From: a virus
Taxonomy: Duplodnaviria > Heunggongvirae > Uroviricota > Caudoviricetes
Strand: one strand, 5' to 3'
Length of the DNA: 64,000 nucleotides
Virus record (IMG/VR): IMGVR_UViG_2795385681_000001
Coordinates: 1 to 64,000 of that record
Position 1 is the stretch's first letter. Each line of letters starts with the position of its first letter. Below, one piece after another: positions 1 to 64,000 of the stretch. Both the position numbers and the translations under genes were made by a program. The notes beneath the pieces are model-generated. The model searched no databases, had not been told where the DNA came from, and was given only the letters and a program-made list of their open reading frames with translations.

Positions 1-225
1 ATGACATTCAACCTATGCCACGAGTGCGCTACCGCAATCGTCAACGACGACTACTCAAGTTATGACGTTGACGAGGAACGCATACGTCAGTTCTTGGACT
101 CACTGGATAGCTACCTATGTGTGGAGACCGAAGAGTCAGAGCAGGGCAACGGCGGGTACTGGGATTGCGACGCATGCGAACAAGTGCAGATCGGCCCCGG
201 TCACAACGCAACGGAATGTGACTGA
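1..225 (+). CDS. hypothetical Cys-rich small protein; may begin upstream of the window
   Basis: ORF in frame from position 1 with CxxC and CxxC pairs; first gene of a tightly coupled early block. Confidence 0.4.
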   Translation: MTFNLCHECATAIVNDDYSSYDVDEERIRQFLDSLDSYLCVETEESEQGNGGYWDCDACEQVQIGPGHNATECD

Positions 226-226
226 C

Positions 227-349
227 ATGGACTTGTTCATAGCAGCGTTTGTACTTGCCTATCCCCTAGCCCTAATGGGCACATTGGGGGTTGAGAGTTT
301 CTTGCGGGCAATCGATATCCACTGGCATATCAGTGACTACATGGAATAG
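227..349 (+). CDS. hypothetical small hydrophobic protein (41 aa)
   Basis: ATG 2 nt after the upstream stop, in frame with listed ORF 62..349; hydrophobic. Confidence 0.3.
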   Translation: MDLFIAAFVLAYPLALMGTLGVESFLRAIDIHWHISDYME

Positions 350-427
350 GCAGGATGGACAACGGGATTTTTCACGGCCCGTTGTCCGTCTGGTGTATTT
401 CACCAACACACGGAAGGGACAAGACAC
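350..427 (+). promoter_or_regulatory. conserved early intergenic cassette, copy 1 (hairpin, CTGGTGTATT-CACCAACACACGGAAGGGA, then ATG)
   Basis: GC hairpin ggacaacggg..cccgttgtcc followed by the shared motif and the RBS GGAAGGGA, 8 nt before ATG 428. Confidence 0.6.
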
Positions 428-588
428 ATGCCAAGCGTACCGAGAGAGATAACCAAGAAGTATGGAGTCTATTTCAGCTACTGGGGTAGCGATGAAACAT
501 TTCCAGTAACGGATTGGCAAGAAGACGTTTCCAATGACGACACCAGGCTTGGCTACTGGGATTGGGTAGCGGAGAAAATGCAAGGTTG
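428..588 (+). CDS. hypothetical protein (53 aa, below the ORF-track cutoff)
   Basis: ATG immediately after the conserved cassette and RBS; open to TGA at 586-588. Confidence 0.45.
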
Positions 589-589
589 A

Positions 590-669
590 ACCCATTGCGT
601 CGCACCTAACTCGTTTAGGTGCGTGCGTTGTGTGCTCAATGCATGCAAATACACGGAAGGGATAAGGAA
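590..669 (+). promoter_or_regulatory. conserved early intergenic cassette, copy 2
   Basis: gaacccattgcgt..hairpin..gcgttgtgtgctca..atacacggaagggata then ATG 670. Confidence 0.55.
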
Positions 670-828
670 ATGGACATCATTATTTGGACGGATGACGCGA
701 GTGTCAACGCCAAGGAGATAAACCAGGGTCTAACCAAGTACTGGGCGCGCTCAGTGCGCATCTACTTTAGGCCATCTGGTGAGCTACTGGACGAATACAT
801 CTTTACCGCTGGTGACGACGAGGATTAG
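670..828 (+). CDS. hypothetical protein (52 aa)
   Basis: Internal ATG of ORF 619..828 placed right after the conserved ACACGGAAGGGATA RBS motif. Confidence 0.45.
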   Translation: MDIIIWTDDASVNAKEINQGLTKYWARSVRIYFRPSGELLDEYIFTAGDDED

Positions 829-831
829 TGA

Positions 832-915
832 ACCCATTGCGTGACTCACAGAAGCAATTCTGTGGGTTGCGTTGTGTGCTCACGACACACAATCCACACA
901 CGGAAGGGATTAGAA
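832..915 (+). promoter_or_regulatory. conserved early intergenic cassette, copy 3
   Basis: gaacccattgcgt..hairpin..gcgttgtgtgctcacgacacacaatccacacacggaagggatt then ATG 916. Confidence 0.55.
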
Positions 916-1449
916 ATGGAGTTCACCGAAGTTTCCAATGAAGATGGTGTTGCCACGATCGTCATTAACGATCGGGGCGTAAGCGGTAAAGCCACGGTTT
1001 CGCTTTACGTTCATGTGCCCAGATATGACAACGACAACGAGTTTGTGACCCCTGCGGTTCACATTCGATTCCAGGGACGTGTAACGATCAACAACAAGGA
1101 CTACGACGCATGGCGGTGTAGTGCAGATTATGCGCCTGGACGCTGGGGTGATGCTGAACGCAAGGTATTGACCGACAAGGGGTTTAAGAAAGTCCTCTAC
1201 TCACCTAGTGCAGGTGGAACATTCCGCGAGCTCACAGATAGCGCGCGGAAGAAGCTAGAACAGCTCGCAGCCGTTGTAGCTGACAAGTACCTAACGACCG
1301 AAGCGTCTAAGGCGGCGATCGTTCGATCCGCTCAACACAAGGTGGTGGACGCCATCACCGAGAAAGAAAAGGCTGAGGCTGAGGTACTTGAGCGCATTGC
1401 CGAACTAGACAGCGCGCGTATATATCTCGCACAAATGGAACAACTCTAA
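916..1449 (+). CDS. hypothetical protein (177 aa)
   Basis: Start chosen at the ATG after the conserved RBS motif (MEFTEVSNEDG); ORF 841..1449. Confidence 0.6.
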   Translation: MEFTEVSNEDGVATIVINDRGVSGKATVSLYVHVPRYDNDNEFVTPAVHIRFQGRVTINNKDYDAWRCSADYAPGRWGDAERKVLTDKGFKKVLYSPSAGGTFRELTDSARKKLEQLAAVVADKYLTTEASKAAIVRSAQHKVVDAITEKEKAEAEVLERIAELDSARIYLAQMEQL

Positions 1450-1451
1450 GC

Positions 1452-1538
1452 GTATTGCTCGCTTCAGTCGGGCACGGTCTAACCGTGTCCGGTTGTGGCA
1501 ATCAATCACGAGATTGTCTACACACGGAAGGGATACGC
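1452..1538 (+). promoter_or_regulatory. conserved early intergenic cassette, copy 4
   Basis: hairpin gggcacggtctaaccgtgtcc then ctacacacggaagggatacgc then ATG 1539. Confidence 0.55.
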
Positions 1539-2123
1539 ATGTCGAAGAATCGGAAGTCTGACAGCCTCTCAGTCGATGAGATGGCCGACCGGCTCTTTTC
1601 AATCTGGCAGAGCGCGGCACCGTGGCAGCACGATGCGGGTACTAAGTGGTATGACGCTGCACGGCAGTGGGTTATTGAGGCTGCCGAACGTCACAACGTA
1701 AGCAATGAAGTGGTGGCCGGTGTTATCGCGGCCTACTCACCACAAACCCGATGGGTGGACAACCTGCGGGATGCTGAGTACCACCTAGCAGGTTCTCCCC
1801 TGCGCTCTGGCGTGATGGGGGCGAACGTTCGTCGCGCGGCTGCCGTTATTGAGCATGGATTAGAGGGACTAGGCAACGGGCCTAAGGTTAAAGCGTTCGC
1901 GCACAACATCCTTGGAGATACTGACGCTGTCACAGTAGATGTATGGGCAGCACGTGCAGCGTTCGGAACCATGGACAAAGCCATTGCCGCACAAACGATT
2001 GCGTGGGTTGGCGCCTATGACAAGGTGGCTGACGCATACCGCAAGGCAGCTGCCGCTGCTGGTGTTCCTGCCTCGGTAATGCAGGCAACCGTATGGGTAG
2101 CCATTAGAGGCAAAGCCGAATAG
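1539..2123 (+). CDS. hypothetical protein (194 aa)
   Basis: ATG after the conserved RBS (MSKNRKSD); ORF 1455..2123. Confidence 0.6.
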   Translation: MSKNRKSDSLSVDEMADRLFSIWQSAAPWQHDAGTKWYDAARQWVIEAAERHNVSNEVVAGVIAAYSPQTRWVDNLRDAEYHLAGSPLRSGVMGANVRRAAAVIEHGLEGLGNGPKVKAFAHNILGDTDAVTVDVWAARAAFGTMDKAIAAQTIAWVGAYDKVADAYRKAAAAAGVPASVMQATVWVAIRGKAE

Positions 2124-2125
2124 TT

Positions 2126-2253
2126 CTAGATAGGCAAAGTGGGTCACGGGTATTCCCGTGGCCCGCTTGGTGTATCTAGCACCAAAACACATCCTGACCA
2201 GCATCAATTGGGTAAGTGGTCGGATGGTTTCACCACACGGAAGGGATACCAAA
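2126..2253 (+). promoter_or_regulatory. conserved early intergenic cassette, copy 5 (extended)
   Basis: ataggcaaagtg + hairpin gggtcacgggtattcccgtggccc + cttggtgtatctagcaccaaaaca ... caccacacggaagggatacc then ATG 2254. Confidence 0.55.
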
Positions 2254-2676
2254 ATGTCAACACGTTCAATCCTCATGATTGCCACCGATACCGGAGACGC
2301 TGGTGTCTACGTACACAGTGATGGCTACCCGGACGGGGACTATGGCCGCTTGGCTGTATACAGCAAGATCATCGAACGCGATGGGGTGGATAAGTTCCGC
2401 GCCACTATCCTGGCCGGTGCCGAATTCGGCGGCTGGTCATCGATTTTCGGAGAAGACAACCCGAACAACCACCTTGGCACTGACCGGGCTAAGTCTGTAC
2501 CAGGTTACGGCGTGCGCTATCTCGACGCCGATAGCTACTTGATTCGCCCTGGCGATGATCTGTACGACTCTGGCGCTGAGTATATCTACCACGTTGCCAA
2601 GGACGGCACCATCACGTGGGCCGAGGTCAACAGCCGCGCATACAGCGCACTCACATGGAACCGATTCTCAGCCTGA
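2254..2676 (+). CDS. hypothetical protein (140 aa)
   Basis: ATG after the conserved RBS (MSTRSILMIATD); ORF 2158..2676. Confidence 0.6.
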   Translation: MSTRSILMIATDTGDAGVYVHSDGYPDGDYGRLAVYSKIIERDGVDKFRATILAGAEFGGWSSIFGEDNPNNHLGTDRAKSVPGYGVRYLDADSYLIRPGDDLYDSGAEYIYHVAKDGTITWAEVNSRAYSALTWNRFSA

Positions 2677-2678
2677 AT

Positions 2679-2752
2679 AGGCAAGGTGCGCAGCGGGTCA
2701 ACCCGTTGTGCGCCTGGTGTATTCAGCACCAACACACACGGAAGGGATACTA
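2679..2752 (+). promoter_or_regulatory. conserved early intergenic cassette, copy 6
   Basis: aataggcaaggtg + hairpin gcgcagcgggtcaacccgttgtgcgc + ctggtgtattcagcaccaacacacacggaagggatac then ATG 2753. Confidence 0.6.
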
Positions 2753-3517
2753 ATGGACGACAACAAGCGCGCCAAGATCACTGAGAAAGTGGCCAAGCTG
2801 CTCCGTCAGGCTGAGGATGTCGCGGGTACGCCCGAAGAGGGTGTGTTTCAAGCTCGCGCGTTCGAGATTGTGGCCAAGTACGGGCTAGACATGGCTCAAA
2901 TCCACGCGCGCAAAGAAGGTTTGGATATCTCAGACCTACCAGGCGCGGTCGAATGGTCACTATTCGTGCGTGGCAAGTACCAGTCAGCACAAGCCTTGTT
3001 GCTACATGGCATGGCTCGTGCCCTGCATTGCCGCACCGTCTACTCAAACAGTGGCGGTACCTACCACGTCTGGGTGTACGGCGTGCCTCACCATATCGAG
3101 CGTCTCCAGTTCCTATGGGAGATGTTGCGACCGCAGATGGTTCGACTTGTTGAGGCTGTACGGCCATCGTCGGAGTACCAGCGTATTCACGAGCGGTACG
3201 ACTGGGCCACTGACACTTTCACTACCAAGGTGGTGAAAGACGCTGGTCGGCTCAAGACCTACCGGCGTTCATGGCTTGCGGGTTATGCGCAGACCATTGA
3301 GTCGCGCATTTGTGAGCAGGAAACGATCGCCATCGAGTCAGTCGGTGGTGCTGCCATCGTGCTCTATCGGGGTGACGAACAGCGTGCCGAATTGGCAATG
3401 CAGGACGCTCACCCCCGCGCGCGGCAAGCCAAGACACGCACACGGTTTGACCGTGACGGCTACAGCCATGGTCAGCGTGACGGCAGTCAGGCTGAGTTTG
3501 CGCGAGCGATTGGCTGA
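2753..3517 (+). CDS. hypothetical protein with DUF2786-like N-terminal helical domain (254 aa)
   Basis: N-terminus KRAKITEKVAKLLRQAEDVAGTPEEGVFQARAFEIVAKYGLD resembles DUF2786; start after the conserved RBS. Confidence 0.55.
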   Translation: MDDNKRAKITEKVAKLLRQAEDVAGTPEEGVFQARAFEIVAKYGLDMAQIHARKEGLDISDLPGAVEWSLFVRGKYQSAQALLLHGMARALHCRTVYSNSGGTYHVWVYGVPHHIERLQFLWEMLRPQMVRLVEAVRPSSEYQRIHERYDWATDTFTTKVVKDAGRLKTYRRSWLAGYAQTIESRICEQETIAIESVGGAAIVLYRGDEQRAELAMQDAHPRARQAKTRTRFDRDGYSHGQRDGSQAEFARAIG

Positions 3518-3587
3518 GTCATGGATGCCGGATGGATTGTCGCCTGGATTGTCTGCGCGGCCATCTTCATAGCTCAATGCAAACCGT

Positions 3588-3675
3588 CTAAGTAGGGAAG
3601 GTGGGACGCGAAGGGGTACAAGCCTTTTCGTGTCCCGCCTGCTGTATTTAGACAGCACACACGGAAGGGATACCA
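3588..3675 (+). promoter_or_regulatory. conserved early intergenic cassette, copy 7
   Basis: agtagggaaggtg + hairpin gggacgcgaaggggtacaagccttttcgtgtccc + cctgctgtatttagacagcacacacggaagggatacc then ATG 3676. Confidence 0.6.
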
Positions 3676-3918
3676 ATGACAACCATCACGGCACGACCAC
3701 TGAATGTGATTGCGGACGAGATCAAAAGGGACTGGACTAAGCCCTATTTCGGCGCAGTCCCCTACCTGGACGCTATGGCAGCACTCGGCGACATCGACGA
3801 GCGCTATGGCTGTGACTCTGCTGAGTCCATCGTTCTGCACTTCCTGGCCAACTCTGGAACCTGGCGCGGTGAGGTAGCGCGGCGGATCAAGAGGGAGCTG
3901 AAAGACATTCTCGGCTGA
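3676..3918 (+). CDS. hypothetical protein (80 aa)
   Basis: ORF start coincides with the conserved RBS spacing. Confidence 0.55.
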   Translation: MTTITARPLNVIADEIKRDWTKPYFGAVPYLDAMAALGDIDERYGCDSAESIVLHFLANSGTWRGEVARRIKRELKDILG

Positions 3919-3919
3919 A

Positions 3920-3993
3920 TAGGGAGGGTGTGCGGCAGCTGCGCTGTCGTACGCCTGCTGTATTCAACGGCGATACACGGAAGGGATATCTAA
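3920..3993 (+). promoter_or_regulatory. conserved early intergenic cassette, copy 8
   Basis: aatagggagggtg + hairpin + cctgctgtattcaacggcgatacacggaagggatatc then ATG 3994. Confidence 0.6.
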
Positions 3994-4200
3994 ATGCATA
4001 CGTCTAGCATCCTCGGAACCGATGGAACCGGGGTTATGTGGCAGGGGCCTGGCAGGCTCAACCGAGCCGAGGCCTATAAAGAGGCCGAGCAGCACGCACT
4101 GTACTGGTTTGGCCGTAAGAGCGGTGATGTGTCGGTTGACGACGGCATAATTGTCCGCAACGGGGAGCATGTTGCAAACATCCTGGTAGAGAGGGTCTGA
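3994..4200 (+). CDS. hypothetical protein (68 aa)
   Basis: ORF directly after cassette copy 8. Confidence 0.55.
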   Translation: MHTSSILGTDGTGVMWQGPGRLNRAEAYKEAEQHALYWFGRKSGDVSVDDGIIVRNGEHVANILVERV

Positions 4201-4201
4201 G

Positions 4202-4474
4202 ATGGCTAAGACAACCAACGTTGTCCACCACAACGGGCAGACCTACACCCGAACGGGACGCCGATACTCACACCTGGTCATAGTCACGTCATCAGGGGCG
4301 CGACCCGTGATTCACTGGGCATCCACATTGGAGCTGGCAGAACGTAACGCCAGCCAGATTGCCGGGCGTCGTGACCGTGCTCGCAAGGGCACACTGCGCG
4401 GTGGGTGGGGAGTCGAATGGCACGCCGGTATCACCGACATCGATGTCGTGCCGGTTGAGCACGAATCTGAGTAG
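4202..4474 (+). CDS. hypothetical protein (90 aa)
   Basis: ORF starting 1 nt after the upstream stop (GAGATGG); translationally coupled. Confidence 0.5.
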   Translation: MAKTTNVVHHNGQTYTRTGRRYSHLVIVTSSGARPVIHWASTLELAERNASQIAGRRDRARKGTLRGGWGVEWHAGITDIDVVPVEHESE

Positions 4475-4476
4475 GC

Positions 4477-4545
4477 AGGATGGGACGCGAGTGTTCCTCG
4501 CGGCCCGTCTGGTGTGCTCAGCACCAACACGAGAAGGGATACAAC
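4477..4545 (+). promoter_or_regulatory. conserved early intergenic cassette, copy 9
   Basis: agtaggcaggatg + hairpin gggacgcgagtgttcctcgcggccc + gtctggtgtgctcagcaccaacacgagaagggatac then ATG 4546. Confidence 0.6.
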
Positions 4546-4776
4546 ATGGCACGAATCTGTTACCACACCAACGAGTCTTACTTCAGCCGCGACCACCAGG
4601 GTTACTCGGTTGCAAAGATCACCGAGAACGTGGCGGGGTATGAACCACTACCTGGCCACCACCGGCAGCTCAGTGACGCAGTGGCTATCGCTGACGGGCT
4701 GAACAAGGAGCAGGGCCTCACCCAGGATGACGTCTCGTACATTGTGGCCAGCTCAATGCGATTGGGCACGCTCTAG
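4546..4776 (+). CDS. hypothetical protein (76 aa)
   Basis: ATG after the conserved RBS (MARICYHTNES); ORF 4480..4776. Confidence 0.5.
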   Translation: MARICYHTNESYFSRDHQGYSVAKITENVAGYEPLPGHHRQLSDAVAIADGLNKEQGLTQDDVSYIVASSMRLGTL

Positions 4777-4906
4777 TGGACGCGCAACGGCTACGTTTAG
4801 CCAAGTTGTCCGACGAATACCGGACCACAATGGATGGTGAGGTACTCCACTCGTGGGCTAAGGATGTAGTCCGGCTGATCAGGGAGAGCGACGAGGGGTC
4901 GCAATG
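4776..4906 (+). CDS. possible small coupled ORF (GTG start, ~43 aa)
   Basis: GTG overlaps the upstream TAG; stop overlaps the next ATG (ATGA). Confidence 0.25.
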
Positions 4907-5122
4907 ATTCTCGCGGCCATCCTCATTGCAGGAGGCGTATCACTCACTCCCCCAACAGTTCCCGACTGCGCACGATTCGACGTGTGCAAGTACCAGCCAG
5001 GATACAACGGGCCCCTCATGCCCACCTGGAATACTCCGGGCACGTATGGGGGCTGGACCACCAATCCAGTCTTGTGTGACCCGGTCACGTACCAGTGTCA
5101 GCAAGTAGTACCAGGAAACTAG
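4904..5122 (+). CDS. small secreted or membrane Cys-rich protein (72 aa)
   Basis: N-terminal hydrophobic segment MILAAILIAGGVSL then six Cys. Confidence 0.45.
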   Translation: MILAAILIAGGVSLTPPTVPDCARFDVCKYQPGYNGPLMPTWNTPGTYGGWTTNPVLCDPVTYQCQQVVPGN

Positions 5123-5134
5123 AAAGGGGATCAC

Positions 5135-5326
5135 ATGGTTGAAGTATTGGCAGAAGATCAGCGCAGAGGGTGGCGACTCAAGCTTGCCGCAGTCCCACGG
5201 GTTGCCGATAGGGTACGGATTGAAGGTAAAGACGCGGAGGTGAAGAGTGTCGTTTGGATACCTCAGCCGTACGAGTTCGCTGCAGTAGTGCAGGTCAAAC
5301 TGCCGGTAGAGGGCAGGATGCTGTGA
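5135..5326 (+). CDS. hypothetical protein (63 aa)
   Basis: Good RBS aaagggga 6 nt upstream of the ATG. Confidence 0.5.
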   Translation: MVEVLAEDQRRGWRLKLAAVPRVADRVRIEGKDAEVKSVVWIPQPYEFAAVVQVKLPVEGRML

Positions 5327-5541
5327 GCACTGAGCAATACCGCATCATTCTAAAGATGGAGGACGGGTACAGCAATGAGGTAGTGGGAGAAGATCTTCCG
5401 CAGCTCATCACCACCACCAACGCGCTAGCAGCAGAACATGGTGGAGGGGATGCCCACGACTATCTCGACGAGAACGGATCCATCATCTACACCAACAACG
5501 GTCAGGCGACCGGACGGGCTGACGTAACGCCAGTCATCTAA
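5323..5541 (+). CDS. hypothetical protein (72 aa, GTG start overlapping the upstream stop)
   Basis: GTGA overlap with the upstream stop; in frame with ORF 5254..5541. Confidence 0.4.
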   Translation: MSTEQYRIILKMEDGYSNEVVGEDLPQLITTTNALAAEHGGGDAHDYLDENGSIIYTNNGQATGRADVTPVI

Positions 5542-5559
5542 CACATCTGAATATGGAGG

Positions 5560-5600
5560 AGCCGCAGCGGGAGTAATTCCGTTGCGGCTCTGCTGTTTTC
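5560..5600 (+). terminator. rho-independent terminator (first of a tandem pair)
   Basis: gccgcagcgg-gagtaattc-cgttgcggc hairpin followed by tctgctgtttt. Confidence 0.65.
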
Positions 5601-5606
5601 AGCGCA

Positions 5607-5650
5607 AGGGCATGGGACTCGCGAACCCGTGCCCTTTTTCTATGCCCATA
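5607..5650 (+). terminator. rho-independent terminator (second of the tandem pair)
   Basis: gggcatggg-actcgcgaa-cccgtgccc hairpin followed by tttttc. Confidence 0.6.
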
Positions 5651-5662
5651 GGAAGGGACTAC

Positions 5663-6130
5663 ATGTTATTGGAAGGCTGGACATCAACACCTGTTGAACA
5701 CGAACGACTCACTCGCACCGAGGTAGTCGAGCATGAGCGCTATTGGTCCAAGATGGTCCTGAAGGCGCGCAACCTCCGCCGCAAATATGACCGCGCGGTA
5801 TGGCTCAGTGACGCAAATCGGGCTGAGAGCCTCGCAGAGGCACTGAGATCACTTGGGCCCTCTATGTTGTACGCCCACGGTCGTTGGGAGCGCCACGGGC
5901 GCTGGAACCGCTACTACCAAGTGCGTGGCGGCGCTGTGCACACCACACTCACGTGCCGATGCATCAATGGGGACACAGTATTGAACCCGCTCCCCCAATT
6001 CGCCGGTCGGTCAAGGAAGTTCATCGCAGATCGGTACAAGCTGTGCCGCCACTGTGGAGATAGCAACACGGGTGACATCCCCAGCGACCGCGCATATCGG
6101 TCATTCAAGGTCTACCTACTGATGGCCTAA
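5663..6130 (+). CDS. hypothetical protein (155 aa)
   Basis: ATG after ataggaagggactac, an RBS resembling the conserved one; ORF 5582..6130. Confidence 0.5.
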   Translation: MLLEGWTSTPVEHERLTRTEVVEHERYWSKMVLKARNLRRKYDRAVWLSDANRAESLAEALRSLGPSMLYAHGRWERHGRWNRYYQVRGGAVHTTLTCRCINGDTVLNPLPQFAGRSRKFIADRYKLCRHCGDSNTGDIPSDRAYRSFKVYLLMA

Positions 6131-6131
6131 A

Positions 6132-6199
6132 ACACGCCTTGCCCTGCATTAAGTGGGTCGGGTTTACGTTCTAAATACACGACGGAAGGGATACCCAAA
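6132..6199 (+). promoter_or_regulatory. conserved early intergenic cassette, copy 10 (partial)
   Basis: gggtcgggtttacgttctaaatacacgacggaagggataccc then ATG 6200. Confidence 0.45.
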
Positions 6200-6280
6200 A
6201 TGTTCGACGAGGAAGAGATCGACTACGGCCCCGAATGGTGGGGTGACTACCTCCAGGAGTCAGGGAGGTTGGCTCAGTGA
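6200..6280 (+). CDS. possible leader mini-ORF (26 aa)
   Basis: ATG at the conserved RBS distance; stop overlaps the GTG of the next gene. Confidence 0.25.
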   Translation: MFDEEEIDYGPEWWGDYLQESGRLAQ

Positions 6281-6474
6281 AGTGCTCAGTAAGTTACTGC
6301 TGGGAAAAGTCGGTTGCTAGGGAGATGTGCAGCCACCACTACAACCAGAACTATCCGAGGCGAGACACTCGACTCAACCGCAGGAATCGCGCTGCGCTGG
6401 CAAAACGTCTGGAGTCCAAGGGATTCAGTGTCTCCGATGAGTACCTGGACCAACGGTTGGCGGGGTTGCGATGA
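6277..6474 (+). CDS. hypothetical Cys/His-rich protein (65 aa, zinc-binding-like)
   Basis: CSVSYCWEK..CSHHYNQ pattern; GTG start. Confidence 0.4.
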   Translation: MKCSVSYCWEKSVAREMCSHHYNQNYPRRDTRLNRRNRAALAKRLESKGFSVSDEYLDQRLAGLR

Positions 6475-6746
6475 CCATGGTTGTCACCCGCGACGTTCAC
6501 TACCAGTACTTAATGGGCAAGCGCACACTCACCCCCGGGGTTGAGGTGTCCATCAAGGGCAAGACTGGCCGGTATCGGTTCCAGTACTGGCGACGTACCA
6601 GTGCTGGCATGGATGAACTCACGTTTGTTGGTGGGCCGCTCCATGGCCAGGGTGAGCGATACGTTTCGGTCTACCCTGCGCGGATTACTCGGGTGCATCG
6701 AATCAATAAGACGCTCACCAATATTCAGAGGGAGAAGCGCAAGTGA
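6471..6746 (+). CDS. hypothetical protein (91 aa)
   Basis: ATGA overlap with the upstream gene. Confidence 0.5.
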   Translation: MTMVVTRDVHYQYLMGKRTLTPGVEVSIKGKTGRYRFQYWRRTSAGMDELTFVGGPLHGQGERYVSVYPARITRVHRINKTLTNIQREKRK

Positions 6747-6916
6747 GCGCCACACTGAGGCAGGCACGCCAGTTGCGACAAGGCGATTACCTGCCTGAGT
6801 ACGTCGACACCGTGGATGAGGTGCTGCGGCTGGAGGACTTCGTTGCAGTGACGCTTACGGACTGCGGCACAGTCAAGGTTCTGCACGAGCTTGACGAGGT
6901 GGAGGTGTGGGAATGA
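6743..6916 (+). CDS. hypothetical protein (57 aa, GTG start)
   Basis: GTGA overlap upstream and ATGA overlap downstream; acidic protein. Confidence 0.35.
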   Translation: MSATLRQARQLRQGDYLPEYVDTVDEVLRLEDFVAVTLTDCGTVKVLHELDEVEVWE

Positions 6917-7107
6917 TCCACTGCCCAACCCCCCATAAGGAGGTGTATGCCAACAGGGGCGTGGCGCTAAAAGCAATGAAGGACATACGTAAACGATGCA
7001 AGGCACCGCATTCAAACAGGCGGTACATCCCACTAGAGCCGTACCCCTGCCGGTGCGGTGAATACCATCTGTGCACTGCGGACAAGGCGAAGTTCAGAAG
7101 GAAGTAG
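6913..7107 (+). CDS. hypothetical zinc-ribbon-like protein (64 aa)
   Basis: CPTPH..CKAPH..CRCGEYH motifs. Confidence 0.45.
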   Translation: MIHCPTPHKEVYANRGVALKAMKDIRKRCKAPHSNRRYIPLEPYPCRCGEYHLCTADKAKFRRK

Positions 7108-7111
7108 AGAA

Positions 7112-7146
7112 GAGGGTCAGCCCATAAGGGTTGGCCCTTTTCTTTC
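7112..7146 (+). terminator. rho-independent terminator ending the early arm
   Basis: agggtcagccc-ataa-gggttggccct followed by a T-rich tail. Confidence 0.6.
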
Positions 7147-7217
7147 GCCCGGATCGTTAGTCAATCTAATCAGCTACACACCCAATCATTCAGTCTCCTG
7201 CTGTATCATCTGTGACT

Positions 7218-8609
7218 ATGCGAGCTGCTGTCTACCTGCGCCAATCCATGGACCGTGATGGCGATGGGTTGGCTGTCGAACGGCAGCGTGAAGACTGTCT
7301 GAAGATCTGCACAGACCGAGGCTGGGAGCCCACCCAGTACATCGACAACGACACCAGCGCAAGCAGGGGGCGACGCCCTTCCTATGAGCGCATGCTCTCT
7401 GACATTCGTAGCGGCCATATAGATGCGGTAGTGGCGTGGGACCTCGATCGCCTACACCGGCAGCCCAAAGAGCTGGAGCAGTTCATCGAGCTGGCCGACG
7501 AGAAACGACTCTCTCTGGCGACCGTAGGTGGTGACGCTGACCTATCCACCGACAACGGGAGGCTATTCGCGCGTATTAAGGGCGCGGTGGCCAAGGCTGA
7601 GGTGGAACGTAAGTCAGCCAGGCAGAAGCGCGCCTTCCTTCAGATGGCCCAGTCCGGCAAGGGCTGGGGCCCTCGCGCCTTCGGGTATAACGGGGACCAT
7701 GAGAAGGCGAAGATCGTTCCCAAGGAAGCTGACGCACTGCGCAGTGGGTACAAGATGCTCATGTCCGGCGAGACGCTCTACTCCATCGCGAAGAGCTGGA
7801 ACGACGCCGGTCTGAAGACGCCCCGGGGCAACCTATTCACCGGCACCACAGTGCGCAGAATCCTCCAGAATCCACGCTATACAGCCACACGCACCTACCG
7901 CAATGAAACCGTGGGAGATGGCGACTGGCCAGCGATCGTTGATGAGACGACCTGGGAAGCCGCCCACTCCATCCTCAGCGATCCGTCTCGACACCAGCCA
8001 CGCCAGGTGCGTCGATACCTACTGGGTGGACTACTCACATGTAGCGAGTGCGGGAACAAGATGGCTGTGGGTGTGCAGCACAGAAAGAACGGGAACGTTC
8101 CTATCTATCGGTGCAAGCATGTCAGCTGTGGCCGAGTAACGCGCCGTGTTGAACGGATGGATGAGTGGGTGAAAGAGCTTGTCCTACGCAGGATGTCGAG
8201 CAGGCATTGGGTTCCCGGCAATCAGGACAACCGAGAGCTAGCCCTCGAGTTGCGCGAGGAGCTCGACGCTATCAAACACCGAATGGATTCTCTAGCAGTC
8301 GATTTTGCTGAAGGCGAGCTGACCTCCAGCCAGCTGCGCATCGCCAATGAGCGACTACAGGTGAAGCTGGATGAGGTAGAGAGCAAGCTGCGGCGCACCA
8401 ATGTGAAACCACTCCCCGATGGAATACTCACCGCGAATGACCGTGGCCGCTTCTATGACGAGATGTCACTCGATGCAAGACGGGCCCTCATTGAGGCGCT
8501 ATGCGACTCGATTGTGGTGCACCCCATCGGACTCAAGGGAATGCAGGCCACCCACGCTCCGCTCGGGCACAACATCGACGTCCACTGGCACAAGCCCAGT
8601 AATGGATGA
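7218..8609 (+). CDS. int: large serine recombinase (serine integrase)
   Basis: N-terminal resolvase domain AVYLRQSMD carrying the catalytic Ser; central recombinase and zinc-ribbon (CSECG..CKHVSCGR) regions; coiled-coil C-terminus. Confidence 0.85.
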   Translation: MRAAVYLRQSMDRDGDGLAVERQREDCLKICTDRGWEPTQYIDNDTSASRGRRPSYERMLSDIRSGHIDAVVAWDLDRLHRQPKELEQFIELADEKRLSLATVGGDADLSTDNGRLFARIKGAVAKAEVERKSARQKRAFLQMAQSGKGWGPRAFGYNGDHEKAKIVPKEADALRSGYKMLMSGETLYSIAKSWNDAGLKTPRGNLFTGTTVRRILQNPRYTATRTYRNETVGDGDWPAIVDETTWEAAHSILSDPSRHQPRQVRRYLLGGLLTCSECGNKMAVGVQHRKNGNVPIYRCKHVSCGRVTRRVERMDEWVKELVLRRMSSRHWVPGNQDNRELALELREELDAIKHRMDSLAVDFAEGELTSSQLRIANERLQVKLDEVESKLRRTNVKPLPDGILTANDRGRFYDEMSLDARRALIEALCDSIVVHPIGLKGMQATHAPLGHNIDVHWHKPSNG

Positions 8610-8692
8610 GATCCGCGACAACTGGGTCTGAGTGAGTGGTGGTGCGTCACTGAGGATTCGAGTGAAGATAGCTTCATCTTCATCTGACCACG

Positions 8693-8950
8693 TCATCTGG
8701 GTAGAACCTTACTCACTTGCTTCATAACCTCAGCGATGAGCGCCCATGAGCCGTCCGAGTATCGGTGGTGCAGGGTGCCAGATGCGCTGGCTTTCGGAAT
8801 CTTCGTCCCATCCAAAAGCCTGGCGGCACGCTGCTCTGCGTTCCAGCGGTAGACGTATGCACTACCACGGTCAGGGGTGAACATCTCCTCGCGCGAGATG
8901 AATACTTCACCAATAACTCTGCTATTAACCATAATTGGAATGATCAGCAC
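8693..8950 (-). CDS. hypothetical protein (85 aa)
   Basis: GTG start overlapping the stop of the upstream gene. Confidence 0.4.
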   Translation of the reverse strand: MLIIPIMVNSRVIGEVFISREEMFTPDRGSAYVYRWNAEQRAARLLDGTKIPKASASGTLHHRYSDGSWALIAEVMKQVSKVLPR

Positions 8951-9609
8951 TTTGCATCCTCCAGGCCCTGGACGATCTCCACGATCTGATCAACGGTCAC
9001 GGGCGTGTAGTCCCACGCATCTACACCGACATGAATCTGAGTCGTCCTCGACACCGACGACGCACCATCCCAGCGAGGCATGCCGTAGCTGAGCTTCTCA
9101 GCACTGTGCGTGTGGCCATGAATGATGTAGTGCCCATGGTCAGGTAGACGCCACTCGGGATAGCGGTCCTCATCCGTATGGTCGCCCGTGTACGGGAAGT
9201 GGGACACCATCGCGGTTACATGACCCTCGCGCAGTGGAATTCGACGCTTAGCGGCCAACTGGACGGTCTTAAACGCGCCATCCAAATATATCGGCAGCCA
9301 CTTGTGCGAGTCGCGGTGGAGAGGGTGGGGACCGCAGTGGTTCCCGGGGATGAGGTGTTTATCCCCATTGCGGTCTCGGATCCAGTCGAGCGCCTTCAGT
9401 TGGGCGGTCTTCGTCCCAGATGAGATGTCGCCCAGCACCCATACCACGTCATCGGGTGCGACTACGCGGTCCCAGAGGCGAGCTAGCGTGTTGTCATGGC
9501 CGTCTACTTCCACTCCCACATAGCGCGGTAGCACCCATCCGCGCGTACGTTCCCTGGCTACCTTCTCGTGACCGATGTGTAGGTCAGAAGTGAACCAAAC
9601 CTTGCTCAC
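8944..9609 (-). CDS. metallophosphoesterase (calcineurin-like phosphoesterase)
   Basis: Motifs SDLHIGH, VLGDI, GNHC and HGHTH. Confidence 0.8.
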   Translation of the reverse strand: MSKVWFTSDLHIGHEKVARERTRGWVLPRYVGVEVDGHDNTLARLWDRVVAPDDVVWVLGDISSGTKTAQLKALDWIRDRNGDKHLIPGNHCGPHPLHRDSHKWLPIYLDGAFKTVQLAAKRRIPLREGHVTAMVSHFPYTGDHTDEDRYPEWRLPDHGHYIIHGHTHSAEKLSYGMPRWDGASSVSRTTQIHVGVDAWDYTPVTVDQIVEIVQGLEDAKC

Positions 9610-9610
9610 G

Positions 9611-10045
9611 TTAGCTCCTTGAATCTGTTGCGCTCAATGCCAGCCTTCTGTCCGTTGACGTGTGGCACCCATGGCATAGGGGTTCGTAGTGCTCAGGGTC
9701 GGGGCTATAGCGCATGGCGCGTAAATCCCCTGACCTTGCGTCGAGGATCTCTTCAGAACGCTCTCGTTGGCAGTCATGCATATAGGCCCAAGCAGATGCC
9801 ATCGCCCCGCATCCTCTTGCGCACGGATGTAGCCGCGCGGTGCCACGAATCGACTTCACGCGCATATGTGCCGCGTCGTAACCGATCGCATCGCCCTTCC
9901 ATCCGGGGTGTGCAGAACCCCTGGGCGGCACACCGACCATGAGTGGATCGCCGTGTTTCTTCCAACGTCGATAGTGCAGTCTGCACCAACCCCATGCACG
10001 TACCGGTCGGCCACAGCCTTCAATGGCGCATGGATTGGCTACCAC
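9611..10045 (-). CDS. HNH endonuclease
   Basis: CAIEGCGRPVRAWGWCRLHYRRWKKHG N-terminal zinc motif typical of phage HNH nucleases. Confidence 0.7.
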   Translation of the reverse strand: MVANPCAIEGCGRPVRAWGWCRLHYRRWKKHGDPLMVGVPPRGSAHPGWKGDAIGYDAAHMRVKSIRGTARLHPCARGCGAMASAWAYMHDCQRERSEEILDARSGDLRAMRYSPDPEHYEPLCHGCHTSTDRRLALSATDSRS

Positions 10046-10728
10046 CCGAAATTCCGATCGACATAAACCTGGTTCTGTGGTCGGATGAAGTCCGAATCCG
10101 CTGGTGGCATGTCCGATTCAGTGATACGGATCAGCAGACGCCAACCACGCTCGGTGGCTTGCGATGCCTGGTGAATGTTCCACCAATCCCACGAGTACCA
10201 AACAGCTTCTTGCGCAACCAGCTTCCGTAGAGTGGTGCACCCGTCAATCCGGCGAGTCATCTCCGAGTACATCTGCTCGTCTTCGTCGTGCTCAATTGGC
10301 AAGTGCATCAGGCCGTCGATGAATACAGTTGGGCAGTCGTTACCAACATGCAGAGTGTGGTAGCGCGGGTAATAGCCCTCAAGGGACCGATCATTCTGCA
10401 GCGGCAGGGACGGCATGCCCCAATTCGCCGGGTTCACAGTCTTGTCTGTCACGCTGTAGCGCGGAACCCCATCGGTATGCCACCCGGGAATCGCAGGCCA
10501 CCACCCGGGCATCAGCATCGACACCTTTGTGTCCACCGTGATGTGCCTGTGGTCCCCCACAATTGGGGCCGACTGCAGGAGCTGACGCAGAAATGGGCCA
10601 CCGAATAGCACCGCGTTGGACAGGCTGGCGCGGCGCAGGTTTGGCGTCCCCTCGATCAGGCCAGGGGGATCTGAATACGCTTGGGATCCAATGACCACCG
10701 GGTTGCGGTTGAACCAGTATGTGGTCAC
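10039..10728 (-). CDS. hypothetical protein (229 aa)
   Basis: Long ORF in the minus-strand operon; no recognised motif. Confidence 0.55.
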   Translation of the reverse strand: MTTYWFNRNPVVIGSQAYSDPPGLIEGTPNLRRASLSNAVLFGGPFLRQLLQSAPIVGDHRHITVDTKVSMLMPGWWPAIPGWHTDGVPRYSVTDKTVNPANWGMPSLPLQNDRSLEGYYPRYHTLHVGNDCPTVFIDGLMHLPIEHDEDEQMYSEMTRRIDGCTTLRKLVAQEAVWYSWDWWNIHQASQATERGWRLLIRITESDMPPADSDFIRPQNQVYVDRNFGW

Positions 10729-11078
10729 AGTAGCTTCAACTCCCCTGTGATCGGAGCGAGCTCTTCAACCGTTGCAGGTCCAATAGCGCAACACGTGGTC
10801 GTCAAGATGCCATGGAATTCGGTCTTACCGTTATCCGTAATCAGCGCGTTTGGGAGGTTGGCTTTAATTGCCTTGCCCCAGAGGTCAATCAGTGCGTCTT
10901 CGCTCTCCACCCGCACACAGACCTTCGTGAACGAACCGGCGAGCCACTCGACCACCCGTGGGTCATCGCGGTACTCGAGAACGGCACCCAGAGAGGCGTG
11001 AGCACCTTGTGAAACCATCTTCCCGGCACGCATGCCGAGATCCTTACGCATGATAATCATTTGCTTCAGTTCACTCAT
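10725..11078 (-). CDS. pth2: peptidyl-tRNA hydrolase, PTH2 family
   Basis: MIIMRKDLGMRAGKMVSQGAHA matches the PTH2 aminoacyl-tRNA hydrolase N-terminus. Confidence 0.75.
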   Translation of the reverse strand: MSELKQMIIMRKDLGMRAGKMVSQGAHASLGAVLEYRDDPRVVEWLAGSFTKVCVRVESEDALIDLWGKAIKANLPNALITDNGKTEFHGILTTTCCAIGPATVEELAPITGELKLL

Positions 11079-11194
11079 CGCTGTTCACCTCTCCCATAAT
11101 CTGAGCTCCGTCATAGACAGTCACTGGGTCGTAATCGCAAGCTGAATCTCTGAATCCCTTGCCCGGGATTACGGGGTACCTCTCCCACCAGAAC

Positions 11195-11716
11195 TCACCG
11201 AGCAAGAGCGCACGGGCCTGTGTGTGGGTCAATGTGGTAATCGACAACCGGTGAGCACAGTGGTCCACCGAACCCAAAGTTGATTACTGAGATCCCCGCC
11301 TTCTTGGCTCGCTTCATGCAGTCCCACGTACCACGTGAGTCCTTCAGCGGGAAGGCGATACAGATGTCAGCGCCGAGATCCACCATCTTCTGATTGCGAA
11401 GGTGTCCAGCCACTGGGCAGTAACGACTACCGTTCTTCCACCTTGGAGCGTGTGTGCAGTGGTAATCGCACTCGCGATTCCAGTCAGCCGGATGTGGCTC
11501 GTTCTTCACGCGGAATTGTCCCGTGGCTTCGCGGCACTTCGCCCAATCAGCTGCGAATAGATCCGCGCCTGAAGGGCATTCGCCTTGCACTACAACGAGC
11601 TCTAGACCGCGTTTATGAGCCTTGAGCCACTGTGAGTTCAGTGAACTCTGAACATACTTGCGGGAAGGCCAATCACGACTCCCCGTAACTAAGACTCGTC
11701 GGGACAATTCAGTCAT
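11195..11716 (-). CDS. SLOG/DprA-like Rossmann-fold protein (DUF2493-like)
   Basis: N-terminal RVLVTGSRDW motif. Confidence 0.45.
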   Translation of the reverse strand: MTELSRRVLVTGSRDWPSRKYVQSSLNSQWLKAHKRGLELVVVQGECPSGADLFAADWAKCREATGQFRVKNEPHPADWNRECDYHCTHAPRWKNGSRYCPVAGHLRNQKMVDLGADICIAFPLKDSRGTWDCMKRAKKAGISVINFGFGGPLCSPVVDYHIDPHTGPCALAR

Positions 11717-11886
11717 GATCGGATGATGCCCACGACGGTCACGACTAGGCCGAGCAAGAGCATGACGAGTGCTAGTGGGAGTAAAGTTGTTGGCAGATCA
11801 TAGATTCCACCCATGTTTGACATGCCGAGCGATCCGCCTATTAGCATGCCGGAGAAGTATGGGTACAGCGGATTGACGTTGCCCAT
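11713..11886 (-). CDS. small membrane protein (58 aa, below the ORF-track cutoff)
   Basis: ATG 3 nt after the RtcB stop; hydrophobic C-terminus; TGA overlaps the ATG of the next gene. Confidence 0.35.
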   Translation of the reverse strand: MGNVNPLYPYFSGMLIGGSLGMSNMGGIYDLPTTLLPLALVMLLLGLVVTVVGIIRS

Positions 11887-11888
11887 TG

Positions 11889-13115
11889 CTAGGTTCCCTT
11901 CACATTCAGTATCTGGCGCAGCTCAGTTACAACCTCAACCAGAGGCTCCGCGTCTTTCATCACCTGATCGATCGGCTTGTAACAGGAAGGGATCTCGTCA
12001 ATCCACTGCTCACCATGCCGGTACTCAATGCCCTGCATCTGCTCAGCCAAGTCCTCAAGGGTGAAGAGCTCCTTGGCCTTTGTTCGCGAGAATCGCCTCC
12101 CGGCACCATGCGGAGCAGAGAACAGGCCATCCTTGTTGCCCCGACCCCGGACCACATAGGAGCGTGTCCCCATCGAACCGGGGATAAGCCCCAGCTTCCC
12201 CTCCGACGCATCGATCGCGCCCTTCCGGGTCAGCCATACCTTCCGCCCGTCGATTTCAGTCGCAACCGTGTAGTTGTGGTGGCAGTTCACGCGATCGAGC
12301 TCGACGCGTTGGGATTGAACGCCAAGCCAATCCGCAAAGACCCGGACGTAGCGGTCCATCATCTCGGCACGGTTGTCGTAGGCGAACTGTTGGGCCCACC
12401 TCAAGTCCTTGATGTAGCGGTCGAACTCGCACGTGCCCTCGGAGAGGTATGCGAGATCCTTGTTCGCTACAGGCTCCGCGATGCCATAGCGCTGGTGCTT
12501 CACCAGTTGGTTCTGCGCAGCCTTGATGTGCTTCTGCGCGATCTTGTTGCCAACACCGCGACTGCCGGAGTGCAGGAACAACCACACCGTGTCGTCAGAG
12601 TCCAGGCACAGCTCAATGAAGTGGTTCCCACCGCCGAGAGACCCCAATTGCTCCATCCACTTCGGGGAGTGCGAGAGGTCAACGTTCAGCTCATTCTGGA
12701 GCTGAATCAGTCCCTCAATACGCTTGCGTGTGAACGGGAATCGCTTCGTGTCAGCGTTGTAGTTGCCTGGGGATAGTGGGATCGCCTCTTCTATCGCGAC
12801 GCGCAGGCGGGACAGATGACTCTTGTACGCACCGTCGAAGCGCTCCAGCAGGTTGCACTCAGTGAACCGAGTCTTCACCGCGATCATGCCGCATCCAATG
12901 TCCACGCCTACCGCAGCAGGTATGACAGCGCCAACGGTTGGGATCACGGTGCCAACAGCAGAACCCTTGCCCGAGTGTGCATCCGGCATCAGTGCCATAT
13001 GGGGGTAGATGAACGGCAACGTCGCCGTCTCTTTGGCCTGCTCGATCGTCGTGTAGTCGATCTCCGAGGCGAACGAAATGATGTTGTCGCCAATCCGCTG
13101 GCTCAATTCCTTCAT
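11889..13115 (-). CDS. rtcB: RNA-splicing ligase RtcB
   Basis: 408 aa with the RtcB signature (PDAHSGKGSAVGTVIPT, GNHFIELC, SGSRGVGN, the HNY motif). Confidence 0.9.
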   Translation of the reverse strand: MKELSQRIGDNIISFASEIDYTTIEQAKETATLPFIYPHMALMPDAHSGKGSAVGTVIPTVGAVIPAAVGVDIGCGMIAVKTRFTECNLLERFDGAYKSHLSRLRVAIEEAIPLSPGNYNADTKRFPFTRKRIEGLIQLQNELNVDLSHSPKWMEQLGSLGGGNHFIELCLDSDDTVWLFLHSGSRGVGNKIAQKHIKAAQNQLVKHQRYGIAEPVANKDLAYLSEGTCEFDRYIKDLRWAQQFAYDNRAEMMDRYVRVFADWLGVQSQRVELDRVNCHHNYTVATEIDGRKVWLTRKGAIDASEGKLGLIPGSMGTRSYVVRGRGNKDGLFSAPHGAGRRFSRTKAKELFTLEDLAEQMQGIEYRHGEQWIDEIPSCYKPIDQVMKDAEPLVEVVTELRQILNVKGT

Positions 13116-13140
13116 GTACCAATCGTATTGAGCCTCTTGG

Positions 13141-13154
13141 GGTTCATGTGGGTA
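13141..13154 (+). promoter_or_regulatory. 14-bp repeat GGTTCATGTGGGTA (copy at the RtcB start)
   Basis: Exact match. The minus strand reads TACCCACATGAACC, giving an 11-codon mini-ORF MNPKRLNTIGT* whose TGA overlaps the RtcB ATG. Confidence 0.6.
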
Positions 13155-13156
13155 CG

Positions 13157-13185
13157 AAAAAAGCCCCCAGCTTTCGCTGAGGGCT
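13157..13185 (-). terminator. stem-loop with a T-run between the tRNA array and rtcB
   Basis: Minus strand reads gccctcagcgaaagctgggggc followed by TTTTTT. Confidence 0.5.
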
Positions 13186-13193
13186 CTTCCGAG

Positions 13194-13264
13194 TAGTCCA
13201 TGCGGGAATCAAACCCGCACCAACACCTTGAGAGGGTGGTGTGCTCTCACTACACCAATGGACC
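13194..13264 (-). tRNA. tRNA (anticodon not resolved)
   Basis: T-arm gcggg-TTTGATT-cccgc (minus sense) with a complementary acceptor. Confidence 0.45.
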
Positions 13265-13270
13265 TAAGGG

Positions 13271-13609
13271 TTATCGCTCAACCCACGTGCCGGATTCGCG
13301 AACCTCGGTCTTGAGGTTCACCGGCCACATATCACGCTCCACCTGGGCACGCTGTAGGTCTTCACGACCAACCTGACGTTTCACCCATAGCTGGAACTTC
13401 GGCGAGCTCGCCATACGCTTGAACGCGGCCTGCTTGTTCTGCAGCTGGCTACGCTCCTCGCGCGACTCACCCACAGCACCGGACGGTTCATGCGTGATCC
13501 GCACACCCGTCTCGCGCTTGTTCTGGTTTTGACCGCCCTTGCCCCCAGACCGGAATGTGTCAACACGACAATCCGCGAGGGTGACAGACACTACTCGTTC
13601 TCTACTCAC
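13271..13609 (-). CDS. arfB: ArfB-like peptidyl-tRNA hydrolase / ribosome rescue factor (RF-1 GGQ domain)
   Basis: FRSGGKGGQNQNKRETGVRITHEPSG carries the GGQ motif of class I release factors and ArfB (YaeJ); basic C-terminal tail. Confidence 0.7.
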   Translation of the reverse strand: MSRERVVSVTLADCRVDTFRSGGKGGQNQNKRETGVRITHEPSGAVGESREERSQLQNKQAAFKRMASSPKFQLWVKRQVGREDLQRAQVERDMWPVNLKTEVRESGTWVER

Positions 13610-13610
13610 G

Positions 13611-13683
13611 TCAAGTCGACGGGATTTGAACCCGCGTCTTCCGCCTCGACAGGGCGACGCTCTGGACCTCTAAGCTACGACTC
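13611..13683 (-). tRNA. tRNA-Asp (GTC)
   Basis: Cloverleaf parsed by hand: acceptor cgagtcg/cgacttg, anticodon loop ctGTCga, T-loop TTCAAAT. Confidence 0.7.
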
Positions 13684-13794
13684 GATACGCCGTTTTCCGC
13701 ACGCCGGTTTTCGAGACCGACGCGCCAGGGTGGACGGCACCCTGAGCAGACTTTCTGGGAATCAAACCCTGGAGCAGCTCTGCAAAAACTCCCG

Positions 13795-13866
13795 TGGAGA
13801 ATCGGGGAATCGAACCCCGGACGCTGGTGTGCAAAACCAGTGCTTTACCAACTAAGCTAAATCCCC
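13795..13866 (-). tRNA. tRNA-Ala (TGC)
   Basis: Acceptor GGGGATT with the G3:U70 identity pair; D-arm gcttagttggtaaagc; anticodon loop ttTGCac; T-loop TTCGATT. Confidence 0.75.
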
Positions 13867-13892
13867 ATCTAAGCTTCAGGAAGGACATATTT

Positions 13893-14321
13893 ATGAAGCT
13901 CAACCGCATTACTGAACTGGTAGCCAACTCGGCTCACCTGGACGGCCTATCCAACAAGATCCTTAAGCACGCTGACGCGGTCGAGGTCTTAGAATCCGGT
14001 GTCCTTAAGGTTATTTCGCGCTCCGTCCACGATGACGCTACTTGCGAAGACAGCCTTTACCTGGCTCCAGGCGAATGGAAGTCGTTCGCTCAAAGGGGCA
14101 CAACCGTGGTGATCGAGTCCGAGGTCCAAGTCTTTGACTTCGAGATGGGCCTCTCAACCGAAGGCTGCGTCAACTTCGTAGCCGCGTACTTTGAACGAGC
14201 TGAAGGTTACGATCCAGATAACGCTCGCGACCTCGCTCGCGAGGTGGTCTACAACCAGCCGGTTGGTAAGGTCTATGGGTCCAACAAGGTCAAGTTTAGG
14301 TTCGTTTCGAACCCGAACTAG
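13893..14321 (+). CDS. hypothetical protein (142 aa) inside the tRNA array on the opposite strand
   Basis: Strong RBS aggaagga before ATG 13893; clean ORF; listed ORF 13794..14321 trimmed. Confidence 0.5.
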   Translation: MKLNRITELVANSAHLDGLSNKILKHADAVEVLESGVLKVISRSVHDDATCEDSLYLAPGEWKSFAQRGTTVVIESEVQVFDFEMGLSTEGCVNFVAAYFERAEGYDPDNARDLAREVVYNQPVGKVYGSNKVKFRFVSNPN

Positions 14322-14347
14322 TCCTCCACGGATCCAACTACCTACGA

Positions 14348-14420
14348 GCCGCATCGAGGTCTCGAACCCCGTACCTCTTCGTTACTAAGGAAGCGCTCTA
14401 GCCTGATGAGCTAATGCGGC
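14348..14420 (-). tRNA. tRNA-Thr (AGT), tentative anticodon
   Basis: Acceptor GCCGCAT/ATGCGGC perfect; D-arm gctcatcaggctagagc; T-loop TTCGAGA. Confidence 0.6.
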
Positions 14421-14425
14421 AAAGT

Positions 14426-14495
14426 ACCTTGCGAGAGAATTGAACTCCCATCCTCGGGGTGTAAACCCGGTGCCCTTCCGTTGGACGAGCAAGGC
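14426..14495 (-). tRNA. tRNA-Val (TAC), tentative
   Basis: T-arm gagag-TTCAATT-ctctc; acceptor gccttgc/gcaaggt; anticodon loop ttTACac. Confidence 0.5.
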
Positions 14496-14621
14496 ATATG
14501 AGCTTTTGGTTGAGGGTGCCCATGCTGCAGCGAGAGGTCCCTGGCGGATGCTCTATCCGCGCACAAGCTTCCGGCGACAACCGAGGTCTCCACCGTAGGG
14601 TCGCCCATCCCAGGGCGTCGA

Positions 14622-14694
14622 ACGAGTGACCAGATTCGAACTGGCACGATCTGTTTGGAAGACAGAGATGCTAACCGTTAAACATCACACTCGC
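14622..14694 (-). tRNA. tRNA-Gly (TCC)
   Basis: T-loop TTCGAAT; anticodon stem tctgt/acaga with loop ctTCCaa. Confidence 0.6.
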
Positions 14695-14699
14695 ATGGA

Positions 14700-14765
14700 G
14701 CGGCAGAGGTGACTCGAACACCCTTGCAGCGGCTTAGGAGGCCACGCACTTTCCGGAACTACCGC
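14700..14765 (-). tRNA. short tRNA-like gene, possibly Arg (CCT)
   Basis: T-arm gggtg-TTCGAGT-cacct, acceptor gcggtag/ctgccgc, but only about 66 nt with a reduced D-arm. Confidence 0.3.
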
Positions 14766-14770
14766 TTGGT

Positions 14771-14841
14771 AGGTTCGCACAGAATTGAACTGTGATTGCC
14801 GACGTATCAGATCGGTGTCCTTACCGTTGGACGACGAACCA
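14771..14841 (-). tRNA. tRNA-Ile (GAT)
   Basis: T-arm cacag-TTCAATT-ctgtg; D-arm gtccaacggtaaggac; anticodon loop ctGATac. Confidence 0.65.
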
Positions 14842-14843
14842 GT

Positions 14844-14914
14844 GGGTCTGGTAGGACTCGAACCTACGTCTCCGACTTAAGAGGACGGAGCTAAACCATC
14901 TCAGCTACAAACCC
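14844..14914 (-). tRNA. tRNA-Lys (CTT)
   Basis: T-arm gtagg-TTCGAGT-cctac; anticodon loop ctCTTaa. Confidence 0.6.
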
Positions 14915-14924
14915 ATTGTTGGTA

Positions 14925-14993
14925 GGGCGCACGGGATTTGAACCCGCAACTCATAGATTAAAAGTCTAGGGTGATTCCGTTTCACCAACGCCC
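14925..14993 (-). tRNA. tRNA-Lys (TTT), tentative
   Basis: T-arm cggg-TTCAAAT-cccg; acceptor gggcgtt/tgcgccc; anticodon loop ctTTTaa. Confidence 0.5.
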
Positions 14994-14994
14994 A

Positions 14995-15207
14995 TTAACT
15001 TGTGATCGCAGGAAACGCTACCCACACATGCGGGTGAGCCTTCCTATATCCATCGCGCCCACATGAGCGCTCAGAGTGGTATCGCTGACAGTCACTAGCT
15101 CTAACGCCGTACTCTGCTTCAACTAGGGCCCTAGCACCTTCCGGGGTGAGCTCCTTGCCCCAGGCAAGATACGAGGCCCCCGCAGCTGTCAGGCGATACT
15201 TGTTCAC
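14995..15207 (-). CDS. possible small protein (70 aa, GTG start) between tRNAs
   Basis: Listed ORF with protein-like composition (LAWGKELTPEGARALVEAEYGV); weak RBS; could be spurious. Confidence 0.25.
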   Translation of the reverse strand: MNKYRLTAAGASYLAWGKELTPEGARALVEAEYGVRASDCQRYHSERSCGRDGYRKAHPHVWVAFPAITS

Positions 15208-15209
15208 GT

Positions 15210-15283
15210 AGTCGGCGCGAGGATCGAACTCGCAGACACCGAGGTTTGAGCTCGGCGGCTTTGCCAGGTTTGCCTAGCCGACC
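15210..15283 (-). tRNA. tRNA with anticodon CAA (Leu-type) but a class I body
   Basis: T-arm gcgag-TTCGATC-ctcgc; anticodon stem ccgag/ctcgg perfect with loop ctCAAac; short variable arm. Confidence 0.5.
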
Positions 15284-15353
15284 AGGCTCGGTGTTTGATC
15301 ACGCAGCTTTACCGAAGTACTGCGGGCCCTTTCACGGGGGCCAGTCGTCGAGT

Positions 15354-15427
15354 ACTCCGAGAGGGATTCGAACCCACAACCTCCAGGGTCTAAGCCTGTC
15401 GCCTCTGCCAAATTGGGCTACCGGAGC
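15354..15427 (-). tRNA. tRNA with anticodon TAG (Leu-type) but a class I body
   Basis: Acceptor gctccgg/tcggagt; T-loop TTCGAAT; anticodon loop ctTAGac; short variable arm. Confidence 0.5.
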
Positions 15428-15531
15428 ATGGTGCCGATACTTTGTGTAGAGCGCCACCCGCTATCTGGGGTAACACGCGCCCAAGCGCCTCGGCCAACGA
15501 GGGAGTTTCACCTTATCGACGGCGCTTTGGA

Positions 15532-15602
15532 GACGAAGACCGGATTCGAACCGGTGTGGGTCAGGGTTGCAGCCTGCCAGCTAGCCACTCACTCACTTCG
15601 CC
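15532..15602 (-). tRNA. tRNA-Cys (GCA)
   Basis: T-arm accgg-TTCGAAT-ccggt perfect; anticodon loop ctGCAac. Confidence 0.6.
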
Positions 15603-15610
15603 TTGTGGTT

Positions 15611-15698
15611 GGTGTGCGCAGGAATTGAACCTGCCGGGGACCATAACGCGAGAACTCGCGCTGCGGACTCGAACCGCCCTCTCACCGAGAGACACACC
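15611..15698 (-). tRNA. tRNA-like region with two T-arm motifs (class II tRNA or tRNA plus fragment)
   Basis: gcagg-AATTGAA-cctgc and gcgg-ACTCGAA-ccgc on the + strand lie within 88 nt; no single cloverleaf resolved. Confidence 0.3.
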
Positions 15699-15715
15699 AG
15701 GTTCGATGCTATCCC

Positions 15716-15879
15716 CTATTCTGCGGCTGGGGCGACCTTCTTAGCCGGTGCCTTCTTAGGCGCTGGCTTCTCTTCAACCGCGTAGTTGAAGTCCTCGAGA
15801 TTGGCAACTCGGGAGATCAGATCATTGACGGCATCGACTACCGGCTTCGGCGCGATTCCGCTCTTCAGAAATTCAGTCA
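15716..15879 (-). CDS. small Lys/Ala/Pro-rich protein (54 aa, GTG start) inside the tRNA array
   Basis: RBS aaagggtag before the GTG; protein VTEFLKSGIAPKPVVDAVNDLISRVANLEDFNYAVEEKPAPKKAPAKKVAPAAE with a histone-like tail; below the ORF-track cutoff. Confidence 0.3.
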
Positions 15880-15904
15880 CTACTACCCTTTCCAAGGTTG
15901 AACG

Positions 15905-15974
15905 TCCCTATGCACGGTTACGATCCGTGGTCGCCGGGGTCACATCCCGGAGCTCTGCCATTGAGCTACACAAG
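15905..15974 (-). tRNA. tRNA-His (GTG) with an unusual T-loop
   Basis: Canonical D-arm GCTCAATGGCAGAGC; anticodon stem ccggg/cccgg with loop atGTGac; T-arm cacgg-ATCGTAA-ccgtg. Confidence 0.5.
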
Positions 15975-16082
15975 GTATGGAGCAAGTGGCCATGGTGTCC
16001 CACATCTGACGGGCTGCGGTAACCGACGCGTGGCTGTGGCATTCCATGTTTATCCGGGCTCTCCATCACCGGCACTTGTCGA

Positions 16083-16156
16083 CCCGTTGACAGGATTCGA
16101 ACCTGCATGCGTTGCGCCTTCGTAGGGCGGTGGGCGCTCCATTGCCCAACAACGGG
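16083..16156 (-). tRNA. tRNA-Arg (ACG)
   Basis: Acceptor cccgttg/caacggg perfect; T-loop TTCGAAT; anticodon loop ctACGaa. Confidence 0.65.
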
Positions 16157-16217
16157 ATTGGAGCCGCATTGGTGCTAGGCTGCGGCGGGCCTAACCAGGT
16201 GCCCCTGGATTTTGCGT

Positions 16218-16291
16218 GGCGGGGGTGGGATTTGAACCCACGGTCTCTGACTTATGAGGACAGCGAGATGGCCGAACTTCTCTACCCCGAC
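16218..16291 (-). tRNA. tRNA-Met (CAT)
   Basis: T-arm gtggg-TTCAAAT-cccac perfect; anticodon loop ctCATaa. Confidence 0.6.
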
Positions 16292-16412
16292 ATGAGACTC
16301 ATTCCGATAGGACAGTTCATCGCCTACCGTATCCGCGCGAGTCGACGCGACCGTTTACGTGGAGTGCCCGGTTTTTCACCAGTAACCGTGGAAGCTGGTT
16401 TCCCTTACACGC

Positions 16413-16486
16413 CGGATCGCTTGGAGTCGAACCAAGGCCCTCTCGGGTTTCAACCGAGCGCTCTCACCAAACTGAGCTACGAACCG
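16413..16486 (-). tRNA. tRNA-Phe (GAA)
   Basis: D-arm gctcagtttggtgagagc; anticodon stem ctcgg/ccgag perfect with loop ttGAAac; T-arm cttgg-TTCGACT-ccaag. Confidence 0.75.
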
Positions 16487-16781
16487 ATTTTTGTTAGAGG
16501 CTGAGAGTACACCTGCTATCGAGAACCTTTGCGGCATTATTGATTCGCCACTTCTCCACGTCATTCCTGAACGTAGTTCTCACGCCCGGTCGGTTACGCC
16601 AACCACTCGTCATGCCGAAAGCTACTCCGCGACTTTGGTTTCGCGATGGGATGGCCGTCCCATCGTTGCGCTACTTGTCTACGAACCACCGTCGCCTTGC
16701 GAGCTCGTGATGGCCCTGGTTCCCGAAGGCCAGGGATTAGAGGCGCTTTTGCTCCTCGGCAGGGGAAGGACTTTTGCTTTT

Positions 16782-16851
16782 ATTGACGACGGGAATCGAA
16801 CCCGCACATCCTGTTCCATATACAGGTGGCCTGCCGTTGGCCTACGTCATT
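16782..16851 (-). tRNA. tRNA (anticodon ambiguous, loop atATGga)
   Basis: T-arm cggg-TTCGATT-cccg; D-arm ggccaacggcaggcc; anticodon stem cctgt/acagg perfect. Confidence 0.5.
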
Positions 16852-17292
16852 CTCGCAGCGGAGAATGATTTGACTGAAGACGTGCTTCCCCATGAAGTTC
16901 CGAACCCTTTTGGGGCACAGAATGCTTCACGTCTCTCGCGCTTTCGCCTGGCGGGGCTAATAACACTCTCTCTCAACCGCATTGCGAGCCGTCACCCGAC
17001 GCGAGATCGATCATGGAAAACGCCCTTGCTTGCGAGGTTCGGACTCAGTTCCCTCCGCTCCACAGGAGGCTTGTTCAATAGCGCTTTCCACCGCACGACG
17101 GCTTGGTAGTCCCACCGGTTCACGGCCCTGGACTCACGCGTAACTCGCCACCTGGCAGCCATCTCTGACTGCTCAAGGATTGGATTGCATGGATTGCCCT
17201 TGCGGGTGGTGGGTTGTCACCCCACCTTTCACCACCTTGCGGTGACTTATGGGCCATGCCCCGAATGTCTAAACAATATCCCCCACAACAGA

Positions 17293-17305
17293 GTTCGTGT
17301 GGGTG
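17293..17305 (+). promoter_or_regulatory. variant copy of the 14-bp repeat (GTTCGTGTGGGTG) in the intra-array spacer
   Basis: 12/13 match to GTTCATGTGGGTG. Confidence 0.4.
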
Positions 17306-17378
17306 ACCCTGGCGTGCGTTAGCCAACCACCGGGGCCAGACAGATCGTGGGGCCGTAGCCGCAGGATCCGTACTTTGC

Positions 17379-17460
17379 GGAGAGGCAGGTATTCGAAACC
17401 TACTGCGAGCAGCGATCCGGTTAGCAACCGGGCCTAGTCACCTGACTAGTTGCGCTCTCC
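17379..17460 (-). tRNA. tRNA-Ser (GCT), class II
   Basis: 82 nt; anticodon stem ccgg/ccgg with loop ttGCTaa; long variable arm; T-arm aggt-TTCGAAT-acct. Confidence 0.65.
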
Positions 17461-17541
17461 AAAATCCACCCCTTCGGCGTCAACACTGGACTCGACGCAC
17501 CTGTATTCACTCTTAGCCATGGCCAGGCGGGTGGAGAACGA

Positions 17542-17625
17542 GGAAGGTAGAGGAATCGAACCCCCGAGTTTTCAGGCTCGCCCCGGTATTCGACGCCGGT
17601 TGCCGACCATTCAGCGGTGCCTTCC
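17542..17625 (-). tRNA. class II tRNA, probably Ser (CGA)
   Basis: 84 nt; T-arm ggggg-TTCGATT-cctct; acceptor ggaaggc/accttcc; anticodon loop gtCGAat; tentative. Confidence 0.45.
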
Positions 17626-17706
17626 ATATGCCCCATTTTGATAACGCAACTGGAGCTACTGCGGACAGTCAACTCATGGCAGGTACCTACCGGTTGACCC
17701 AAACGC

Positions 17707-17777
17707 TGACGACCCTGGATTCGAACCAAGAACTGCGAAGTTCAGAGCTTCGTGTGTTGCCGTTACACCAATCGTCA
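17707..17777 (-). tRNA. tRNA-Gln (CTG)
   Basis: D-arm gtgtaacggcaacac; anticodon stem cgaag/cttcg perfect with loop ctCTGaa; T-loop TTCGAAT. Confidence 0.7.
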
Positions 17778-17857
17778 AAGCTGAGACTGGCCTTGCGGGC
17801 AGTGGAACGTTTCTGCTTGCCGCAAGCCTTCAGTTCGTTCCACACCAGTCTCATTGT

Positions 17858-17933
17858 CTCGCCGTCAGGAGTCGAACCTGCACACCCAAAGGAACAGATT
17901 TACAGTCTGCGTTGATCGCCTATTCGCGACGAG
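17858..17933 (-). tRNA. tRNA-Tyr (GTA)
   Basis: T-arm gcagg-TTCGACT-cctga; anticodon loop ctGTAaa; extended variable region. Confidence 0.55.
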
Positions 17934-18011
17934 ATTGGAGGCACATCTTTTGCAGTGATGTGCCAATTCGTCTGGCCCACAATCGGATAGCTACTCCACT
18001 GTCGACGGCGC

Positions 18012-18082
18012 TGGCCTACCTGGACTCGAACCAGGAGTCAGGGATTAACAGTCCCACGGTTTGCCGATTAACCGACAGGCCA
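18012..18082 (-). tRNA. tRNA-Asn (GTT)
   Basis: T-arm cctgg-TTCGAGT-ccagg perfect; D-arm ggttaatcggcaaacc; anticodon loop ctGTTaa. Confidence 0.7.
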
Positions 18083-18288
18083 AGACCTCGGATATTTCAC
18101 GTCGATACCGAGGATAGGACGGACACCTTTCGCGGTCTCCCGCTCAGCTGTCAAGCTGGCCCAGATTCTCCCGACCTCACGGGTTAGCTCTGTGGCAGGC
18201 GCTTAGGTCTACTTCCCACCATGGTGACGCTAGGTGGGCGTAGCGGACAGTTCCCTTCTCGTGGAGGTGTACTGACAACCCGTCCCGT

Positions 18289-18358
18289 CAAGCTGGGAGG
18301 AATTGAACCTCCACCACCGGTACCCAAAACCGGCATGATCCCGTTTCACTACAGCCTG
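18289..18358 (-). tRNA. tRNA-Pro (TGG)
   Basis: T-arm ggagg-TTCAATT-cctcc perfect; anticodon stem ccggt/accgg perfect with loop ttTGGgt. Confidence 0.7.
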
Positions 18359-18642
18359 ATTGATGAACGACACGGCCCAGGTACGGCACCTCAGATCGGT
18401 GGCGGTTAGGCCCCTACTGCGGGATTACCCTGTCGTTCATTTGACCATCAGCATCCCGATGGCCGCGCGGAGATGTCTCTCCACATTCCCCGTAAGAACC
18501 GCTCCGTTCCGAGCGCTACTCGTACTTGGTTCTGGTTATGCGAGCCGGGGCCACGCGTCGTTTAACGAGGGTGCTCTGCCACTGAGCTACGGCCAGGGGG
18601 CTCCCCTAGCTGACCGGGATCGAACCGGCAACCTCCCTCTCG

Positions 18643-19007
18643 TGGAGCTGTGCGGAATTGAACCGCAGTCTTACGCTTCTCTTCACTGCCTTCTACGTGC
18701 GTAGTGATTTGGCTGCTTCTATACCGCTGCCCTACACAAAGCGGTTCGTCGGGCTTGCCACCGACGCTGCGTCACTTGCGCTGTTAGCCTCTGCGTAGTG
18801 TTTCTTCGTCACCTTTGAGGGTTCCCCGTATTGGCGACGGTGGATTGGTACACGGAACGGGTAAACCGTTATACCCCACCGGACTATGCCGCTAGGACGT
18901 AGTCGGACTGATGAGCGTTTGCGCTTATCAAGGTTGCACTGTTACGGGCGTTGCTTCCCGGCACGCTTCTCAGTAAGTTGACACGCAATCGAATGCCTGT
19001 CAGCCCC
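18643..19007 (-). ncRNA. ssrA: tmRNA (SsrA), about 365 nt, encoding tag peptide ANAHQSDYVLAA
   Basis: Minus-strand 5' end GGGGCTGACAGGCATTCGA pairs with 3' end GCGGTTCAATTCCGCACAGCTCCA (tRNA-like domain). Internal ORF GCAAACGCTCATCAGTCCGACTACGTCCTAGCGGCATAG gives A-N-A-H-Q-S-D-Y-V-L-A-A-stop, close to the mycobacterial tag ADSHQRDYALAA. Confidence 0.75.
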
Positions 19008-19063
19008 ATTGAAACTACTATCTCTATGGAGTTTTCAAATGTCATGCCACACAGGGGCATTGC

Positions 19064-19133
19064 ACGGGTGGAGAGAATCGAACTCCCACTAACGGGTTTG
19101 GAATCCGTTGTCCTACCTTTGGACCACACCCAT
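19064..19133 (-). tRNA. tRNA-Trp (CCA)
   Basis: T-arm gggag-TTCGATT-ctctc; anticodon loop ttCCAaa; first gene after the upstream motif and terminator. Confidence 0.65.
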
Positions 19134-19187
19134 ATCACCAGGTTTTCGGGCTCTGGTAGCCCCTCTTGCTGTACCGAGTCTATGGCC

Positions 19188-19201
19188 TACCCACATGAAC
19201 C
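19188..19201 (-). promoter_or_regulatory. 14-bp repeat (minus strand reads GGTTCATGTGGGTA) just upstream of the tRNA/tmRNA array
   Basis: Exact TACCCACATGAACC on the + strand, between the terminator at 19209-19247 and tRNA-Trp; position fits a promoter for the array. Confidence 0.55.
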
Positions 19202-19208
19202 TCCACGG

Positions 19209-19247
19209 AATAAAAATGGGCCCCGATCCGCTGAGGAACCGGGGCCC
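19209..19247 (-). terminator. rho-independent terminator after gene 19268..19448
   Basis: Minus strand: ggccccggttcctcagcggatcggggcc followed by CATTTTTATT. Confidence 0.65.
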
Positions 19248-19267
19248 AAACGCCGTGAAGTCAGTGC

Positions 19268-19448
19268 TTACTGCTTGGTTGGGAAAGTTCCATCATCAGC
19301 CGGAATGGTGCCGTTCCACCATCCATGAGCCTTCGCCTGTGACCACTTGTCGCGGTCAGCCGACCCATAAATGGCCTCAACCACCTGCGAGCGGAAGAGA
19401 TCCGCCTGCGGGGTACCGGCCACTGGCTTGTTGGTCTGGTTAGCCATT
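19268..19448 (-). CDS. hypothetical protein (60 aa)
   Basis: ATG with RBS aaggac (MANQTNKPVAG...); listed ORF 19268..19486 trimmed. Confidence 0.4.
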
Positions 19449-19524
19449 TGAGAGTCCTTGCGTGAAAGTCTTTGATGCACAGACACTGTGCTTACACATT
19501 AATGATAGCACGTGTTTGCTGGCT

Positions 19525-19842
19525 CTATTCTCGCCAGTTACGCGAGGTGGGGTGTTTGACCTTCTTCTTGGCCTTCCCGCCTCGGCGCTGGTTGCAAACC
19601 AGATGGCAGGGAACGAGATTCGAAACGTCGTAGCACAACGGGTCGTCCCACGCGAGATCTTTCACGGGGATAATATGGTCAACGGTCGCGCTCTTAGGAT
19701 CGGGCCATGGAAGGGTTAGGTCGATGATTTCATGGCACTCGTCGCAGATCTGGTTCGCCCGTAGTACTCGGGCTTTCGCCTTGTCGAACTTGACTCCAGT
19801 GCGACCGAGAGAGCGCGGGCCGTTCTTCGATGAAGTCGGCAA
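19525..19842 (-). CDS. HNH endonuclease
   Basis: CDECHEIID..DHIIP..CHLVCNQRRG HNH motifs. Confidence 0.7.
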   Translation of the reverse strand: MPTSSKNGPRSLGRTGVKFDKAKARVLRANQICDECHEIIDLTLPWPDPKSATVDHIIPVKDLAWDDPLCYDVSNLVPCHLVCNQRRGGKAKKKVKHPTSRNWRE

Positions 19843-19863
19843 TGGGTTCCTCTACCCATTATC

Positions 19864-20076
19864 TCACGATCTGTCAGCTTCACTCTCCGCATCGCTGTAG
19901 CCCATGTCGTATCCCTCGTCGTACCCGGTGTCATAACCGCGCCGGTAATCAGGCCCCCTAGTGCTACTAAGGCTGTGTGACAGGTCTTCCCAACGAAGCT
20001 GCTCTTCGTGCTCCAGCTCGTACCAGTACTTCGAACCGCATGGACGCCATAGGTCATAGATCTCAGAGCCAGTCAT
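19864..20076 (-). CDS. hypothetical acidic protein (70 aa)
   Basis: Listed ORF with GYD-repeat acidic C-terminus. Confidence 0.4.
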   Translation of the reverse strand: MTGSEIYDLWRPCGSKYWYELEHEEQLRWEDLSHSLSSTRGPDYRRGYDTGYDEGYDMGYSDAESEADRS

Positions 20077-20479
20077 AGGTTGACTCTTTGTAGTCGTCCG
20101 GGTGGTGAATTCCGTTCTTACCCAGACGAAACCATCCGCGCCCCGGCCAGGTCACATCAAGGATGTCTAGGAAGTATCGCCTCTTGGAGACCTCGACAAT
20201 GTCAAGCTTGACGGGATACTTATCTATTACAGACTTCGTGGGTGAGACGCGGTGGGCGTAAGGAAAGAACCAATCGTCGCGGCCATCAAAGTACTCAATA
20301 CTCCCCGCCCATGAGTCTTTCCAGTCTGTCCCGCCATCCACCGAAAGCCGACTGATGGCGATGTAGTTCGTTCCGTCCTGCTCCTGTAGCTCACGACGCC
20401 ACCAGCAGATGACGGTCGGCTTCTTTCGGGTGTCACCCGCCACTACCAGTAGCCTGCTCACAGTGGCAACCCGGCCCAA
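20063..20479 (-). CDS. hypothetical protein (138 aa)
   Basis: Listed ORF, coupled to neighbouring genes. Confidence 0.5.
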   Translation of the reverse strand: MGRVATVSRLLVVAGDTRKKPTVICWWRRELQEQDGTNYIAISRLSVDGGTDWKDSWAGSIEYFDGRDDWFFPYAHRVSPTKSVIDKYPVKLDIVEVSKRRYFLDILDVTWPGRGWFRLGKNGIHHPDDYKESTYDWL

Positions 20480-20703
20480 CCTTCAAGGCGCACTAGACGG
20501 CGCTCAAGCTCATCTAGACGCGAGTTCTGGGTCCTGTCGGTGTCATCTACAGTCAGACGGAATCCAGCCGCGTAGAGCGCTTCCGCAGACTTCTTGGCCG
20601 ACGACTCTGTCACGTAATGGCTCTTCCAGTCACCCCATCGGTCTTGCACCCTGGCGGTTGAGTGCTGGAGGACCAGCGCGGCCATCACATCAACGTCGGA
20701 CAC
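20458..20703 (-). CDS. hypothetical protein (81 aa)
   Basis: Listed ORF. Confidence 0.45.
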   Translation of the reverse strand: MSDVDVMAALVLQHSTARVQDRWGDWKSHYVTESSAKKSAEALYAAGFRLTVDDTDRTQNSRLDELERRLVRLEGWAGLPL

Positions 20704-20711
20704 GTCCCCAC

Positions 20712-21572
20712 CTACTTGGTGGGGACGGTCGGCATAACTGGCGTCGGCCAGCAGAGGAGCGCGAGGCCTCTCTCCTTAGCAATGTCCAAGCACTTGGAGA
20801 CAAGGACGTTGGGATCATGAGACACCGAGTCGGCAAGCTTCTTGTTAGCGTCCGCTTGGGCCAGCGCGGTCTGCTGATCCTGGAGGGCTACCGAGGTGGC
20901 CGCGCGAGCCTGGTTGATCTGGTTGATCTTCGCTTCCGTGCCCTCGTCGTAGTCGATCGTCGGGACAGCTACGTCCAAGATTTCGACTTGGGTGCCCACC
21001 TTTTCGGCAAGGATTTTGCGGGCCTGATCGGAGAGCTCCGGTAGCGGAGACTTGTCCAGATTCTTTGGGGCCAAAGGGTCGAACGTCGCGAACACCTCGT
21101 TCAACGCAACCTGCAGATTTCGTGTCACCAAGTTGGTCCGTACGTTGTCGAACGTCTTGTACTGGACGAACAGCTCCGGGGTGGCTTCCTGCTTGATCTG
21201 CCAGCGCACTGACACGTCAGCGTCTGCGGTCGACGAGTTACCGAGGCGTACCTTGATTCGGTTCGTGTCCTTGTGCTGATCGATCTGGATAGCCCCATCC
21301 ATTTCAGTCACATTCGCCCATGGAGCCTTGAAGTGCAGACCATTGGACAGAGTGCTTCCGTTGGGTCGGCCAAAGGTGGTCTCGATACCGATCTGGCGAG
21401 TACCAACGGTGGTAATCGAGGCGAAGATGCCGAAGACAAGCGCAAGCACTCCCGCGACTCCAGTTACCAGGAGGGAGGCTGGGCGATCTTCCTTACGCAG
21501 GATCGGTGTCGCAACCAAAGCAACAGCGCCAATGATGAGCAGGATCAGGGTGATCCACATTGTGGGCGGCAT
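20712..21572 (-). CDS. SPFH/band-7 (prohibitin/HflC-like) membrane protein
   Basis: N-terminal TM helix, then an SPFH core (KAPWANV..IQIDQ..VSVRWQI) and a coiled-coil C-terminus. Confidence 0.75.
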   Translation of the reverse strand: MPPTMWITLILLIIGAVALVATPILRKEDRPASLLVTGVAGVLALVFGIFASITTVGTRQIGIETTFGRPNGSTLSNGLHFKAPWANVTEMDGAIQIDQHKDTNRIKVRLGNSSTADADVSVRWQIKQEATPELFVQYKTFDNVRTNLVTRNLQVALNEVFATFDPLAPKNLDKSPLPELSDQARKILAEKVGTQVEILDVAVPTIDYDEGTEAKINQINQARAATSVALQDQQTALAQADANKKLADSVSHDPNVLVSKCLDIAKERGLALLCWPTPVMPTVPTK

Positions 21573-21677
21573 AAGCGTTCTCCTAGAGTTTGTTGGTGAG
21601 TAGTTCGGCTACGGTCACGGGACGTTGGGCCCCGCGCCGGAAGTGAAACAACCTGCGGTAGAACTCAATTAGTCGCT

Positions 21678-22250
21678 TCATGCGACCGAGTAGAAGCGGT
21701 CCATGAAGGACTCGACAGACACGTCATGGGCTTCCCACTTCGTCAGCTGCTCGTTGTAGCGCGACTGGATATCTCCACTACCGAAGCTGTGCACCCACTT
21801 CAGGTTCTCCGCGCTGCAGTTGTCGGGGTCGTCGTCAAGGTGCTGCACTCGCCAGAGCTGGCATGCGCTGCGGTCATTGCGGTTGTATGGCAGTCCGTGG
21901 AATGCCGACGCAACGAGGGTGTCGACTCGGTGGTCTTGGGTCCAGCTGCTTTCGCGGCCCGAACCTCGGTAGATCGACACATACAGGTGGTCGTTCAGAA
22001 GGTGTCGGCCACCTCCCCCGCCGCCAACCCGCTGGATCAGCAGGCGACCTCGGTAGTGACGGGCGAATGTAGTGCCATCCTTCCGCACGTACTCCTTGTG
22101 GTAGGGGCGCGTGCGAACCTGTCCCGTGTTGGATACTTGGAATCGTTCCTCCAAAAATGGGACCTGCTTCCACACCAGCGCAGGCGTCTCCAGTTCCGGC
22201 CAGGTGTCCATCGGGGTCTTCCAGGGCTTCCGGTGTCCGGTCACACCCAT
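21678..22250 (-). CDS. HNH homing endonuclease (NUMOD4 + HNH_3)
   Basis: RFQVSNTGQVRTRP (NUMOD4-like) and HLDDDPDNCSAENLKWV (HNH_3-like). Confidence 0.6.
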   Translation of the reverse strand: MGVTGHRKPWKTPMDTWPELETPALVWKQVPFLEERFQVSNTGQVRTRPYHKEYVRKDGTTFARHYRGRLLIQRVGGGGGGRHLLNDHLYVSIYRGSGRESSWTQDHRVDTLVASAFHGLPYNRNDRSACQLWRVQHLDDDPDNCSAENLKWVHSFGSGDIQSRYNEQLTKWEAHDVSVESFMDRFYSVA

Positions 22251-22765
22251 GACAGCACCTCAGCTTCGAACGCGGGGTTGCATAGAACCGCTGGCGATCG
22301 AGTGGCACGAAGGTGCTCAACGATCTCCTTGCCGGTACCGATTTCCCCGTCAAGCCAAAGTGCGCGGGCCGCAATCAGAGCTGACCGGTTTAGTCCGGCC
22401 TGGCAATGAACGAGCACGGGGCCGGTACGTCTCTTAGCGGCAACCCAGAGGGCGATCTCCTCAACCTGCGAGGTGTCCTGCCCTGTTGAGTCATACATAG
22501 TGACGTAGAGCTCCGAGGCGAGATGCTCGTGAGTCTTGTAGCGCTCCCACGGATACAGAGACACAAGGTGCTTGATGTTCCCGGGAAGCTTCAGACCTGT
22601 CTCGCATCCACCCTGCCAGAGGTTCTCACCGATCTCCGTCATGTACGGAACGTCGAACGGGATCCAGCCGTGAGCGGTGGTGCCGCGCATACGGCGCTCG
22701 AGAGGGTTAGTGGAGATGTCAATCGCGGTGGGATCTAGATGATCCCCATTCAGCTTCCCCATCAA
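22241..22765 (-). CDS. dual-specificity / protein-tyrosine phosphatase
   Basis: Active-site P-loop VHCQAGLNRS (CX5R). Confidence 0.7.
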   Translation of the reverse strand: MMGKLNGDHLDPTAIDISTNPLERRMRGTTAHGWIPFDVPYMTEIGENLWQGGCETGLKLPGNIKHLVSLYPWERYKTHEHLASELYVTMYDSTGQDTSQVEEIALWVAAKRRTGPVLVHCQAGLNRSALIAARALWLDGEIGTGKEIVEHLRATRSPAVLCNPAFEAEVLSWV

Positions 22766-22977
22766 CGTCCTTCCTCAGCCCAGTAGGCCTCCATCACCTT
22801 GGTGACTGCCTTGTACCAGTCCGGGCGACCGCTCAGCTCTCCATCCACGGCGTCGAAATACACTTCACCCGTGGTGGTTTCCTCGATCTCGCCGTCCAAG
22901 TACTGCCGGTCGAGCTCACTGACGAATACCTCTTCGAGCTGGCGGATGAGCACCGTGTCGTCAGGGCGCAAACTCAC
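22762..22977 (-). CDS. hypothetical protein (71 aa)
   Basis: Listed ORF, overlap-coupled. Confidence 0.45.
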   Translation of the reverse strand: MSLRPDDTVLIRQLEEVFVSELDRQYLDGEIEETTTGEVYFDAVDGELSGRPDWYKAVTKVMEAYWAEEGR

Positions 22978-23187
22978 CTAGATCTGCTCCAATTCGGCGA
23001 TGAACTCCTCAGGGAAGGCACCCGAGTCTTTCGCGGCTGCGACGAAGGCGTCAGCGAGTGCGTTGATTCCCGCGTCCGTGCCAAGCCATGAGAAGAACTG
23101 GCCGGATGACTCGATGGGGATACCCGTGAAACCGATATCCACGGTTTCGCCCACAATCTTGAACGTGGTAACAATCTGTGAACTCAT
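22978..23187 (-). CDS. hypothetical protein (69 aa)
   Basis: Listed ORF. Confidence 0.45.
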   Translation of the reverse strand: MSSQIVTTFKIVGETVDIGFTGIPIESSGQFFSWLGTDAGINALADAFVAAAKDSGAFPEEFIAELEQI

Positions 23188-23188
23188 A

Positions 23189-23995
23189 CTAAACTCCCAC
23201 TACTTCAATGGATTTCATGGACTTGACATCGCGCAACCACTTGCCACACTCCTGGCATTGGAACCTCGCGTATTCGCGCGTCGCGGACTTCCGCGTCCCT
23301 TGGCGGGTAATGTGCGTGGAACTGCAATTTGGACAGTGCATCTCACCGTCCGTCTCCCACATGCCGAGGTTCATGCCTCGCAACCATGGTCGCGAGTCGT
23401 AGAAGAGCTCGACGGTCTGGTCGACATCGCGGATGTTGTACTTCTTCATCGACCTTCGCGCACGACGAAGCACGTCACCTTGACCGAAGCGCAGGTCCCG
23501 CCAGAGACCCTTCGCGGTCTCTTCCTTGCCGTCCATCGCCTTCGCCTTGGTGACGTAGCGCATTGACTTGGCGTAGGGGTTGAAGTTCCGCGCGATCTCC
23601 TTCATGAGATCGATATCCACATGGGGTGCGGGTGGGGTGAGGTCGTAGTACCAGAACGCTGTGTTGAGGTGCTTGACGTCGAAGTTCTTGCTGTTGTAAC
23701 CGACGACGTAGTCCGCTGCCGAAAGGAGATCCCAGGCTTCCTCCACCATTGACTGATGGCCACCGCCAGGGGTGTGGGACTCGTTATCCTGCGGAAGGTT
23801 TCCATCCCATTCGGCGACGAACTGTGTCTTGTGGTCAGGATCGTCAATCCACCGGTAGGCAAAGCAGATGGTGCGAGGTGGCTCGATAACACGTTCAGGG
23901 GCAATCCAACTGCCGTACTGCTTCCCTTCCCACACACCGTCGACCAAAGCCGACTGGCGCTCGATATCGATGGCCAGGATCTTCGCATCCGTCAT
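23189..23995 (-). CDS. DnaQ-like 3'-5' exonuclease (RNase H-like fold) with a C-terminal zinc finger
   Basis: ILAIDIE (Exo I) and GYNSKNFDVKHL (Exo II) motifs; CPNC..CQEC zinc ribbon; start set at MTDAKIL with RBS gagatagg. Confidence 0.6.
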   Translation of the reverse strand: MTDAKILAIDIERQSALVDGVWEGKQYGSWIAPERVIEPPRTICFAYRWIDDPDHKTQFVAEWDGNLPQDNESHTPGGGHQSMVEEAWDLLSAADYVVGYNSKNFDVKHLNTAFWYYDLTPPAPHVDIDLMKEIARNFNPYAKSMRYVTKAKAMDGKEETAKGLWRDLRFGQGDVLRRARRSMKKYNIRDVDQTVELFYDSRPWLRGMNLGMWETDGEMHCPNCSSTHITRQGTRKSATREYARFQCQECGKWLRDVKSMKSIEVVGV

Positions 23996-24008
23996 GTATT
24001 CGCCTATC

Positions 24009-24242
24009 TCAGTTCTGGAACTGCTTTTCGAGCTTCGCGATGTCGAGCCCATCCCAATGGGCGACGAATTCTCCTGTCATGGAGCGCAATTGCTCTCCAG
24101 ACATGAGGAAGGCATGTACGTCACCGCTCTCATGAGCAAGTACCTGAACGAAGATGTTCTCGGTGACGCGGATAGTCACGCCCATATCCGTCTTGATGGC
24201 TTCGAGCTGACCGAAATGCTCGAACTCGCCCGTGGCACTCAC
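24009..24242 (-). CDS. hypothetical protein (77 aa)
   Basis: Listed ORF. Confidence 0.4.
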   Translation of the reverse strand: MSATGEFEHFGQLEAIKTDMGVTIRVTENIFVQVLAHESGDVHAFLMSGEQLRSMTGEFVAHWDGLDIAKLEKQFQN

Positions 24243-24508
24243 TAGGAGGCTGTGAAGCAGTCGAGGGTCGTACCAGTGAGAAGGGCCTCGAGCAGCCTGT
24301 CAGCCATCTCGTTGCGCTCTTCCACGGTCTGCACCCAGGCGCTCTTTGGAGACGCTACGAGCGTGTCGGGCCCTGCGACGATCAGGAGGTAACGTCCATC
24401 CTCCAGTGCGACCGTGACGTGTCCGTTGGAGTAATGGAACGGGAGCTGCGTCCCTGGTGTTTTCAAAGTTTCCATGTGTCCCAGTTTATTTCGGCACACT
24501 GGGTTCAT
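24242..24508 (-). CDS. hypothetical protein (88 aa) whose ATG lies inside the 14-bp repeat
   Basis: Start MNPV inside TACCCACATGAACC (minus sense); alternative start METLK at 24475. Confidence 0.4.
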   Translation of the reverse strand: MNPVCRNKLGHMETLKTPGTQLPFHYSNGHVTVALEDGRYLLIVAGPDTLVASPKSAWVQTVEERNEMADRLLEALLTGTTLDCFTAS

Positions 24509-24515
24509 GTGGGTA
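24502..24515 (+). promoter_or_regulatory. 14-bp repeat GGTTCATGTGGGTA
   Basis: Exact copy at an intergenic boundary. Confidence 0.55.
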
Positions 24516-24516
24516 G

Positions 24517-24738
24517 CTATTTTCGGCCGAAACCTGCGTACGGGTCGACCTTCTCGTTGAGGTAGTTCAGGAGATGCAATCCTGTAATTCCAACTGCTGC
24601 ATGGCAAATGGTCCAACCAAGACGAGAGCCCAGCCACCGGTCGAACTGGTGACTGAGCTTCTCATCATCGGGGGCAAAGTATTCAATGGCGGCGATATAC
24701 GCCACCAGGCCGATCCAGCCCTTTTCGGAATAGCGCAT
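24517..24738 (-). CDS. small membrane protein (73 aa)
   Basis: Two hydrophobic segments. Confidence 0.45.
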   Translation of the reverse strand: MRYSEKGWIGLVAYIAAIEYFAPDDEKLSHQFDRWLGSRLGWTICHAAVGITGLHLLNYLNEKVDPYAGFGRK

Positions 24739-25337
24739 TAGTCGCGGGTGAACGGCCCGTTGTTATAGGTGTAGGTGAGCAGATTCTCCGAAGACCACGA
24801 CCACCTGTGATAGCCCGGGTCGTCAGCACGGTAATGCCAACCTGATTTTCCGCTGTCGGCCCTCCAAGCATAAATCAGATACCTGCTGCGCCATTCGAAC
24901 TCCCGCATCCACTCTTCGTCCAGGTTTTTGACCTCCCTGGGTCGAGGCACCTTCGGCCACACCTGCTCGCCAAGCTTCTCCTCTAGCCTCTTAGGGATCT
25001 TGAAGCGGTCATCGAACTCTGGGAAATGCTTGCGGAAGTACTTGAGTGTCAGCGCATGGAAGATCACACAGTCCAGGTGTTCCTGGCCGGTTCCACCCTC
25101 GCCGTCGTCGAACTCATTCCCCGCCCACCACTCCATGGCATGACGGTTCATCGCGTCATAGCTCTTCGACCACTCATAGCCCTTGGCCCAGTTGTGGTCT
25201 GAGTACTTCTTCGCGCCCTTGCCGTAGAGCTCCGCGACCTCTAGCAGCTCACGTACGGGAAGTAGGGACATGCGAACGTCATTGCCCGCCTTCTGCCCTC
25301 CAGTGGGTGACGTGGTCATCACTTCGCCAACACTCAC
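24738..25337 (-). CDS. dATP/dGTP diphosphohydrolase-like domain protein
   Basis: LLPVRELLEVAELYGKGAKKYSDHNWAKG..AMNRHAMEWWAG resembles the phage dATP/dGTP pyrophosphohydrolase N-terminal domain. Confidence 0.5.
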   Translation of the reverse strand: MSVGEVMTTSPTGGQKAGNDVRMSLLPVRELLEVAELYGKGAKKYSDHNWAKGYEWSKSYDAMNRHAMEWWAGNEFDDGEGGTGQEHLDCVIFHALTLKYFRKHFPEFDDRFKIPKRLEEKLGEQVWPKVPRPREVKNLDEEWMREFEWRSRYLIYAWRADSGKSGWHYRADDPGYHRWSWSSENLLTYTYNNGPFTRD

Positions 25338-25519
25338 GCGCCAATGCTCCTTGCCAACTCGTTCAGAAAATCGTTTGCCTGGTCGTGAATGTCTCGCAGC
25401 ACCGACTCGTCAACCTCAATGAGTTCGTCACGCTCGTACACGGAGCTGAACTCGATTCCGTCTTCCAGGTGCTCGATTGCGATCTGGCGCGCGACTTCGG
25501 TGATCGCTTCTGGGGTCAC
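25334..25519 (-). CDS. hypothetical acidic protein (61 aa)
   Basis: Listed ORF. Confidence 0.4.
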   Translation of the reverse strand: MTPEAITEVARQIAIEHLEDGIEFSSVYERDELIEVDESVLRDIHDQANDFLNELARSIGA

Positions 25520-25920
25520 TTCTTCACCCAGACCTTGATCGTCTTCTCACGCGCCACAACCTCATCAGTCGGGCCGTCATAGTCCCCGCCATGGAACGAG
25601 GCATAGTAGCCATTGCGACGGAAGAAGCGCTCGCCATCGGCGTTGGTGACCTTGAAGACGAACCAGTACTGATCGCCCTGGCCTTCACCGCCGAAGTCAT
25701 CCACCAGGACCGCCTGACCAATGCCAGGGATCTCCGCGCCGGGAACCTCAAGCAGGTCTCGGATGATCAGGCCCTCCGCGTCGCGCACGTAGTTGCCATC
25801 CGCGTCACGCCGCACCTCGTGTGTGTGCTCGACTACCTCGCGGAACTCGAGCCAGTTCCCCTCCCAAGTGTTGTCCTCGTTCTCGATCGCGTCTTCGAGC
25901 TCTCCGATGGTGTAACTCAC
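25516..25920 (-). CDS. MSYT-family paralog 1 (134 aa)
   Basis: Shares MSYTIGELEDAIE..W(E/F)GNW..HTHE(V/Y)..FVF.VT(N/D)A.G...FRRNGYYASF..DGPT(D/E)EV with the next gene. Confidence 0.6.
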   Translation of the reverse strand: MSYTIGELEDAIENEDNTWEGNWLEFREVVEHTHEVRRDADGNYVRDAEGLIIRDLLEVPGAEIPGIGQAVLVDDFGGEGQGDQYWFVFKVTNADGERFFRRNGYYASFHGGDYDGPTDEVVAREKTIKVWVKK

Positions 25921-26345
25921 TTGAATGCCTCCCAGACAGATACGAGCTTCTCGACGGAGCGCACTTCCTCGGTGGGGCCATCGAAATTGGAGCCAACAAA
26001 CGATGCGTAATAGCCGTTGCGTCGGAAGTGGCGCACATTGCCAGTAGCGTCAGTGACAGCGAACACGAACCAACGCTCTTCGCCTGATCCCTCACCACCA
26101 CCATGATCTTCAACAAGATGAGCGCGGCCAAGACCTGGGATCTCGACGCCCGGTTCGGCCTTCGGAAGGTACTTTTCGAATGTCTTCCCGCCATCAAAGC
26201 TGTGGGCACCCTTCGTACCCTCGGGGACCTTCACGTACTCATGCGTGTTTTCAGCGCGATCGTAGAAGCCGTACCAGTTGCCCTCCCACCGCTCCTCGGT
26301 GTCTTCTTCGATCGCAGTGTTGAGTTCATCAACGGTGTAGCTCAT
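25917..26345 (-). CDS. MSYT-family paralog 2 (142 aa)
   Basis: Tandem paralog of 25516..25920. Confidence 0.6.
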   Translation of the reverse strand: MSYTVDELNTAIEEDTEERWEGNWYGFYDRAENTHEYVKVPEGTKGAHSFDGGKTFEKYLPKAEPGVEIPGLGRAHLVEDHGGGEGSGEERWFVFAVTDATGNVRHFRRNGYYASFVGSNFDGPTEEVRSVEKLVSVWEAFK

Positions 26346-26674
26346 CAGATTGCCCTCCAGTCGGTCTTCTTTACTGCAGCTGCCTCAACTTCGAATGTCT
26401 CTCCACCCCAGTGGATTCCGTCGTAGGAGGTGGCATAACCCTTGTGCTTGAAGTGGCGCTTACCCGCGAAGCTATTCACCTCGAAGACGAAGTACACCTG
26501 CGTGTGCTCACCCTCTTCCTTCTCGGGCGTGTGCGCTTCCACGAGAGTGGCGATGCCGATGCCAGGCAGGCCAACAGAAGCACCCATCTGCAGGAGGTTG
26601 TAGAGACCTTCCCAGGCAACTCCCGGGGCTACGAACGTGGTAGCAAGGTCGGTGATGTCATCAACGGTGTAGCT
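26345..26674 (-). CDS. MSYT-family paralog 3 (about 109 aa, diverged)
   Basis: Internal start MSYTVDDITD of ORF 26345..26827; conserved FVFEV..HFKHKGYATSYDG. Confidence 0.5.
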   Translation of the reverse strand, partial: SYTVDDITDLATTFVAPGVAWEGLYNLLQMGASVGLPGIGIATLVEAHTPEKEEGEHTQVYFVFEVNSFAGKRHFKHKGYATSYDGIHWGGETFEVEAAAVKKTDWRAI

Positions 26675-27477
26675 CATGCGGTTTCCAATCGCTTCAGAAA
26701 ATGGCTGTTGTCCTTGTGCCACTGCACGTAGTTGAGGTCCGGCGCGCGGAACTCGTCGAAGTGGCTCACGATGAACTGAGCGCTCTTCCCCTTCGTCAGG
26801 GAAGTGATGGTGCGGCGCAGGGCCCACTGGTATGCCGCCCCGGGTGAGTACTTGTAGTCATTGGGGATCACCAACCGCTCCAGCGCCGTCACGTAGATCT
26901 CCTCGCGGAACATCTGCACGATCCGCTCGTGTGGCATAGCCCAGACCTTCGCCATGTCCATCTGGACCGACTTACCATCCTTCAGGCACTCGTCGTAGAT
27001 GGGCTTCCCGGGCGTGTAGGCCACTGAGTGGTGGATGGAGTCATGGTCGTAGATGCGCTTCACCGCATCAGTGAAGAACTCGTCCGACTCCTGGGTGAGA
27101 TCCACCTGCTTCTTGCCGTGGAGGTCTTCCCAAACCTTGTAGAGCACGTCATGCCATTCGGGAATGAGCTTGGCTCCCCTGCGCTTGAGATCCAGCAGGT
27201 CAGTCATGTGCTTACCCCAGGAGCTGTTCTTCAGCTCCCAATAGGCGTGCGAGTGCTTGATCGTGTACAGCTCATCTGGTGTCGCCACACCACCCGTATG
27301 GATGGGATCACGCAGGCGTTCATCCCAGAAGAAGTCACCCTTCAGATCGCAGTCGGTGATCATGGAGACGTCGATCTGCTCCCGATCAGTGAACGCATCC
27401 ACATCCTTGGGTTCCCGCCAGTCGGTAAACCAATGCTTCGCCGCGACAGAACCAATGACGAGGGTGGTCAAATCCAT
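26674..27477 (-). CDS. hypothetical protein (267 aa)
   Basis: Start MDLTTLVIG, whose ATG overlaps the TGA of the upstream gene; ORF 26674..27594 trimmed. Confidence 0.55.
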   Translation of the reverse strand: MDLTTLVIGSVAAKHWFTDWREPKDVDAFTDREQIDVSMITDCDLKGDFFWDERLRDPIHTGGVATPDELYTIKHSHAYWELKNSSWGKHMTDLLDLKRRGAKLIPEWHDVLYKVWEDLHGKKQVDLTQESDEFFTDAVKRIYDHDSIHHSVAYTPGKPIYDECLKDGKSVQMDMAKVWAMPHERIVQMFREEIYVTALERLVIPNDYKYSPGAAYQWALRRTITSLTKGKSAQFIVSHFDEFRAPDLNYVQWHKDNSHFLKRLETA

Positions 27478-27689
27478 GCCTTCTGTCGGCGGATGCGGTG
27501 GATGCGACGGCGTACACGGGAGCGCTTCGGGTTGTACTCGCCACGTCCCATAGCGAGGCGGCGCTTCAGCGCGCGGCCCGGGATACGAGACCAACGCTCA
27601 GGCGCATCTTCCGAATCTGCGGGAACCATCGGGTTGTCATCGGCCACATGCACGTGATCTTCATGAGCTTCGGTCATTTCTCTCCACAT
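27468..27689 (-). CDS. hypothetical basic protein (73 aa)
   Basis: Arg-rich C-terminus; coupled downstream. Confidence 0.4.
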   Translation of the reverse strand: MWREMTEAHEDHVHVADDNPMVPADSEDAPERWSRIPGRALKRRLAMGRGEYNPKRSRVRRRIHRIRRQKAWI

Positions 27690-28144
27690 CCGTTGCGTTC
27701 TATGAACTTTCGCCAGTGTTTCCAGCCGTTTGGGCAGTGGAATCCCCAGGACCGCACCTTCGGTCCCGTCAGAATCAGGGTGGTGGCTGGGATATCGAAG
27801 CTGGGCCCCGCGTCATTCGGATCCCACGGGTCTACAAAAGCTCCAGTCTCGAGCTCCACGCGATGGGCCGTGGTGGCTCGACGAAACGCAACACTGGGAG
27901 CCTTGCGCAGGTTCCGTGAGCCATCAGCTCGATGCTCCCAATATCTGCCCTTCAGCAGGATCGAGACGAACCACCAGGGGTGGTCATGAAGCGCGCGGTC
28001 ATCATCCGAACCAAGGAACTTGTGAAGGTAGATGTTGAATCGCTTGTTGCGCGGGATCACGTGCCACCGCAACAGGTATGGAGTTCCATCCTGTCGATTC
28101 AACGTGACATCGGGAGGTCGACTCATCGGTTGAGTCCTGCCCAC
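27674..28144 (-). CDS. hypothetical protein (156 aa) with HDHPWWF motif
   Basis: YLLRWHVIPRNKRFNIYLHKFLGSDDDRALHDHPWWF conserved-looking core. Confidence 0.5.
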   Translation of the reverse strand: MGRTQPMSRPPDVTLNRQDGTPYLLRWHVIPRNKRFNIYLHKFLGSDDDRALHDHPWWFVSILLKGRYWEHRADGSRNLRKAPSVAFRRATTAHRVELETGAFVDPWDPNDAGPSFDIPATTLILTGPKVRSWGFHCPNGWKHWRKFIERNGCGEK

Positions 28145-28371
28145 CGCTCGATCGCACGTTCAATCGATGCGTATCCAGATCGGACGGCGATGCCGTAGAC
28201 CTCACCAAGTGCGAAGTACGCGTCGCCAACCTGCTTGTTCAGCTCTGCGACCTGAAGCTTCTGTGTCGCAATGGTTTCCGAGAGCGCCTGAATGCTGCCA
28301 TTCAGTGTTGCTGTTGCGCCCCAGTCATTTCCATCCATAAATAGAATGGTATCGACGGGGTCGGGGTTCAT
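28123..28371 (-). CDS. hypothetical protein (82 aa); ATG inside the 14-bp repeat
   Basis: Start MNPDPVD encoded by CCCACATGAACCCC. Confidence 0.45.
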   Translation of the reverse strand: MNPDPVDTILFMDGNDWGATATLNGSIQALSETIATQKLQVAELNKQVGDAYFALGEVYGIAVRSGYASIERAIERWAGLNR

Positions 28372-28378
28372 GTGGGTG
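28365..28378 (+). promoter_or_regulatory. 14-bp repeat GGTTCATGTGGGTG
   Basis: 13/14 match; contains the start codon of 28123..28371 on the opposite strand. Confidence 0.55.
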
Positions 28379-28507
28379 AGAAAAAGTAGAGCCCCGGTCG
28401 GCGGCGCGTGAGAGGGCGTCTAGATACATCGACCGGGGCGACTACTGGAGCGTAGCTCTACAGCAGCTACTTATATTATATAGCGATGGTGAGCGAGACC
28501 GGGTTTG

Positions 28508-29152
28508 CTAGATACCCAACTCGCGGCACACCAAACTGAACAACTGGCTAAAGAAGTTCGATGACTTCCCAATGCGTGCAGCCAGATCCGTAGTAGGAGT
28601 GGATGGATTTGCAATGACTGCATCCACCACGTCCAAGCATGCCTGACGGCCCTGGTGACCCACGCGACGGTGGAACACAGCGAACTCAGGCTGAGAGGAC
28701 AGCATCTCGTGAGCCAACCGCGCTTTGACCAGGCGATTGCGGTAGCGGGTATCCACACCGTTGTGCTCATGGAGAGCCTCACCCGGTAGTGGCTCTACCG
28801 GGTGATAGGTGATCTTCTTGATCGCGGGCCACTCGGGGCGCAACGCAGCGCGCTCAGCAGGGGTGGTTCCACCCCAGATGCCGAACTCCTCGCCATTCTC
28901 CAGGGCCCAGGTACGGCACTTATCCCTCACGGGGCAGCGTGAGCACGTGGCCTTTGCGCGTTGTTCGGCATAGGCCACCATTTCTGTAGCCAGATCCTGC
29001 GGAACTCCATCCTCCACGAGGTCTTCCACGGTCTGGAAGTGGGACTCAGTATCAGATGGATCGCACACAGCTTTGCTGCGCCAATCAAGATCCAGGTCGC
29101 TAGCCGGTGATGGGTGGTCGATAATAGCGGTCATTTGGTTGTATCCCTTCAA
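28508..29152 (-). CDS. whiB: WhiB-family transcriptional regulator with a C-terminal extension
   Basis: AVCDPSDTESHF..ATCSRCPVRDKCRTWALENGEEFGIWGGTTPAER: four Cys and the GIWGG turn. Confidence 0.7.
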   Translation of the reverse strand: MKGYNQMTAIIDHPSPASDLDLDWRSKAVCDPSDTESHFQTVEDLVEDGVPQDLATEMVAYAEQRAKATCSRCPVRDKCRTWALENGEEFGIWGGTTPAERAALRPEWPAIKKITYHPVEPLPGEALHEHNGVDTRYRNRLVKARLAHEMLSSQPEFAVFHRRVGHQGRQACLDVVDAVIANPSTPTTDLAARIGKSSNFFSQLFSLVCRELGI

Positions 29153-29629
29153 TCAATCCCGGTCGTGTACCGGAATTTTTGTTGCAAGTGCGACAAGTTC
29201 GGCGAGAGTACAGCTAACCCACTGCTTCATGGGATCGGTTGTGCCCTTGCGCTTGTGAACGAAGAACCCGGCAAGAGCGCCCGCGTTCTTGGCCTCCACT
29301 TTAGCCTCCCCGACCCCTTCGGGAAGGCTTAATGTAGTTACGTCCTTAGTTTCGATAACGATGTCTTGGCCACCGATTCGGAAGTTGACAACGTCACCCT
29401 TGTCGACACTCCCCCAGCTTGGTGCAACTTGAATGTTGGGATCCTGCAATGCCTCTCGCAGACCATCAACAATAAGGCGATTGAACTTCGCCCCTGCGGC
29501 TTTCGCCGAACTTCGGTTCCTACTCAACGACCCGCTACCTTTACGTTCGAACCTTCTCACGCGACAGACCGTCAACCTCCCCGGTTGGCTGTCCGTCGTT
29601 GGAATCACCATACCGAGAGGGTATGACAT
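29153..29629 (-). CDS. PD-(D/E)XK nuclease-like protein
   Basis: GDVVNF...DIVIETK (D..ExK) motif; start MSYPLG 4 nt downstream of a 14-bp repeat copy. Confidence 0.4.
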   Translation of the reverse strand: MSYPLGMVIPTTDSQPGRLTVCRVRRFERKGSGSLSRNRSSAKAAGAKFNRLIVDGLREALQDPNIQVAPSWGSVDKGDVVNFRIGGQDIVIETKDVTTLSLPEGVGEAKVEAKNAGALAGFFVHKRKGTTDPMKQWVSCTLAELVALATKIPVHDRD

Positions 29630-29633
29630 GCGG

Positions 29634-29646
29634 TACCCACATGAAC
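29634..29646 (-). promoter_or_regulatory. 14-bp repeat (minus sense GTTCATGTGGGTA) directly upstream of an ATG
   Basis: + strand TACCCACATGAAC; 4 nt before the ATG of 29153..29629. Confidence 0.55.
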
Positions 29647-29775
29647 TGCAAACGATCCCCCACCTCCCCATTAGCTTCCTCCCAGCTCCCTGTCAGGAGA
29701 CTGTAACCCCGGTCACATGGGGTAAAAATCTGGGGATTGTTGATTACCAAACAACTACTGGGTGAGGTTTGCCGT

Positions 29776-30099
29776 CTACCGGATGAAATCGGGCCGGACG
29801 GCCTCTTCAGCGGGGATGCGGCTGGCCATGCCTGAATAGAACGACGCGCGGCGAGCCTTCGCGTTCTTCGTCTTGCCAGGCATCTCAGGGATCCATTCCC
29901 CAGCCACCCAGACCGTAGCCTCTTGTCGGTCAACGCAATTGGCCTTCAGGCACTCGGGCCGCACCGGGCACTGCGCGCAAATTGCTTTGACCTCAGCAGT
30001 GTCTTTCGGTCCAAGTTCGTTGGGATCCATAATGAACCGGATATCCCCACCGCACTGGGCGTACTGGTACCACTCCTGGCTTGAGTTCCAGAGCTTCAT
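29776..30099 (-). CDS. whiB: WhiB-family transcriptional regulator
   Basis: C..C..AICAQCPVRPECL plus the W/G-rich turn. Confidence 0.7.
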   Translation of the reverse strand: MKLWNSSQEWYQYAQCGGDIRFIMDPNELGPKDTAEVKAICAQCPVRPECLKANCVDRQEATVWVAGEWIPEMPGKTKNAKARRASFYSGMASRIPAEEAVRPDFIR

Positions 30100-31391
30100 G
30101 CCGCAAACCGCATCTGGTCGAAACGCTCGGCGAGGATCACGACATCCTCAGGGCCCTGTCGGTTCTTCACGAAGCACGCATTCATCAGTGGGACGCTCTG
30201 GTCCTCACCATCACCGTTAGAGGCAGGTGGCCGCGCGAGGATCACCGCGACGTCAGCGGTCTGTTCAATACCCCCAGATTCACGGAAGTCTGACTTGTTC
30301 GGCATGCGCGGCTTTCCGTTCGTCTGTTCAAGGCTCCTATTGAGCTGTGCTGCAACAAGAACCGCGCAATCCAGGCGGCGAGCGATACTACGCGCCATGG
30401 TTGCGATGTAGTCGACCTCAAGCACACGCGAGTCAAACCGCTTGGCCGACTTGACAAGCTGCAAGTAGTCAATGAACACGAAGTCCAGGCCGTAGCGCTG
30501 CTTGTGTACGCGGCAGCGCTGGGCGATCTCCTCAATAGTGAGGTCTGGCTCATCATCAATCGTGAACCGGATCTCCGCGTTGTCCGCTGCCCAGCGGCTG
30601 ATCTTCTCCTGCTGAGATGGGTCCATCTTGCGCCGGAAGATTGGGGTGTATGCGGTTTCAGTGCCGCACGCAGCGAGTCGACCCATCAGGTCGTCCTTCG
30701 AGAGCTCCAGTGAGAACACGAGCGTCTCAAAGCCCTGCTTGGCAACGTGCCACGACACCTGCGTTCCAAAGATCGTCTTGCCACATCCAGGGCGTGCGCC
30801 GGTCACATACAGGCGCTGGCTCTGATATCCCCCGCCAAGCTGCTCATTGACGTTGCGCCACGGAGTGGGTAGGAAGGGCCGATCGTCTTCCTGTGCCGTC
30901 GACCACTGGTCGTACAGGTCTCGGAAGCCGAGAGAATAGACCTCCTGCATGTCATCGAGCTGGTCCAGGAATGAGCGCGCGGCCTCAAGCGCCTCAGGGA
31001 TCTCTCCCGGGTCGTCGTGAAGCTGCTGAAACCTCTGACCGAGGCTGTTGACGGTGCGGAGCTTCCACTGCTCGGTGACGATCCGCGCGTAGTACCCCAC
31101 GTTCCCAGGAACATTGCAGTGCTCCATGCAGGTTTGCAGGTAGGGGGCACCGCCAGACTGACGGAGTTCCTTATTGCGGCGCAGTCGGTCAAACACCGTC
31201 ATGGCGTCGATTGGCACGGCCTCCGCATACATCCCCTGGATGCACGTGAAGAGGAGCTCGTTGGTGGGGTGGTAGAAGTAGTCTGCCCTCAGGCCCTCCA
31301 GTTTGGAGAACACATCAGGGTTCAGGAGAAGGGCACCAATTACGCCTTGCTCGGCTCGGAGGTCGTGGGCTGGCTCTCGGTCTCCTGACAC
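30096..31391 (-). CDS. dnaB: DnaB-like replicative helicase
   Basis: N-terminal DnaB domain; Walker A GARPGCGKT; FIDYLQLV; arginine finger region. Confidence 0.9.
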   Translation of the reverse strand: MSGDREPAHDLRAEQGVIGALLLNPDVFSKLEGLRADYFYHPTNELLFTCIQGMYAEAVPIDAMTVFDRLRRNKELRQSGGAPYLQTCMEHCNVPGNVGYYARIVTEQWKLRTVNSLGQRFQQLHDDPGEIPEALEAARSFLDQLDDMQEVYSLGFRDLYDQWSTAQEDDRPFLPTPWRNVNEQLGGGYQSQRLYVTGARPGCGKTIFGTQVSWHVAKQGFETLVFSLELSKDDLMGRLAACGTETAYTPIFRRKMDPSQQEKISRWAADNAEIRFTIDDEPDLTIEEIAQRCRVHKQRYGLDFVFIDYLQLVKSAKRFDSRVLEVDYIATMARSIARRLDCAVLVAAQLNRSLEQTNGKPRMPNKSDFRESGGIEQTADVAVILARPPASNGDGEDQSVPLMNACFVKNRQGPEDVVILAERFDQMRFAA

Positions 31392-31861
31392 TCGACCTTC
31401 TCTCTATAAACTTTGGTGATCCATGCCCGCGATTCCTCCCTGTGCCAGAAGCGAATAGCCTCAGGGTTGGTCATCTCATCAGGCGGATACAGCTTGGGCA
31501 TCTTGATACCGAATCGGTCCTCAACTGCCTTGACGTTTGCGCTTTTCCATTGCTGCTTCAGCCAATTTCGCTGTGCCGCTCGCTCATCGGCGAACAGGTC
31601 GACATCGTCGTACCGGCCCTGCTTGAGCCAGGAATGCGCCGAGGGGACATACGTCAGATCGTTTGGATCGCATGTCATTGCGAAGTTCTGCGCTGACGTA
31701 ATCAGCTTGGCCGGATCTTGCCCCTTATTCTCAACGAGGTCAGCGAAAACACGCTCGGCCTCACTGATGGCAATGTGTTTGGGATACGCATCCCAGAACT
31801 GCCTGAAGGACCGAGCGTGTTTCTTACGCGCCTCGCCGGGGGTGAGCTTCTCGCTCACCAA
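31340..31861 (-). CDS. hypothetical protein (173 aa), possible replication accessory protein
   Basis: Overlaps the dnaB start by about 50 nt; no motif recognised. Confidence 0.5.
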   Translation of the reverse strand: MVSEKLTPGEARKKHARSFRQFWDAYPKHIAISEAERVFADLVENKGQDPAKLITSAQNFAMTCDPNDLTYVPSAHSWLKQGRYDDVDLFADERAAQRNWLKQQWKSANVKAVEDRFGIKMPKLYPPDEMTNPEAIRFWHREESRAWITKVYREKVECQETESQPTTSEPSKA

Positions 31862-32289
31862 TCCGGTTCATCGTTGTTGGCGTCGCCGCCCCATGCATCT
31901 TCAGCGGGCTTCTGACGTGCACCGCCACCGGCCTTCTGTGGTGCAGCGGTTGCGAATCGCAGATCAGGGCCGAAGGAGTCGAACTCCACCTCCAGGACGC
32001 GACGCTTCTCACCTGCATTCGTCTCGAACTCGCGCTGCTTGATCTGGCCGTGGCCGATGACTCGGTCTCCGCGAGAGAGACTCTCAGCGATGTTCTCCGC
32101 GAACTTGTCCCACACGTTGCCGTTCAGGAAGGTGGTGTCGCCGTCGACCCAGTTGCCAGCCGGATCCTTCTTGCGGGTGTTCGTTGCGACCGACACACTC
32201 ACGACAGCCTTACCGCTGCCGGTGAAGCGCAGTTCAGGATCGCGGGTGAGGGTTCCGACAACGGTCACGTCAGGAAGGGTGATACTCAT
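31855..32289 (-). CDS. ssb: single-stranded DNA-binding protein
   Basis: OB-fold N-terminus (VGTLTRDPELRFTGSGKAVVSVSVA), Gly-rich linker, acidic tail DEPDW. Confidence 0.8.
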   Translation of the reverse strand: MSITLPDVTVVGTLTRDPELRFTGSGKAVVSVSVATNTRKKDPAGNWVDGDTTFLNGNVWDKFAENIAESLSRGDRVIGHGQIKQREFETNAGEKRRVLEVEFDSFGPDLRFATAAPQKAGGGARQKPAEDAWGGDANNDEPDW

Positions 32290-32310
32290 AAGCTCTCGAT
32301 TCGTTCGGGA

Positions 32311-32757
32311 TCAGTTGTCGGACCATGGGTCTCGTAGATCAACGTCTCTATGATATTCGCCCCCTAGTAGGTTCATGTGGGTGAACTTTCCCAGGTGGTG
32401 CTGGTAGATCGGAATGGAACTTGGTTCTTCCCAAGGCCTTACGTGATACCCCTCAGAGTGTGCCGCGTTGGGGTTGTGTTCGATCCAACCGTGGCAACCG
32501 ACAGTTCCGTGGCCGCAGACGTGGACGATGTTGTCGAGGCTCCAGAGGCCGCCCTGAGACCTCTTCTTGCGGTGGTGCATGGACAACCCACCTCCGATGC
32601 CGCAACGCTCACACAGCCCACCTGAGCGTCGAGGGATCTCAATCCGGCAGAGCCTCTCCGTCACAACAAAGACGAGTTGAACGCAAGCATGGCTTCCACT
32701 AGCTTGCGTCGAAAGTTCTCCAGGGAGATGAACAGCGGGAATTGATAAACCCCACAC
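32311..32757 (-). CDS. HNH endonuclease
   Basis: CERCG..HHRKKRSQGG..NIVHVCGHGTVGCHGWIEH. Confidence 0.65.
   Translation of the reverse strand: MWGLSIPAVHLPGELSTQASGSHACVQLVFVVTERLCRIEIPRRSGGLCERCGIGGGLSMHHRKKRSQGGLWSLDNIVHVCGHGTVGCHGWIEHNPNAAHSEGYHVRPWEEPSSIPIYQHHLGKFTHMNLLGGEYHRDVDLRDPWSDN
32370..32383 (+). promoter_or_regulatory. 14-bp repeat GGTTCATGTGGGTG inside the 3' end of the HNH gene
   Basis: 13/14 match; minus sense encodes MNLL.. in the HNH frame. Confidence 0.45.
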
Positions 32758-32789
32758 CAGTCCCGCAGCTCAGCGTGTAGTGCGTCGAA

Positions 32790-32970
32790 GTCAGCCATTG
32801 CGCTTGCCCCTCTTGAACTCTTCGGCCTTGCGACGTTCCAGCATGCCGCGTAGTACCTTCGGGAACGACATGGTCTTGCCGCTCTGTATATCGCCGTTGA
32901 TGTCCTTGTAAGGACGCTGGTCGGGCAGCCTGTTCGGCATGCCAGGTGCGTGAAAATGTGATGGGCGCAT
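32790..32970 (-). CDS. small basic protein (59 aa, below the ORF-track cutoff)
   Basis: ATG overlaps the upstream stop (TGATG); protein MRPSHFHAPGMPNRLPDQRPYKDINGDIQSGKTMSFPKVLRGMLERRKAEEFKRGKRNG. Confidence 0.3.
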
Positions 32971-33275
32971 CAGGATCCAAGTCCCTTCATTTCGACATTG
33001 AGCCCAGAGAGCGAGCTGTACAGGGTCCAGCGCTCAGGGAAGTTGAATCCGCGCGCCTCGAACCAGTCGCGATCCCATTCGGGTGTCTCTGTGGCCCAGA
33101 TGAATTCACCCGTAGATAGTTCGACTACCGATGATTTAACGGTCTTCTCGTCAGGGTGTGCGACGAGGTAGTCACCCAGGTAGTAGCAGAACCACGCACC
33201 CGGGGCGAGGTCAGGTTCCTGGAGCTCGCCGAAGATGATGGCCAGCTTCCGCAGCACCCAAGCTAGGGGGTTCAC
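32970..33275 (-). CDS. hypothetical protein (about 101 aa, GTG start)
   Basis: Strong RBS aaggagaa 7 nt before the GTG (V of VNPLAWV); GTGA overlap with the upstream stop. Confidence 0.5.
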   Translation of the reverse strand: MNPLAWVLRKLAIIFGELQEPDLAPGAWFCYYLGDYLVAHPDEKTVKSSVVELSTGEFIWATETPEWDRDWFEARGFNFPERWTLYSSLSGLNVEMKGLGS

Positions 33276-33475
33276 AGAATGTTCTCCTTGAATTCCAGAG
33301 TGAGCCAAAGCCCATCTGGCTCTTGAGTAATTCGAACGGAATGCGCATCACCCCCGGGGATTGTCAGTAGCGCAGCGCCGTGGGTAAGCGTGAGGGCAAC
33401 CTGGTAGTCCGAGCGAGGGTGACTGCGAATAGCTTGTGCGATGCGGCTTTCCAGTCGCACGCGGACGGAGTTCAC
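33272..33475 (-). CDS. hypothetical protein (67 aa)
   Basis: Listed ORF; its 3' end supplies the RBS for the next gene. Confidence 0.45.
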   Translation of the reverse strand: MNSVRVRLESRIAQAIRSHPRSDYQVALTLTHGAALLTIPGGDAHSVRITQEPDGLWLTLEFKENIL

Positions 33476-33924
33476 ATCTCCCCCAGATACTTTGTCTCGA
33501 TGTAGCTTTGGGACTGACTTGGCGCGTCCATGGTGGGAGTCCAGTCGTGGAAGTTCCTCACACAGAAGCGAAGGTTCGTCTCCTCCTCAGGCTTGTCCCA
33601 CCACACAACGTCGTCATCAAGGACGCGGTACTCGACGTAGCCGTTCGCCGCGTCACACCGCAGGATCGTGAACCCGAAGGGAGAGTTGATCGCCGTAATG
33701 CGATCCCTATCCATGAGAACAGGGTCGAGGCCCTTCCCGGCGAGCATGTACTCGTCGGCAGCCAGAATGACTGGTTCGTCGTCGCTATGGCCGACACAGA
33801 AGCGTCCAACCTGGCCATACCCCTCGGCCAGTACAGTGTCGTTGAAGAACTCTTCGCCGGTCTCCGGGTCTTGCCACCCCTCATCGGGCCACTTACCTAC
33901 GAGTCGAAGCACAATTTCACTCAA
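33472..33924 (-). CDS. hypothetical protein (150 aa)
   Basis: Listed ORF; ATGA-coupled. Confidence 0.55.
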   Translation of the reverse strand: MSEIVLRLVGKWPDEGWQDPETGEEFFNDTVLAEGYGQVGRFCVGHSDDEPVILAADEYMLAGKGLDPVLMDRDRITAINSPFGFTILRCDAANGYVEYRVLDDDVVWWDKPEEETNLRFCVRNFHDWTPTMDAPSQSQSYIETKYLGEM

Positions 33925-34231
33925 GGCCCAGCTCCTTCGACCATTCCTCGAAATGCACCGAGGAGTTCTCGTCGCGGAGTGCCTTGCTGTCCAACCACTT
34001 AGCGAGCCCCTCAGCAGACTGAGCGGTGTATCGCCTCACAGCTTCTTCGGAGATTCCTCTGGCCTGTAGCGCCTTTGTGCGGTCATGGTTGTAGGAGGCG
34101 AGCACCACGCGCATGTTCGTGGCCATTCCCGCTGGGTACTCTCCATACTCTTCCAGGTAGTCGAGTACATGCGAGAGGGCCACATACAAGACCTCGCCGT
34201 ATGAGATGGGAATCTGGGCAGCGCTACTCAT
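33917..34231 (-). CDS. hypothetical protein (about 104 aa)
   Basis: Start MSSAAQ chosen to avoid a long overlap. Confidence 0.45.
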   Translation of the reverse strand: MSSAAQIPISYGEVLYVALSHVLDYLEEYGEYPAGMATNMRVVLASYNHDRTKALQARGISEEAVRRYTAQSAEGLAKWLDSKALRDENSSVHFEEWSKELGLE

Positions 34232-34583
34232 CGCGCATCTCGTCCTCAAGGCGATTGAAGAAGTCTCCCTCGGCCTCGTTGTACAGCTCGGTTACGGTCT
34301 CCAGGAAGTTCTTGCCGACCTGCTGCGCGATGGCCTCGCCTGCGGCCACGCCCATGGGTCCATAAGCTGCATGGAGGTACTCAGCGAGCATCTCGTTGTA
34401 TCCGAGAAGCCAGTCCGCGATCTTGTCGCGGTAGCTCTTGGGGATGTTTGTGTGTAGCGCCAGGAAGTTGATGAACGTTCGCGGCGCTTCGGCGATGGCG
34501 AATGGCAGTGAGATCGCGAATGGATCGAACTGCGGGGCCTGCGGGGGCAAATAAATAGGATCTGGGATTGGCTTGCGGGCCAT
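34224..34583 (-). CDS. hypothetical protein (119 aa)
   Basis: Listed ORF. Confidence 0.5.
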   Translation of the reverse strand: MARKPIPDPIYLPPQAPQFDPFAISLPFAIAEAPRTFINFLALHTNIPKSYRDKIADWLLGYNEMLAEYLHAAYGPMGVAAGEAIAQQVGKNFLETVTELYNEAEGDFFNRLEDEMRDE

Positions 34584-34960
34584 TAGAAGTTTCCTCCACC
34601 GGTTCCGAATACTTGCGCCAACAGCTTGGAGCGCATTCCGATCGCGATCAGTTCTTTCTCAAGCGCTGACAACCGGCGCTCACAGAGACCAAGCTGGGCA
34701 TTGGCGATATCGAGATCGATGCGCTCTTGCTCAGTCTCCTTGGCTGCGTGAGCCTTTGCCTTGCCAACTGCACCCCCGAAAGACATCATTTGACGTGCTT
34801 CGGCTACCGCGAATCGAGTTGCGCGCCAGTCCTTCTGCGCACGGTGCCAAGCGAGTATCTTGTTCCATTTCGTGATCAGGTAGTTCACCCGGTCCAACTC
34901 ACGATCGATGTGATCCGGCGTGAGATCCGTATAGTCGTAACCCTCTAGCTCGTCACTCAT
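34583..34960 (-). CDS. hypothetical coiled-coil protein (125 aa)
   Basis: Internal start MSDELEGYDY; the upstream part of ORF 34583..35143 is Arg/Ser-rich junk overlapping two other genes. Confidence 0.5.
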   Translation of the reverse strand: MSDELEGYDYTDLTPDHIDRELDRVNYLITKWNKILAWHRAQKDWRATRFAVAEARQMMSFGGAVGKAKAHAAKETEQERIDLDIANAQLGLCERRLSALEKELIAIGMRSKLLAQVFGTGGGNF

Positions 34961-35147
34961 TGCGGTAGATCTCCTGCAGCACACCGGGGATGTCTGAGTA
35001 GTGCAGTGCGCGACGCTCCAGGCAACGGGCCTGATCGTTCTTGCACTCGAGCCAGTCGATCCGCCACGACGTGAAGGAGCGCACAACCCTGCCGCCAAAC
35101 TCTTCGACGTTCGCCGATTCGGGACTGACGGTGAGATTCGCAATCAT
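34953..35147 (-). CDS. hypothetical protein (64 aa)
   Basis: ATGA-coupled on both sides. Confidence 0.4.
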   Translation of the reverse strand: MIANLTVSPESANVEEFGGRVVRSFTSWRIDWLECKNDQARCLERRALHYSDIPGVLQEIYRNE

Positions 35148-35353
35148 TCGGCCTCATACCATTCAGTGACAGTGCGCTGCATCAGCTTCCGCTCAGGATG
35201 CTGGGATGTGTAGTTTCGCGCCTGCGCCTCTGTAAGTTCGCCAACCTCATCGCGGTGCGCCAGCTCTCCGCACGGATACGCGAAGTTCCACTCCAGGTGG
35301 CACTTTGGCAACGACTTAGACTGGATCTCGAGCTGCTCACTGACGCTGCTCAT
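35144..35353 (-). CDS. hypothetical protein (69 aa)
   Basis: Listed ORF. Confidence 0.45.
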   Translation of the reverse strand: MSSVSEQLEIQSKSLPKCHLEWNFAYPCGELAHRDEVGELTEAQARNYTSQHPERKLMQRTVTEWYEAE

Positions 35354-35880
35354 CCGATACCGTCCACAATCCCCAGCGCCACAGCCTCATCCATCGCCAG
35401 GTACCACTCTTTGTCCCGAATGCGTTCACGGAATTCGGCGTGCGAGATATTGCAGCGGTCATGGGCGTCGATGTATCGCTCCACCCACTTCTCGCAGAAC
35501 TCGAGCTCATTGCGCACCTGGGCCATCGTCTGGTCATGGAACGTAGACAACGGCTCGTGCATGTAGATGTAGCTCATTCGTCCACCAAGGCGCTTATCAC
35601 CAGCCTGGAGGATCAAGGAAGCGGCAGATGCAGCACGACCGCGTACGCGCGTGGTGACGTGGTGTCCTCCACCACCCGCAACAGACATCCGCACGAGCTC
35701 GTCGTAGATGGCGTCCCCGTGCTCCATGGACCCACCGGGTGAGTTGATGATCAGATCGATTGGACGCCCAGGCGTATTGATATCGATGTCACGAAGATGG
35801 CTCAGGGTCTTACGGGCGACCTTGTCATCGATCTCGCCATGGAGACTGAGCTCTGCTGGATCTGATGGTTCTGCAGACAT
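35350..35880 (-). CDS. clpP: ClpP-family serine protease
   Basis: LIINSPGGSMEHGDAIYD..GRAASAASLILQAG..MHEP pattern; start MSAEPSD overlapping the upstream stop. Confidence 0.75.
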   Translation of the reverse strand: MSAEPSDPAELSLHGEIDDKVARKTLSHLRDIDINTPGRPIDLIINSPGGSMEHGDAIYDELVRMSVAGGGGHHVTTRVRGRAASAASLILQAGDKRLGGRMSYIYMHEPLSTFHDQTMAQVRNELEFCEKWVERYIDAHDRCNISHAEFRERIRDKEWYLAMDEAVALGIVDGIG

Positions 35881-36737
35881 CAGGCAACCCTCTTCAGCTC
35901 GGGGACGACACGAAGCTTGCGGGCCCACTGGCCACCACGAACAATGTCTCGGCCACGCGCAAGGGGAACCTCGTAGATCCCCCACTTCCAGCGGCCACGC
36001 GAGTCGGGTGTCTGCGGGCAATGGAACATCAGAGCGGTCTCGGTGTCACACTCATGGTCAGCGAACTCAGCGGTGCCATCGGCGTTCGGCCAGAAGTCGG
36101 CCCACGGAATGTCCTGATGGACAGCGGAATCCTGGTAGAGCTTGCCAAGTACGTAGAGCGCTAGCTGTGCGCAGACACCCATCCGGTACTGGTCGTCCTT
36201 ACCGGTCTTGATGTCGACCATATAGCGGGTGCCATCCCATTCGACAATGCGGTCAGCGGATCCAGCCGCACGCAGCGTGGCGATCCGGCCATCCGGCAGC
36301 TCGATGCGATCATTCGCCTGCAGGAAGACCTCACGCGCCAGGAAGTTCATCCCAGGAAGGGATGCGATGAATTCGTGGTACCCATCCAGGATGGGCTTCA
36401 TATCCTCATCAACCAGTGACCAGTCGAGGTTCCCCTCTTCCAGAACACCCGTGAAGTCGTGGATGGAAGTTCCCCGGGAGGACTTGTTCATCGCCCCGCC
36501 GATGGTCTCGGCCTGTGAGATGACCTCTTTGATCTCGCCCTTGCTCGAATCCCAGGAGCCGCCCTTGGCGATGATCGCCTTGACGCGGTTCAGAAGCTGG
36601 GGATTCTGCGCGAGACCGAACATGGCATTGGCCTGGTGCCAGGCGAACAACCCATCTCCGGGCTTGTCGAGATCCTTAGCCAGCGTCGAGCATCGCGAGT
36701 AGGCGACCCGACGTCCACCGTCAGGGGTGAACAGCAT
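35880..36737 (-). CDS. RecB-family / Cas4-like PD-(D/E)XK exonuclease
   Basis: RIVEWDGTRYMVDIKTGK D-x-K nuclease core; paired with the downstream ERF gene. Confidence 0.6.
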   Translation of the reverse strand: MLFTPDGGRRVAYSRCSTLAKDLDKPGDGLFAWHQANAMFGLAQNPQLLNRVKAIIAKGGSWDSSKGEIKEVISQAETIGGAMNKSSRGTSIHDFTGVLEEGNLDWSLVDEDMKPILDGYHEFIASLPGMNFLAREVFLQANDRIELPDGRIATLRAAGSADRIVEWDGTRYMVDIKTGKDDQYRMGVCAQLALYVLGKLYQDSAVHQDIPWADFWPNADGTAEFADHECDTETALMFHCPQTPDSRGRWKWGIYEVPLARGRDIVRGGQWARKLRVVPELKRVA

Positions 36738-36778
36738 GGGTCGCTGGTATCGGTCCCGAGGGATGGCCCAGTCAGTAA

Positions 36779-37417
36779 TTAGGCGCTCGCAAGCAGCTCA
36801 AAGTGGGCAGCTGTCGCGGTCAGTGCATCGACATCAGTGGAGCTCACTACCGCACCTCCATCTGGGTACGTCTCGGCGAACCATGCCTGAACGTCCTTCG
36901 ACACGACACCGGCAGCCTTGGCTGCGGCCTTTACGCGCTCGAGTGCCTCAGCGGCTTCGGGGTTGGTAGCGACCTTCTTCGGCGTGGCCTTACGCGGCGC
37001 GGCCTTGGCTGGAGCTGATGCCGCGTTCCCGTCATCGTCCACATCTGCCACCAGACCAAGCGCAGCCATGTAGGCGTAGCGACGTGCGTAGGTGATCGCG
37101 GAGCCGTGAGCCTGCGGATCATTCTTCACCGGGTGGAGGACCATCGTCGAAGCGGACTGCTCACCGCTCTCATGGATGACAACAGACTTGAGGGTGTCGT
37201 AGATCTTGCCATCGGCATTGAAGTACGAAGGCTGCTGCGACACAGCAAGTCCATGCTTGGCCAGTACCGGCTGAGCCTCGCGCATCACTGCAGGAAGGTC
37301 CGCATACTTCGACTTGAAGAACGGGTTCTGAGTGTCCTTGGCTACGAAGCCAACTTCGGCCTGGAAGGCAACGAGGGCCTCTGCGAGGGTTGAATGCTTG
37401 ACGGCTTCGCTCACCAT
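36779..37417 (-). CDS. ERF-family single-strand annealing protein
   Basis: FQAEVGFVAKDTQNPFFKSKYADLPAVMREAQPVLAKHGL; RBS taggag before ATG 37417. Confidence 0.7.
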   Translation of the reverse strand: MVSEAVKHSTLAEALVAFQAEVGFVAKDTQNPFFKSKYADLPAVMREAQPVLAKHGLAVSQQPSYFNADGKIYDTLKSVVIHESGEQSASTMVLHPVKNDPQAHGSAITYARRYAYMAALGLVADVDDDGNAASAPAKAAPRKATPKKVATNPEAAEALERVKAAAKAAGVVSKDVQAWFAETYPDGGAVVSSTDVDALTATAAHFELLASA

Positions 37418-37478
37418 GCTCCTATGTAGAGAAAAACGAAAAAAATGAATGCCCATGGCCACCATGGGATTTGAAACA

Positions 37479-37697
37479 TCAATTGAGGGTCTTGTCGAGC
37501 ACCTTGGTGATGAGCACCAGAATCCCCGCAAGCATGGCCATCACGAGCAGGAAGGCAGTTCCTGCCCACATGGGAGCGGTGACCCACCACCAGGACCAAT
37601 CCTGGACTGGGTTATCCCAGGGACAGATCTTCAAGAGGGCAAGGATGCCAAAAAGGAGGGTGCAGCCAATCGTGCCGCCTGTGCTGGAATCACTCAC
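37479..37697 (-). CDS. small membrane protein (72 aa, GTG start)
   Basis: GTGA overlap with the upstream stop; two TM helices and a W-rich segment. Confidence 0.35.
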   Translation of the reverse strand: MSDSSTGGTIGCTLLFGILALLKICPWDNPVQDWSWWWVTAPMWAGTAFLLVMAMLAGILVLITKVLDKTLN

Positions 37698-38098
37698 GCT
37701 GGTGTCACTTTCTTCTGAGCCTGTAGGACCGCGCCGTGACTCCGGGCGACTCCACGGATGAGTTCCACGACCTGCCCCTGCGTACGGGCCGGGTCGTCGT
37801 TGTAGGCCGACACATCCCCACCGAATCCAGCTGGGAGCGCGCGCGAAATCAACCGGTGGGCTCCCCACCAGGTCCGGGCGTCGTCCTTCGCTGCCGACTT
37901 ACCTACTGCGGCGTCAAGAGCCCCAAGGATGTCGTAGCGCATACCGTCGCCTACCCGCTCAAAGCGGATTCCCTGAGTCCATCCGTTTGCCACAAGACGG
38001 GCCCCGATCTGCAGAGTTGCCGATACCGCGTCTGGATTATCAAGCACGACAACGTTGTTATTACGCGCCAAGCGACGTAGCCAGTTAGCAGTAGACAT
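37694..38098 (-). CDS. hypothetical protein (134 aa), first gene of the leftward operon
   Basis: Start MSTANWLRRLARNNN; a 14-bp repeat copy lies 17 nt upstream. Confidence 0.45.
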   Translation of the reverse strand: MSTANWLRRLARNNNVVVLDNPDAVSATLQIGARLVANGWTQGIRFERVGDGMRYDILGALDAAVGKSAAKDDARTWWGAHRLISRALPAGFGGDVSAYNDDPARTQGQVVELIRGVARSHGAVLQAQKKVTPA

Positions 38099-38115
38099 AG
38101 CTGCAATTCTATCAA

Positions 38116-38358
38116 CTACCCACATGATGCAGTTTGCTGGCGAACAAGCCAACTGTTGTCTCGCACCACATCAAGAGGCCATGGCTCAACGTCCATTCCT
38201 CGGAGTTCTTTGCACATCCGCCCGCGCTGGATCTTCAGCGTCAGTACAGCGTCTGCATCAGATTCCTTGTGCCGCTCGCGAATTGCCTCGTCAAGCAGGA
38301 AGAGCTCAAGGATGTTTTCGTTCCGACTCTCCAGGAACTTGGCTGCGGATTCACTCAC
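38116..38358 (-). CDS. possible small protein (80 aa, GTG start) in the regulatory hub
   Basis: Listed ORF with protein-like composition but no RBS; doubtful. Confidence 0.2.
   Translation of the reverse strand: MSESAAKFLESRNENILELFLLDEAIRERHKESDADAVLTLKIQRGRMCKELRGMDVEPWPLDVVRDNSWLVRQQTASCG
38117..38129 (-). promoter_or_regulatory. 14-bp repeat (TACCCACATGATG), candidate leftward promoter/operator
   Basis: 12/13 match, 17 nt upstream of ATG 38098. Confidence 0.5.
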
Positions 38359-38388
38359 GCCCCAAGCGTGGTGCTACTCCCCGACTGT

Positions 38389-38401
38389 GTTCGTGTGGGT
38401 T
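38389..38401 (+). promoter_or_regulatory. variant 14-bp repeat (GTTCGTGTGGGTT)
   Basis: 11/13 match, in the divergent region. Confidence 0.35.
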
Positions 38402-38573
38402 TGAGCGCCGAGGGACACGACCCCCTCGGCGGCGCAACTGCGCACTCAGGTCGACAGGAAGGGATACTACTTTGCTCGGCCTCCCTGAGTCTCGAGACCC
38501 ATTCTACTGATGCTCCCATTCCTGGACTTCCTGATTGAAGATTCCCGCGTGTTTAAGCAGGTCACAGTGGTTT

Positions 38574-38587
38574 CACCCACATGAACC
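38574..38587 (-). promoter_or_regulatory. 14-bp repeat (CACCCACATGAACC)
   Basis: 13/14 match; the + strand encodes the mini-ORF MNPAPCRSLPKRRVRTQ*. Confidence 0.5.
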
Positions 38588-38836
38588 CTGCACCGTGTCG
38601 TAGCCTCCCTAAAAGGAGAGTGCGAACGCAGTGAGCACGCACCTCCCGCTAGGGAGGCCCACGCCGGATAGGCGTGGCTGCCCGAAGGGCATACAACCTC
38701 CAGACCGCAGTGTCCCCACTTGGGCAGGGTTCTCGGTGCAATGAATAACCCTTGCAGTCAACGCATCTCACGTTGACATAGAGGTAGTCGTTACGTAAGT
38801 CGGGAACGCTACTAGAGCGCGTGCGCGCGGGATAGC

Positions 38837-38850
38837 CACCCACACGAACC
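38837..38850 (-). promoter_or_regulatory. variant 14-bp repeat (CACCCACACGAACC) 20 nt upstream of the first rightward gene
   Basis: 12/14 match. Confidence 0.4.
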
Positions 38851-38869
38851 CGGAACGCGGTGCAACACT

Positions 38870-39304
38870 TTGGCTATGGGAATTGCTTACACGCCCGCTC
38901 GTTCAGCATCCATCGAGTACAAAGCCGAGTCGGGCATGATTCCGTGTTCTGCCGTAGCCACGTCAGCACGGCAGAACGAGTGGACCATATCGATTGGCGA
39001 CGTTCACCGCTTCATCCTTTCCGGGAATCGAAGCAAGGCCGAGGAGCTAGTGCAGGCATACGGCGAGCTCTACGACTTCGCGTTTACCGCTCCCGTCAAA
39101 CCACGTGAGCTCCAGAGGCTGGACTGCGACGAAGCCCGCGACGGCACGGTTTGGGCTGACTCGGATGAGGGGTTCCCTTTCCACTACCAATTCCGTGGAC
39201 ATCATTGGGAATACTTCGCCCTCGAAGGTGTCCGCAAGTGGACGGTGCTGGACGACCCGGACACGCTAACCAGCCATGGCCCTTACACAGAGGTAGTTAA
39301 GTGA
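38870..39304 (+). CDS. hypothetical protein (144 aa), first gene of the rightward operon
   Basis: Listed ORF. Confidence 0.5.
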   Translation: MAMGIAYTPARSASIEYKAESGMIPCSAVATSARQNEWTISIGDVHRFILSGNRSKAEELVQAYGELYDFAFTAPVKPRELQRLDCDEARDGTVWADSDEGFPFHYQFRGHHWEYFALEGVRKWTVLDDPDTLTSHGPYTEVVK

Positions 39305-40104
39305 GCCACCACTCCCCTCGACATAGGGAGATCGCATCGAGAGGTCTGATTCTCCTCACCGAGGTTGGATCCGGTCTGCATGGTGTGACTCTCGCCAACA
39401 CTGACGACCATGACGAGATGGGCGTTTGCATCCCACCACCGGAATGCGTGCTGGGACTGGAGAAGTTCGAGCAGTACGCCGATCGCTGGCACGCTGATGG
39501 TACTCGCATTCCCGATGGTGTGCGTAGCCAGCACGGGGACACTGACCACACGACGTACGCACTGAACAAGTGGGCACGCCTTGCGGCGCAGGGTAATCCG
39601 ACTGTGCTACCGCCGTTGTTCGCACCACCCAAATCCATCTACCACAAGTCCCCAGAAGGCCAACAGATCGTATCTAACCGGAATCTGTTCCTCTCCAAGG
39701 ACGCTGGGTGGAGGTTCCATGGGTACCTCAAGGATCAGCGCGCACGTATGGTCGGCGAGAAGGGTAAGTCCAAGCACAAGAACCGCCACGAGCTGGTCGA
39801 GCAGTTCGGTTTCGATACCAAGATGGCGTACCACGCTCTTCGCTTGGCCGTCCAAGGTGCGCAACTAATGACGCACCACAACATCACCATCCCGATGCAT
39901 GCGATCGATGTGACGTGGCTACGCGCAGTTCGACGCGGTGATTACGCGCTGGAAACGGTTACCGAATGGCTGGACACCTACACCGAAGGCCTTGAGGCCA
40001 ACATCGAAACGTCCACGCTGCCTGATCACGTCGACCACGACCAACTGAACGACTTTCTCATCGGCCTGCACTACAGCTTCTGGAAACGCACGGGACAACT
40101 TTGA
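39301..40104 (+). CDS. pol-beta-superfamily nucleotidyltransferase-domain protein
   Basis: GSGLHGVTLANTDDHDEMGV fits the GS-x(9-11)-DxD nucleotidyltransferase motif; GTG start overlapping the upstream stop. Confidence 0.5.
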   Translation: MSHHSPRHREIASRGLILLTEVGSGLHGVTLANTDDHDEMGVCIPPPECVLGLEKFEQYADRWHADGTRIPDGVRSQHGDTDHTTYALNKWARLAAQGNPTVLPPLFAPPKSIYHKSPEGQQIVSNRNLFLSKDAGWRFHGYLKDQRARMVGEKGKSKHKNRHELVEQFGFDTKMAYHALRLAVQGAQLMTHHNITIPMHAIDVTWLRAVRRGDYALETVTEWLDTYTEGLEANIETSTLPDHVDHDQLNDFLIGLHYSFWKRTGQL

Positions 40105-40122
40105 ACACGAAGGGATACGCAT

Positions 40123-40482
40123 ATGAGTAACAAGCGCAAGGACAGCATCGGAGTTCTCTCCAAGACTCAGGGAATGGTGAAGCTCGCGAAGCCAGGCCCG
40201 CCCATCGCCGTTGGCACACGGGTCACTGGACACAACCTTGGCGCGGTAACCCACATCGTCTCCATTGAGGCTGAGCGCGTAGGCGAGAAGCGCGGCGTGG
40301 GAATTACTTTCAACGAGGATGGCAGCCTGAACGCAGTGAGCATCCACTCAGCTGAGGGTGCACTCGCGGAGTTCAAGCCAGGCGTCCATCTAGTCATCGG
40401 CGATACGGGCGATGTTGTCGTCTTCGACGATGACAACTTCTATGACCCCAGCAGCGGTGACCCTGTCGTCGAGGTTCCCTGA
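40123..40482 (+). CDS. hypothetical protein (119 aa)
   Basis: Preceded by gaacacgaagggatacgcat, the same RBS motif as the early arm. Confidence 0.55.
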   Translation: MSNKRKDSIGVLSKTQGMVKLAKPGPPIAVGTRVTGHNLGAVTHIVSIEAERVGEKRGVGITFNEDGSLNAVSIHSAEGALAEFKPGVHLVIGDTGDVVVFDDDNFYDPSSGDPVVEVP

Positions 40483-40754
40483 TGAAGACGTACACCCACA
40501 ACCCCACCGAGGTTGAGGCCATTCAGGTGGCGCGGCCATGGAAGCGAGTTCAGGATGCAATCCCATTCGCTCACCACGTCAAGGAGGCTAGCGGAGCCTT
40601 CGCGTTCTTCAAACTCTCCATGCCGGGGACGTTGGACGTAGCTCGCGCCTACGAGGGTGACTGGATCGTCAAGCACCCCAACGGGTACTACGAGAAGCTC
40701 ACTGACGACGAGTTCCAGCGTGATTACGGAGACGGCGATGGCAACAGCGACTGA
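40482..40754 (+). CDS. hypothetical protein (90 aa)
   Basis: ATGA overlap. Confidence 0.5.
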   Translation: MKTYTHNPTEVEAIQVARPWKRVQDAIPFAHHVKEASGAFAFFKLSMPGTLDVARAYEGDWIVKHPNGYYEKLTDDEFQRDYGDGDGNSD

Positions 40755-41028
40755 GACTGACGTCTCGCAGCTGGTGGAGGCGGCATTTGATGACTGCCGC
40801 TGTGGATCCACTACCAAAGAGGTCCAGCATCAAGGGAAGATCGCTGGACTTTGGGTAGGCCATACCTGCGCGAATTACCTACTGTGCGAGGCGCACTTGA
40901 AGCGAGCAATCGAGGTGTGTATCCCTCGGCACAAGCGCAAGGTAGAGAAGTTCGGTCACATCATCTGCGCTGAATGCAATCACAAGTTCCCCACCAATCA
41001 GGAATTCGTCACGGTGTATCCGCTATGA
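40738..41028 (+). CDS. hypothetical Cys-rich protein (96 aa)
   Basis: Start MATATETD; CRCG..CANYLLCEAH..CAECNH. Confidence 0.45.
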   Translation: MATATETDVSQLVEAAFDDCRCGSTTKEVQHQGKIAGLWVGHTCANYLLCEAHLKRAIEVCIPRHKRKVEKFGHIICAECNHKFPTNQEFVTVYPL

Positions 41029-41642
41029 CCACCGCGCTCCCTGATCTCAGGGATCTCGACATGGAATCCGTGCTCGAACACTCCTACAAGGACTACCACG
41101 TCAAGGGATTCGACTACCTCTGCCTTCATCGCTCAGAGGGTCTCACTCTGAAGGCCTACTTCTTCGAAGGCGATGTTCAGAACGCCAGCGAGGTGGTGAA
41201 CCCACACAACCACCGCTACGACTTCCACACCACATGCTTGTCCGGCGCGGTGGAGAATCGCTGGTATCGGTCGTATCCGTTCGGATTCAACGGAGATACA
41301 AGGCCGCAGCGTTACAACATGTTTGAGTGGCGTACCCCGCTCAACGGTGGTGGTGGCTTCACCCTCAGTGGTGAGATCACGCTGCAGAACTACCGAGCGA
41401 TGCAATGTTCGCGCGGCGAGGGATATGACATGGCAGCGGACGAACTCCACACCATTCAGATCCTGAAACCTGACACCGTCCTGCTCTTGGTCCAGCATGA
41501 GGATGTGGTGCCAGTCGATCAGCCAACGCTGACCTTCACACAGTCGGTTGAACCACCGGATCTTTCGGGTCTGTACAACAAGTTCACTGCTGACCAGGCT
41601 GTGAAGAGGATCGAGCAGCTAAAGTCGCTGACGGCGGGATAA
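41025..41642 (+). CDS. hypothetical protein (205 aa)
   Basis: Start MTTALPD with ATGA overlap; His-rich core HNHRYDFHTTC. Confidence 0.55.
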   Translation: MTTALPDLRDLDMESVLEHSYKDYHVKGFDYLCLHRSEGLTLKAYFFEGDVQNASEVVNPHNHRYDFHTTCLSGAVENRWYRSYPFGFNGDTRPQRYNMFEWRTPLNGGGGFTLSGEITLQNYRAMQCSRGEGYDMAADELHTIQILKPDTVLLLVQHEDVVPVDQPTLTFTQSVEPPDLSGLYNKFTADQAVKRIEQLKSLTAG

Positions 41643-41756
41643 AGGGACAGGCCCCTTCGTTCTCGGACGCCCCTTCCGGGAGGCTTGCGAGGCACGAACA
41701 TAAGTTGCAAGAATCAACCCTGTTTTGAACGGCACAGAAGCCGAAAGCGGGAAACC

Positions 41757-42005
41757 ATGAAGACACATGGGGACGAACGCGCACGCGAACGCGCGGCGTT
41801 GAAAGCGGAGTACGAGGCCGGTGCCAGCATCCGCGCCCTGGCTACTGCTGGTGGGCATTCCTATGGCTACGTCCGCGATGCCCTCACCCAAAGCGGCACC
41901 CAGCTACGTGGACGCGGCGGGGCGAACAACCGTAATCCGATCCCCATCGCGCCCGAGAAAGCCTATCGGCGACAGCGTGCGGCACAGCCAACCCCGGAGC
42001 AGTAG
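41757..42005 (+). CDS. helix-turn-helix DNA-binding protein
   Basis: ASIRALATAGGHSYGYVRDAL HTH; internal ATG of ORF 41685..42005. Confidence 0.55.
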   Translation: MKTHGDERARERAALKAEYEAGASIRALATAGGHSYGYVRDALTQSGTQLRGRGGANNRNPIPIAPEKAYRRQRAAQPTPEQ

Positions 42006-42211
42006 AACGCTAGCCCGTCCGACCGCAGCATGCCTGCACACAGCAACCGGCAATTCGCATTGCCCAGGTGACGGTAGGTTACCGGCAAGTTGAGTACCAC
42101 GATCCGCGCTAGCACTCTGGGATAGCAAACACCCAAATTGTCGATAAATCTGGACATTGCCAGGTGTCTTCTGACATGATCCGAGAAACATAGCTACACC
42201 CGCGCCGGTGT

Positions 42212-43282
42212 GTGGCACGAGCGGGAGGGCTTTCTCGGGTGGTAACGAGTGATCGTTGGCGCATGTCGCCAGCTTTGCGCCGCACATCAGCAGTCATCGC
42301 CGTCACGGCGCTAGCCATTGGTGGTGCGAAGATCGTCAGCGACCACACCATGCCCGGCAGCGGATTCTCGACCGTGGCGACGGTGGCAGCTGATCCAACT
42401 GGAGGCCCGACCGGAGGCCCTGGCGGTCCGGATGGAATGAACGGTGGTGCTTTCCAACCTCCCGGTTTACCGCCCCAGCAACCCGGTTATCAGGGCGGTA
42501 TCAACCAGCCGCCCCTGAATCAGGACGGCGGGGTGAGCATATACAACACGGGATCGCCTGGCGCACAACAAGTTCCGGGTCAGCAGGGAGCACAACAGCC
42601 TCAGCAAGGATGGGATCAACCCGCGCACGGCAGTCAAATTCCTGATTACCAGACCAACCCCGGATACACCCAAGGCCCTGGTCAGCCGAACCCTAACTAC
42701 CAGGCACCGCAGCAGCAGTCCCCGCAGCAAGGCCAGCAACCCCAACAAGGTCAGCAGCCGCAACAGCAGCAGCCGGAAAACCAGCAAGACGATCGTATCC
42801 AGCAGATGGATCAAGAAAAGCAGCAGAAATGCATGAACGCGGCCGTCAACCTCGACTATGTCAGTCTTGCCTCAGGCGGCGGCGGGTCTCTCGACATGCT
42901 GCCAGAGGACCCGCTAACCCCCTTGGTGCCGTGCAACGGCGCGTGCTCACAGCTTAGCCAGCCCGGAGGAAGACACAGCATCCAGAAGAAAGAACCGCTG
43001 CCGAAAGCTGATGACCCGAAAGCTCAGAAGCAAATTGATGAGCTAAAGAAGATGTACGAGGATCAGGCTAAAAAATGCGGCGTAACCGATATTATAGGCG
43101 ATATTGCGCAAATTAACACTGGCATCTACGGCGTGATCCTGAGCCTTCCGGCCATTCCAGCCTTTGGAGCGGGTTTTGTCTCAGGAATCGGTGCCGGTTG
43201 GGTGGCCATAGATGGGATATCCAAAATAGCTGATTGCACACGTAGCTCCCAAGGAATTCACTTCACACAGCCAGGTAAGTAA
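42212..43282 (+). CDS. membrane-anchored Pro/Gln/Gly-rich low-complexity protein (true start probably about 42266)
   Basis: TM segment AVIAVTALAIGG; long PGQQ-rich region; Cys-containing C-terminal domain. Confidence 0.5.
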   Translation: MARAGGLSRVVTSDRWRMSPALRRTSAVIAVTALAIGGAKIVSDHTMPGSGFSTVATVAADPTGGPTGGPGGPDGMNGGAFQPPGLPPQQPGYQGGINQPPLNQDGGVSIYNTGSPGAQQVPGQQGAQQPQQGWDQPAHGSQIPDYQTNPGYTQGPGQPNPNYQAPQQQSPQQGQQPQQGQQPQQQQPENQQDDRIQQMDQEKQQKCMNAAVNLDYVSLASGGGGSLDMLPEDPLTPLVPCNGACSQLSQPGGRHSIQKKEPLPKADDPKAQKQIDELKKMYEDQAKKCGVTDIIGDIAQINTGIYGVILSLPAIPAFGAGFVSGIGAGWVAIDGISKIADCTRSSQGIHFTQPGK

Positions 43283-43292
43283 GGTATCCAGA

Positions 43293-43568
43293 ATGATTAT
43301 TGCCACTATTGTTGTCGGTATAATTCTCTTAATTGCTGTGTCAATTATTGTGGGCATGACATGGAAGAGCCCGATGCCCGTCAGAATCCGAGTTTCGGCT
43401 ATCGGTATGCTCGTATGCGCTGCCCTCATGTGCATAAGGCTAGGTATCGACATCTACCTGGGTCTCAGCTGGACCAAGTCAGCCGGGTTTGTAGCCATGT
43501 TCATCGCATCTTCGGTCCTGGTGTGGTTCGCAGGTAAGAAGAAGATTGAGCAACAATCAAAGAAATGA
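43293..43568 (+). CDS. small polytopic membrane protein (91 aa)
   Basis: Three hydrophobic helices and a KKKIEQQSKK tail; lower GC than neighbouring genes. Confidence 0.5.
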   Translation: MIIATIVVGIILLIAVSIIVGMTWKSPMPVRIRVSAIGMLVCAALMCIRLGIDIYLGLSWTKSAGFVAMFIASSVLVWFAGKKKIEQQSKK

Positions 43569-44131
43569 ACACTAAACTCGTCATCGCGGCTGCCACGCTC
43601 GTCGTGACAGCATGCGGACAAGACACCCCAACCGTCCAGCAGGCCACCGCTACGTCCACACAGCCATTAGCGGCGACGTTTGACAACATTCCGGGCCAGT
43701 ATCCGGCGCAAGCTCCGGGTATTCCAGGGGCTAAGTCAGCGCCAGTAGGAGCGTGCGTGAGCCTTGAAGGTAAACGGGACGTCCCGAAACTGAACGTGGT
43801 GGATTGCGGCTCCCCCACCAACGGATTCAAAGTCGTGCAGCGCGTCTCGACACCGGACCAATGCCCTAAAGATGTGGATCAGCGGTTCTACCGCTACCCC
43901 GAAGATGAGGGTGAGTGGACGGCTTGCCTAGACCTTGCCTGGTCAGCAAATGATTGCCTCACCACAAACCAGACTTCCGCCCGTCGGGTGGCTTGCGACG
44001 ATAAGAATGTCGCAAACCGGGTCAAGCCGGTGGGGGTGCTTCTCAATACAACCGACATATCCGGCTGCGACGAAACCGGCTATGCCCATCCTGACCGGAA
44101 ATTCACGATCTGCATAGAGACACAGAAGTAG
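43565..44131 (+). CDS. lipoprotein
   Basis: Signal peptide with lipobox VVTAC; Cys-rich mature domain. Confidence 0.6.
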   Translation: MNTKLVIAAATLVVTACGQDTPTVQQATATSTQPLAATFDNIPGQYPAQAPGIPGAKSAPVGACVSLEGKRDVPKLNVVDCGSPTNGFKVVQRVSTPDQCPKDVDQRFYRYPEDEGEWTACLDLAWSANDCLTTNQTSARRVACDDKNVANRVKPVGVLLNTTDISGCDETGYAHPDRKFTICIETQK

Positions 44132-44158
44132 ACCGACACCATAGCTCCACAACGAAAG

Positions 44159-44194
44159 AACCCCGGCTCCACTATGGAGTCGGGGTTTTCTCTT
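44159..44194 (+). terminator. rho-independent terminator, likely bidirectional
   Basis: ccccggctcc-acta-tggagtcgggg followed by TTTTCTCTT. Confidence 0.7.
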
Positions 44195-44216
44195 GTCTGC
44201 GGCGATCTGAGGGCGA

Positions 44217-44468
44217 CTATGCGGCCATTGCTCGGTGGTCCGCGATCAACTCCTTCAGCTCATCGGATGCGAACCCTTCCCAAACGTTGTCATCATCGAT
44301 CAACACCACAGGTGCGTTCATGAACCCGTGGGAAGTCACACGCTCATGCCAGGTGGCGTCCTCATCCAAGCGGATCTCCTCGAATGGGATTTCGTTCTTC
44401 CTCAGTTGGTTCTTCACCAGGGTGCAGCGGTGGCAGGACGGGCCGGTGGAAAAAACAGTGATGGTCAA
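44217..44468 (-). CDS. nrdH: NrdH-like glutaredoxin
   Basis: TVFSTGPSCHRCTLVK..PFEEIRLDED..APVVLIDD thioredoxin fold with CxxC; TTG start with RBS aagga; the longer ORF 44217..44786 carries a spurious Arg-rich extension. Confidence 0.55.
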   Translation of the reverse strand: MTITVFSTGPSCHRCTLVKNQLRKNEIPFEEIRLDEDATWHERVTSHGFMNAPVVLIDDDNVWEGFASDELKELIADHRAMAA

Positions 44469-44476
44469 GAGATTCC

Positions 44477-45442
44477 TTAGAGCGACCGCAGGTACGCGAC
44501 TGCGGGTTCGATGTCGTAATTGATATGGGGAAGCGTCGGCGGCGACTGGGCGACGAACTGTCCCCCGTAGATGATCGCCCGGAACGCGGCGAAGATCTCC
44601 ACAGGCGGATTGCGGATGATCTGGCCAACCTGCTCGAGAAGAGAGTCGGCACCAATGAAGGCATTCTTCAGCTCCTGAACCACACGGTAGACGGCGGTCA
44701 TCATCTCGCCGGTCTTGTCGTCCGGGGTGTCGGTGTAGATGTCGCGGCCCCATGGAGTGTTCGCACCGTGGGCATAGTCGTACCACCAGACTGGGGTGTC
44801 GATGATGCGATCGTCACCAATGCCGCGACCAGTTGGTATGGGCCATCCAGCCGAGCGGTTGCCGTTAGCCACGCCTACCTCGCGGCAGGGGTTGCCGTAG
44901 GTGACAGCTCCGATGATGCGGTCCTCAAGGTCGGTGCCCTTGATATAGCGCTTCCACACCATCGAAGTGACGATGGCTCCCTGTGAATATCCGGCCAGCA
45001 CGAACATCGCAGCCGGATAGCGCTCCAACCGCAGCTTCATCAGGCGAAGCAGCTCGGCGATGCCAGCATCCACCGAAGTTCCCATGGGGAACGCCGCAGC
45101 CGGGTAGTTGACGCCCTGCCAGCGGAACAGGCCGAGCACCGCGCGCGCGAGGTCGGCGGGATAGCCAGCATCCCAACCAGCACCCGTACCGGCCACAGTG
45201 AACAGCCATGGCTTCAACGCCTCTAGGACTCCCAGCGCCTTCTGAGTCTCGTAGTCCATGACGCCATCGGTGCGTAGCCCAGCCTTATTGCGTTGGAACG
45301 TCTTCAGCGCTTCAGTCAGTTCTGGGGTGAACTTCTGTGTCAGCGTCAACGACTTACCGTACGTAAACTTCGCGCGTAGCTCACCGATAGCTGCGAGAAC
45401 AGGAAGGCCTTCCATGCCTTCCTGCCAGCCAATCCATGCCAT
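44477..45442 (-). CDS. lysB: Lysin B (mycolylarabinogalactan esterase)
   Basis: N-terminal peptidoglycan-binding repeat (ETQKALG); cutinase-like GYSQGA nucleophile elbow. Confidence 0.85.
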   Translation of the reverse strand: MAWIGWQEGMEGLPVLAAIGELRAKFTYGKSLTLTQKFTPELTEALKTFQRNKAGLRTDGVMDYETQKALGVLEALKPWLFTVAGTGAGWDAGYPADLARAVLGLFRWQGVNYPAAAFPMGTSVDAGIAELLRLMKLRLERYPAAMFVLAGYSQGAIVTSMVWKRYIKGTDLEDRIIGAVTYGNPCREVGVANGNRSAGWPIPTGRGIGDDRIIDTPVWWYDYAHGANTPWGRDIYTDTPDDKTGEMMTAVYRVVQELKNAFIGADSLLEQVGQIIRNPPVEIFAAFRAIIYGGQFVAQSPPTLPHINYDIEPAVAYLRSL

Positions 45443-45505
45443 AGGAACTGCTTTCAGAGATGGCGAACGGACCCACCGATAGCGGTGAGCCCGTCGCTTG
45501 TTCGA

Positions 45506-45820
45506 TTAGTGAGAGGTGCGGTACTGGTCGATCAGTTCCTGGACCAGCTCCGGGTTGGCCTTCACCACGGTCTCAACGTGGGCAGGATCGGTCGCGCCTT
45601 CGCGAAGGATCTTCTCCACCAAGTCCATGGCGGTCTTGTTCTTCTTCAAGAACGTCAAAACTGCAGTGATACCGGCGAATCCGACCATGAGGCCATGAAC
45701 CCAGTTGGGCGGCAGTCCATCTGCAATAGCCAACACAGTCCCTTCCTGCGCAGCGAGTGCGCCGAGGAAGGCAACGAGAGCCTTATAGATCTCTGGTAGA
45801 CGACGCAGGAAGTCCATCAC
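45506..45820 (-). CDS. holin-like membrane protein
   Basis: Two TM helices (LVAFLGALAA, LMVGFAGITAVLTFL) between lysA and lysB. Confidence 0.55.
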   Translation of the reverse strand: MMDFLRRLPEIYKALVAFLGALAAQEGTVLAIADGLPPNWVHGLMVGFAGITAVLTFLKKNKTAMDLVEKILREGATDPAHVETVVKANPELVQELIDQYRTSH

Positions 45821-46026
45821 TTACCTCCGAATAGCTTCCCGATCGGCCCGAGGATCTGCTCTACGGCGTTCTCGACGGTCTTCTCGATACACTCAGGCAG
45901 CATTTCCCAGGCTTCGGTCTTCGCCTTTTCAATCTCCTCGCGGATGATCTTCTCGATCACCGGCTTGAGCTCACGCACGATCGGCGTAACGACTGCTTCC
46001 CCAACGAACTTCGCTAGTGCGCTCAC
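45817..46026 (-). CDS. small lysis-cassette protein (69 aa)
   Basis: Listed ORF coupled between lysA and the holin. Confidence 0.4.
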   Translation of the reverse strand: MSALAKFVGEAVVTPIVRELKPVIEKIIREEIEKAKTEAWEMLPECIEKTVENAVEQILGPIGKLFGGK

Positions 46027-47366
46027 TTTGCAGCCTCCTTGTATGCCTCGAGGATCTCCTTGGGCACCGTGGCGAGCACCTTCTTCGCACGCGCTACGTT
46101 GCCCTTGTCTGCCACAGCGCCTTCGCCTGCAGCAGTGCGAATTACGCGCTGCAATGAGTCCTCATCACCAAGAACTGCAAGGCGCTCAATGAGCTCCGCA
46201 TGCTCCATACCGTCGTCATTCAGAAGCATTCCAGCGAGCGTATCCACGGGGCCCTCACCCGGGGTGCGGTAGATCGAGCGGGACTCCCAGCGGTTAGTCA
46301 GCTCGAAGTAGACGCGGTTCAGCTTCAGCCGATCGTCGTCGTTGAACATGTCATCCTCTCCAGCCTGAGCTGAGAATTCGAGTAGGTAGTTGTTGAAGAC
46401 GTCCCACGGGAAGTTCGGGCCGACGTCGGTGTGGCTTCCGATGCCCAGGCCGACCGTGATGCCGTTGTGGTCAGTGATTCCGTCAGTGGTGGGCAGCTGC
46501 GAATACTTGTTCCCCACCAACAGCTGAACGGGAATGCCGTACTTCAAGCAGTCCTGCACGGCGAGATAGGCCGCTACGCGAATTGCCTTGTCGTACTTCT
46601 CCAGCCACTCAACACGACTCATCGCCGCGCGCGACCCACCGAACACCAAGTTGATGGTGTAGTTGTTCGCGTCTAGGACAGACCAGGAAGCATCGTCGGT
46701 GTCGACCAGATCCCATGTCTTGCCGTCTGGGTTGACGAGGTAGTGGTACGAGACCGAAGCCCCCGCCATGTAGTCGACGAGGTCCATACCTGCAGCACCC
46801 TCGGAGGTGTGCAGAACAAAGAGGCGCGGCTTACGGCCATTGCGGGACTGCCAGTTTGGTGCCCACTCCCCGATAATGTTGATCTCTTCGAAGAACCTTG
46901 GCGGGAGAACAATCCCAGTGGTCAGTCGGTTGAAGTACTCAACAGCCACTCCCATTGCCTGGTCGTAACGATCGGGGAACGCGGAGCGCTGTACCTTCTG
47001 GGCACACTGGCCTGGGGTGAGGGTCGGATCGTTGTAGTCGAAGGCCTTGATGCCGTACTTCGTAGGGTTCGCCAAGTGATCGAAGAACATACGAGCAGGC
47101 GCGTAAAGGTCCATACGCTCGTCGAGCGAACCCCATTCAGCAAAATTCTGCTGCTGCATGTAATTAACGGACATACCGTCCGAGCCCACCGCGTCATACT
47201 TGAACCTCTTGTCAAGGGACTCTGGGTAATTGGAGTTCGCATAGAAGACAAACTTGGACTCAACCCAACCGGTTGCGAGCGCGATGTGGATACCGCGCGA
47301 GGTGATGCCCATCTGCTGGCCCACCTGGATGATGACGCGCGCGATGTCATCCTTGGTGTAGTACAT
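46023..47366 (-). CDS. lysA: Lysin A (endolysin with a central amidase_2-like domain)
   Basis: LFVLHTSEG..YHYLVNPDGKTWD amidase_2/PGRP-like core; the N-terminal region is unassigned; start MYYTKDD (the ORF extends to 47411). Confidence 0.8.
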   Translation of the reverse strand: MYYTKDDIARVIIQVGQQMGITSRGIHIALATGWVESKFVFYANSNYPESLDKRFKYDAVGSDGMSVNYMQQQNFAEWGSLDERMDLYAPARMFFDHLANPTKYGIKAFDYNDPTLTPGQCAQKVQRSAFPDRYDQAMGVAVEYFNRLTTGIVLPPRFFEEINIIGEWAPNWQSRNGRKPRLFVLHTSEGAAGMDLVDYMAGASVSYHYLVNPDGKTWDLVDTDDASWSVLDANNYTINLVFGGSRAAMSRVEWLEKYDKAIRVAAYLAVQDCLKYGIPVQLLVGNKYSQLPTTDGITDHNGITVGLGIGSHTDVGPNFPWDVFNNYLLEFSAQAGEDDMFNDDDRLKLNRVYFELTNRWESRSIYRTPGEGPVDTLAGMLLNDDGMEHAELIERLAVLGDEDSLQRVIRTAAGEGAVADKGNVARAKKVLATVPKEILEAYKEAAK

Positions 47367-47373
47367 GAATCCC

Positions 47374-48375
47374 TTAGGGAGTGTCGGCGATGATGATGTC
47401 GGAGATCTCAACCCCGGGAGTCAGAAGGTCCGACTTGAAGCCAAGTCCGAAATAGCGCTCCCCTTCACCGTGATTCACGATCTGCGTGGTGTCCGTCCAG
47501 CTGACGATTGGAGTCAGGGAAGTTCCCACATATAGGGAGTAGGTGTTGGTGAGCGGGTTGTACTCAGCGGTGTAGTTCTGGTTGGTTGCCGTCGAGTAGT
47601 TCACAGGAGTAGTGCGCGACTGGAGCGTCACGGGCCCTGAACCGGTCACAACCTCTACGGTGTCGTGATCCCATAGACCGGATAGGAACACTCCCCTATG
47701 ACGGATGGCCGCATAGTTGGTCATGTCATAGTTCGAGCAGATCGCCACCCAGCCGTAGCCAGCTCCAAACCGAATAGTGTTGTACGTAAGTCGGATTGCG
47801 TCTGTTTTCAGTGGAGCGAAGTAAAGCATCGCAACGTCGTCGAACAGGGTTGGCCCACCGCCAGCGCCATCGGTGATAGAAGCCGCCGCAACAGCATTGG
47901 GAAGGCTGCGGCTCGAATTGTCGTAGACACGGGGCTTGCCGTTCATTATGCTCCAGGCGGGATCCACCACGAAGCCAGGAGTGCCGAAACTGTAGCGGTA
48001 CTGCACGCCGTCGAACTCACCCGAATGCGGAGGAGCGTCTGGGAATGGGGCCTCGCTGCGGATCACTGTCCCCTGGAGCTCGAGCCTTGGCTCATCCAAC
48101 TCCGGTGTCTGTACATGTAGTGTCCAGGAAGCACCACGAGGTAGGGCGTTCGCAATAGCCTTGGTTTCAAGGAAAGTCACGGTTCCGCCCGCGACAACGC
48201 CCTCGTATGTTCCCAGCGTCTGGCTGTACGTGTTCTTGATCGTCAGGAAGGCTGTGGTACCCGAAGGAAACTTCTTTCCACCACTCAATGTGTACGAGTA
48301 GTGGAGCGGATTGTCGCGATTCAGCTCAAGAGGCTGGTTGCTGAGAACCCGAGTCGAGGGCGTCCAAATCGCCAT
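47374..48375 (-). CDS. minor tail protein
   Basis: Start MAIWTPS; beta-rich sequence in the tail gene block. Confidence 0.55.
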   Translation of the reverse strand: MAIWTPSTRVLSNQPLELNRDNPLHYSYTLSGGKKFPSGTTAFLTIKNTYSQTLGTYEGVVAGGTVTFLETKAIANALPRGASWTLHVQTPELDEPRLELQGTVIRSEAPFPDAPPHSGEFDGVQYRYSFGTPGFVVDPAWSIMNGKPRVYDNSSRSLPNAVAAASITDGAGGGPTLFDDVAMLYFAPLKTDAIRLTYNTIRFGAGYGWVAICSNYDMTNYAAIRHRGVFLSGLWDHDTVEVVTGSGPVTLQSRTTPVNYSTATNQNYTAEYNPLTNTYSLYVGTSLTPIVSWTDTTQIVNHGEGERYFGLGFKSDLLTPGVEISDIIIADTP

Positions 48376-48397
48376 CAAAACTCTCTCTTTCAGTGTA

Positions 48398-48754
48398 TCA
48401 GGAGACGCGCTTCGCGAGATTGATCTTGCGCCGCAACGCGATACGCTCTTCCTCATCTAGGCCAGTGATCTTTGGGAAGAGGTCGTCAAGGATGTCCGTC
48501 AACCCCGTTACTGCGCCCAAGAGCTGGTCTAGGCGGTCACGTAGTTCGGCATTCTCCTTGCGGACTTCCTCACGGATCGCGGTCGAGATGGCCGAAAGAA
48601 CCTGCGCCTCATCGACCTTGCGCTTGCGGCGACCTGTTACGAACTCGATGGCCTTGCTCAGTACGCCACCAGCTGCCAGTGCCCCAAAGAGGGAAACGAC
48701 AGTTTCGGCGTCAAGATCAATGAGTTCGTCCACAAGGCTCACAACACGGCCCAA
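48398..48754 (-). CDS. hypothetical coiled-coil protein (118 aa, TTG start)
   Basis: Listed ORF. Confidence 0.45.
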   Translation of the reverse strand: MGRVVSLVDELIDLDAETVVSLFGALAAGGVLSKAIEFVTGRRKRKVDEAQVLSAISTAIREEVRKENAELRDRLDQLLGAVTGLTDILDDLFPKITGLDEEERIALRRKINLAKRVS

Positions 48755-48891
48755 TCAGCGACCTCAGTATCGGCGGCATAGTGACCACCCTCTGCCGAGT
48801 GCATCACTGCCCACCTTCCGTCCGCGCGCTGAATCGCAACGGAAAGCCGATCCGCTGACACGCGAATCTCCGGGGTCCTATTGTCAGTCAA
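48739..48891 (-). CDS. possible small protein (50 aa, TTG start, below the ORF-track cutoff)
   Basis: RBS aggaaa 6 nt before the TTG. Confidence 0.25.
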   Translation of the reverse strand: MTDNRTPEIRVSADRLSVAIQRADGRWAVMHSAEGGHYAADTEVADWAVL

Positions 48892-48899
48892 AGGTTTTC

Positions 48900-50486
48900 C
48901 TATACAGATGTGGTGGTATCGAGCCCAGGGACATCCACACCACGTGTCGTCTCATCAACGGAGAGAGCGCGACTCTCGCCGGAAACGACACCCATTCGCT
49001 CAACTGAGGCGATGTCCATCGCTCGCTCAGTTACACCCACAGTTGCGCTGCGTTCGCTTTCAATCACCGCGATATCGCGTTCAGTTTCAATGACGCTCGC
49101 CGAACGGTCCACGGGATCGACGTAAAGAATCTCGCGGACGGATCCGAACCAGGCCCACATAGATGCGTTGACCACAAGCTCGGTGTCAGCGGAGAACTGG
49201 GCCCCCACCATTCCGGCGCTCAGTACCTCAACAGCCAGGCTCGCCGCTGCCGCGTAGTTGACTTGAGCTGCGGCAGTCATCGCGGCTACTGCGTCAAGAC
49301 TGGTATCAGCGACATTTCCACCAGTGGCATCTGATGGACCATCTGCGGCGACTGCCAGTACGGCGTCTGCCCCAACAGTCCTCTGCGCCTCTGCGGTAAG
49401 GAATGCCACTGCCACGAGGTTCGCGGCCAGGCTTCCTTCGTACTTGAGTCCACCCTGAGTCTGGGCCGTAACGTCAAGCACTCCGCCGATGGCCTGACCA
49501 CGTGACAGTGCCGCAGTAAGTTCGGCTGCCAGATTCAGAGTGCCTGCCACGCCGAGATCTACGTTCGCCCCAGCTAGCATCGAGGCCGCGAGGGTGAGAC
49601 TGACATCGCCCACCCCGAATTCAGTCGCAGCCGATGAGGTAGATGCCGTCAAAGCAAGCGTGGACGCCGCGTTCAGAACTTTGACGATCGCACCAATTGG
49701 TGTGACGCCAAGGAACAGGTTCGCCTGAGCCTTGGCGTCATATCGATCAGCGCCGGAAGGCGTGGCTGTCGCAGAAAGATTTGCCCCCATTGACTGCCCG
49801 CGCGATAGAGCCACAGTCGGCGTCGCAACGACTGGAAGAACTCCAGCAGCCGTGAATACACCAGACAGCCCAGCGGAAGGAGCTGCGGCTACACCCAAGC
49901 TCGCTGCAGCTGTGTAGGCAACAGGCTCGTACCAGGCGTAGAACCACACGCGGCCTGCGCCACCAGCCTTGCCAGCATTGGCCATGCCGAACGCGCCACC
50001 CGAGCCGGGTCCACCGCCAGCGCCCGGATCAGTACCAGCGTTGTTCGTGGAACCGCCTACGCCCCCGCTGTAGGTGCGCCCGTTGTATGTCGCATCCCCT
50101 GGACTCTCCCCGGGCTTGTTCTTGCCGTTACCGGAATACGCTCCAGCGCCCCCTGCACCGCCGACTGCGGTGGTTGTGGAACCGTTGAACGTGGCCGTGG
50201 AAGCGCCACCGGCTCCTCCGTTGTTCTCCTTGGGGCCCGCAGTACCAGCTGCACCGACTACACCAGTGACAGCAACCGCTGCCCAGGAGCCGCCGTCCAC
50301 CCGCACAAGCTGGTAGGTCTGCCAGGTCGCCTTCTTGCCACCCTCGCCGGTTGTGCCAAGACCACCATCACCGCCACCGCCACCGCCGCCTCCACCGATG
50401 AGGATGACGTCAACGCGGTTAGCCTCTGGGGGCAACGTGTAGCTGTACGAGCCGACAGTAGAAAAAGTCGACAGCCCCAGCGCCAT
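48900..50486 (-). CDS. glycine-rich minor tail protein
   Basis: GGGGGGGGDGG and repeated GGAGG tracts typical of actinophage minor tail proteins. Confidence 0.75.
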   Translation of the reverse strand: MALGLSTFSTVGSYSYTLPPEANRVDVILIGGGGGGGGGDGGLGTTGEGGKKATWQTYQLVRVDGGSWAAVAVTGVVGAAGTAGPKENNGGAGGASTATFNGSTTTAVGGAGGAGAYSGNGKNKPGESPGDATYNGRTYSGGVGGSTNNAGTDPGAGGGPGSGGAFGMANAGKAGGAGRVWFYAWYEPVAYTAAASLGVAAAPSAGLSGVFTAAGVLPVVATPTVALSRGQSMGANLSATATPSGADRYDAKAQANLFLGVTPIGAIVKVLNAASTLALTASTSSAATEFGVGDVSLTLAASMLAGANVDLGVAGTLNLAAELTAALSRGQAIGGVLDVTAQTQGGLKYEGSLAANLVAVAFLTAEAQRTVGADAVLAVAADGPSDATGGNVADTSLDAVAAMTAAAQVNYAAAASLAVEVLSAGMVGAQFSADTELVVNASMWAWFGSVREILYVDPVDRSASVIETERDIAVIESERSATVGVTERAMDIASVERMGVVSGESRALSVDETTRGVDVPGLDTTTSV

Positions 50487-50876
50487 TTACGCCGCCAGTG
50501 GGCCTAGAGACAACCCGCAGGACGTAAGGGTCAGGGTGTCGCCCGACTGAACGTTCTTCGATACCGACAACGCCGCCGACCACTGGAAGTTGCCGCCAGA
50601 GCTCGCATCCCAAACTGAGATGTGAGTGATGGTCTCGGTAGCGGTCATCGACCAGGATGGGTTAGTTCCAGTAAGCGCGATGGCCCCGGAGGCGGCGACC
50701 GCGAAAGTCGCCTGACTCCTTGATGTTACAGCCGAGCCAGCAGTGGTACCTGCTGCGCCAGGATCGGCGGTGTGAAGGCGAACCCACAGCCCACCAGGCT
50801 GTGCCCATGCAGTACCACCACGGAGGTGGTCAAGAATCTTGTTAGCAAGATTGACAGTGTGAAGACCAACCGTCAT
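50487..50876 (-). CDS. minor tail protein (129 aa)
   Basis: Immediately upstream of the Gly-rich gene with no gap. Confidence 0.55.
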   Translation of the reverse strand: MTVGLHTVNLANKILDHLRGGTAWAQPGGLWVRLHTADPGAAGTTAGSAVTSRSQATFAVAASGAIALTGTNPSWSMTATETITHISVWDASSGGNFQWSAALSVSKNVQSGDTLTLTSCGLSLGPLAA

Positions 50877-50962
50877 ACGGAATCCTTTGAGTCACTGGGG
50901 CGCTCAACTTCGGCGTCTGCCCACACCGTCAGAGCGAGAACAATCTGAGTAGGCTCGGTCAC

Positions 50963-51244
50963 CTACATCTCCTTGATTTCGACCGTGAAAGTTCGGTCAT
51001 CTTCACGACCACCGTTCGTAATGACGTGGACGGTGACGTCGTACTTATTTCCGGCTGCACCGGCAGAAACCCAAACGGTCACTGCGTCAACAGTGTTTGA
51101 AACAGTTCCGACAGTTAGGCCACCACTTGGGGACACCGTCGCCGTCGCAGACGTGATGGTGTCACCGGGAGCGAGCCAGGCACTCCAATTAAGTGTGTAG
51201 TCGAGAACCGCGTCAGGATCTTGCTTGAATGTCCTGAGCGACAA
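50963..51244 (-). CDS. minor tail protein (93 aa, TTG start)
   Basis: RBS taggag 9 nt before the TTG. Confidence 0.5.
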   Translation of the reverse strand: MSLRTFKQDPDAVLDYTLNWSAWLAPGDTITSATATVSPSGGLTVGTVSNTVDAVTVWVSAGAAGNKYDVTVHVITNGGREDDRTFTVEIKEM

Positions 51245-51256
51245 TTGAACTCCTAA

Positions 51257-51415
51257 TTACGGGCCCGAGAACCCAACACTCGAAACGATGTTTTCGTTCG
51301 AGTCGGTGCCGGTGATCTGGATCCATGACGGATTGAGTTTCCCGTCAGGGTCGAGACCCCCACGCTCAACGGTGAAGGTGATGTCGGGTAGTTCAGGCAT
51401 GGCGAATGTGGTCAT
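51257..51415 (-). CDS. possible small tail-region protein (52 aa, below the ORF-track cutoff)
   Basis: ATG..TAA ORF filling the gap between two tail genes. Confidence 0.3.
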   Translation of the reverse strand: MTTFAMPELPDITFTVERGGLDPDGKLNPSWIQITGTDSNENIVSSVGFSGP

Positions 51416-51433
51416 CGCTGAGGCCTCTCTGGG

Positions 51434-53479
51434 TTATGCGATTCGTCGGCCATCGAATGTTGCGATGCCCGATAGGGCTGTGATGCTGCGCGAAACAACG
51501 GTTTCCGACCCTGTTGAGCCATTGGACCGTAGGTCGTAGTCGACCGCGATAAATCCGGGCTGCACGAAATCTCCAGCCACAAGCGGGATCTCAAACGGGC
51601 ATCCCGACGGAATAGCCCCGGTGATGCGAGTGCCGTTCTTGTACACCACCCAATAGGGAACGGACGTGCCCTTGGCGGTGACTGATCGGTACGTCGTGTT
51701 AATCCGGTACAGGCCGGTGGTGGCGATCTCGATGCGTGCCGTGCCCAGGTCATCGAGAGTCACGTCGGTGGTGTAGTCGTTGAACGTGAAGAACCCGGAC
51801 GGGAATGCACCGGACGAGTAGGGCCCGTACGTCACATTAGCGGTGCTATCGCGCCTGATGCTCCACGAATTTGACATCGAGAATCCTGCCCCCGCAGAGG
51901 TGTAGTCGGACATCGCGAACGCCGCGACACGGTACGAGTCGTAGGTGAAAAACGGGCTTGCCCGCTGAACGCTGAACATCGAATAGCGGTATGCCGCACC
52001 AATACTGATCGTGTTGCCAGCGTCCGTCGCCGAGAGAACCTGTCGACCATTGACCCGCACGAAATAGTTGGTGCCCGAGCAGCGGATCTCGACGCGCGCG
52101 CCTTGCTTGACCGCAGAGAGTCCCGTCTGAAGCGTTAGGGGTGCGCTGAACGACCAGCTAGAGCCCGACCGGGTGAACTTGCCGATACGGATCTCGCCCT
52201 CTTTGGCCAGGCAGTAGGCTCCCTGCGTGCGGCCCGAGTCGCAGCGGATGTAGACACCGGAGTAGTAGTTGCCGTTCTGGGTGTCGCCCAACACAAACGA
52301 CGCCGACTGTCCATCGGTGGCATAGGTGTAGTTCGGGCTGGCGAAGAAGTACCCGTCCGGGTTGCCATTCTTCACGCCCGCATATCCCGAGTCCCCACGA
52401 ATAGTGATATCTCCCGGGTTGGGGCCGGTAGTCCAGTCCGTCGAGTTCAGTGCGGCACCGTCAGCACCAGAGAACACGAAGCTGTAGCTGTTGCCACCGC
52501 CCGTGTTCTGTTCGGTCTCCTGCTCCTGCAGCGTGGTCTGGGCGGCAATCGCGCTCTTCAGCGCGTCCTTCGACAACCCCAGAAGCCCAAGCAGGGAATC
52601 CTTCGCCTGATCGATCTGATCGGACAGGGTTCCCGAGGTGCCAGTAGTGGTTCCGTCAGCGCCCTTCTTTACGCCGGACAGCATGTTCCCCAGGTTCTCC
52701 ACAAGGCTGGTCACCTTGTCGATCCCGAGGTTGCCGTCATGGGTCAGGTTGGAGGTCTTGCCCGTAAGCGCGTTCCACCAGTCCTTGACGTCCTGAAGGG
52801 CCTGATTGATCGGGGTGACGAGTACGCCACGGAAGATGTCGATGACCTGGTTGATCATCGAATTGATGCCGTTAAGCACTCCCCCAAGGCCTGCGATCAT
52901 GTCCTGCGCGAACTGGCCTGAGACGATCTTCGAGGCGTCCAACCCTGGGATCACGCTGCCCGAAAGCAATCCTCCGATTAGAGTTGCTAGCTTCCCAACC
53001 GGGGCCAGGATCATGTCGATGAAGATCCCCGCCGCCGCCAGCGGATTGAATGTTGGCGAGTTGAAATCGATATGCGCGAGGAACTGCTTCAGGTTGTCGA
53101 ACCAAAGCTTGAGCTCGGCGATTCCGCCATCGGCCACGCCAGTGATCCACTTGACGATGTCCCCGAGAAGTGGAACTTCCTTCAGGCTGTTGAGGAATGC
53201 TTCCATTCCCCCGTCGAGGTCAATATTCAACCCCGGGAAAAGCCTGTTGATCAACGCCTCAAGGATCGCGAGCGGCAACCCAAGAGCGGCGTTGAGCCCG
53301 TGGAAGATCGCATCAGATGCGTTGTTCAGAGACGTGGTGTTCTGAACGCGCGCTTTGAGCATGTCCTCGATGGGCCCGCGCTGACGACCGGCTAGATCGC
53401 CTAGTCCCGCACCAACAACGCCGCCGTCATGTCCAGAGAGGTCATAACCACTCGGATCGCTGCCGGACGGCATCGTCAT
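51434..53479 (-). CDS. minor tail protein (681 aa)
   Basis: Large tail-block gene with a beta-rich C-terminal half. Confidence 0.7.
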   Translation of the reverse strand: MTMPSGSDPSGYDLSGHDGGVVGAGLGDLAGRQRGPIEDMLKARVQNTTSLNNASDAIFHGLNAALGLPLAILEALINRLFPGLNIDLDGGMEAFLNSLKEVPLLGDIVKWITGVADGGIAELKLWFDNLKQFLAHIDFNSPTFNPLAAAGIFIDMILAPVGKLATLIGGLLSGSVIPGLDASKIVSGQFAQDMIAGLGGVLNGINSMINQVIDIFRGVLVTPINQALQDVKDWWNALTGKTSNLTHDGNLGIDKVTSLVENLGNMLSGVKKGADGTTTGTSGTLSDQIDQAKDSLLGLLGLSKDALKSAIAAQTTLQEQETEQNTGGGNSYSFVFSGADGAALNSTDWTTGPNPGDITIRGDSGYAGVKNGNPDGYFFASPNYTYATDGQSASFVLGDTQNGNYYSGVYIRCDSGRTQGAYCLAKEGEIRIGKFTRSGSSWSFSAPLTLQTGLSAVKQGARVEIRCSGTNYFVRVNGRQVLSATDAGNTISIGAAYRYSMFSVQRASPFFTYDSYRVAAFAMSDYTSAGAGFSMSNSWSIRRDSTANVTYGPYSSGAFPSGFFTFNDYTTDVTLDDLGTARIEIATTGLYRINTTYRSVTAKGTSVPYWVVYKNGTRITGAIPSGCPFEIPLVAGDFVQPGFIAVDYDLRSNGSTGSETVVSRSITALSGIATFDGRRIA

Positions 53480-53482
53480 GGG

Positions 53483-53938
53483 TTACTCCTTGGACTTGAT
53501 GTACTCAGTGAGCAGAATCAATTTCTTGATCTCCGACTCGAACTGCTTCGAAATCTTGGCGCGCTCTTCGTCGCTGCCAGCAGACTTGATCTTCTTCAGA
53601 AGCTCCGCATACTCGGGATGTTCCTCGGCGATATACCCAAGAACCTCTTCAGCTTTCGCCTTGAGGTTAGAATCTTCCCCGAAGTCTTCAGGCTTCTCTT
53701 TGACAATGTCCGCGACTGCAAACTGGCCACCACCGACCGCCCATTTCGTGGCAAGCTCTGGGTGCCAACGCAGTCCGAGTTCCCACCACAATTCCGAAGT
53801 GGGCTCCCAGGATTGGACGATCGCCATAACCTGATTAGGATTCGCTCCCGGGCGGGGATCAACCATCCCAACGCCAAGCACCCAGGCCATCCCCTTGGGG
53901 TTATCCGGGTCTGGCCGATGCACGTTAACTGGAGGCAT
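53483..53938 (-). CDS. hypothetical protein (151 aa)
   Basis: Listed ORF. Confidence 0.5.
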   Translation of the reverse strand: MPPVNVHRPDPDNPKGMAWVLGVGMVDPRPGANPNQVMAIVQSWEPTSELWWELGLRWHPELATKWAVGGGQFAVADIVKEKPEDFGEDSNLKAKAEEVLGYIAEEHPEYAELLKKIKSAGSDEERAKISKQFESEIKKLILLTEYIKSKE

Positions 53939-53983
53939 CTGCTCCTACCTCTATTGTCTCATGAATTAGCCTGCAGGACAGCG

Positions 53984-55753
53984 TCAACTAATGAGGTGGA
54001 CACCGATGTTCTGAAGGATGTCCTTGATCTTCTTAGTTAGCCGGGCAAGTCGTTCGCCAACAGACATCGCTGCCTTGTTCTGGCCGATCTTGACCTGGAC
54101 GCTCACAGGCGTACTGGATGCGTTATCCCAAGACGGAATGATCTCTTCGACCTGGGAAACGAAAATGCGGTCACCGTATCCACGGCTAGTGGAGCCGACG
54201 CGGGAACCAATTGCGAAGTGGGCACCCGGAATAATCCAGGAGTTACCCCTCAATGACAGTGTATGCGAGGTCTCCGACTTCGATGCCAGGAAACCACCAC
54301 GTAGAGCAGCCAAAGCGGACAGCGACCACGAGTTATTCTCCGCGCCCTGCTGATACAGCTCCCAAAGGTGAACCCATCCAAGGTTCTTCGCGCGTCCAGT
54401 GTTCTTCCACTCGAGCCATGCGGCGATCGTTCCCACGAGGAACGGCATGATCACGTCAGCTGCAATAGTTCCTGCCGACGAGAATCCACCAAGAAGGAAG
54501 TACCCGAGGATGTTTCCAGTGGTCTCAATAATCAGGCGTGCGATAGCATCTGCCGCAGGGTTATCACCACCAACCACCACAGACACTGCGGTTGCCGGAC
54601 TCCACGTGAGCTCGCTAGTCTCGATCGGAGACCAGCTTGAATCTCTGATGACCAACCACGGCATTTGCGCCAAGGTGGCAAGCCACCCGCTCCCGTAGTA
54701 TTCGTCAGGGTGGTAGGTCTCGTCATCGGAGATGACAGTTGCGGTGTCCTCAATGAATCCACCCACGTACTGCACAACCGAACGGACCATGCCGTCAGCG
54801 ATCGTGCCGCCCAGGAAAGTACCGCCCAGGATCGGGTTGTAGTACCCACTGTCATCGACAATTTCAAAGATCAAGGCACCGTTGGCAGGATTCTCAACGA
54901 AGAGAATCCCGTTCTCAGTCTCGCCCTCATCGGAGAAGCAGCGCCTCCACCTGATAGTCAGCTGGGCGTCCTCAAGTGCATCCGCGATCACCGAGTCAAT
55001 CGGGTTCATGCGGGTGCCGAGAACCGTCCACAGCGACGAATCATCAAGCGGCAGTGGGTTGGCCTTGATGTGACACTGCCAGTTCTCCCACTCGGTAGGC
55101 AGTAGCCCGAGCCACTGACTAAGGTCGAATGGATCGTCTGGCAGGTGATAGATGGGTGCCTGAACTCGAATCAGGTTGATCAAGATCATGATCGAGCAGG
55201 CCCACTTCGCGGGGCCCAGGATGGGCAGCACCCTTGGCCACTGGAAGACTGGGATAGGTAGGGCCGGGTTCGGTGGTCCGAGAAGGAACTGGAGAAACTG
55301 CAGGTCGTCGTTGAACGTTAACTCCATGTACGCCATGCCGTCTCGCATCTTCTTGGCATGGTGGTGAAGCAACCCAGTCCAGCGGAGTTTGCCGCCAAAG
55401 AAGTCGATACGAATTACGACGTTCTTTCGCGCGTGTGGATCGTCTGGAATGGAGCGCATCCATTCCGAGATGTAGTGATCGAAGCGCAGCTCCAGAACAC
55501 CCTGTGTGGAGGTGTTCTTCTTGAACGGGAACGAAGCCTTGATGGTGTCGCGGTAATCGACTCGCCCGTAGAACTCCAGGCCGGGTGATCCGTCCTCCTT
55601 GTTGCGCCAGAACGAGATAACAGGCTTGGCCATTCGGAGCCACATCAGCTCCTGGCGGTACGCCTCAACGGAGGTACCGATGTCCGCGATCTCATCGAGA
55701 GTCCTTAGGCTCATACCGCACCCACTGGACGGCTCCATGGGCGCGAGTACCAC
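53984..55753 (-). CDS. minor tail protein (589 aa)
   Basis: Position two genes from the tape measure. Confidence 0.7.
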   Translation of the reverse strand: MVLAPMEPSSGCGMSLRTLDEIADIGTSVEAYRQELMWLRMAKPVISFWRNKEDGSPGLEFYGRVDYRDTIKASFPFKKNTSTQGVLELRFDHYISEWMRSIPDDPHARKNVVIRIDFFGGKLRWTGLLHHHAKKMRDGMAYMELTFNDDLQFLQFLLGPPNPALPIPVFQWPRVLPILGPAKWACSIMILINLIRVQAPIYHLPDDPFDLSQWLGLLPTEWENWQCHIKANPLPLDDSSLWTVLGTRMNPIDSVIADALEDAQLTIRWRRCFSDEGETENGILFVENPANGALIFEIVDDSGYYNPILGGTFLGGTIADGMVRSVVQYVGGFIEDTATVISDDETYHPDEYYGSGWLATLAQMPWLVIRDSSWSPIETSELTWSPATAVSVVVGGDNPAADAIARLIIETTGNILGYFLLGGFSSAGTIAADVIMPFLVGTIAAWLEWKNTGRAKNLGWVHLWELYQQGAENNSWSLSALAALRGGFLASKSETSHTLSLRGNSWIIPGAHFAIGSRVGSTSRGYGDRIFVSQVEEIIPSWDNASSTPVSVQVKIGQNKAAMSVGERLARLTKKIKDILQNIGVHLIS

Positions 55754-56622
55754 TTAGGGACCTCGAGCAACATTCGGTACCCACCAACGACGTCCTTCAC
55801 CTGAATGGGAATGCGGCTATATGTGCCGCCAGCGATTGGGTACAGAAGATCCTTGCCTTTCCAAAGGCCCTGGAGATGAATCCTGTTGGCTGCCATGAGT
55901 GTCTGAACTCGAGGATCGGAATCAGCCACGCATCCAGCACCCTTGGGTAGGTATGGGAGTTCGACGGTGCGACCTGAGTCCTGAATCCCTCGCCCGTACT
56001 CCTGGTTGCCGAACGAGAAGTCAGGCAGACGCCACCGCGCCTGATCAGTGAGGGTCCACCTCGGCCAGACCGGAACGTCACAGTCCACATCGAGCTTGAA
56101 AGTCTGTCGACCGCTTGAGGTATCGCCCGACCACTCGTAGAAGTCCGAGGGGCCGACGTAGAACGGGAGCTCAGCAGCGAGCGTCATAACCACGGTGCTG
56201 CAGGCGTAGAGCGCGGGATCTTTACCTTCCCAGCCGCCGTCCTCATACGCTTTGGGCTCTTCGAGAAGCCGAACCTTCAGGTCGCGGTATCCGTCAGAGG
56301 TGGTGAAGCGAATGGTCGCTTCCTTCACATAGTCAAATGCGAAGCGCCACTTCGAATCGATGGTGCGCCATACTTCGGCGTCTCCCCCATCGTCAAAGAT
56401 GTTGACGGTGAAGACGACGTCACGCCTCTCCCAACGGAAGTCGACGAATGTCTGGCCGTAGGCACCCGGAAGCCATAGAGACTTGACCGGAGCGTCGATC
56501 ATTCCCTTGAGCTTGGGCATGAGATCAACGCCCTGCTCGCCCTTACCAGGCCCGGAGATGCAGAAGTACTCCCCGTGGACGCCGAAGATCTCAATTTTCG
56601 CCGTGTTGTCGATAGTGTCCAT
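55711..56622 (-). CDS. minor tail protein (distal tail protein position, 303 aa)
   Basis: Start MDTIDNTAKIEIF just after the tape-measure stop; the upstream part of ORF 55711..56781 overlaps the tape measure. Confidence 0.6.
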   Translation of the reverse strand: MDTIDNTAKIEIFGVHGEYFCISGPGKGEQGVDLMPKLKGMIDAPVKSLWLPGAYGQTFVDFRWERRDVVFTVNIFDDGGDAEVWRTIDSKWRFAFDYVKEATIRFTTSDGYRDLKVRLLEEPKAYEDGGWEGKDPALYACSTVVMTLAAELPFYVGPSDFYEWSGDTSSGRQTFKLDVDCDVPVWPRWTLTDQARWRLPDFSFGNQEYGRGIQDSGRTVELPYLPKGAGCVADSDPRVQTLMAANRIHLQGLWKGKDLLYPIAGGTYSRIPIQVKDVVGGYRMLLEVPKWYSRPWSRPVGAV

Positions 56623-56671
56623 CACAAATTTCCCGTAGAAGGGCAATGAAAAGCGCAGCAGTAGAGGGCGT

Positions 56672-59600
56672 TTAGCCGTACTTCTGGATGTATGGCATTG
56701 CTGCCTGCGCGTCCGACGTCTGCTGAACCCGCTTGAATTCGTCGAGGTTCGTGACGTGGTACTGACGGTTGTCGTTGACAAGCTTTGGCACGCCCGTCTG
56801 CTGCGGCTGGCGCTGCGGCATCATCGGAATACCCGAGGCCGACTGAGTAGATCCACCAGTCGCGGTTCCGACCATCAGGGACGACAGGATGTTGACCGCA
56901 CCAGAGATGGCCTGGCCACCGATCTGGAATCCAGCCTGAATGCCCTGTCCCGCTGCACCACCTGCGCCTGGAGCGCCCATGTTTGTTGCCATTGACGCTG
57001 CGGTTGCGGCAAGGCTTCCGATCGCACCGGCAGCACCCTTGATAGCGCCCGAGACGCTGGGGTTGTTGTGCTCCTGCGACATAGGTGCGGCACCGAGAGT
57101 CGCGCGTGCATCAGGCTGATCGGTAGGCGATGCACCAGGCTGAGCCCCAGGGTCACCGGCCTGCGGACCAGCACCCAAAGCAGCGCCAGCGCCACCGACT
57201 TCGGCCAGAGCGTCATTGACAGTGGGGAGGGCACCAGGGACAGGCGCGGGAGCAGTCGCCCCTGGCCCCGGTGCACCTCCGGTCGAAGGGACCGCACCCG
57301 CCGCGCCAATCGACGGCATGGGGGTGTTTCCCGGGCCTGGCTGATCCGACTGGTCAGGCTGGCCAAGGTCGAGCGGTCCAGGGGTTTGTCCACCGCCACC
57401 TGGAGCAGGTGGGGGTGGAATGAAGAGCGGGAATCCACCATCGGCGAATCCATTGCGCGGGATCTTCTTGCTGTTCAGGGCATCGAACAGCGCAGGCCCG
57501 TAGAACTGGGTTGCATCTCCACCCATGCGGTACTCGCCCGTGGATAGCCATGCAAGGTTGTCAGCCCATCCACCGTTGGCGAATCCAGTGCCCTTGCCAA
57601 TGCGGTTCGGCGATCCGTCCTTGTTTACACCCCAGCGCTTGGTGGTGTAGTTGATCGCAGCTGCGATCTGCGAAACAGGGTCGTTGATGCTTCCCGAGCC
57701 GATATTCTCGACCTTGTAAGCGTCGAAAGTGGTTGGCAGGAAGTTGAATAGACCCTTGACGGTCTGCTTACCACCCTTGCCATCGGAGTCATTCGGGTTG
57801 ATCGAGAAAGGGTCACCCTTCGACTCGGTCCAGATCTGCTCCTCAAGAGGCTTCTGCCACATCGCAGGATCCACACCCATAGCCGCACAGATCTGCGCGA
57901 TGAGCGCTCCGTAGCGTGCGTGGATCTGCTCCTTGGTGACTGACTGCCCGAGACCACTGGTTGGGGTTGCGCCCTTGCCCGAGCTGTTGGAGCTTGGATC
58001 GAAGGACATCCCATTGGCCGACAGTTTCTGCTGCAGCTGCGGGCTCAGTCCGGCGATGCCATTCGTGTAGTCCGACATCGCCTGGTCAGCCACATCGGTT
58101 CCTGCTGATCCGCCATTGAGTGCACCCATGAAGCTGCCGAGTGGGTCGCTCTTCTTCTTGGACTCATCACCGAGGTAGAAGTTGCCGACCTGCTGGGCAG
58201 CCTGCAAGTAGGTCAGGTCGAGCCCGAACATTCCGGCCAGGGCCTGCAGACCTACCTGACCCACCTGCTTGGCGATGGAAACCGGCTGAATGTTGTCAGG
58301 AAGAGTCTTCAGTGCCGCCAACAGGTTTGGCGTACCGGATCCACCGGGAAGCTGCTGATACACACCCGGGAGACCTGACTGCCCACCAGGCATGGGAATG
58401 GACCAGCTCTGGCGAGTGTGGACGTGGTCGGTGTGGCCACCCCAGTCGTCTCGGTAGTAGTCCTCGATCGACTGGTTCACGCCACGATCGCCAGGATCGA
58501 TGCCGATCTTGGTTCCGTCACGCGGGTCCATGAAGATGACCTGCTCCATACCTGGAACAGACTTCACATACTCAGCGAAGGCGCGCAGATTCTCGGGAGG
58601 CCCGGACCAGTCGATCCCCTTGTTGAGGCCAGCCTTCTCCTGGTGGCCAGGGTAGGTGGACGGCTTCACACCGAACGCGGCACCAACCTGGTTAACCCAG
58701 TCGGGGAACTTGACACCCTGACCGCCGTACCCCTGACTGTTAGAACCAAGCGCAAGTCCGTAAGGCTCACGTACAGCAGGGATTCCACCGCCGAGTGCTA
58801 CATCTGCACCTGGGATGCTGAGATCAGCACCGGGCCCAGGAGTGACAGGCGTGTCATCGAGGGGTGGGGTGGGCTTACCGATAGACGGAGGACCACCCGG
58901 GTTTAGGGTCTGCTTCGGCCCGATTGGTGCGAGGTCGGGAGCAGGCGGAGGAGGCGGTGCAGGAAGTGGCGCAGGCCTGCCCATTGCGATATCGATCGCT
59001 GGGCTACCAGTTGGACCCGGCGCGGGAGCTGGAGCAGAGGGACCAAGCATTGCCGATGTGATGTCGGGAGCTGGCAGCGGAACGGGTGTTGGTGGCTGCT
59101 GCGGAATGTCGAACGGGAATCCGCCACCGAAGTGGCGAGGGATTCGCTTGTTGTTCAAATCATCAAACAGCTTGACGCCGTAGTAACTCACCGCGTCTGC
59201 ATTGGTGATGTGCTCGTATGGCGAGACGCGAACAAGGTTCATGTCATCGCGAGGACCGCCGATTCCCTTGACCAGTCCGCCGTCCTTGAACTTCTGAACG
59301 TCCAAGAGTTGTGCAGTGGCATCTGCGGTCAGGCGCGTCTCATACTGACCATCGCGAATCCGGGTAGTGGAGCCAATGGTGTTGTCAACATTCGGGTCGC
59401 GGTCGGTGGTGATGACACCGTTTCCGTCCTGACCAATTGCGATGTGCGACGAATCGTTTAGTCCACCAAAGGGCCCGAAGATTGCGCCACCACGGCCACC
59501 GGGCTTAAATCGGCCCTGACCATTGGACGCCTCATTCACCTGGCGCTTGTCCGCACTGTGCTGCCCCAGCGAGTTCGGAATGTCGCTAAGACCGATCAGA

Positions 59601-62401
59601 GGGGCCGCGAGGTCAATAGTCCCAGTGGACTTCAGGACCGACGTGAAGTCGTGTGGGATGGATCCAGTGGCTTGCCCAGCGGAAATGCGAGGCGTGTTGA
59701 TAGCCGCAGGCATCCACGAGAAGATGTTGTGGCTCTCGAGGATTTCGTTGTAGGCCTTGTCAACCTTCGCCTTAGCCGTCTGATCGCCACGCAAGCCAGC
59801 GACGAATGTGTCCAGGTCGATGCCGCGCTCATTCCACAGGTTGGCATCGCCACGCCACACCTCACTGGAGCCGATAACCGACTTCAGCCGCTCCTGGCCT
59901 GCCCCGAGAAGCTGGCTGCGCTGTGCATCGTTACCCGGAAGCATTGCCGCAAGAAGCTGGGCATCGCTTTGCACCTGATTGGTGCGACGAGCATCCTCAA
60001 AGAGGTTCCGGTCCCCCAGGCCTGGGATCGCGTACTTCTGAGCCTTCTGAGCGGTATCGGTTACACCCTGCGCGTTGAGGTTTCCGGTGACATCGTCGAT
60101 AGCACCCTTGAGATCCTCAAGAGCGCTCCTCTGCCTGTCAGCGTCCTCTGCGGCCTTGCGGTGCGACTCCCCCAGCTTGTCGATCGCCATGATCGCGCCA
60201 CCAACGGCAGCAGTCAGTGCCAGCGGGCCAAAGAGTGCTCCAGCAAGAGCGCCAACACGGGTGAGCATCGAAGCCTTACCAGCTCCACCGATCTTCTCCC
60301 CGGCACGACCAGCCGCGTCACCAGCGTCAGTGAAGCTCTTACCGGCATTACCTGCAGCGGTCGCGGTTGCAGTGAGCTTGGGCTCAACGTCCTTTAGCTT
60401 GCGCCCGAACGCGTCGTACCTGTTGCCCGCACGGTCGACAGCTTCACCGAAGCGCAGGGCCTCCTCGCGGGCCTGGCGACTCGATAGGCCGGGAAGTTCC
60501 TCACCCTTGGCGATGCGCAGGTTGCGCGCAGTCGACTGGACGCCAGGCAGGTTGCGAGTTCCCTCGAAGCGTGCAGCCGCCTCAACGACCTTGTTGTAGT
60601 TCTTCCACGTCGAAGTAAGCCCCTCGATGATGGGCTTCACGGTGCGGTAAGTCAGGTAGACCTTCAGCAGAGTGGAGAGCGCGTGGGTGTGCTGCTCAAT
60701 CCACCTGGCCGAGCTGATGAACACGCCGAGCGTTCCAAGCATTGCAGCCGACCACTCACGCGCGGCCTCTACTGCGTCACCAATGCCACCCTTGATGCGC
60801 TTGAGTGCATCCCATAGACGGTCGATGAAGTCCCGGGCCTCGTCAAAGTACTTGGCGAGCAGGTTCTGCCCACGCGTGGACTTCAGGAACTCGTCTAGCC
60901 TCTTAGTTCCATCAGCCAGCGAGGAGATCAATCCACCCTTGTGCCCGGATGCCTTGTCGAAGGCAGCGGCAACAGAGGAGACGATCCCACCGATGTTGAG
61001 CAGCGAATTGCCCAGATCGCCAACAGCCTTCAGTCCCGTGTCGATCCATCGGTCCAGTGATCCGTCAGCTGAGACGCGCTGGGTGAACTGGTCGAAACGG
61101 TTGAAGACAGCGGTGAATGCGTTGCCGATACGTGGCAGGAAGTCCGACGATTCCTTGGTCAGGCGAATGATTCCACTGATCAGTGGATCCATGCCCCTGG
61201 CCATGTTGCGCCAGAAGATGTCGGTGTTACCGAAGATGGAGGACAGGAAGCCCTGGTTGGAATTGCTGGCGACTGAGGTCAGTGCGCTCTTTAGCGCGGC
61301 GTTGATTCCGCTTGCGGTACGGCGGATTCCGATCGAAAGTCCTGGAATTGCCTTGGTGCCAAGGTCGGTAATCTGCTTGTCAAGACCCTCCGCGAGGCTG
61401 TCCTGTGCACCCTGCTGAAGCTCCTGCCACGCGCCCGACAATCCATGGATCGCTTGTACGGTCGCGCGCATGTTTGGCGATAGCTTCCCAAGGGCCTTGT
61501 CGACCTCAGTAATCTTCGAGGCGCTGAGAGCCTCTGTGTTCTTCGCGATCTGGTCTAGGGCATCCAGTACCCGATCAGCGCCTTCTACGCCCTGAGCGTT
61601 CGCGTCAGCGGCATCCTGCGCGGTCCTCTGGGCCTTGGTCTGTACCTCCTGGAGGTGGTCCAGTGCCTGCAGGTACGAAAGCTGGTCACGCTTCAACTCA
61701 GTGAGCGAGCGCTGACCACCCGCACGGATGCGGTCAGCCGCTTCCTGTACGGACAGAACGGCATCCGCGACATTCAGAGACGAGCGTCGGTTCTCCGCAT
61801 TCAGATCCTGAATTTCACGGACCGTGTCACGGATTGCCATACCGTATGAGCGGTAGGAACTCTCAACACTACGGTTGGCGGTTGCGATCTCACGGGCGCG
61901 CGAGGCGGCATCCTTTGAGTCTGAGGAGTACGCCTTGAAAGCAGCACCTACACCGTTAAGGCCAACAGCTAGGGCACCGACCGACGCCAGAGCTCCTCCG
62001 ACAAGACCAGGAAGAGCGAAGGCACTCTTGGCCAACGCGTCTAGGCCCGACGCAGCGCTACCAGCCGCATACGCGAGAGCTGGTAGGGCGTCGAGCCCAA
62101 TTACCTTGACATTTAGGCGAAGTGCCTTGGAAAGAGAGTTCCGCTTGAAAATGTGCTCGACCTGAGATAGGTCGCGACGGAACGTCTGAAGATCTGCCCG
62201 AACCGGGATAGTGACCGCATCATGCTCCTGGCGCTGACGCCAGGCCTGGACCTGCGCCTCAGCCTTGGCAAGCTGCGGGTCGAATTCGATCTTAATGTGA
62301 TCGAACTTCATCGCCTGGAGGCGGCGATCCGCCTCAGTCTTGAACCCACGCAGAGTAGGGACAATGCGGATTGCGGCCTCACCCACTAGGGTGGCAGCCA
62401 T
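56672..62401 (-). CDS. tape measure protein (1909 aa)
   Basis: Giant coiled-coil ORF after the G/GT chaperones; embedded transglycosylase-like motif GLFNFLPTTFDAYKV. Confidence 0.9.
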   Translation of the reverse strand: MAATLVGEAAIRIVPTLRGFKTEADRRLQAMKFDHIKIEFDPQLAKAEAQVQAWRQRQEHDAVTIPVRADLQTFRRDLSQVEHIFKRNSLSKALRLNVKVIGLDALPALAYAAGSAASGLDALAKSAFALPGLVGGALASVGALAVGLNGVGAAFKAYSSDSKDAASRAREIATANRSVESSYRSYGMAIRDTVREIQDLNAENRRSSLNVADAVLSVQEAADRIRAGGQRSLTELKRDQLSYLQALDHLQEVQTKAQRTAQDAADANAQGVEGADRVLDALDQIAKNTEALSASKITEVDKALGKLSPNMRATVQAIHGLSGAWQELQQGAQDSLAEGLDKQITDLGTKAIPGLSIGIRRTASGINAALKSALTSVASNSNQGFLSSIFGNTDIFWRNMARGMDPLISGIIRLTKESSDFLPRIGNAFTAVFNRFDQFTQRVSADGSLDRWIDTGLKAVGDLGNSLLNIGGIVSSVAAAFDKASGHKGGLISSLADGTKRLDEFLKSTRGQNLLAKYFDEARDFIDRLWDALKRIKGGIGDAVEAAREWSAAMLGTLGVFISSARWIEQHTHALSTLLKVYLTYRTVKPIIEGLTSTWKNYNKVVEAAARFEGTRNLPGVQSTARNLRIAKGEELPGLSSRQAREEALRFGEAVDRAGNRYDAFGRKLKDVEPKLTATATAAGNAGKSFTDAGDAAGRAGEKIGGAGKASMLTRVGALAGALFGPLALTAAVGGAIMAIDKLGESHRKAAEDADRQRSALEDLKGAIDDVTGNLNAQGVTDTAQKAQKYAIPGLGDRNLFEDARRTNQVQSDAQLLAAMLPGNDAQRSQLLGAGQERLKSVIGSSEVWRGDANLWNERGIDLDTFVAGLRGDQTAKAKVDKAYNEILESHNIFSWMPAAINTPRISAGQATGSIPHDFTSVLKSTGTIDLAAPLIGLSDIPNSLGQHSADKRQVNEASNGQGRFKPGGRGGAIFGPFGGLNDSSHIAIGQDGNGVITTDRDPNVDNTIGSTTRIRDGQYETRLTADATAQLLDVQKFKDGGLVKGIGGPRDDMNLVRVSPYEHITNADAVSYYGVKLFDDLNNKRIPRHFGGGFPFDIPQQPPTPVPLPAPDITSAMLGPSAPAPAPGPTGSPAIDIAMGRPAPLPAPPPPPAPDLAPIGPKQTLNPGGPPSIGKPTPPLDDTPVTPGPGADLSIPGADVALGGGIPAVREPYGLALGSNSQGYGGQGVKFPDWVNQVGAAFGVKPSTYPGHQEKAGLNKGIDWSGPPENLRAFAEYVKSVPGMEQVIFMDPRDGTKIGIDPGDRGVNQSIEDYYRDDWGGHTDHVHTRQSWSIPMPGGQSGLPGVYQQLPGGSGTPNLLAALKTLPDNIQPVSIAKQVGQVGLQALAGMFGLDLTYLQAAQQVGNFYLGDESKKKSDPLGSFMGALNGGSAGTDVADQAMSDYTNGIAGLSPQLQQKLSANGMSFDPSSNSSGKGATPTSGLGQSVTKEQIHARYGALIAQICAAMGVDPAMWQKPLEEQIWTESKGDPFSINPNDSDGKGGKQTVKGLFNFLPTTFDAYKVENIGSGSINDPVSQIAAAINYTTKRWGVNKDGSPNRIGKGTGFANGGWADNLAWLSTGEYRMGGDATQFYGPALFDALNSKKIPRNGFADGGFPLFIPPPPAPGGGGQTPGPLDLGQPDQSDQPGPGNTPMPSIGAAGAVPSTGGAPGPGATAPAPVPGALPTVNDALAEVGGAGAALGAGPQAGDPGAQPGASPTDQPDARATLGAAPMSQEHNNPSVSGAIKGAAGAIGSLAATAASMATNMGAPGAGGAAGQGIQAGFQIGGQAISGAVNILSSLMVGTATGGSTQSASGIPMMPQRQPQQTGVPKLVNDNRQYHVTNLDEFKRVQQTSDAQAAMPYIQKYG

Positions 62402-62414
62402 TTAGTCTCCTGGA

Positions 62415-63154
62415 CTATTGACGCTGTGTCCGTTCGCGATTGCGCTGTTGCGCGCGCTCGACAGCGTTCTGGGTTTTGATCAACTTCCGCTGGAGACGCA
62501 ATTCGAGGCCGGGAATGACGGGACTTGGTAGCGACTTGCCGATCTGCACCTCAACGAGGCGCTTCAACCACACAATGTCTTCGGTGTGCCCGAAGATGCG
62601 TACCTTTGATGGACCGTCATCGCTGTCCTTCCGAGACCCCATCCATTCGATAGTTTCCGGGTCGTTGAGAACAGCCTCATTGGTCAGAGTGCCCTGGATA
62701 TTCATCAGGGTGTCAAAGAAACCGAGTAGCTCATCAATGGGCCGCTTGCGTCGCCATCGGCCATCGCCAACCGGCTCCCACTGGAAGTACTCGTAGGCAG
62801 AGAAATGAAGAATGTGCTGGCAGTCCCAGCAGATCGCAGACCAGTAACGGTCAACGATCGTGATTAGCCTTTTAGGCCGTCATCACCGGGGGCCCCGAAG
62901 AAGTGCTTCAGGTAGAGAGTGTTGAAGTTTTCCCACACGTGCTTTGGCAGCGGGTCGAACAGCTCATGCACGGCGTCATACTGATCACCGAACAAGGCGC
63001 GCTCACCGGCCTCAATCGTTGGGGCGGAACGCCACTCGTTCACCTGCGCCTGAGTCGGCTCAAGGAACTTCAGTCCCTGGAACTCCAGCGAAGGGATCGC
63101 GTTCTCCGTCTGGAGCTTCTCCCAGACGGAATCAACGTTCTTTGCAGTAGCCAC
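62415..63154 (-). CDS. tail assembly chaperone GT (product of a -1 frameshift near 62868-62876)
   Basis: The -1 frame is open from just upstream of the G stop down to 62415; candidate slip site CTAAAAGG. Confidence 0.45.
62864..63154 (-). CDS. tail assembly chaperone G
   Basis: 96-aa ORF between the major tail and tape measure genes. Confidence 0.65.
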   Translation of the reverse strand: MATAKNVDSVWEKLQTENAIPSLEFQGLKFLEPTQAQVNEWRSAPTIEAGERALFGDQYDAVHELFDPLPKHVWENFNTLYLKHFFGAPGDDGLKG

Positions 63155-63248
63155 TTGATCTGCTCCTATCGAAAGTGGTTGTTACAGAGGTATTCCCCAG
63201 CCCCACGGGTTCACCGCAGGGCCGGGGAAAGTCAGGAAAGAGTCAGGG

Positions 63249-63980
63249 TCAGCTGACGGTGATCGACACGGTCGAGGTCTTGCCCTGGTAAGTCGCGGTG
63301 ATAGTCGCGCTACCGGTAGCTACACCAGTCACCTTGCCCTGCTTATCAACCGAAGCCTTGGTAGGTGCCGAGCTGACGTACTTGGCGATCGGGGTGTAAT
63401 TGATCCCGTTGTCGCCGGTTACGGTGATCTGCGAGTTCCCAGCTACGGCCACGGTCGCGGTCGAAGGCGTCGCGGTAATGGAGACCACTGGCGCCACGAA
63501 GCCGGTCTTGTCGACCAGTCGCAGCCATCCCGGTCCACACCAACCCTGAAGTACCGAGAAGCCCATCTCCCTGTCGCGGAAGGCCTGGAACGTCATCTTG
63601 TAGGTGACGGCTCCATCGTCCTTGCTGTCCTGGTTGTCAACCTTGACCAGCTTGGTGCGCGGCATGATGTAGTAGGCGAAGAGATCCTCGCCGTTCACGT
63701 CGTCGCTTGCGACCAGGTACGCACGGTAGAAGATGTTGCGAGGCAGCGTAGGAGCCTTCAGCGTCACGCCACCACCGGGCGAGACAGTCAGGTTGTCGCT
63801 ACCGAAGACAGTCCCCCAGAACTTCTCCAGGACAACCTTCTTGGTCTCCAGGAACTCGGCCTCGAACTGAACCGTACGCTTCGAGATGATGGTGCGCGCA
63901 GGCTCTGCGTCACCGTAGGACTCGATGTCAGTCGAGTCGATGTTGTGGGTGATCGAGACACCGGCCTTCTTCTCGATCAT
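63249..63980 (-). CDS. major tail protein with a C-terminal Ig-like (Big_2) domain
   Basis: Position upstream of G/GT; C-terminal ITATPSTATVAVAGNSQITVTG..TITATYQGKTSTVSITVS Ig-like repeat. Confidence 0.8.
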   Translation of the reverse strand: MIEKKAGVSITHNIDSTDIESYGDAEPARTIISKRTVQFEAEFLETKKVVLEKFWGTVFGSDNLTVSPGGGVTLKAPTLPRNIFYRAYLVASDDVNGEDLFAYYIMPRTKLVKVDNQDSKDDGAVTYKMTFQAFRDREMGFSVLQGWCGPGWLRLVDKTGFVAPVVSITATPSTATVAVAGNSQITVTGDNGINYTPIAKYVSSAPTKASVDKQGKVTGVATGSATITATYQGKTSTVSITVS

Positions 63981-64000
63981 GCCCGCCGACTCAGCGGTCG

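Follow-up and report, generated by a model that had tools for sequence, protein, structure and literature searches.

The window, the whole 64,000-nucleotide stretch of DNA that was analysed, contains a 14-bp repeat (GGTTCATGTGGGTA, core TCRTGTGGGT) in 11 copies, all lying between 13141 and 38850, and the question raised by this locus was what such a dispersed element might do there. It had been suggested in the preliminary description that the repeat was either a stoperator-like repressor site or a phage-specific promoter element. The interpretation favoured here, at a probability of roughly 85%, is that it is a cis-regulatory element of early promoters in a temperate, Cluster M-like (MabI-type) mycobacteriophage, to which a protein would bind, and that some eleven early promoters of the prophage have this putative recognition site incorporated at a constant spacing.

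Judged from its nucleotide sequence, the window represents a mycobacterial prophage of the MabI/Cluster M type, being 79-84% identical to MabI prophages, which have been classed with Cluster M (PMC8092301), and showing patchy similarity to phages Rey, PegLeg and Reindeer. The Cluster M-type layout was also found, namely a long-tailed siphovirus with a large tRNA array (22 tRNA genes) plus tmRNA, RtcB and a serine integrase far from attP, in a gene order agreeing with that of Cluster M-type relatives. The presence of the serine integrase indicates that the phage is temperate.

Distribution of the repeat and its phasing with promoters

All of the copies listed previously were recovered, three of them exact (13141 plus, 19188 minus and 24502 plus), and the repeat was enriched, with ten copies of no more than two mismatches being observed against 0.36 expected from dinucleotide shuffles. 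The variants at 17292-17305 and 38388-38401 retained the 10-bp core with at most one mismatch. With a position weight matrix built from the sites, the sites scored 15.5-28.3 and the background no higher than 10.2, the exceptions being 55003 (17.0) and 20119 (14.6). The former, which lies within a minor-tail gene and has drifted at the neutral rate in prophiT49-2, was rejected as a non-conserved chance match; it was the sole match in the structural region, and no copy was present in the late operon. The repeat was confined to non-coding gaps or gene boundaries (11/11 sites, all in the early region), and four copies (sites A to D) clustered in the divergent region 38117-38850. The motif is asymmetric, without any dyad beyond CATG, and relative to transcription three copies are in forward and eight in reverse orientation. 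A separate, SD-type repeat family of the same genome occupies 387-6200. The individual sites, with the associated -10 hexamers and start codons, were as follows.

13141..13154, plus strand: exact 'rtcB' copy; reverse class, TACCCACATGAACC-N13-TACGAT (13127..13122), N6, rtcB ATG 13115, for minus-strand transcription
17292..17305, plus strand: copy within the tRNA array, AGTTCGTGTGGGTG; reverse class, N13, TATTGT (17278..17273); kept in prophiT49-2 and prophiGD54-2, whose -10 is TATAGT
19188..19201, minus strand: exact copy at the head of the tRNA/tmRNA array; forward class, GGTTCATGTGGGTA-N5-TAGACT (19182..19177), with tRNA-Trp downstream (19133..19062)
24502..24515, plus strand: exact copy; reverse class, N13, TAAACT (24488..24483), N7, ATG 24475, which opens a 77-aa ORF upstream of a DnaQ-like gene block
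28365..28378, plus strand: copy downstream of WhiB2; reverse class, N13, TACCAT (28351..28346), N7, ATG 28338; a hairpin and T-run lie upstream
29634..29647, minus strand: AGTTCATGTGGGTA, the weakest-consensus copy; forward class, N5-TGTCAT (29628..29623) or N10-TACCCT (29623..29618), N6, ATG 29611; upstream of the operon of a RusA-like resolvase and WhiB2
32370..32383, plus strand: copy upstream of the SSB gene; reverse class, N14, TATCAT (32355..32350), followed by a leader of ~60 nt to the SSB ATG at 32289
38117..38130, minus strand: site D, GCATCATGTGGGTA; forward class, N5, TAGAAT (38111..38106), N7, ATG 38098; first rightward early promoter, the ATG being that of the DUF6197 gene (37694-38098)
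38388..38401, plus strand: site C, TGTTCGTGTGGGTT; reverse-class geometry to GTG 38358 (80-aa gene), with the poor hexamer GCACCA; preceded by a -27 kcal/mol hairpin without a U-run
38574..38587, minus strand: site B; reverse class toward the plus strand, N13-TAGCCT (38601..38606)
38837..38850, minus strand: site A, GGTTCGTGTGGGTG; reverse class for plus-strand transcription, N13-AACACT (38864..38869), N6, ATG 38876 of the first gene (142 aa) in the leftward early operon

Each copy stood in phase with either a -10 hexamer or the start of a gene. The hexamers are of the SigA type (TANNNT) and lie 5 nt downstream of the motif in the forward orientation and 13 nt in the reverse, the offset scan giving single peaks. 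Of the 11 sites, 8 had a strict TANNNT, at N5 when forward or at N13/14 when reverse, compared with 0.9% per random site (binomial about 1e-14, ~8e-15), offsets that were picked after inspection of the data and that recur in four other lineages. The conserved 3' end of the motif therefore falls at -18 in the forward class (core -28..-19) or at -39 in the inverted class (core -38..-29), and these two positions are mirror images about -28.5. Sites B and C, which are without good -10 hexamers, are clustered in the manner of operator arrays, which counts against the favoured explanation; a transcript from site B would cover the ultra-conserved non-coding block 38607-38836.

A start codon was located 6-7 nt past the -10 in five or six cases (13115, 24475, 28338, 38098, 38876 and 29611), indicating leaderless promoters. 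The early region has five TANNNT-N6/7-start patterns on its minus strand, each accompanied by the motif, and the one other such pattern in the stretches scanned (43293, plus strand, in a window-specific insertion) was without it. Terminator hairpins with U-runs stand directly upstream of the 13141 site (-25.7 kcal/mol, ~13157-13190 on the minus strand) and the 19188 site (a strong hairpin of -28.7 kcal/mol).

The same arrangement bears on the possibility that the repeat is a translational or RNA-level signal, whether an embedded start codon, a start-associated sequence or an RNA processing site. An ATG does lie within the motif, the preliminary description had read it as a start codon giving M-N-P (including an rtcB uORF), and the GenBank annotation of prophiT49-2 gene 66 begins there. 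However, the motif and its ATG are upstream of the -10 and of the predicted transcription start site, the gene 66 orthologues line up at their N-termini from the ATG that follows the -10, the -10 overlaps with the rtcB 'uORF', both orientations occur, and no ATG is present in the motifs that related phages carry in its stead. The proposed start codons were accordingly abandoned, and a translational role was given next to no weight. At rtcB itself, ATG 13115 is the same ATG as the GenBank start of prophiT49-2 rtcB.

Further indication of function was seen in the orthologous sites of the window, prophiT49-2 and prophiGD54-2, in which the core was 98.8% identical and the flanks 76-78%; with its core conserved between drifting flanks, the motif is under purifying selection. 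In seven further MabI-type prophages, which bring the relatives to nine in total, all 7 sites within reach were kept. Phasing and selection thus upheld the promoter or repressor-site part of the preliminary description, but not its stoperator-like part. A repressor halting elongating RNA polymerase at Cluster A-type stoperators would suit an asymmetric, intergenic, multi-copy site of 13-14 bp, but was considered very improbable, since the sites number only 11-12, belong without exception to the promoters of non-structural operons, are missing from the late operon, run in both orientations with respect to transcription (3:8) and are each phased with a -10, unlike stoperators (PMC9934374).

Different motifs at the same places in related lineages

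Different sequences were found at the corresponding promoters of related phages: GATTACAGGA in the Cluster M phages PegLeg, Rey and Reindeer, GGTAAGACGGGA in prophage L140, GTGAAACAGGT in the Mycolicibacterium palauense prophage L144, and AGCACCGGAA in phage Kumao, where it was followed by N5 and a -10 at 5/5 sites. The promoters were matched as syntenic in all lineages except Kumao; the 32370 site, for example, is syntenic with PegLeg L122:10519, L140:6733 and L144:6781, and the flank of the 28365 site ('gaaaaagtagag/acccc...cggcggcgcgtg') is also found beside the different motifs of L140 and L144. In every one of the five lineages the 3' end of the motif falls at -18 or -39, one L140 site (245) being off the expected spacing; at site B, Rey has TAGTGT at the equal offset and PegLeg is 1 nt off. 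No palindromic or dimer-type site was present among the approximately 60 sites of all lineages. GATTACAGGA was absent from the sites of the window and the MabI loci, as was TCATGTGGGT from those of PegLeg, Rey and Reindeer, and at one and the same promoter the orientation was interchangeable between lineages. As the motif differs while places and geometry are kept, that of the window represents a different allele of the same system and not the same repeat. Such a pattern would be that of a regulator site that is specific to the lineage and controls the early regulon, with alleles swapped between lineages.

A host factor, either an alternative sigma factor or a transcription factor, might also read the motif, whose differences would then reflect the hosts (M. 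abscessus, M. smegmatis and others). This would fit the replacement of the -35 region by the reverse-class motif, and the restriction of the MabI allele to M. abscessus prophages and of GATTACAGGA to M. smegmatis phages. However, Kumao and the Cluster M phages differ in motif although all of them infect M. smegmatis mc2155; furthermore, the -10 belongs to the principal-sigma type (TANNNT) and not the ECF type, and the forward-class position (-28..-19) is not one for sigma region 4. A host reader was therefore regarded as quite unlikely.

The candidate reader and the mode of control

The HTH protein at 41685-42005 (HTH_58) had been put forward for a binding assay, together with the WhiB proteins. 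It is encoded in a 2.5-kb insertion that is missing from prophiT49-2 and prophiGD54-2, both of which have the same motif, and was set aside as an unlikely reader. Among the WhiB proteins, the larger is a good choice for such a test.

28508..29134, minus strand: WhiB2, 208 aa; candidate reader in which a WhiB domain is followed by a C-terminal linker helix and an HTH resembling the C-terminal part of WhiA

WhiA was the top match of the C-terminal domain in two independent fold searches. The family of WhiB-HTH fusions is tiny, and promoter motifs were found in every lineage that was recovered through the fusion and had enough sequence to judge. Between the same-motif phages PegLeg and Rey, the C-terminal domain was more conserved than the WhiB domain (67-75% versus 57%), whereas between different-motif lineages the C-terminal domain was the less conserved (27-29% versus 44%). 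The similarity of the recognition helices follows that of the motifs, WFN helices going with AAxACxGG motifs, a co-variation that shared descent could explain, the lineages all being related and some being expected of any phage protein. If the promoter-element reading is accepted, this rare fusion is the best candidate for the reader, an assignment held tentatively and at slightly less than even odds.

The explanation preferred as a whole, with somewhat better than even confidence, combines the early-promoter element with the WhiB-HTH reader and control coupled to RNA polymerase. The promoters would be SigA-type and -10-only (TANNNT), many giving leaderless mRNAs and several restarting transcription just past an intrinsic terminator. 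[quoted passage not shown] A polymerase-contacting module fixed at the pivot would explain how a monomeric, asymmetric site can work in two mirrored positions. Autoregulation is possible at 29634, which precedes the candidate's own operon.

A conventional immunity repressor, occluding the early promoters of a lysogen over the -35 or spacer at operators that define immunity groups, was judged a less likely, though substantial, alternative. The phage is temperate, and the MabI repressor is stated to be unlocated (PMC8092301). The site is found at all early promoters, the first divergent pair among them, and the control region has a cluster of four. The presence of the motif at sites A and D, the first early promoters, would be natural for an immunity operator and is awkward for a purely activator-dependent scheme, against which it also counts that the -10 hexamers appear self-sufficient, being good enough alone in mycobacteria. 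M1 and M2 phages, which are reportedly homoimmune, have GATTACAGGA in common, and interchangeable orientation is what would be expected if occupancy alone mattered. Occlusion does not, however, call for spacing exact to the base or for the mirror geometry that five lineages show, nor do the sites include a palindromic or dimer-type one. Furthermore, searches of 20 ORFs near the integrase and in the control region with Pfam and PHROGs revealed no HTH repressor, and none is annotated in prophiT49-2 in the ~16 kb of prophage that lie beyond the window. Between the two modes of action, polymerase-coupled control (recruitment or positive control) was weakly preferred over simple occlusion.

Comparison with known systems

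Cluster K start-associated sequences have one orientation and stand immediately upstream of starts, overlapping the RBS, whereas the window motif occurs in both orientations, lacks an SD and is separated from the start codon by the -10. The operators and stoperators of Cluster A (L5 gp71, Bxb1 gp69 and the MabJ prophages; PMC9934374) are likewise asymmetric, 13-14 bp long and present in many copies, are probably read by a monomer, have an immunity-group-specific consensus and include one true operator overlapping Pleft. Stoperators, however, keep one orientation relative to transcription and are distributed genome-wide, late genes included, without phasing to promoters (PMC9934374), unlike the fewer, promoter-bound sites of the window with their three forward and eight reverse copies.

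The sites of the window share with T4 middle promoters a -10 and a phage-specific asymmetric box ~12-13 bp upstream that replaces the -35. At those promoters the MotA box operates with AsiA ('sigma appropriation'), a phage protein being coupled to sigma region 4. The MotA box lies 12 +/- 1 bp from the -10 in one orientation, whereas the window motif has two, and the window phage differs in being temperate. No MotA or AsiA is annotated in the relatives. A prophiT49-2 gene annotated 'RNA polymerase inhibitor' falls beyond the window.

In the WhiA/WhiB promoters known from Streptomyces and Mycobacterium, sigma-A region 4 is linked by WhiB to WhiA, whose sigma-region-4-like HTH reads a short asymmetric motif beside the -35 of a leaderless gene (PMC10243135); many of the window promoters are likewise predicted to give leaderless mRNAs. 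The two modules are joined in one chain in the window candidate, which lacks WhiA's homing-endonuclease-like domain. The GACAC motif lies upstream of the -35, whereas TCATGTGGGT lies over the -35 or in the spacer, a difference that counts against the WhiB-HTH model, and the window site differs further in being predicted to work in two mirrored positions.

The closest comparison is with Cluster M mycobacteriophages, in which the conserved repeats CR1-CR4 exist (Pope et al. 2014, J Virol 88:2461; PMC7953290). The GATTACAGGA repeat is probably to be equated with CR1/CR2 and, the text of Pope et al. 2014 aside, no published description of the MabI allele was found. The window's TCATGTGGGT is completely unlike GATTACAGGA, whose consensus its sites do not match; the forward class of Cluster M has a -35-like extension, CTGACCTGC, that the window lacks; a copy precedes the WhiB2 operon in the window but not in Cluster M, a point against the preferred explanation; and the window has none near the integrase-side gene (PegLeg L122:38303). 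The genome type is nevertheless the same, as are the two orientation classes with their distances to the -10, and both have a companion SD-containing repeat family at right-end leftward genes. Sites A-D and the ssb, g87, dnaQ-up, tRNA-array, tRNA-internal and rtcB sites all have PegLeg/Rey counterparts, with homologous flanks at B, C and g87, and the transcription-type conserved repeats of Cluster M probably have their counterpart in the window motif.

Layout of the window and copies of the motif

The window was found to be 79-84% identical in nucleotide sequence to three M. abscessus prophages of cluster MabI (prophiT49-2, prophiGD54-2 and prophi86-1), with patchy similarity to the Cluster M mycobacteriophages Rey, PegLeg and Reindeer. 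As it is inverted with respect to the MabI and Cluster M records, its minus strand corresponds to the phage rightward strand. MabI has been grouped with Cluster M, with its repressor location given as unclear and its immunity system not located (PMC8092301). The regions of concern here are as follows:

~8700 to 38100, minus strand: early region, with 22 tRNA genes and a tmRNA
38100-38870: divergent control region
After the divergent control region: short plus-strand operon

One tRNA gene (16781-16851; tRNA-His, anticodon ATG, by ARAGORN), whose equivalent in relatives is annotated as 'tRNA-OTHER (Gln|Pro)', is an odd or degenerate member of the array.

All 11 positions at which the preliminary description had placed a dispersed 14-bp repeat were real. 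The 14-mer was present in three exact copies and in 10 copies at ≤2 mismatches, against 0.36 expected, which confirmed its enrichment, and two further variants retained the 10-bp core TCRTGTGGGT. Scores from a position weight matrix set the copies apart from background, with the exceptions of 55003 and 20119. The former, lying inside a minor-tail gene, was rejected as a twelfth copy and regarded as a chance match, since its divergence in prophiT49-2 proceeded at a rate resembling that of neutral sequence. A twelfth copy was seen in prophiT49-2 in the divergent gap that adjoins the small terminase gene (record position 10496), outside the window; it points into a leftward gene block that includes a gene annotated 'RNA polymerase inhibitor' (record 6715-6942). 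Scanning IMG/VR with the exact 14-mer returned mostly lone chance matches, and a first scan of genome contigs found nothing.

In prophiT49-2 and prophiGD54-2 the motif was kept at 11/11 orthologous places, ungapped identity across the three genomes falling from 98.8% in the core to 76-78% in the 20-nt flanks. Seven more MabI-type IMG/VR prophages retained all seven sites within reach. The motif is predicted, with a probability of about 0.85, to be a protein-binding regulatory element that forms an integral part of the early promoters.

Promoter anatomy at the motif sites

When each site was read along the local direction of transcription, two classes resulted, a reverse class arranged as TACCCACATGAACC-N13-hexamer and a forward class arranged as GGTTCATGTGGGTA-N5-hexamer.

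Table. Motif sites with class and hexamer
13141 (rtcB site); reverse; TACGAT
17292; reverse; TATTGT
19188 (tRNA array); forward; TAGACT
24502; reverse; TAAACT
28365; reverse; TACCAT
29634; forward; TGTCAT, or TACCCT at N10
32370; reverse; TATCAT, spacing N14
38117 (site D); forward; TAGAAT
38388 (site C); reverse; GCACCA, poor
38574 (site B); reverse, plus strand; TAGCCT
38837 (site A); reverse, plus strand; AACACT

A strict TANNNT stood at the class offset in 8 of the 11 sites, the chance for a random site being 0.9% (binomial ~8e-15), and an offset scan gave single peaks at reverse N13 and forward N5; these offsets were picked after inspection of the data, and the same ones recur in other lineages. 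At 13115 (rtcB), 24475, 28338, 38098, 38876 and 29611 a start codon followed the hexamer after 6-7 nt, the spacing expected of leaderless mycobacterial mRNAs made from SigA promoters. The motif accompanied every one of the five TANNNT-N6/7-ATG/GTG-ORF patterns on the early-region minus strand, and the sole other such pattern in the stretches scanned, inside a window-specific insertion, was without it. Given a -10 of the form TANNNT, a reading as ECF-type promoters (SigL-like TGAACC) was rejected.

Strong terminator hairpins with U-runs were located directly upstream of the rtcB and tRNA-array sites, and a weaker hairpin precedes site 28365. The early arm thus appears to be divided into transcription units, each of which would restart at a motif-bearing promoter.

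It had been proposed that the ATG embedded in the repeat serves as a start codon, including that of a short upstream reading frame at rtcB. Against this, alignments of DUF6197 proteins from the window, MabI prophages and Cluster M phages begin at the ATG downstream of the -10 (MST.../MGT...), the GenBank rtcB start of prophiT49-2 is the ATG 6 nt past the -10, and the motifs of other lineages contain no ATG. The ATG within the motif is judged incidental, and its role as a start codon or uORF was rejected.

Within the divergent control region, the non-coding stretches 38400-38510 and 38590-38830, between sites A, B and C, were ~97% identical among the window, prophiT49-2 and prophiGD54-2, the flanking genes being only ~80% identical. 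The non-coding region contains serial hairpins, its sole variable patch being 60 nt adjoining site B, and PegLeg and Rey retain recognisable parts of it. From the -10 of site B, plus-strand transcription would cover 38607-38836. For the conserved leader between sites B and A no convincing shared fold emerged, and the control region gave no match in Rfam or in consensus promoter/terminator scans. The conserved non-coding region may serve as a leader or an origin-like element, or specify a small RNA.

Motif alleles in related lineages

The window-lineage motif TCATGTGGGT was absent from PegLeg, Rey and Reindeer, whose syntenic promoters bear instead a repeat with the core GATTACAGGA, arranged as CTGACCTGC-GATTACAGGA-N6-hexamer in the forward class and as TCCTGTAATC-N16-TANNNT in the reverse class. 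The flanks of site B, site C and the site after WhiB2 (the larger WhiB protein, described below) were still homologous between the lineages although the motif itself had been swapped. Further lineages were reached by searching with the C-terminal domain of WhiB2; the alignment of this domain was too divergent for a locus search.

Table. Motif alleles and putative recognition helices of WhiB2 by lineage
MabI; TCATGTGGGT; 11 sites in the window; helix KSSNFFSQLFSLVCREL
Cluster M; core GATTACAGGA; helix RRGEY(I/V)NSMLRE(V/A)C
L140 (prophage in Logan run ERR8266664); GGTAAGACGGGA; 7 sites; helix KSRPWFNDLLRSIF
L144 (Mycolicibacterium palauense prophage); GTGAAACAGGT; 8 sites; helix RKATWFNVVLRELF
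L139 (short contig); TCCCGTTTTGC-N16-TACAGT; 1 site; helix RKATWFNKMFRDVC
Phage Kumao; AGCACCGGAA-N5-hexamer; 5/5 sites; helix RSQTWLNGILNGIF

In every lineage the 3' end of the motif lay at -18 (forward) or -39 (reverse), positions mirrored about -28.5. Common to all alleles was a 3' end of the type RYRGG(T/A) or CCGGAA, the 5' part being variable. The tRNA-array site is forward in the window and reverse in PegLeg and L140, and the rtcB site is reverse in the window and forward in PegLeg. Since orientation at a given promoter thus differs between lineages, the two classes were taken to be functionally equivalent, and the possibility that orientation switches between activation and repression was dismissed. 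None of about 60 sites was palindromic, and a reading as a palindromic, dimer-bound site was likewise rejected, no second half-site being found in any lineage.

Candidate reader, rival readings and known systems

The proteins considered as readers, together with the genes around them, were the following:

28508-29134, minus strand: WhiB2, 208-aa WhiB-HTH fusion
41650-44200: 2.5-kb insertion relative to prophiT49-2 and prophiGD54-2, between oxidoreductase and NrdH genes
41685-42005: HTH_58 protein, in the insertion
42212-43282: 356-aa protein without known function (phrog_35557), in the insertion
43293: ATG of a 91-aa ORF in the insertion, with its own leaderless-type pattern TAAGGT-N7-ATG, without motif
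5663-6130, plus strand: conserved integrase-side protein without family annotation (prophiT49-2 gp152, PegLeg gp139, Rey gp155)

The HTH_58 protein, initially put forward as the binding protein, was discarded, as it is borne by an insertion missing from relatives that have the motif. The gp152-like protein was also rejected as a repressor: it carries a conserved His/Cys motif and no detectable HTH. Its invariant VHTT..CR.I...C.HC pattern is suggestive of metal binding; in PegLeg and Rey the gene is followed by a terminator and a GATTACAGGA promoter, and the window has no motif copy there. Pfam and PHROGs searches found no classical repressor domain in 20 ORFs of the integrase-side and control regions, and the annotations of prophiT49-2, prophiGD54-2, PegLeg, Rey and Reindeer include no repressor.

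Among the conserved genes examined, only WhiB2 emerged as a candidate for sequence-specific DNA binding. A bona fide WhiB domain forms its N-terminus, and a confident AlphaFold model of residues 105-208 (pLDDT >90 for residues 30-104) placed a long helix, a beta hairpin and a three-helix HTH in the C-terminal part. The protein fuses a WhiB domain to a WhiA-like linker helix and HTH. Such fusions are rare, with five other clusters at 50% identity among 1.8 billion representatives (six in all), and were seen only in Cluster M-like phages or prophages and Kumao; every lineage recovered through the fusion with enough sequence showed motif-type promoters. The putative recognition helix is lineage-specific (KSSNFFSQLFSLVCREL in MabI against its counterpart RRGEYINSMLREVCKAL), and the most similar motifs were found in the three WFN lineages. 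Between PegLeg and Rey, which share a motif, the C-terminal part is 67-75% identical and the WhiB domain 57%; between the window and PegLeg the values are 27-29% and 44%. As the phages are all related and descent alone could yield such patterns, this co-variation is suggestive only. WhiB2 is put forward tentatively as the reader, at somewhat under even odds.

A monomeric reader coupled to RNA polymerase is favoured by the base-exact spacing, the asymmetric site, the lack of a dimer site and the mirror geometry, which fits a reader with a polymerase-contacting module at the pivot; the WhiB-HTH fusion would suit such a role. A more specific model, which we consider doubtful, is that of a single-chain WhiB-WhiA(CTD)-like Fe-S protein on sigma region 4. 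WhiB2 would attach to the host principal sigma factor at region 4, and its own sigma-4-like HTH would serve as a replaceable '-35 reader', giving each phage lineage a private promoter code of which at least five alleles are seen. The mirrored 3' ends (-18 or -39) would then mark where a monomer sits while its RNA polymerase-contacting module stays fixed at about -28.5, and the Fe-S cluster might couple the lytic/lysogenic decision to redox or NO stress.

In favour of an operator of a conventional immunity system are a temperate life style, the missing repressor, motif copies at the very first promoters, and four sites clustered in the control region, two of them without good -10 hexamers. Phages of subclusters M1 and M2, which share a motif, are moreover said to be homoimmune in the 2014 abstract of Pope. 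A conventional operator is judged possible, though less likely than not. This reading and the RNA polymerase-coupled reader are not exclusive, as WhiB2 itself could be the immunity protein. Of the original proposal, the idea of a promoter element or repressor site thus survived in outline, without the start-codon role, the stoperator analogy or the HTH candidate.

MabI prophages live in clinical M. abscessus strains. The motif allows about 11 early promoters to be mapped precisely, offers an operator or promoter code open to testing and leaves a short list with one strong candidate reader. At least five alleles with identical geometry constitute a natural specificity-swap experiment for a WhiB-HTH regulator, and from the series one could predict which Cluster M-like phages form immunity or cross-regulation groups, an aid to the choice or engineering of therapeutic phages. 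Should the WhiB fusion prove to be the reader, it would add a novel phage strategy for commandeering the host sigma factor in Actinobacteria.

With regard to known systems, judged on what defines each of them, the motif is neither a stoperator nor a start-associated sequence, a MotA box or a WhiA GACAC site. Pope et al. in 2014 reportedly took the Cluster M repeats to suggest control of both transcription and translation. Of these two types, the transcription-type repeat is most likely represented by the GATTACAGGA family and the translation-type repeat by the Shine-Dalgarno-containing ACACACGGAGAAGGGAA family, which has stem-loops upstream. The window counterpart of PegLeg ACACACGGAGAAGGGAA, ACACACGGAAGGGATA, occurs in at least nine copies a few nt before start codons (387-6200, plus strand); in front of each copy stand a stem-loop (e.g. 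CGCCTGGTGTATTCAGCACCAACAC) and another box, CTGAATAGGCA. This second family, in contrast to the promoter motif, differs little between the two lineages. Conserved repeats CR1-CR4 have been reported from Cluster M phages (PMC7953290), and the ACACACGGAGAAGGGAA/ACACACGGAAGGGATA family probably represents CR3/CR4. A literature search found no description of the window motif for MabI prophages; it is thus regarded as a new allele of an element type already known. The Streptomyces WhiB protein links sigma-A, which it holds at region 4, to WhiA, whose sigma-4-like HTH reads an asymmetric motif at a leaderless gene (PMC10243135); there the two are partner proteins, whereas the phage WhiB2 resembles both in one chain. 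Elements of this class are known in Cluster M; new, and open to testing, are the series of alleles, the mirror geometry conserved among them and a candidate reader of WhiB-WhiA-like type.

Follow-up and report, generated by a model that had tools for sequence, protein, structure and literature searches.

The window, by which we mean the whole 64-kb stretch of DNA that was analysed, carries, between 13193 and 19133, an array with 24 credible tRNA genes and one marginal Arg(CCU)-like element on the minus strand; four small protein genes and a tmRNA lie there as well. Read along the minus strand, the order is a terminator (19248-19217), tRNA-Trp, the tmRNA, a permuted tRNA-like module and a conserved RNA domain of ~200 nt; then tRNAs for Pro, Asn, Tyr and Gln, two for Ser, and a GOLLD RNA of ~770 nt; and finally 16-17 more tRNAs broken by three small protein genes, a GGQ/RF-1 gene and tRNA-Glu. 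Directly past the array end lie RtcB ligase, a SLOG-domain protein and Pth2. The GC content of the array, 0.57, equals that of the remaining window, and a promoter scan gave no more sites than chance.

The first-pass annotation had taken the locus for the tRNA array of a phage, holding a tmRNA, protein genes and spacers that are not tRNAs, and both ARAGORN and Rfam support this reading. The flanking elements and protein genes are as follows.

19217-19248, minus: intrinsic-terminator-like hairpin, 13 bp stem and U tract; ends the upstream gene, the array beginning just downstream
15716-15880, minus: small protein gene, 54 aa from a GTG start, 59 aa from TTG at 15895
14995-15207, minus: small ORF, 70 aa
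13893-14321, plus: orphan protein gene, 142 aa, on the strand opposite to the array
13271-13609, minus: release-factor GGQ (RF-1) domain and short tail, 112 aa; PF00472, 68.8 bits
11889-13115, minus: RtcB RNA ligase, 369 bits, immediately downstream of the array
10725-11078, minus: peptidyl-tRNA hydrolase Pth2
7212-8609: large serine integrase

All three protein genes that had been placed inside the array are indeed present, but a fourth, the RF-1/GGQ gene at 13271-13609, had not been listed. The gene on the opposite strand was placed rightly: its homologues, every one of 142 aa, fall into three clusters, one assigned to M. abscessus by NCBI and two from public sequencing-run assemblies, and its region is a ~480-bp insertion relative to prophiT49-2. 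The ORF at 14995-15207, also rightly placed, has a weakly conserved counterpart (34% aa) at the corresponding position of two prophages. The third, given earlier as 15716-15879 and thus correct within one base, encodes a protein (phrog_26843) that is kept in Cluster M phages and has 44-59% aa identity to those of Rey, Estes and the prophages.

The tRNA genes

We ran ARAGORN at its default, 90% and 80% thresholds, and the Rfam tRNA model at its gathering score and with laxer filters. By default ARAGORN reports 22 tRNAs and the tmRNA, all on the minus strand from 13193 to 19133, as expected if the array is real; 20 of these 22 tRNAs reach the Rfam gathering score, and 21 reach it with the laxer filters. 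The 90% threshold adds three genes with long variable arms, Ser(GCU), Ser(CGA) at 17540-17625 and Tyr(GUA), and the 80% threshold adds the marginal Arg(CCU)-like element. All genes below are on the minus strand and, unless stated otherwise, are called by ARAGORN and Rfam.

19062-19133: tRNA-Trp(CCA), first array gene, 57.8 bits
18287-18358: tRNA-Pro(UGG)
18010-18082: tRNA-Asn(GUU)
17856-17933: tRNA-Tyr(GUA), long variable arm; missed at default, weak tRNA-Sec model match (24.3 bits)
17705-17777: tRNA-Gln(CUG)
17540-17625: tRNA-Ser(CGA), long variable arm; two mismatched stem ends, weak Sec model match (25.3 bits)
17377-17460: tRNA-Ser(GCU), long variable arm; irregular D arm, ARAGORN 90%
16411-16486: tRNA-Phe(GAA)
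16216-16291: tRNA-Met(CAU)
16081-16156: tRNA-Arg(ACG)
15904-15975: tRNA-His(GUG)
15606-15699: tRNA-Ser(CGA)-like, 94 nt; ARAGORN, Sec model 23.8 bits
15528-15602: tRNA-Cys(GCA)
15352-15427: tRNA-Leu(UAG), only 76 nt, no long variable arm
15208-15283: tRNA-Leu(CAA), only 76 nt
14920-14994: tRNA-Lys(UUU)
14842-14914: tRNA-Lys(CUU)
14767-14841: tRNA-Ile(GAU)
14697-14767: tRNA-Arg(CCU)-like, marginal; weak D and T arms, ARAGORN 80%
14620-14694: tRNA-Gly(UCC)
14424-14495: tRNA-Val(UAC)
14346-14420: tRNA-Thr(AGU), an isoacceptor rare in bacteria
13794-13866: tRNA-Ala(UGC)
13610-13684: tRNA-Asp(GUC)
13193-13264: tRNA-Glu(CUC), last array gene

The count of at least 26 minus-strand tRNAs made from the letters thus stands as a count of tRNA-shaped genes; since the 'His(ATG)' at 16781-16851 among them is a GOLLD domain, there are 24 credible decoding tRNAs and one marginal element. 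The array covers all 20 amino acids, where at least 19 specificities had been claimed from a list lacking Glu and Leu.

Several of the irregular genes recur in relatives. Tyr(GUA) is annotated at the same position in prophiT49-2, and a Ser(gct) tRNA in PegLeg and Reindeer. The Ser(CGA)-like gene at 15606-15699, with an 8-bp acceptor stem, a long variable arm and an encoded CCA, is 92% conserved in prophiT49-2, though without annotation there. The Arg(CCU)-like element exactly occupies a 72-nt gap; its conservation is 100% in two prophages and 88% in Rey and Estes, and phage Nanosmite has an annotated tRNA-Arg(cct) for it. Some of the irregular tRNAs (the 76-nt Leu pair, Thr(AGU), and the Ser and Arg(CCU)-like genes with mismatched stems) may be non-functional.

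GOLLD, tmRNA and the spacers

18642-19007, minus: tmRNA; ARAGORN and Rfam, 92 bits against a threshold of 47
18560-18642, minus: circularly permuted tRNA-like cloverleaf, abutting the tmRNA 3' end; covariation in 9 copies
18359-18566, minus: conserved RNA of ~200 nt following the permuted module (D domain)
18083-18286, minus: spacer 5' of tRNA-Asn, its last ~123 nt being element C (18083-18205)
16498-17267, minus: GOLLD RNA, full length ~770 nt; Rfam RF02032, 203 bits against a threshold of 150
16781-16851, minus: tRNA-like domain in the variable linker of GOLLD; tRNA-His(ATG) according to ARAGORN

The tmRNA of the first-pass annotation is confirmed; it has the tag ANAHQSDYVLAA and a G3-U70 pair in its acceptor stem, and CCA is not encoded. 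All seven spacers listed there do lack a standard tRNA, but the two at 16487-16781 and 16852-17378 are not two spacers: they belong to one GOLLD gene, which the proposed Rfam scan recovered. The Rfam model covers 16498-16937, and the 5' domain, contiguous with that match, occupies 16938-17267 and possibly extends to ~17306. This domain is kept in all Cluster M phages, is conserved in 32 phage records and shows compensatory change in 36 of 72 pairs; GOLLD itself scores at or above the Rfam threshold in all seven relatives tested. We rejected the element at 16781-16851 as a decoding tRNA-His(ATG): it is an internal domain of GOLLD with no free acceptor end, and its anticodon loop varies among homologues. 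An internal pseudo-tRNA has been described for the GOLLD of mycobacterial tRNA clusters, which is expressed (Behra 2019). The solved structure of one marine GOLLD is a 14-mer cage, and tRNAs occur in the linker. By homology, the GOLLD described here would probably form a similar multimeric RNA cage with the tRNA-like domain in its linker.

The spacer at 18360-18605 resolves into the permuted module and the D domain. The latter has invariant cores ACGGGGAAUGUGGAGAGACAUCUCCGCG, GGUAAUCCCGCAGUAGG and GUGCCGUACCUGGGCCG, and 9 of its 46 predicted pairs are compensatory in five sequences. Element C shares 86-92% identity with the stretch preceding tRNA-Asn in PegLeg, Nanosmite and prophi86-1, and its terminal hairpin has compensatory changes. 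No Rfam match was obtained for the D domain or for the spacer containing element C. The description of the spacers as structured applies only to GOLLD, the tmRNA-proximal region and the region 5' of tRNA-Asn. Four of the seven (14496-14621, 15428-15531, 15975-16082 and 16292-16412) are without sign of conserved structure: they fold no better than shuffled sequence (z -0.9 to +0.7) and are patchily present among close relatives.

A circularly permuted tRNA-like module

The module at 18560-18642 contains the arms of a tRNA in rearranged order: a closing stem GAGGG/CCCUC, a variable loop and a T arm GCCGG-UUCGAUC-CCGGU, then a closed acceptor hairpin, U8-A9 and a D arm GCUC-AGUGGCA-GAGC. Covariation across nine copies strongly supports this permuted cloverleaf: 93.5% of cells are paired, as against 30-49% with the partners slid, 15 of 22 pairs show compensatory change on both sides, and model R1 gives 63.9 bits. 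Our literature search found no description of a rearranged tRNA look-alike of this kind. The module is followed by 7 nt that look like the anticodon loop of tRNA-Asn (GUUAAAC here, CUGUUAAAC in Reindeer), and this likeness suggests a tRNA origin.

Could the non-tRNA spacers in general be decayed tRNA genes and mosaic junk without a function of their own? The four short spacers behave accordingly, the spacer at 13685-13793 contains a T-arm-like remnant, and the Asn-loop likeness fits as well. But the large spacers do not: GOLLD exceeds its Rfam threshold and its 5' domain covaries, the module keeps its pairing, and element C is 92% identical between this prophage and PegLeg although the whole arrays differ far more. 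We consider decay an unlikely account.

It is rather improbable, in our opinion, that the module is a YrlA-type Y RNA acting with host Ro60/Rsr and PNPase in RNA quality control. The arms follow one another as they do in the tRNA-like domain of YrlA (T arm, closed acceptor stem, D arm), and the YrlA model is the second-best Rfam match in the stretch (24.9 bits, E 0.003, 341 nt searched). YrlA RNAs are known in Ro60-encoding mycobacteriophages and M. smegmatis, and RtcB, encoded near the module, shares an operon with rsr and yrlA in Salmonella. However, the score is far under the family threshold of 69, and the module lacks, on its 5' side, the GNCGAAN0-1G motif considered to bind Rsr; the tmRNA 3' end is its neighbour there, 3 nt away. 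Published YrlA genes lie at most 4 kb from Ro60 on the same strand, whereas no TROVE/Ro60 protein was found among the scanned ORFs of the 64-kb window or is annotated around the relatives' arrays.

True circularly permuted tRNA genes occur in the red alga Cyanidioschyzon. That the module is such a gene, matured by RtcB end-joining and a cut in the acceptor stem, we find hardly credible. The 3' half does precede the 5' half with intact, covarying stems, anticodon-loop-like nucleotides follow the closing stem, and an RtcB ligase is encoded ~5 kb away. Yet a bulge-helix-bulge motif is absent, bacteria have no known splicing endonuclease, and RtcB does not join the ends left by RNases P, Z and E. 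Furthermore, the would-be anticodon varies (UAA, UAG, AAA), the 3' side in several genomes passes directly into a large conserved RNA, GOLLD for example, instead of a trailer, and the literature search found no bacterial or phage precedent.

Relatives and role of the array

The phage of this window is Cluster-M-like (subfamily Mclasvirinae) and kin to Mycobacterium (Mycobacteroides) abscessus prophages. The records nearest to the array are the prophages prophiT49-2, prophiGD54-2 and prophi86-1, with Cluster M phages next. Both groups have the tmRNA and RtcB flank in common with it and mostly share its tRNA order, but the GOLLD position and a few tRNAs differ. The RF-1 gene is also present in these three prophages, whereas none is annotated in Rey, PegLeg or Estes. 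Besides the serine integrase, Pth2, RtcB and RlaP, the context includes phage genes for replication, lysis and the tail; a plasmid or a chromosomal island lacking phage structural genes is unlikely, because the window has tape-measure, lysin, tail and integrase genes. The array agrees with the published G1 type, whose description gives low GC, PegLeg-like prophages, a tmRNA, a structured RNA of ~430 nt and a core gene with an RF-1 domain (Morgado & Vicente 2018). Arrays of this type with tmRNA and GOLLD have been published before (Morgado & Vicente 2018; Behra 2019; Morgado 2020); potentially novel here are only the permuted module and the unclassified RNA domains.

Array genes stand close together on a single strand, 0-300 nt apart. 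From this spacing, they are probably transcribed into long precursors, which would be cut at each tRNA by host RNase P and 3'-processing enzymes; the same cuts would also define the tmRNA ends and those of GOLLD, the latter RNA finishing 11 nt ahead of tRNA-Phe. Under standard wobble rules the array tRNAs read ~71% of the codons used in the window, and because ~29% are unread, the array cannot replace the host tRNA set.

The idea that one array tRNA replaces an essential host tRNA gene destroyed at integration is very improbable. Such tRNA-dependent lysogeny is established for mycobacteriophage clusters K4 and L, and the present phage is temperate. But the described mechanism involves a tyrosine integrase and an attB overlapping a host tRNA gene, while this phage has a large serine integrase, its attachment site lying outside the window; moreover, one tRNA would suffice and 25 would be left unexplained.

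A possible, though doubtful, view is that the array serves codon compensation only, supplying tRNAs for codons commoner in a 58%-GC phage than in its ~64%-GC host, with no part in defence or RNA damage. U or A is the first base of many anticodons (UGC, AGU, UAC, UCC, UUU, UAG, UGG, ACG), which therefore read A/U-ending codons, and 31% of third positions in window genes are A or T; compensation is also the classical explanation of phage tRNAs. However, the array also has tRNAs for the G/C-ending codons that are used most (Glu CUC, Gln CUG and Lys CUU, and those with G34 for Asp, Asn, His, Phe and Tyr), and these are redundant with any host set. It is also grouped with RtcB, Pth2, the GGQ release-factor domain and the tmRNA, with RlaP further off, and this grouping argues less for fine tuning than for the repair and rescue of translation machinery that has been damaged.

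Judging by family functions, the tmRNA, the GGQ protein and Pth2 would free stalled ribosomes and recycle peptidyl-tRNA, and RtcB would reseal cleaved tRNA or rRNA. Published work on phage tRNAs suggests that the array tRNAs would sustain phage translation when host tRNAs are limiting or cleaved by host tRNA nucleases such as VapC or MazF. An anti-tRNase hypothesis has been proposed for mycobacteriophage tRNAs, and the literature views tRNA arrays as putative anti-defence systems. Codon compensation and rescue are compatible ideas, not exclusive ones. We regard it as quite probable that the array and its neighbours form the G1 tRNA array unit of a temperate Cluster-M-like mycobacteriophage, and sustaining translation while host tRNAs are in short supply or cut would most likely be its role.

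tRNA and tmRNA genes of the array and their kinship

With its default settings ARAGORN detects 22 tRNA genes and a tmRNA in the 64-kb window, every one of them on the minus strand at 13193-19133; 20 of the 22 reach the gathering score of the Rfam tRNA model, and 21 do with laxer filters. When ARAGORN is run locally at a 90% threshold, three more genes bring the total to 25. They have long variable arms, a kind of gene that the general Rfam tRNA model tends to overlook, and it is of value for annotation that this tRNA-Tyr and these two tRNA-Ser genes escape default thresholds.

Genes found by ARAGORN at the 90% threshold
17377-17460, minus strand: tRNA-Ser(GCU), annotated at the same position in relatives
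17540-17625, minus strand: tRNA-Ser(CGA), with a weak match to the tRNA-Sec model
17856-17933, minus strand: tRNA-Tyr(GUA), with a weak match to the tRNA-Sec model, annotated at the same position in relatives

At 80% a marginal Arg(CCU)-like cloverleaf appears as well (14697-14767). It fits exactly into a 72-nt gap. Two prophages have it with 100% conservation, Rey and Estes with 88%, and in phage Nanosmite it is annotated as tRNA-Arg(cct). The first-pass annotation had counted at least 26 tRNAs, and 26 tRNA-shaped genes are indeed borne out as the threshold is lowered, the count rising from 22 to 25 and then taking in the Arg(CCU)-like element; one of the 26 is non-decoding. The tmRNA scores 92 bits with Rfam RF00023 (threshold 47), has tRNA-like ends with G3-U70 and carries the tag frame ANAHQSDYVLAA.

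A tRNA array unit has been defined as at least 20 tRNA genes in one region at no fewer than 2 per kb (Tran et al. 2016, in the wording quoted by Morgado & Vicente 2018). With 25 tRNA genes in 5.94 kb, or 4.2 per kb, the window array falls within this definition in both gene number and density. The original observation is confirmed, and its interpretation as a tRNA array is supported. The anticodon set covers 20 of 20 amino acids, and by standard wobble rules the array tRNAs could read about 71% of the codons in 63 window ORFs; pure codon compensation, in which the array would simply supply what the phage codons need, is a possible explanation for part of it.

Some details of the genes themselves deserve mention. 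Within 13193-19133, the 5' ends of most tRNAs and of the tmRNA have YCAAU, CAUAU or CCAUA ahead of them. Most tRNA 3' ends read N73-C-G and not CCA, which is encoded only in Ile, Lys(UUU), Cys and a 94-nt Ser-like gene. The two tRNA-Leu genes (15208-15283 and 15352-15427) are both 76 nt long, without the long variable arm usual in bacterial tRNA-Leu, and tRNA-Thr (14346-14420) has the rare AGU anticodon. A strong predicted terminator lies ahead of the array, and a promoter scan gave sites no more numerous than in shuffled sequence.

The closest records are the M. abscessus prophages prophiT49-2, prophiGD54-2 and prophi86-1, followed by the phages Rey, PegLeg, Bongo, Estes, Reindeer and Nanosmite. 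The best match, prophiT49-2, reaches only 89% identity over 69% of the array, and the gene order agrees almost gene for gene; prophiT49-2 has a Glu(UUC) gene that the window array lacks, whereas the latter has a 480-bp insertion with an orphan plus-strand gene. On the maps of the relatives the tRNA order is largely the same, except for the position of the giant RNA GOLLD and a few tRNAs, with Trp and tmRNA at one end and, in all relatives mapped, Glu and RtcB at the other. GOLLD itself lies between Ser(GCU) and Phe in the window, whereas in Cluster M it lies between Asn and Ala, Tyr or Gln. The RF-1 gene is common to the three prophages, whereas the annotations of Rey, PegLeg and Estes do not include it.

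Cluster M mycobacteriophages (Bongo, PegLeg, Rey) with arrays of the type called G1 were reportedly treated by Pope and colleagues in 2014. The G1 group includes the M. abscessus complex, M. chelonae and Cluster M phages, with PegLeg-like prophages, and is marked by an RF-1-domain core gene, a tmRNA, a structured RNA of about 430 nt and the lowest GC among the groups (Morgado & Vicente 2018). The window array resembles it in having more than 20 tRNA genes on one strand with a density of about 4 per kb, a tmRNA close to the start, the Rfam-detectable RNA of about 430 nt and the RF-1-domain core CDS; HNH endonucleases lie in the neighbourhood, RtcB flanks the array, the GC is low (57%), and the carrier is likewise a PegLeg/Cluster-M-like prophage of the M. 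abscessus-chelonae group. Because this description is matched point by point, and because the title of Morgado et al. 2020 calls GOLLD widespread in tRNA arrays of Mycobacterium, such arrays are a known kind, of which ours is a new mosaic member. A search with the RF-1 protein, one genome per species, returned a single mycobacterial array (M. palauense), the other matches being unrelated Firmicutes and MAG loci; GOLLD is absent from L004 and L005, the two of these other loci scanned with Rfam.

The tRNA clusters of lytic phages (T4, T5, Cluster C mycobacteriophages) are likewise made of many clustered tRNA genes, often accompanied by RNA repair enzymes, and it is proposed that they counter host tRNA depletion or cleavage (van den Berg et al. 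2023). The window phage differs from them in being temperate, as its serine integrase indicates, in carrying GOLLD, and in packing a near-full isotype set into a genome of about 80 kb, a size judged from its closest relatives (78-81 kb).

The GOLLD RNA

The two longest spacers, which had been listed separately and as lacking clean tRNA folds, are in fact one GOLLD RNA with an internal tRNA-like domain.

Parts of the GOLLD RNA
16498-16937, minus strand: part matched by the Rfam model
16938-17267, minus strand: 5' domain

The Rfam match (RF02032) is to the full model, positions 1-416, at 203 bits against a threshold of 150 (E 1e-56). The conserved block reaches about 330 nt further upstream, to about 17267, and a further 39-nt extension to about 17306 is common to the close prophages. 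This block is contiguous in all 32 matching records of Cluster M and M. abscessus prophages, and RNAalifold on ten homologues predicts 72 pairs in the 5' part, 36 of them with compensatory changes. Since the conserved block continues upstream and the 5' part covaries, the gene is about 770 nt long, the usual GOLLD size; it ends 11 nt ahead of tRNA-Phe.

ARAGORN calls a tRNA-His(ATG) at 16781-16851, and the alignment places it in the variable linker of the GOLLD model. The D and T arms of this internal domain are kept, while its anticodon loop differs among the homologues: AUAUGGA in the window, an 8-nt UAUUGGAA, UUGGAAU, UUUAGGA or AUUGAGA in others, and a degenerate version in PegLeg. The relatives carry mixed annotation here (tRNA-OTHER, Gln, Ser, Leu) because the loop varies. 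The domain is a structural one and not a decoding tRNA, and the calls tRNA-His(ATG), tRNA-OTHER, tRNA-Ser and tRNA-Leu within GOLLD can usefully be annotated as one structural domain. The same reading agrees with the finding that in M. aubagnense GOLLD is expressed and a separate pseudo-tRNA goes undetected (Behra et al. 2019).

Like RF02032 as it is known, the window copy exceeds the curated threshold, combines a conserved 3' domain with a 5' domain that varies more, at about 770 nt in total, is prophage-encoded, lies beside tRNAs and has a tRNA-like insert in the linker. It differs in that this insert has no conserved anticodon; a further difference is that in some Cluster M phages a permuted tRNA-like module directly precedes GOLLD. 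The RNA is reportedly due to Weinberg in 2009, and by the marks of that family, namely score, a size near 800 nt with a structured, less conserved 5' domain, and a tRNA-adjacent location in a prophage, the window copy belongs to it. A homo-oligomeric cage is known for env-38 only, the solved form being a 14-mer (Kretsch 2025).

Several annotated genes overlie the covarying 5' domain in Cluster M records. They are "hypothetical protein" genes (PEGLEG_94, at 5899-6042 of the PegLeg record L018; 6988-7131 in L017; 5927-6043 in L019, which is Estes; 2674-2817 in L020) and a second "tRNA-Asn", PegLeg gp93 (L018 6141-6212), which is unsupported by the Rfam tRNA model. These genes and the second PegLeg tRNA-Asn are probably annotation artefacts.

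A permuted tRNA-like module and the other spacers

A four-way junction is predicted to begin 3 nt beyond the tmRNA discriminator.

Features between the tmRNA and tRNA-Asn
18642-19007, minus strand: tmRNA
18560-18642, minus strand: permuted tRNA-like module
18359-18566, minus strand: D domain
18083-18205, minus strand: element C

The order of parts in the module is a closing stem GAGGG/CCCUC with a 5-nt variable loop, a T arm (GCCGG-UUCGAUC-CCGGU), a closed acceptor-like hairpin of 8-10 bp, U8-A9, and a D arm (GCUC-AGUGGCA-GAGC). As modelled, 18560-18642 (minus strand) amounts to a tRNA cloverleaf whose circular permutation falls at the anticodon loop and whose acceptor end is closed off. This module is also present behind the tmRNA of the three prophages, as well as in the corresponding place in Rey, PegLeg, Reindeer and Nanosmite, and its acceptor hairpin has a 60-70-nt insertion in prophi86-1 and the Cluster M phages.

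The covariation was assessed on nine copies, with the acceptor apex replaced by AAAA; the segments were picked by structure, which makes the figures somewhat favourable. In this structure-guided alignment of nine copies 93.5% of the cells are paired, against 30-49% with slid partners; in 15 of the 22 pairs both sides have changed, and the covariation score was higher than in any shuffle. A covariance model of the module (R1) gives its training copies 55-68 bits and two new copies 54.9 (Estes) and 46.5 (Rey), compared with at most 40 bits on ordinary tandem-tRNA junctions. The new copies begin right after tRNA-Asn and lead straight into the 5' end of GOLLD, and a second copy in Reindeer likewise runs directly into it. 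Every copy seen starts 2-3 nt past the acceptor end of tmRNA or tRNA-Asn and is followed by a large structured RNA, the D domain in the window and GOLLD in Rey, Estes and Reindeer. In all records examined the module is unannotated.

Module copies in records of related loci
L017: 7337-7420 and 7664-7794
L018 (PegLeg): 6518-6651
L019 (Estes): 6248-6329
L020: 2104-2237 and 2421-2500
L021: 1944-2072

Two known types of RNA come near to this architecture. YrlA (Chen et al. 2014) shares with the module the arm order of T arm, closed acceptor stem and D arm, as well as the elbow-forming GG and UUCGA loops, and both occur in mycobacteria and their phages. YrlA is a free RNA of about 100 nt, whereas the module is joined to tmRNA (or tRNA-Asn) on one side and to a large structured RNA on the other. 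The YrlA model (RF02553) aligns to the module with 24.9 bits against a threshold of 69. The presumed Rsr-contact motif GNCGAAN0-1G is absent, the 5' flank of the module being ...CAGCUCCACGA, the tmRNA end. Published YrlA genes have a Ro60/TROVE gene on their own strand no more than about 4 kb away (Chen et al. 2014); Pfam found no Ro60/TROVE gene among the 29 window ORFs scanned, and none is annotated around the arrays of the relatives. Because of the low score, the missing Rsr-binding 5' motif and the lack of a Ro60/TROVE gene, we set YrlA aside and do not file the module under it.

With permuted tRNA genes of the Cyanidioschyzon type the module shares a 3' half upstream of the 5' half and a cloverleaf that is intact after permutation. 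Against such a gene and its processing stand the following: no bulge-helix-bulge is seen at the module junction, no more than 2-3 nt separate the 5' side from the acceptor end ahead of it, and the loop-like nucleotides after joining vary (UAA, UAG, AAA) instead of forming a conserved anticodon loop. The 7 nt past the closing stem (GUUAAAC in the window, CUGUUAAAC in Reindeer) resemble the Asn anticodon loop, which hints at descent of the module from rearranged tRNA genes.

At its 90% threshold ARAGORN also proposed a second, two-piece (permuted) tmRNA at 17977-18735, which would span two good tRNA genes. We reject it, given that the Rfam permuted-tmRNA model yields partial matches only (24-31 bits), that the permuted module has a true D stem, and that no plausible tag frame was seen.

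The D domain is about 200 nt long, lies downstream of the module and has invariant cores; 9 of its 46 predicted pairs are compensatory in five sequences, and it is found only in M. abscessus-type prophages of about 80 kb. Element C is the last stretch of about 123 nt 5' of tRNA-Asn, 92% identical in PegLeg (L018 6294-6409) and 86-89% in Nanosmite and prophi86-1; L021 2228-2315 and L016 6598-6687 are further positions in relatives. Its core GCCUGCCACAGAGCUAACCCGUGAGGUCGGGAGAAUCUGGGC is invariant, and its terminal hairpin, which carries a AGACGUNAAA loop, varies by compensatory changes. Neither the D domain nor element C has an Rfam match. Scans of IMG/VR with the invariant cores of both elements returned only near-identical prophage contigs of about 80 kb, which therefore add little covariation power.

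A full-text literature search for permuted tRNA together with phage gave nothing relevant; Morgado 2020 and Pope 2014 were outside its scope. We found no description of the permuted module and the two conserved unclassified RNA domains, and their novelty is uncertain. It is conceivable, if on balance rather doubtful, that the module is an undescribed, Ro60-independent element of Cluster-M-type mycobacteriophages, and on that view both the D domain and element C would count as novel families of structured RNA.

The first-pass annotation spoke of structured spacers in general. This holds for GOLLD, the post-tmRNA spacer and the spacer 5' of tRNA-Asn, and not for four others (14496-14619, 15428-15527, 15976-16080 and 16292-16410), which fold like shuffles (z -0.9 to +0.7) and are common to subsets of close relatives only; we see no evidence that they are structured RNAs. 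Permissive Rfam scans of 12500-20000, 18340-18680, 18060-18300 and the PegLeg tmRNA-to-GOLLD stretch assigned the other spacers to no known family and otherwise gave weak, chance-level matches (wcaG, mascRNA, s2m). The first 50 nt or so after tRNA-Phe (16361-16410, minus strand) are 78% conserved in Rey, Estes and PegLeg, unlike the remainder of that spacer, and may be a processing or termination signal. Estes has a match to the abiF RNA motif between tRNA-Val and tRNA-Gly (L019 2456-2491, minus strand) just above the Rfam threshold (38.4 against 37 bits), and no counterpart was seen in the Val-Gly spacer of the window.

Protein genes and the proposed working of the array

Three protein genes had been placed within the array, and all three are confirmed at those places; a fourth in the span, with an RF-1 domain, had been missed.

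Protein genes in and around the array
7212-8609: large serine integrase
10725-11078: Pth2
11889-13115, minus strand: RtcB
13271-13609, minus strand: RF-1-domain (GGQ) protein
13893-14321, plus strand: orphan ORF of 142 aa
14995-15207: weakly conserved
15716-15880: conserved as a protein across Cluster M, with low DNA identity
39301-40104, plus strand: RlaP nucleotidyltransferase

The window also encodes a Metallophos phosphoesterase, a SLOG/YAcAr protein, HNH endonucleases, a Band_7 protein, DnaB, ERF, WhiB, lysins and tail genes, and its GC is even (0.57-0.60). The integrase bears on the idea that the tRNA genes serve a tRNA-dependent lysogeny, which is unlikely because the enzyme is a serine recombinase. 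RlaP, 20 kb from the array, belongs to a family of RNA-repair-associated Pol-beta proteins and is another RNA-repair-type gene of the phage.

The fourth gene encodes 112 aa, that is, a release-factor GGQ domain (PF00472, 68.8 bits; phrog_3122) with a tail of about 45 aa. The copies in the three prophages are 94-96% identical to it; among solved structures, domain 3 of RF1 and of RF2 and PrfH come nearest. The GGQ-only protein and RtcB adjoin at 11889-13609 (minus strand), with tRNA-Glu between them. PrfH and RtcB2 are said to be a ribosome rescue and repair pair, as reported by Tian and colleagues in 2022, and there too a GGQ protein of release-factor type is encoded beside an RtcB ligase. The phage protein differs from PrfH in having no codon- or damage-recognition domain, and in size and layout it is closer to ArfB. 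With NCBIfam both genes are partial matches below the curated cut-offs, at 54.6 bits against 166.65 for release_prfH and 143.4 against 271.8 for release_rtcB, and we do not regard them as PrfH/RtcB2 equivalogs.

The 142-aa orphan ORF has three homologue clusters, one from M. abscessus (NCBI) and two from public sequencing-run assemblies. Two homologues (84% identical, both at loci with P0002) whose wider context was examined have the same array position. No Pfam or PHROG family and no phage tblastn match was found for this ORF. On a metagenomic contig of 1.5 kb (L024 168-1353) a 56%-identical homologue neighbours a small serine resolvase; apart from this homologue, the gene is known only from a few M. 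abscessus prophage arrays. This hints that the orphan gene is part of a mobile cassette.

As for the working of the array, we would expect its transcripts to be long precursors, cleaved at every tRNA by enzymes of the host. The tRNAs would sustain phage translation when host tRNAs are scarce or are cleaved by the many mycobacterial tRNases, a role that van den Berg et al. 2023 and Yano et al. 2026 have proposed. Stalled ribosomes would be cleared by the tmRNA, the GGQ protein and Pth2, and RtcB would repair cleaved RNA, while GOLLD, by analogy with the solved 14-mer, may form a cage with the tRNA-like domain in its linker. On the rather doubtful reading of the permuted module as a new element, it could act as a processing cassette and a tRNA-shaped handle. 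In M. smegmatis YrlA, RNase P cuts the acceptor stem-loop and CCA is then added; if RNase P cleaved the closed acceptor hairpin of the module in a similar way, the RNA downstream would gain a defined 5' end, still paired to a T-arm fragment. The GOLLD or D-domain RNA would thereby bear a tRNA elbow recognisable by ribosomes or tRNA enzymes.

The array by itself adds little. Arrays with tmRNA, an RF-1-domain gene and GOLLD have already been published from both M. abscessus prophages and phages of Cluster M, and opinion on what they do is still divided between codon supply and anti-defence. Here one small region holds a full tRNA set, a tmRNA, the giant GOLLD RNA, a rearranged tRNA mimic and at least two unclassified conserved RNAs, and these adjoin RNA-repair and ribosome-rescue enzymes. 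The hosts M. smegmatis and M. abscessus are genetically tractable, which makes the role of GOLLD, and its possible tethering to the translation machinery by tRNA-shaped domains, directly testable.
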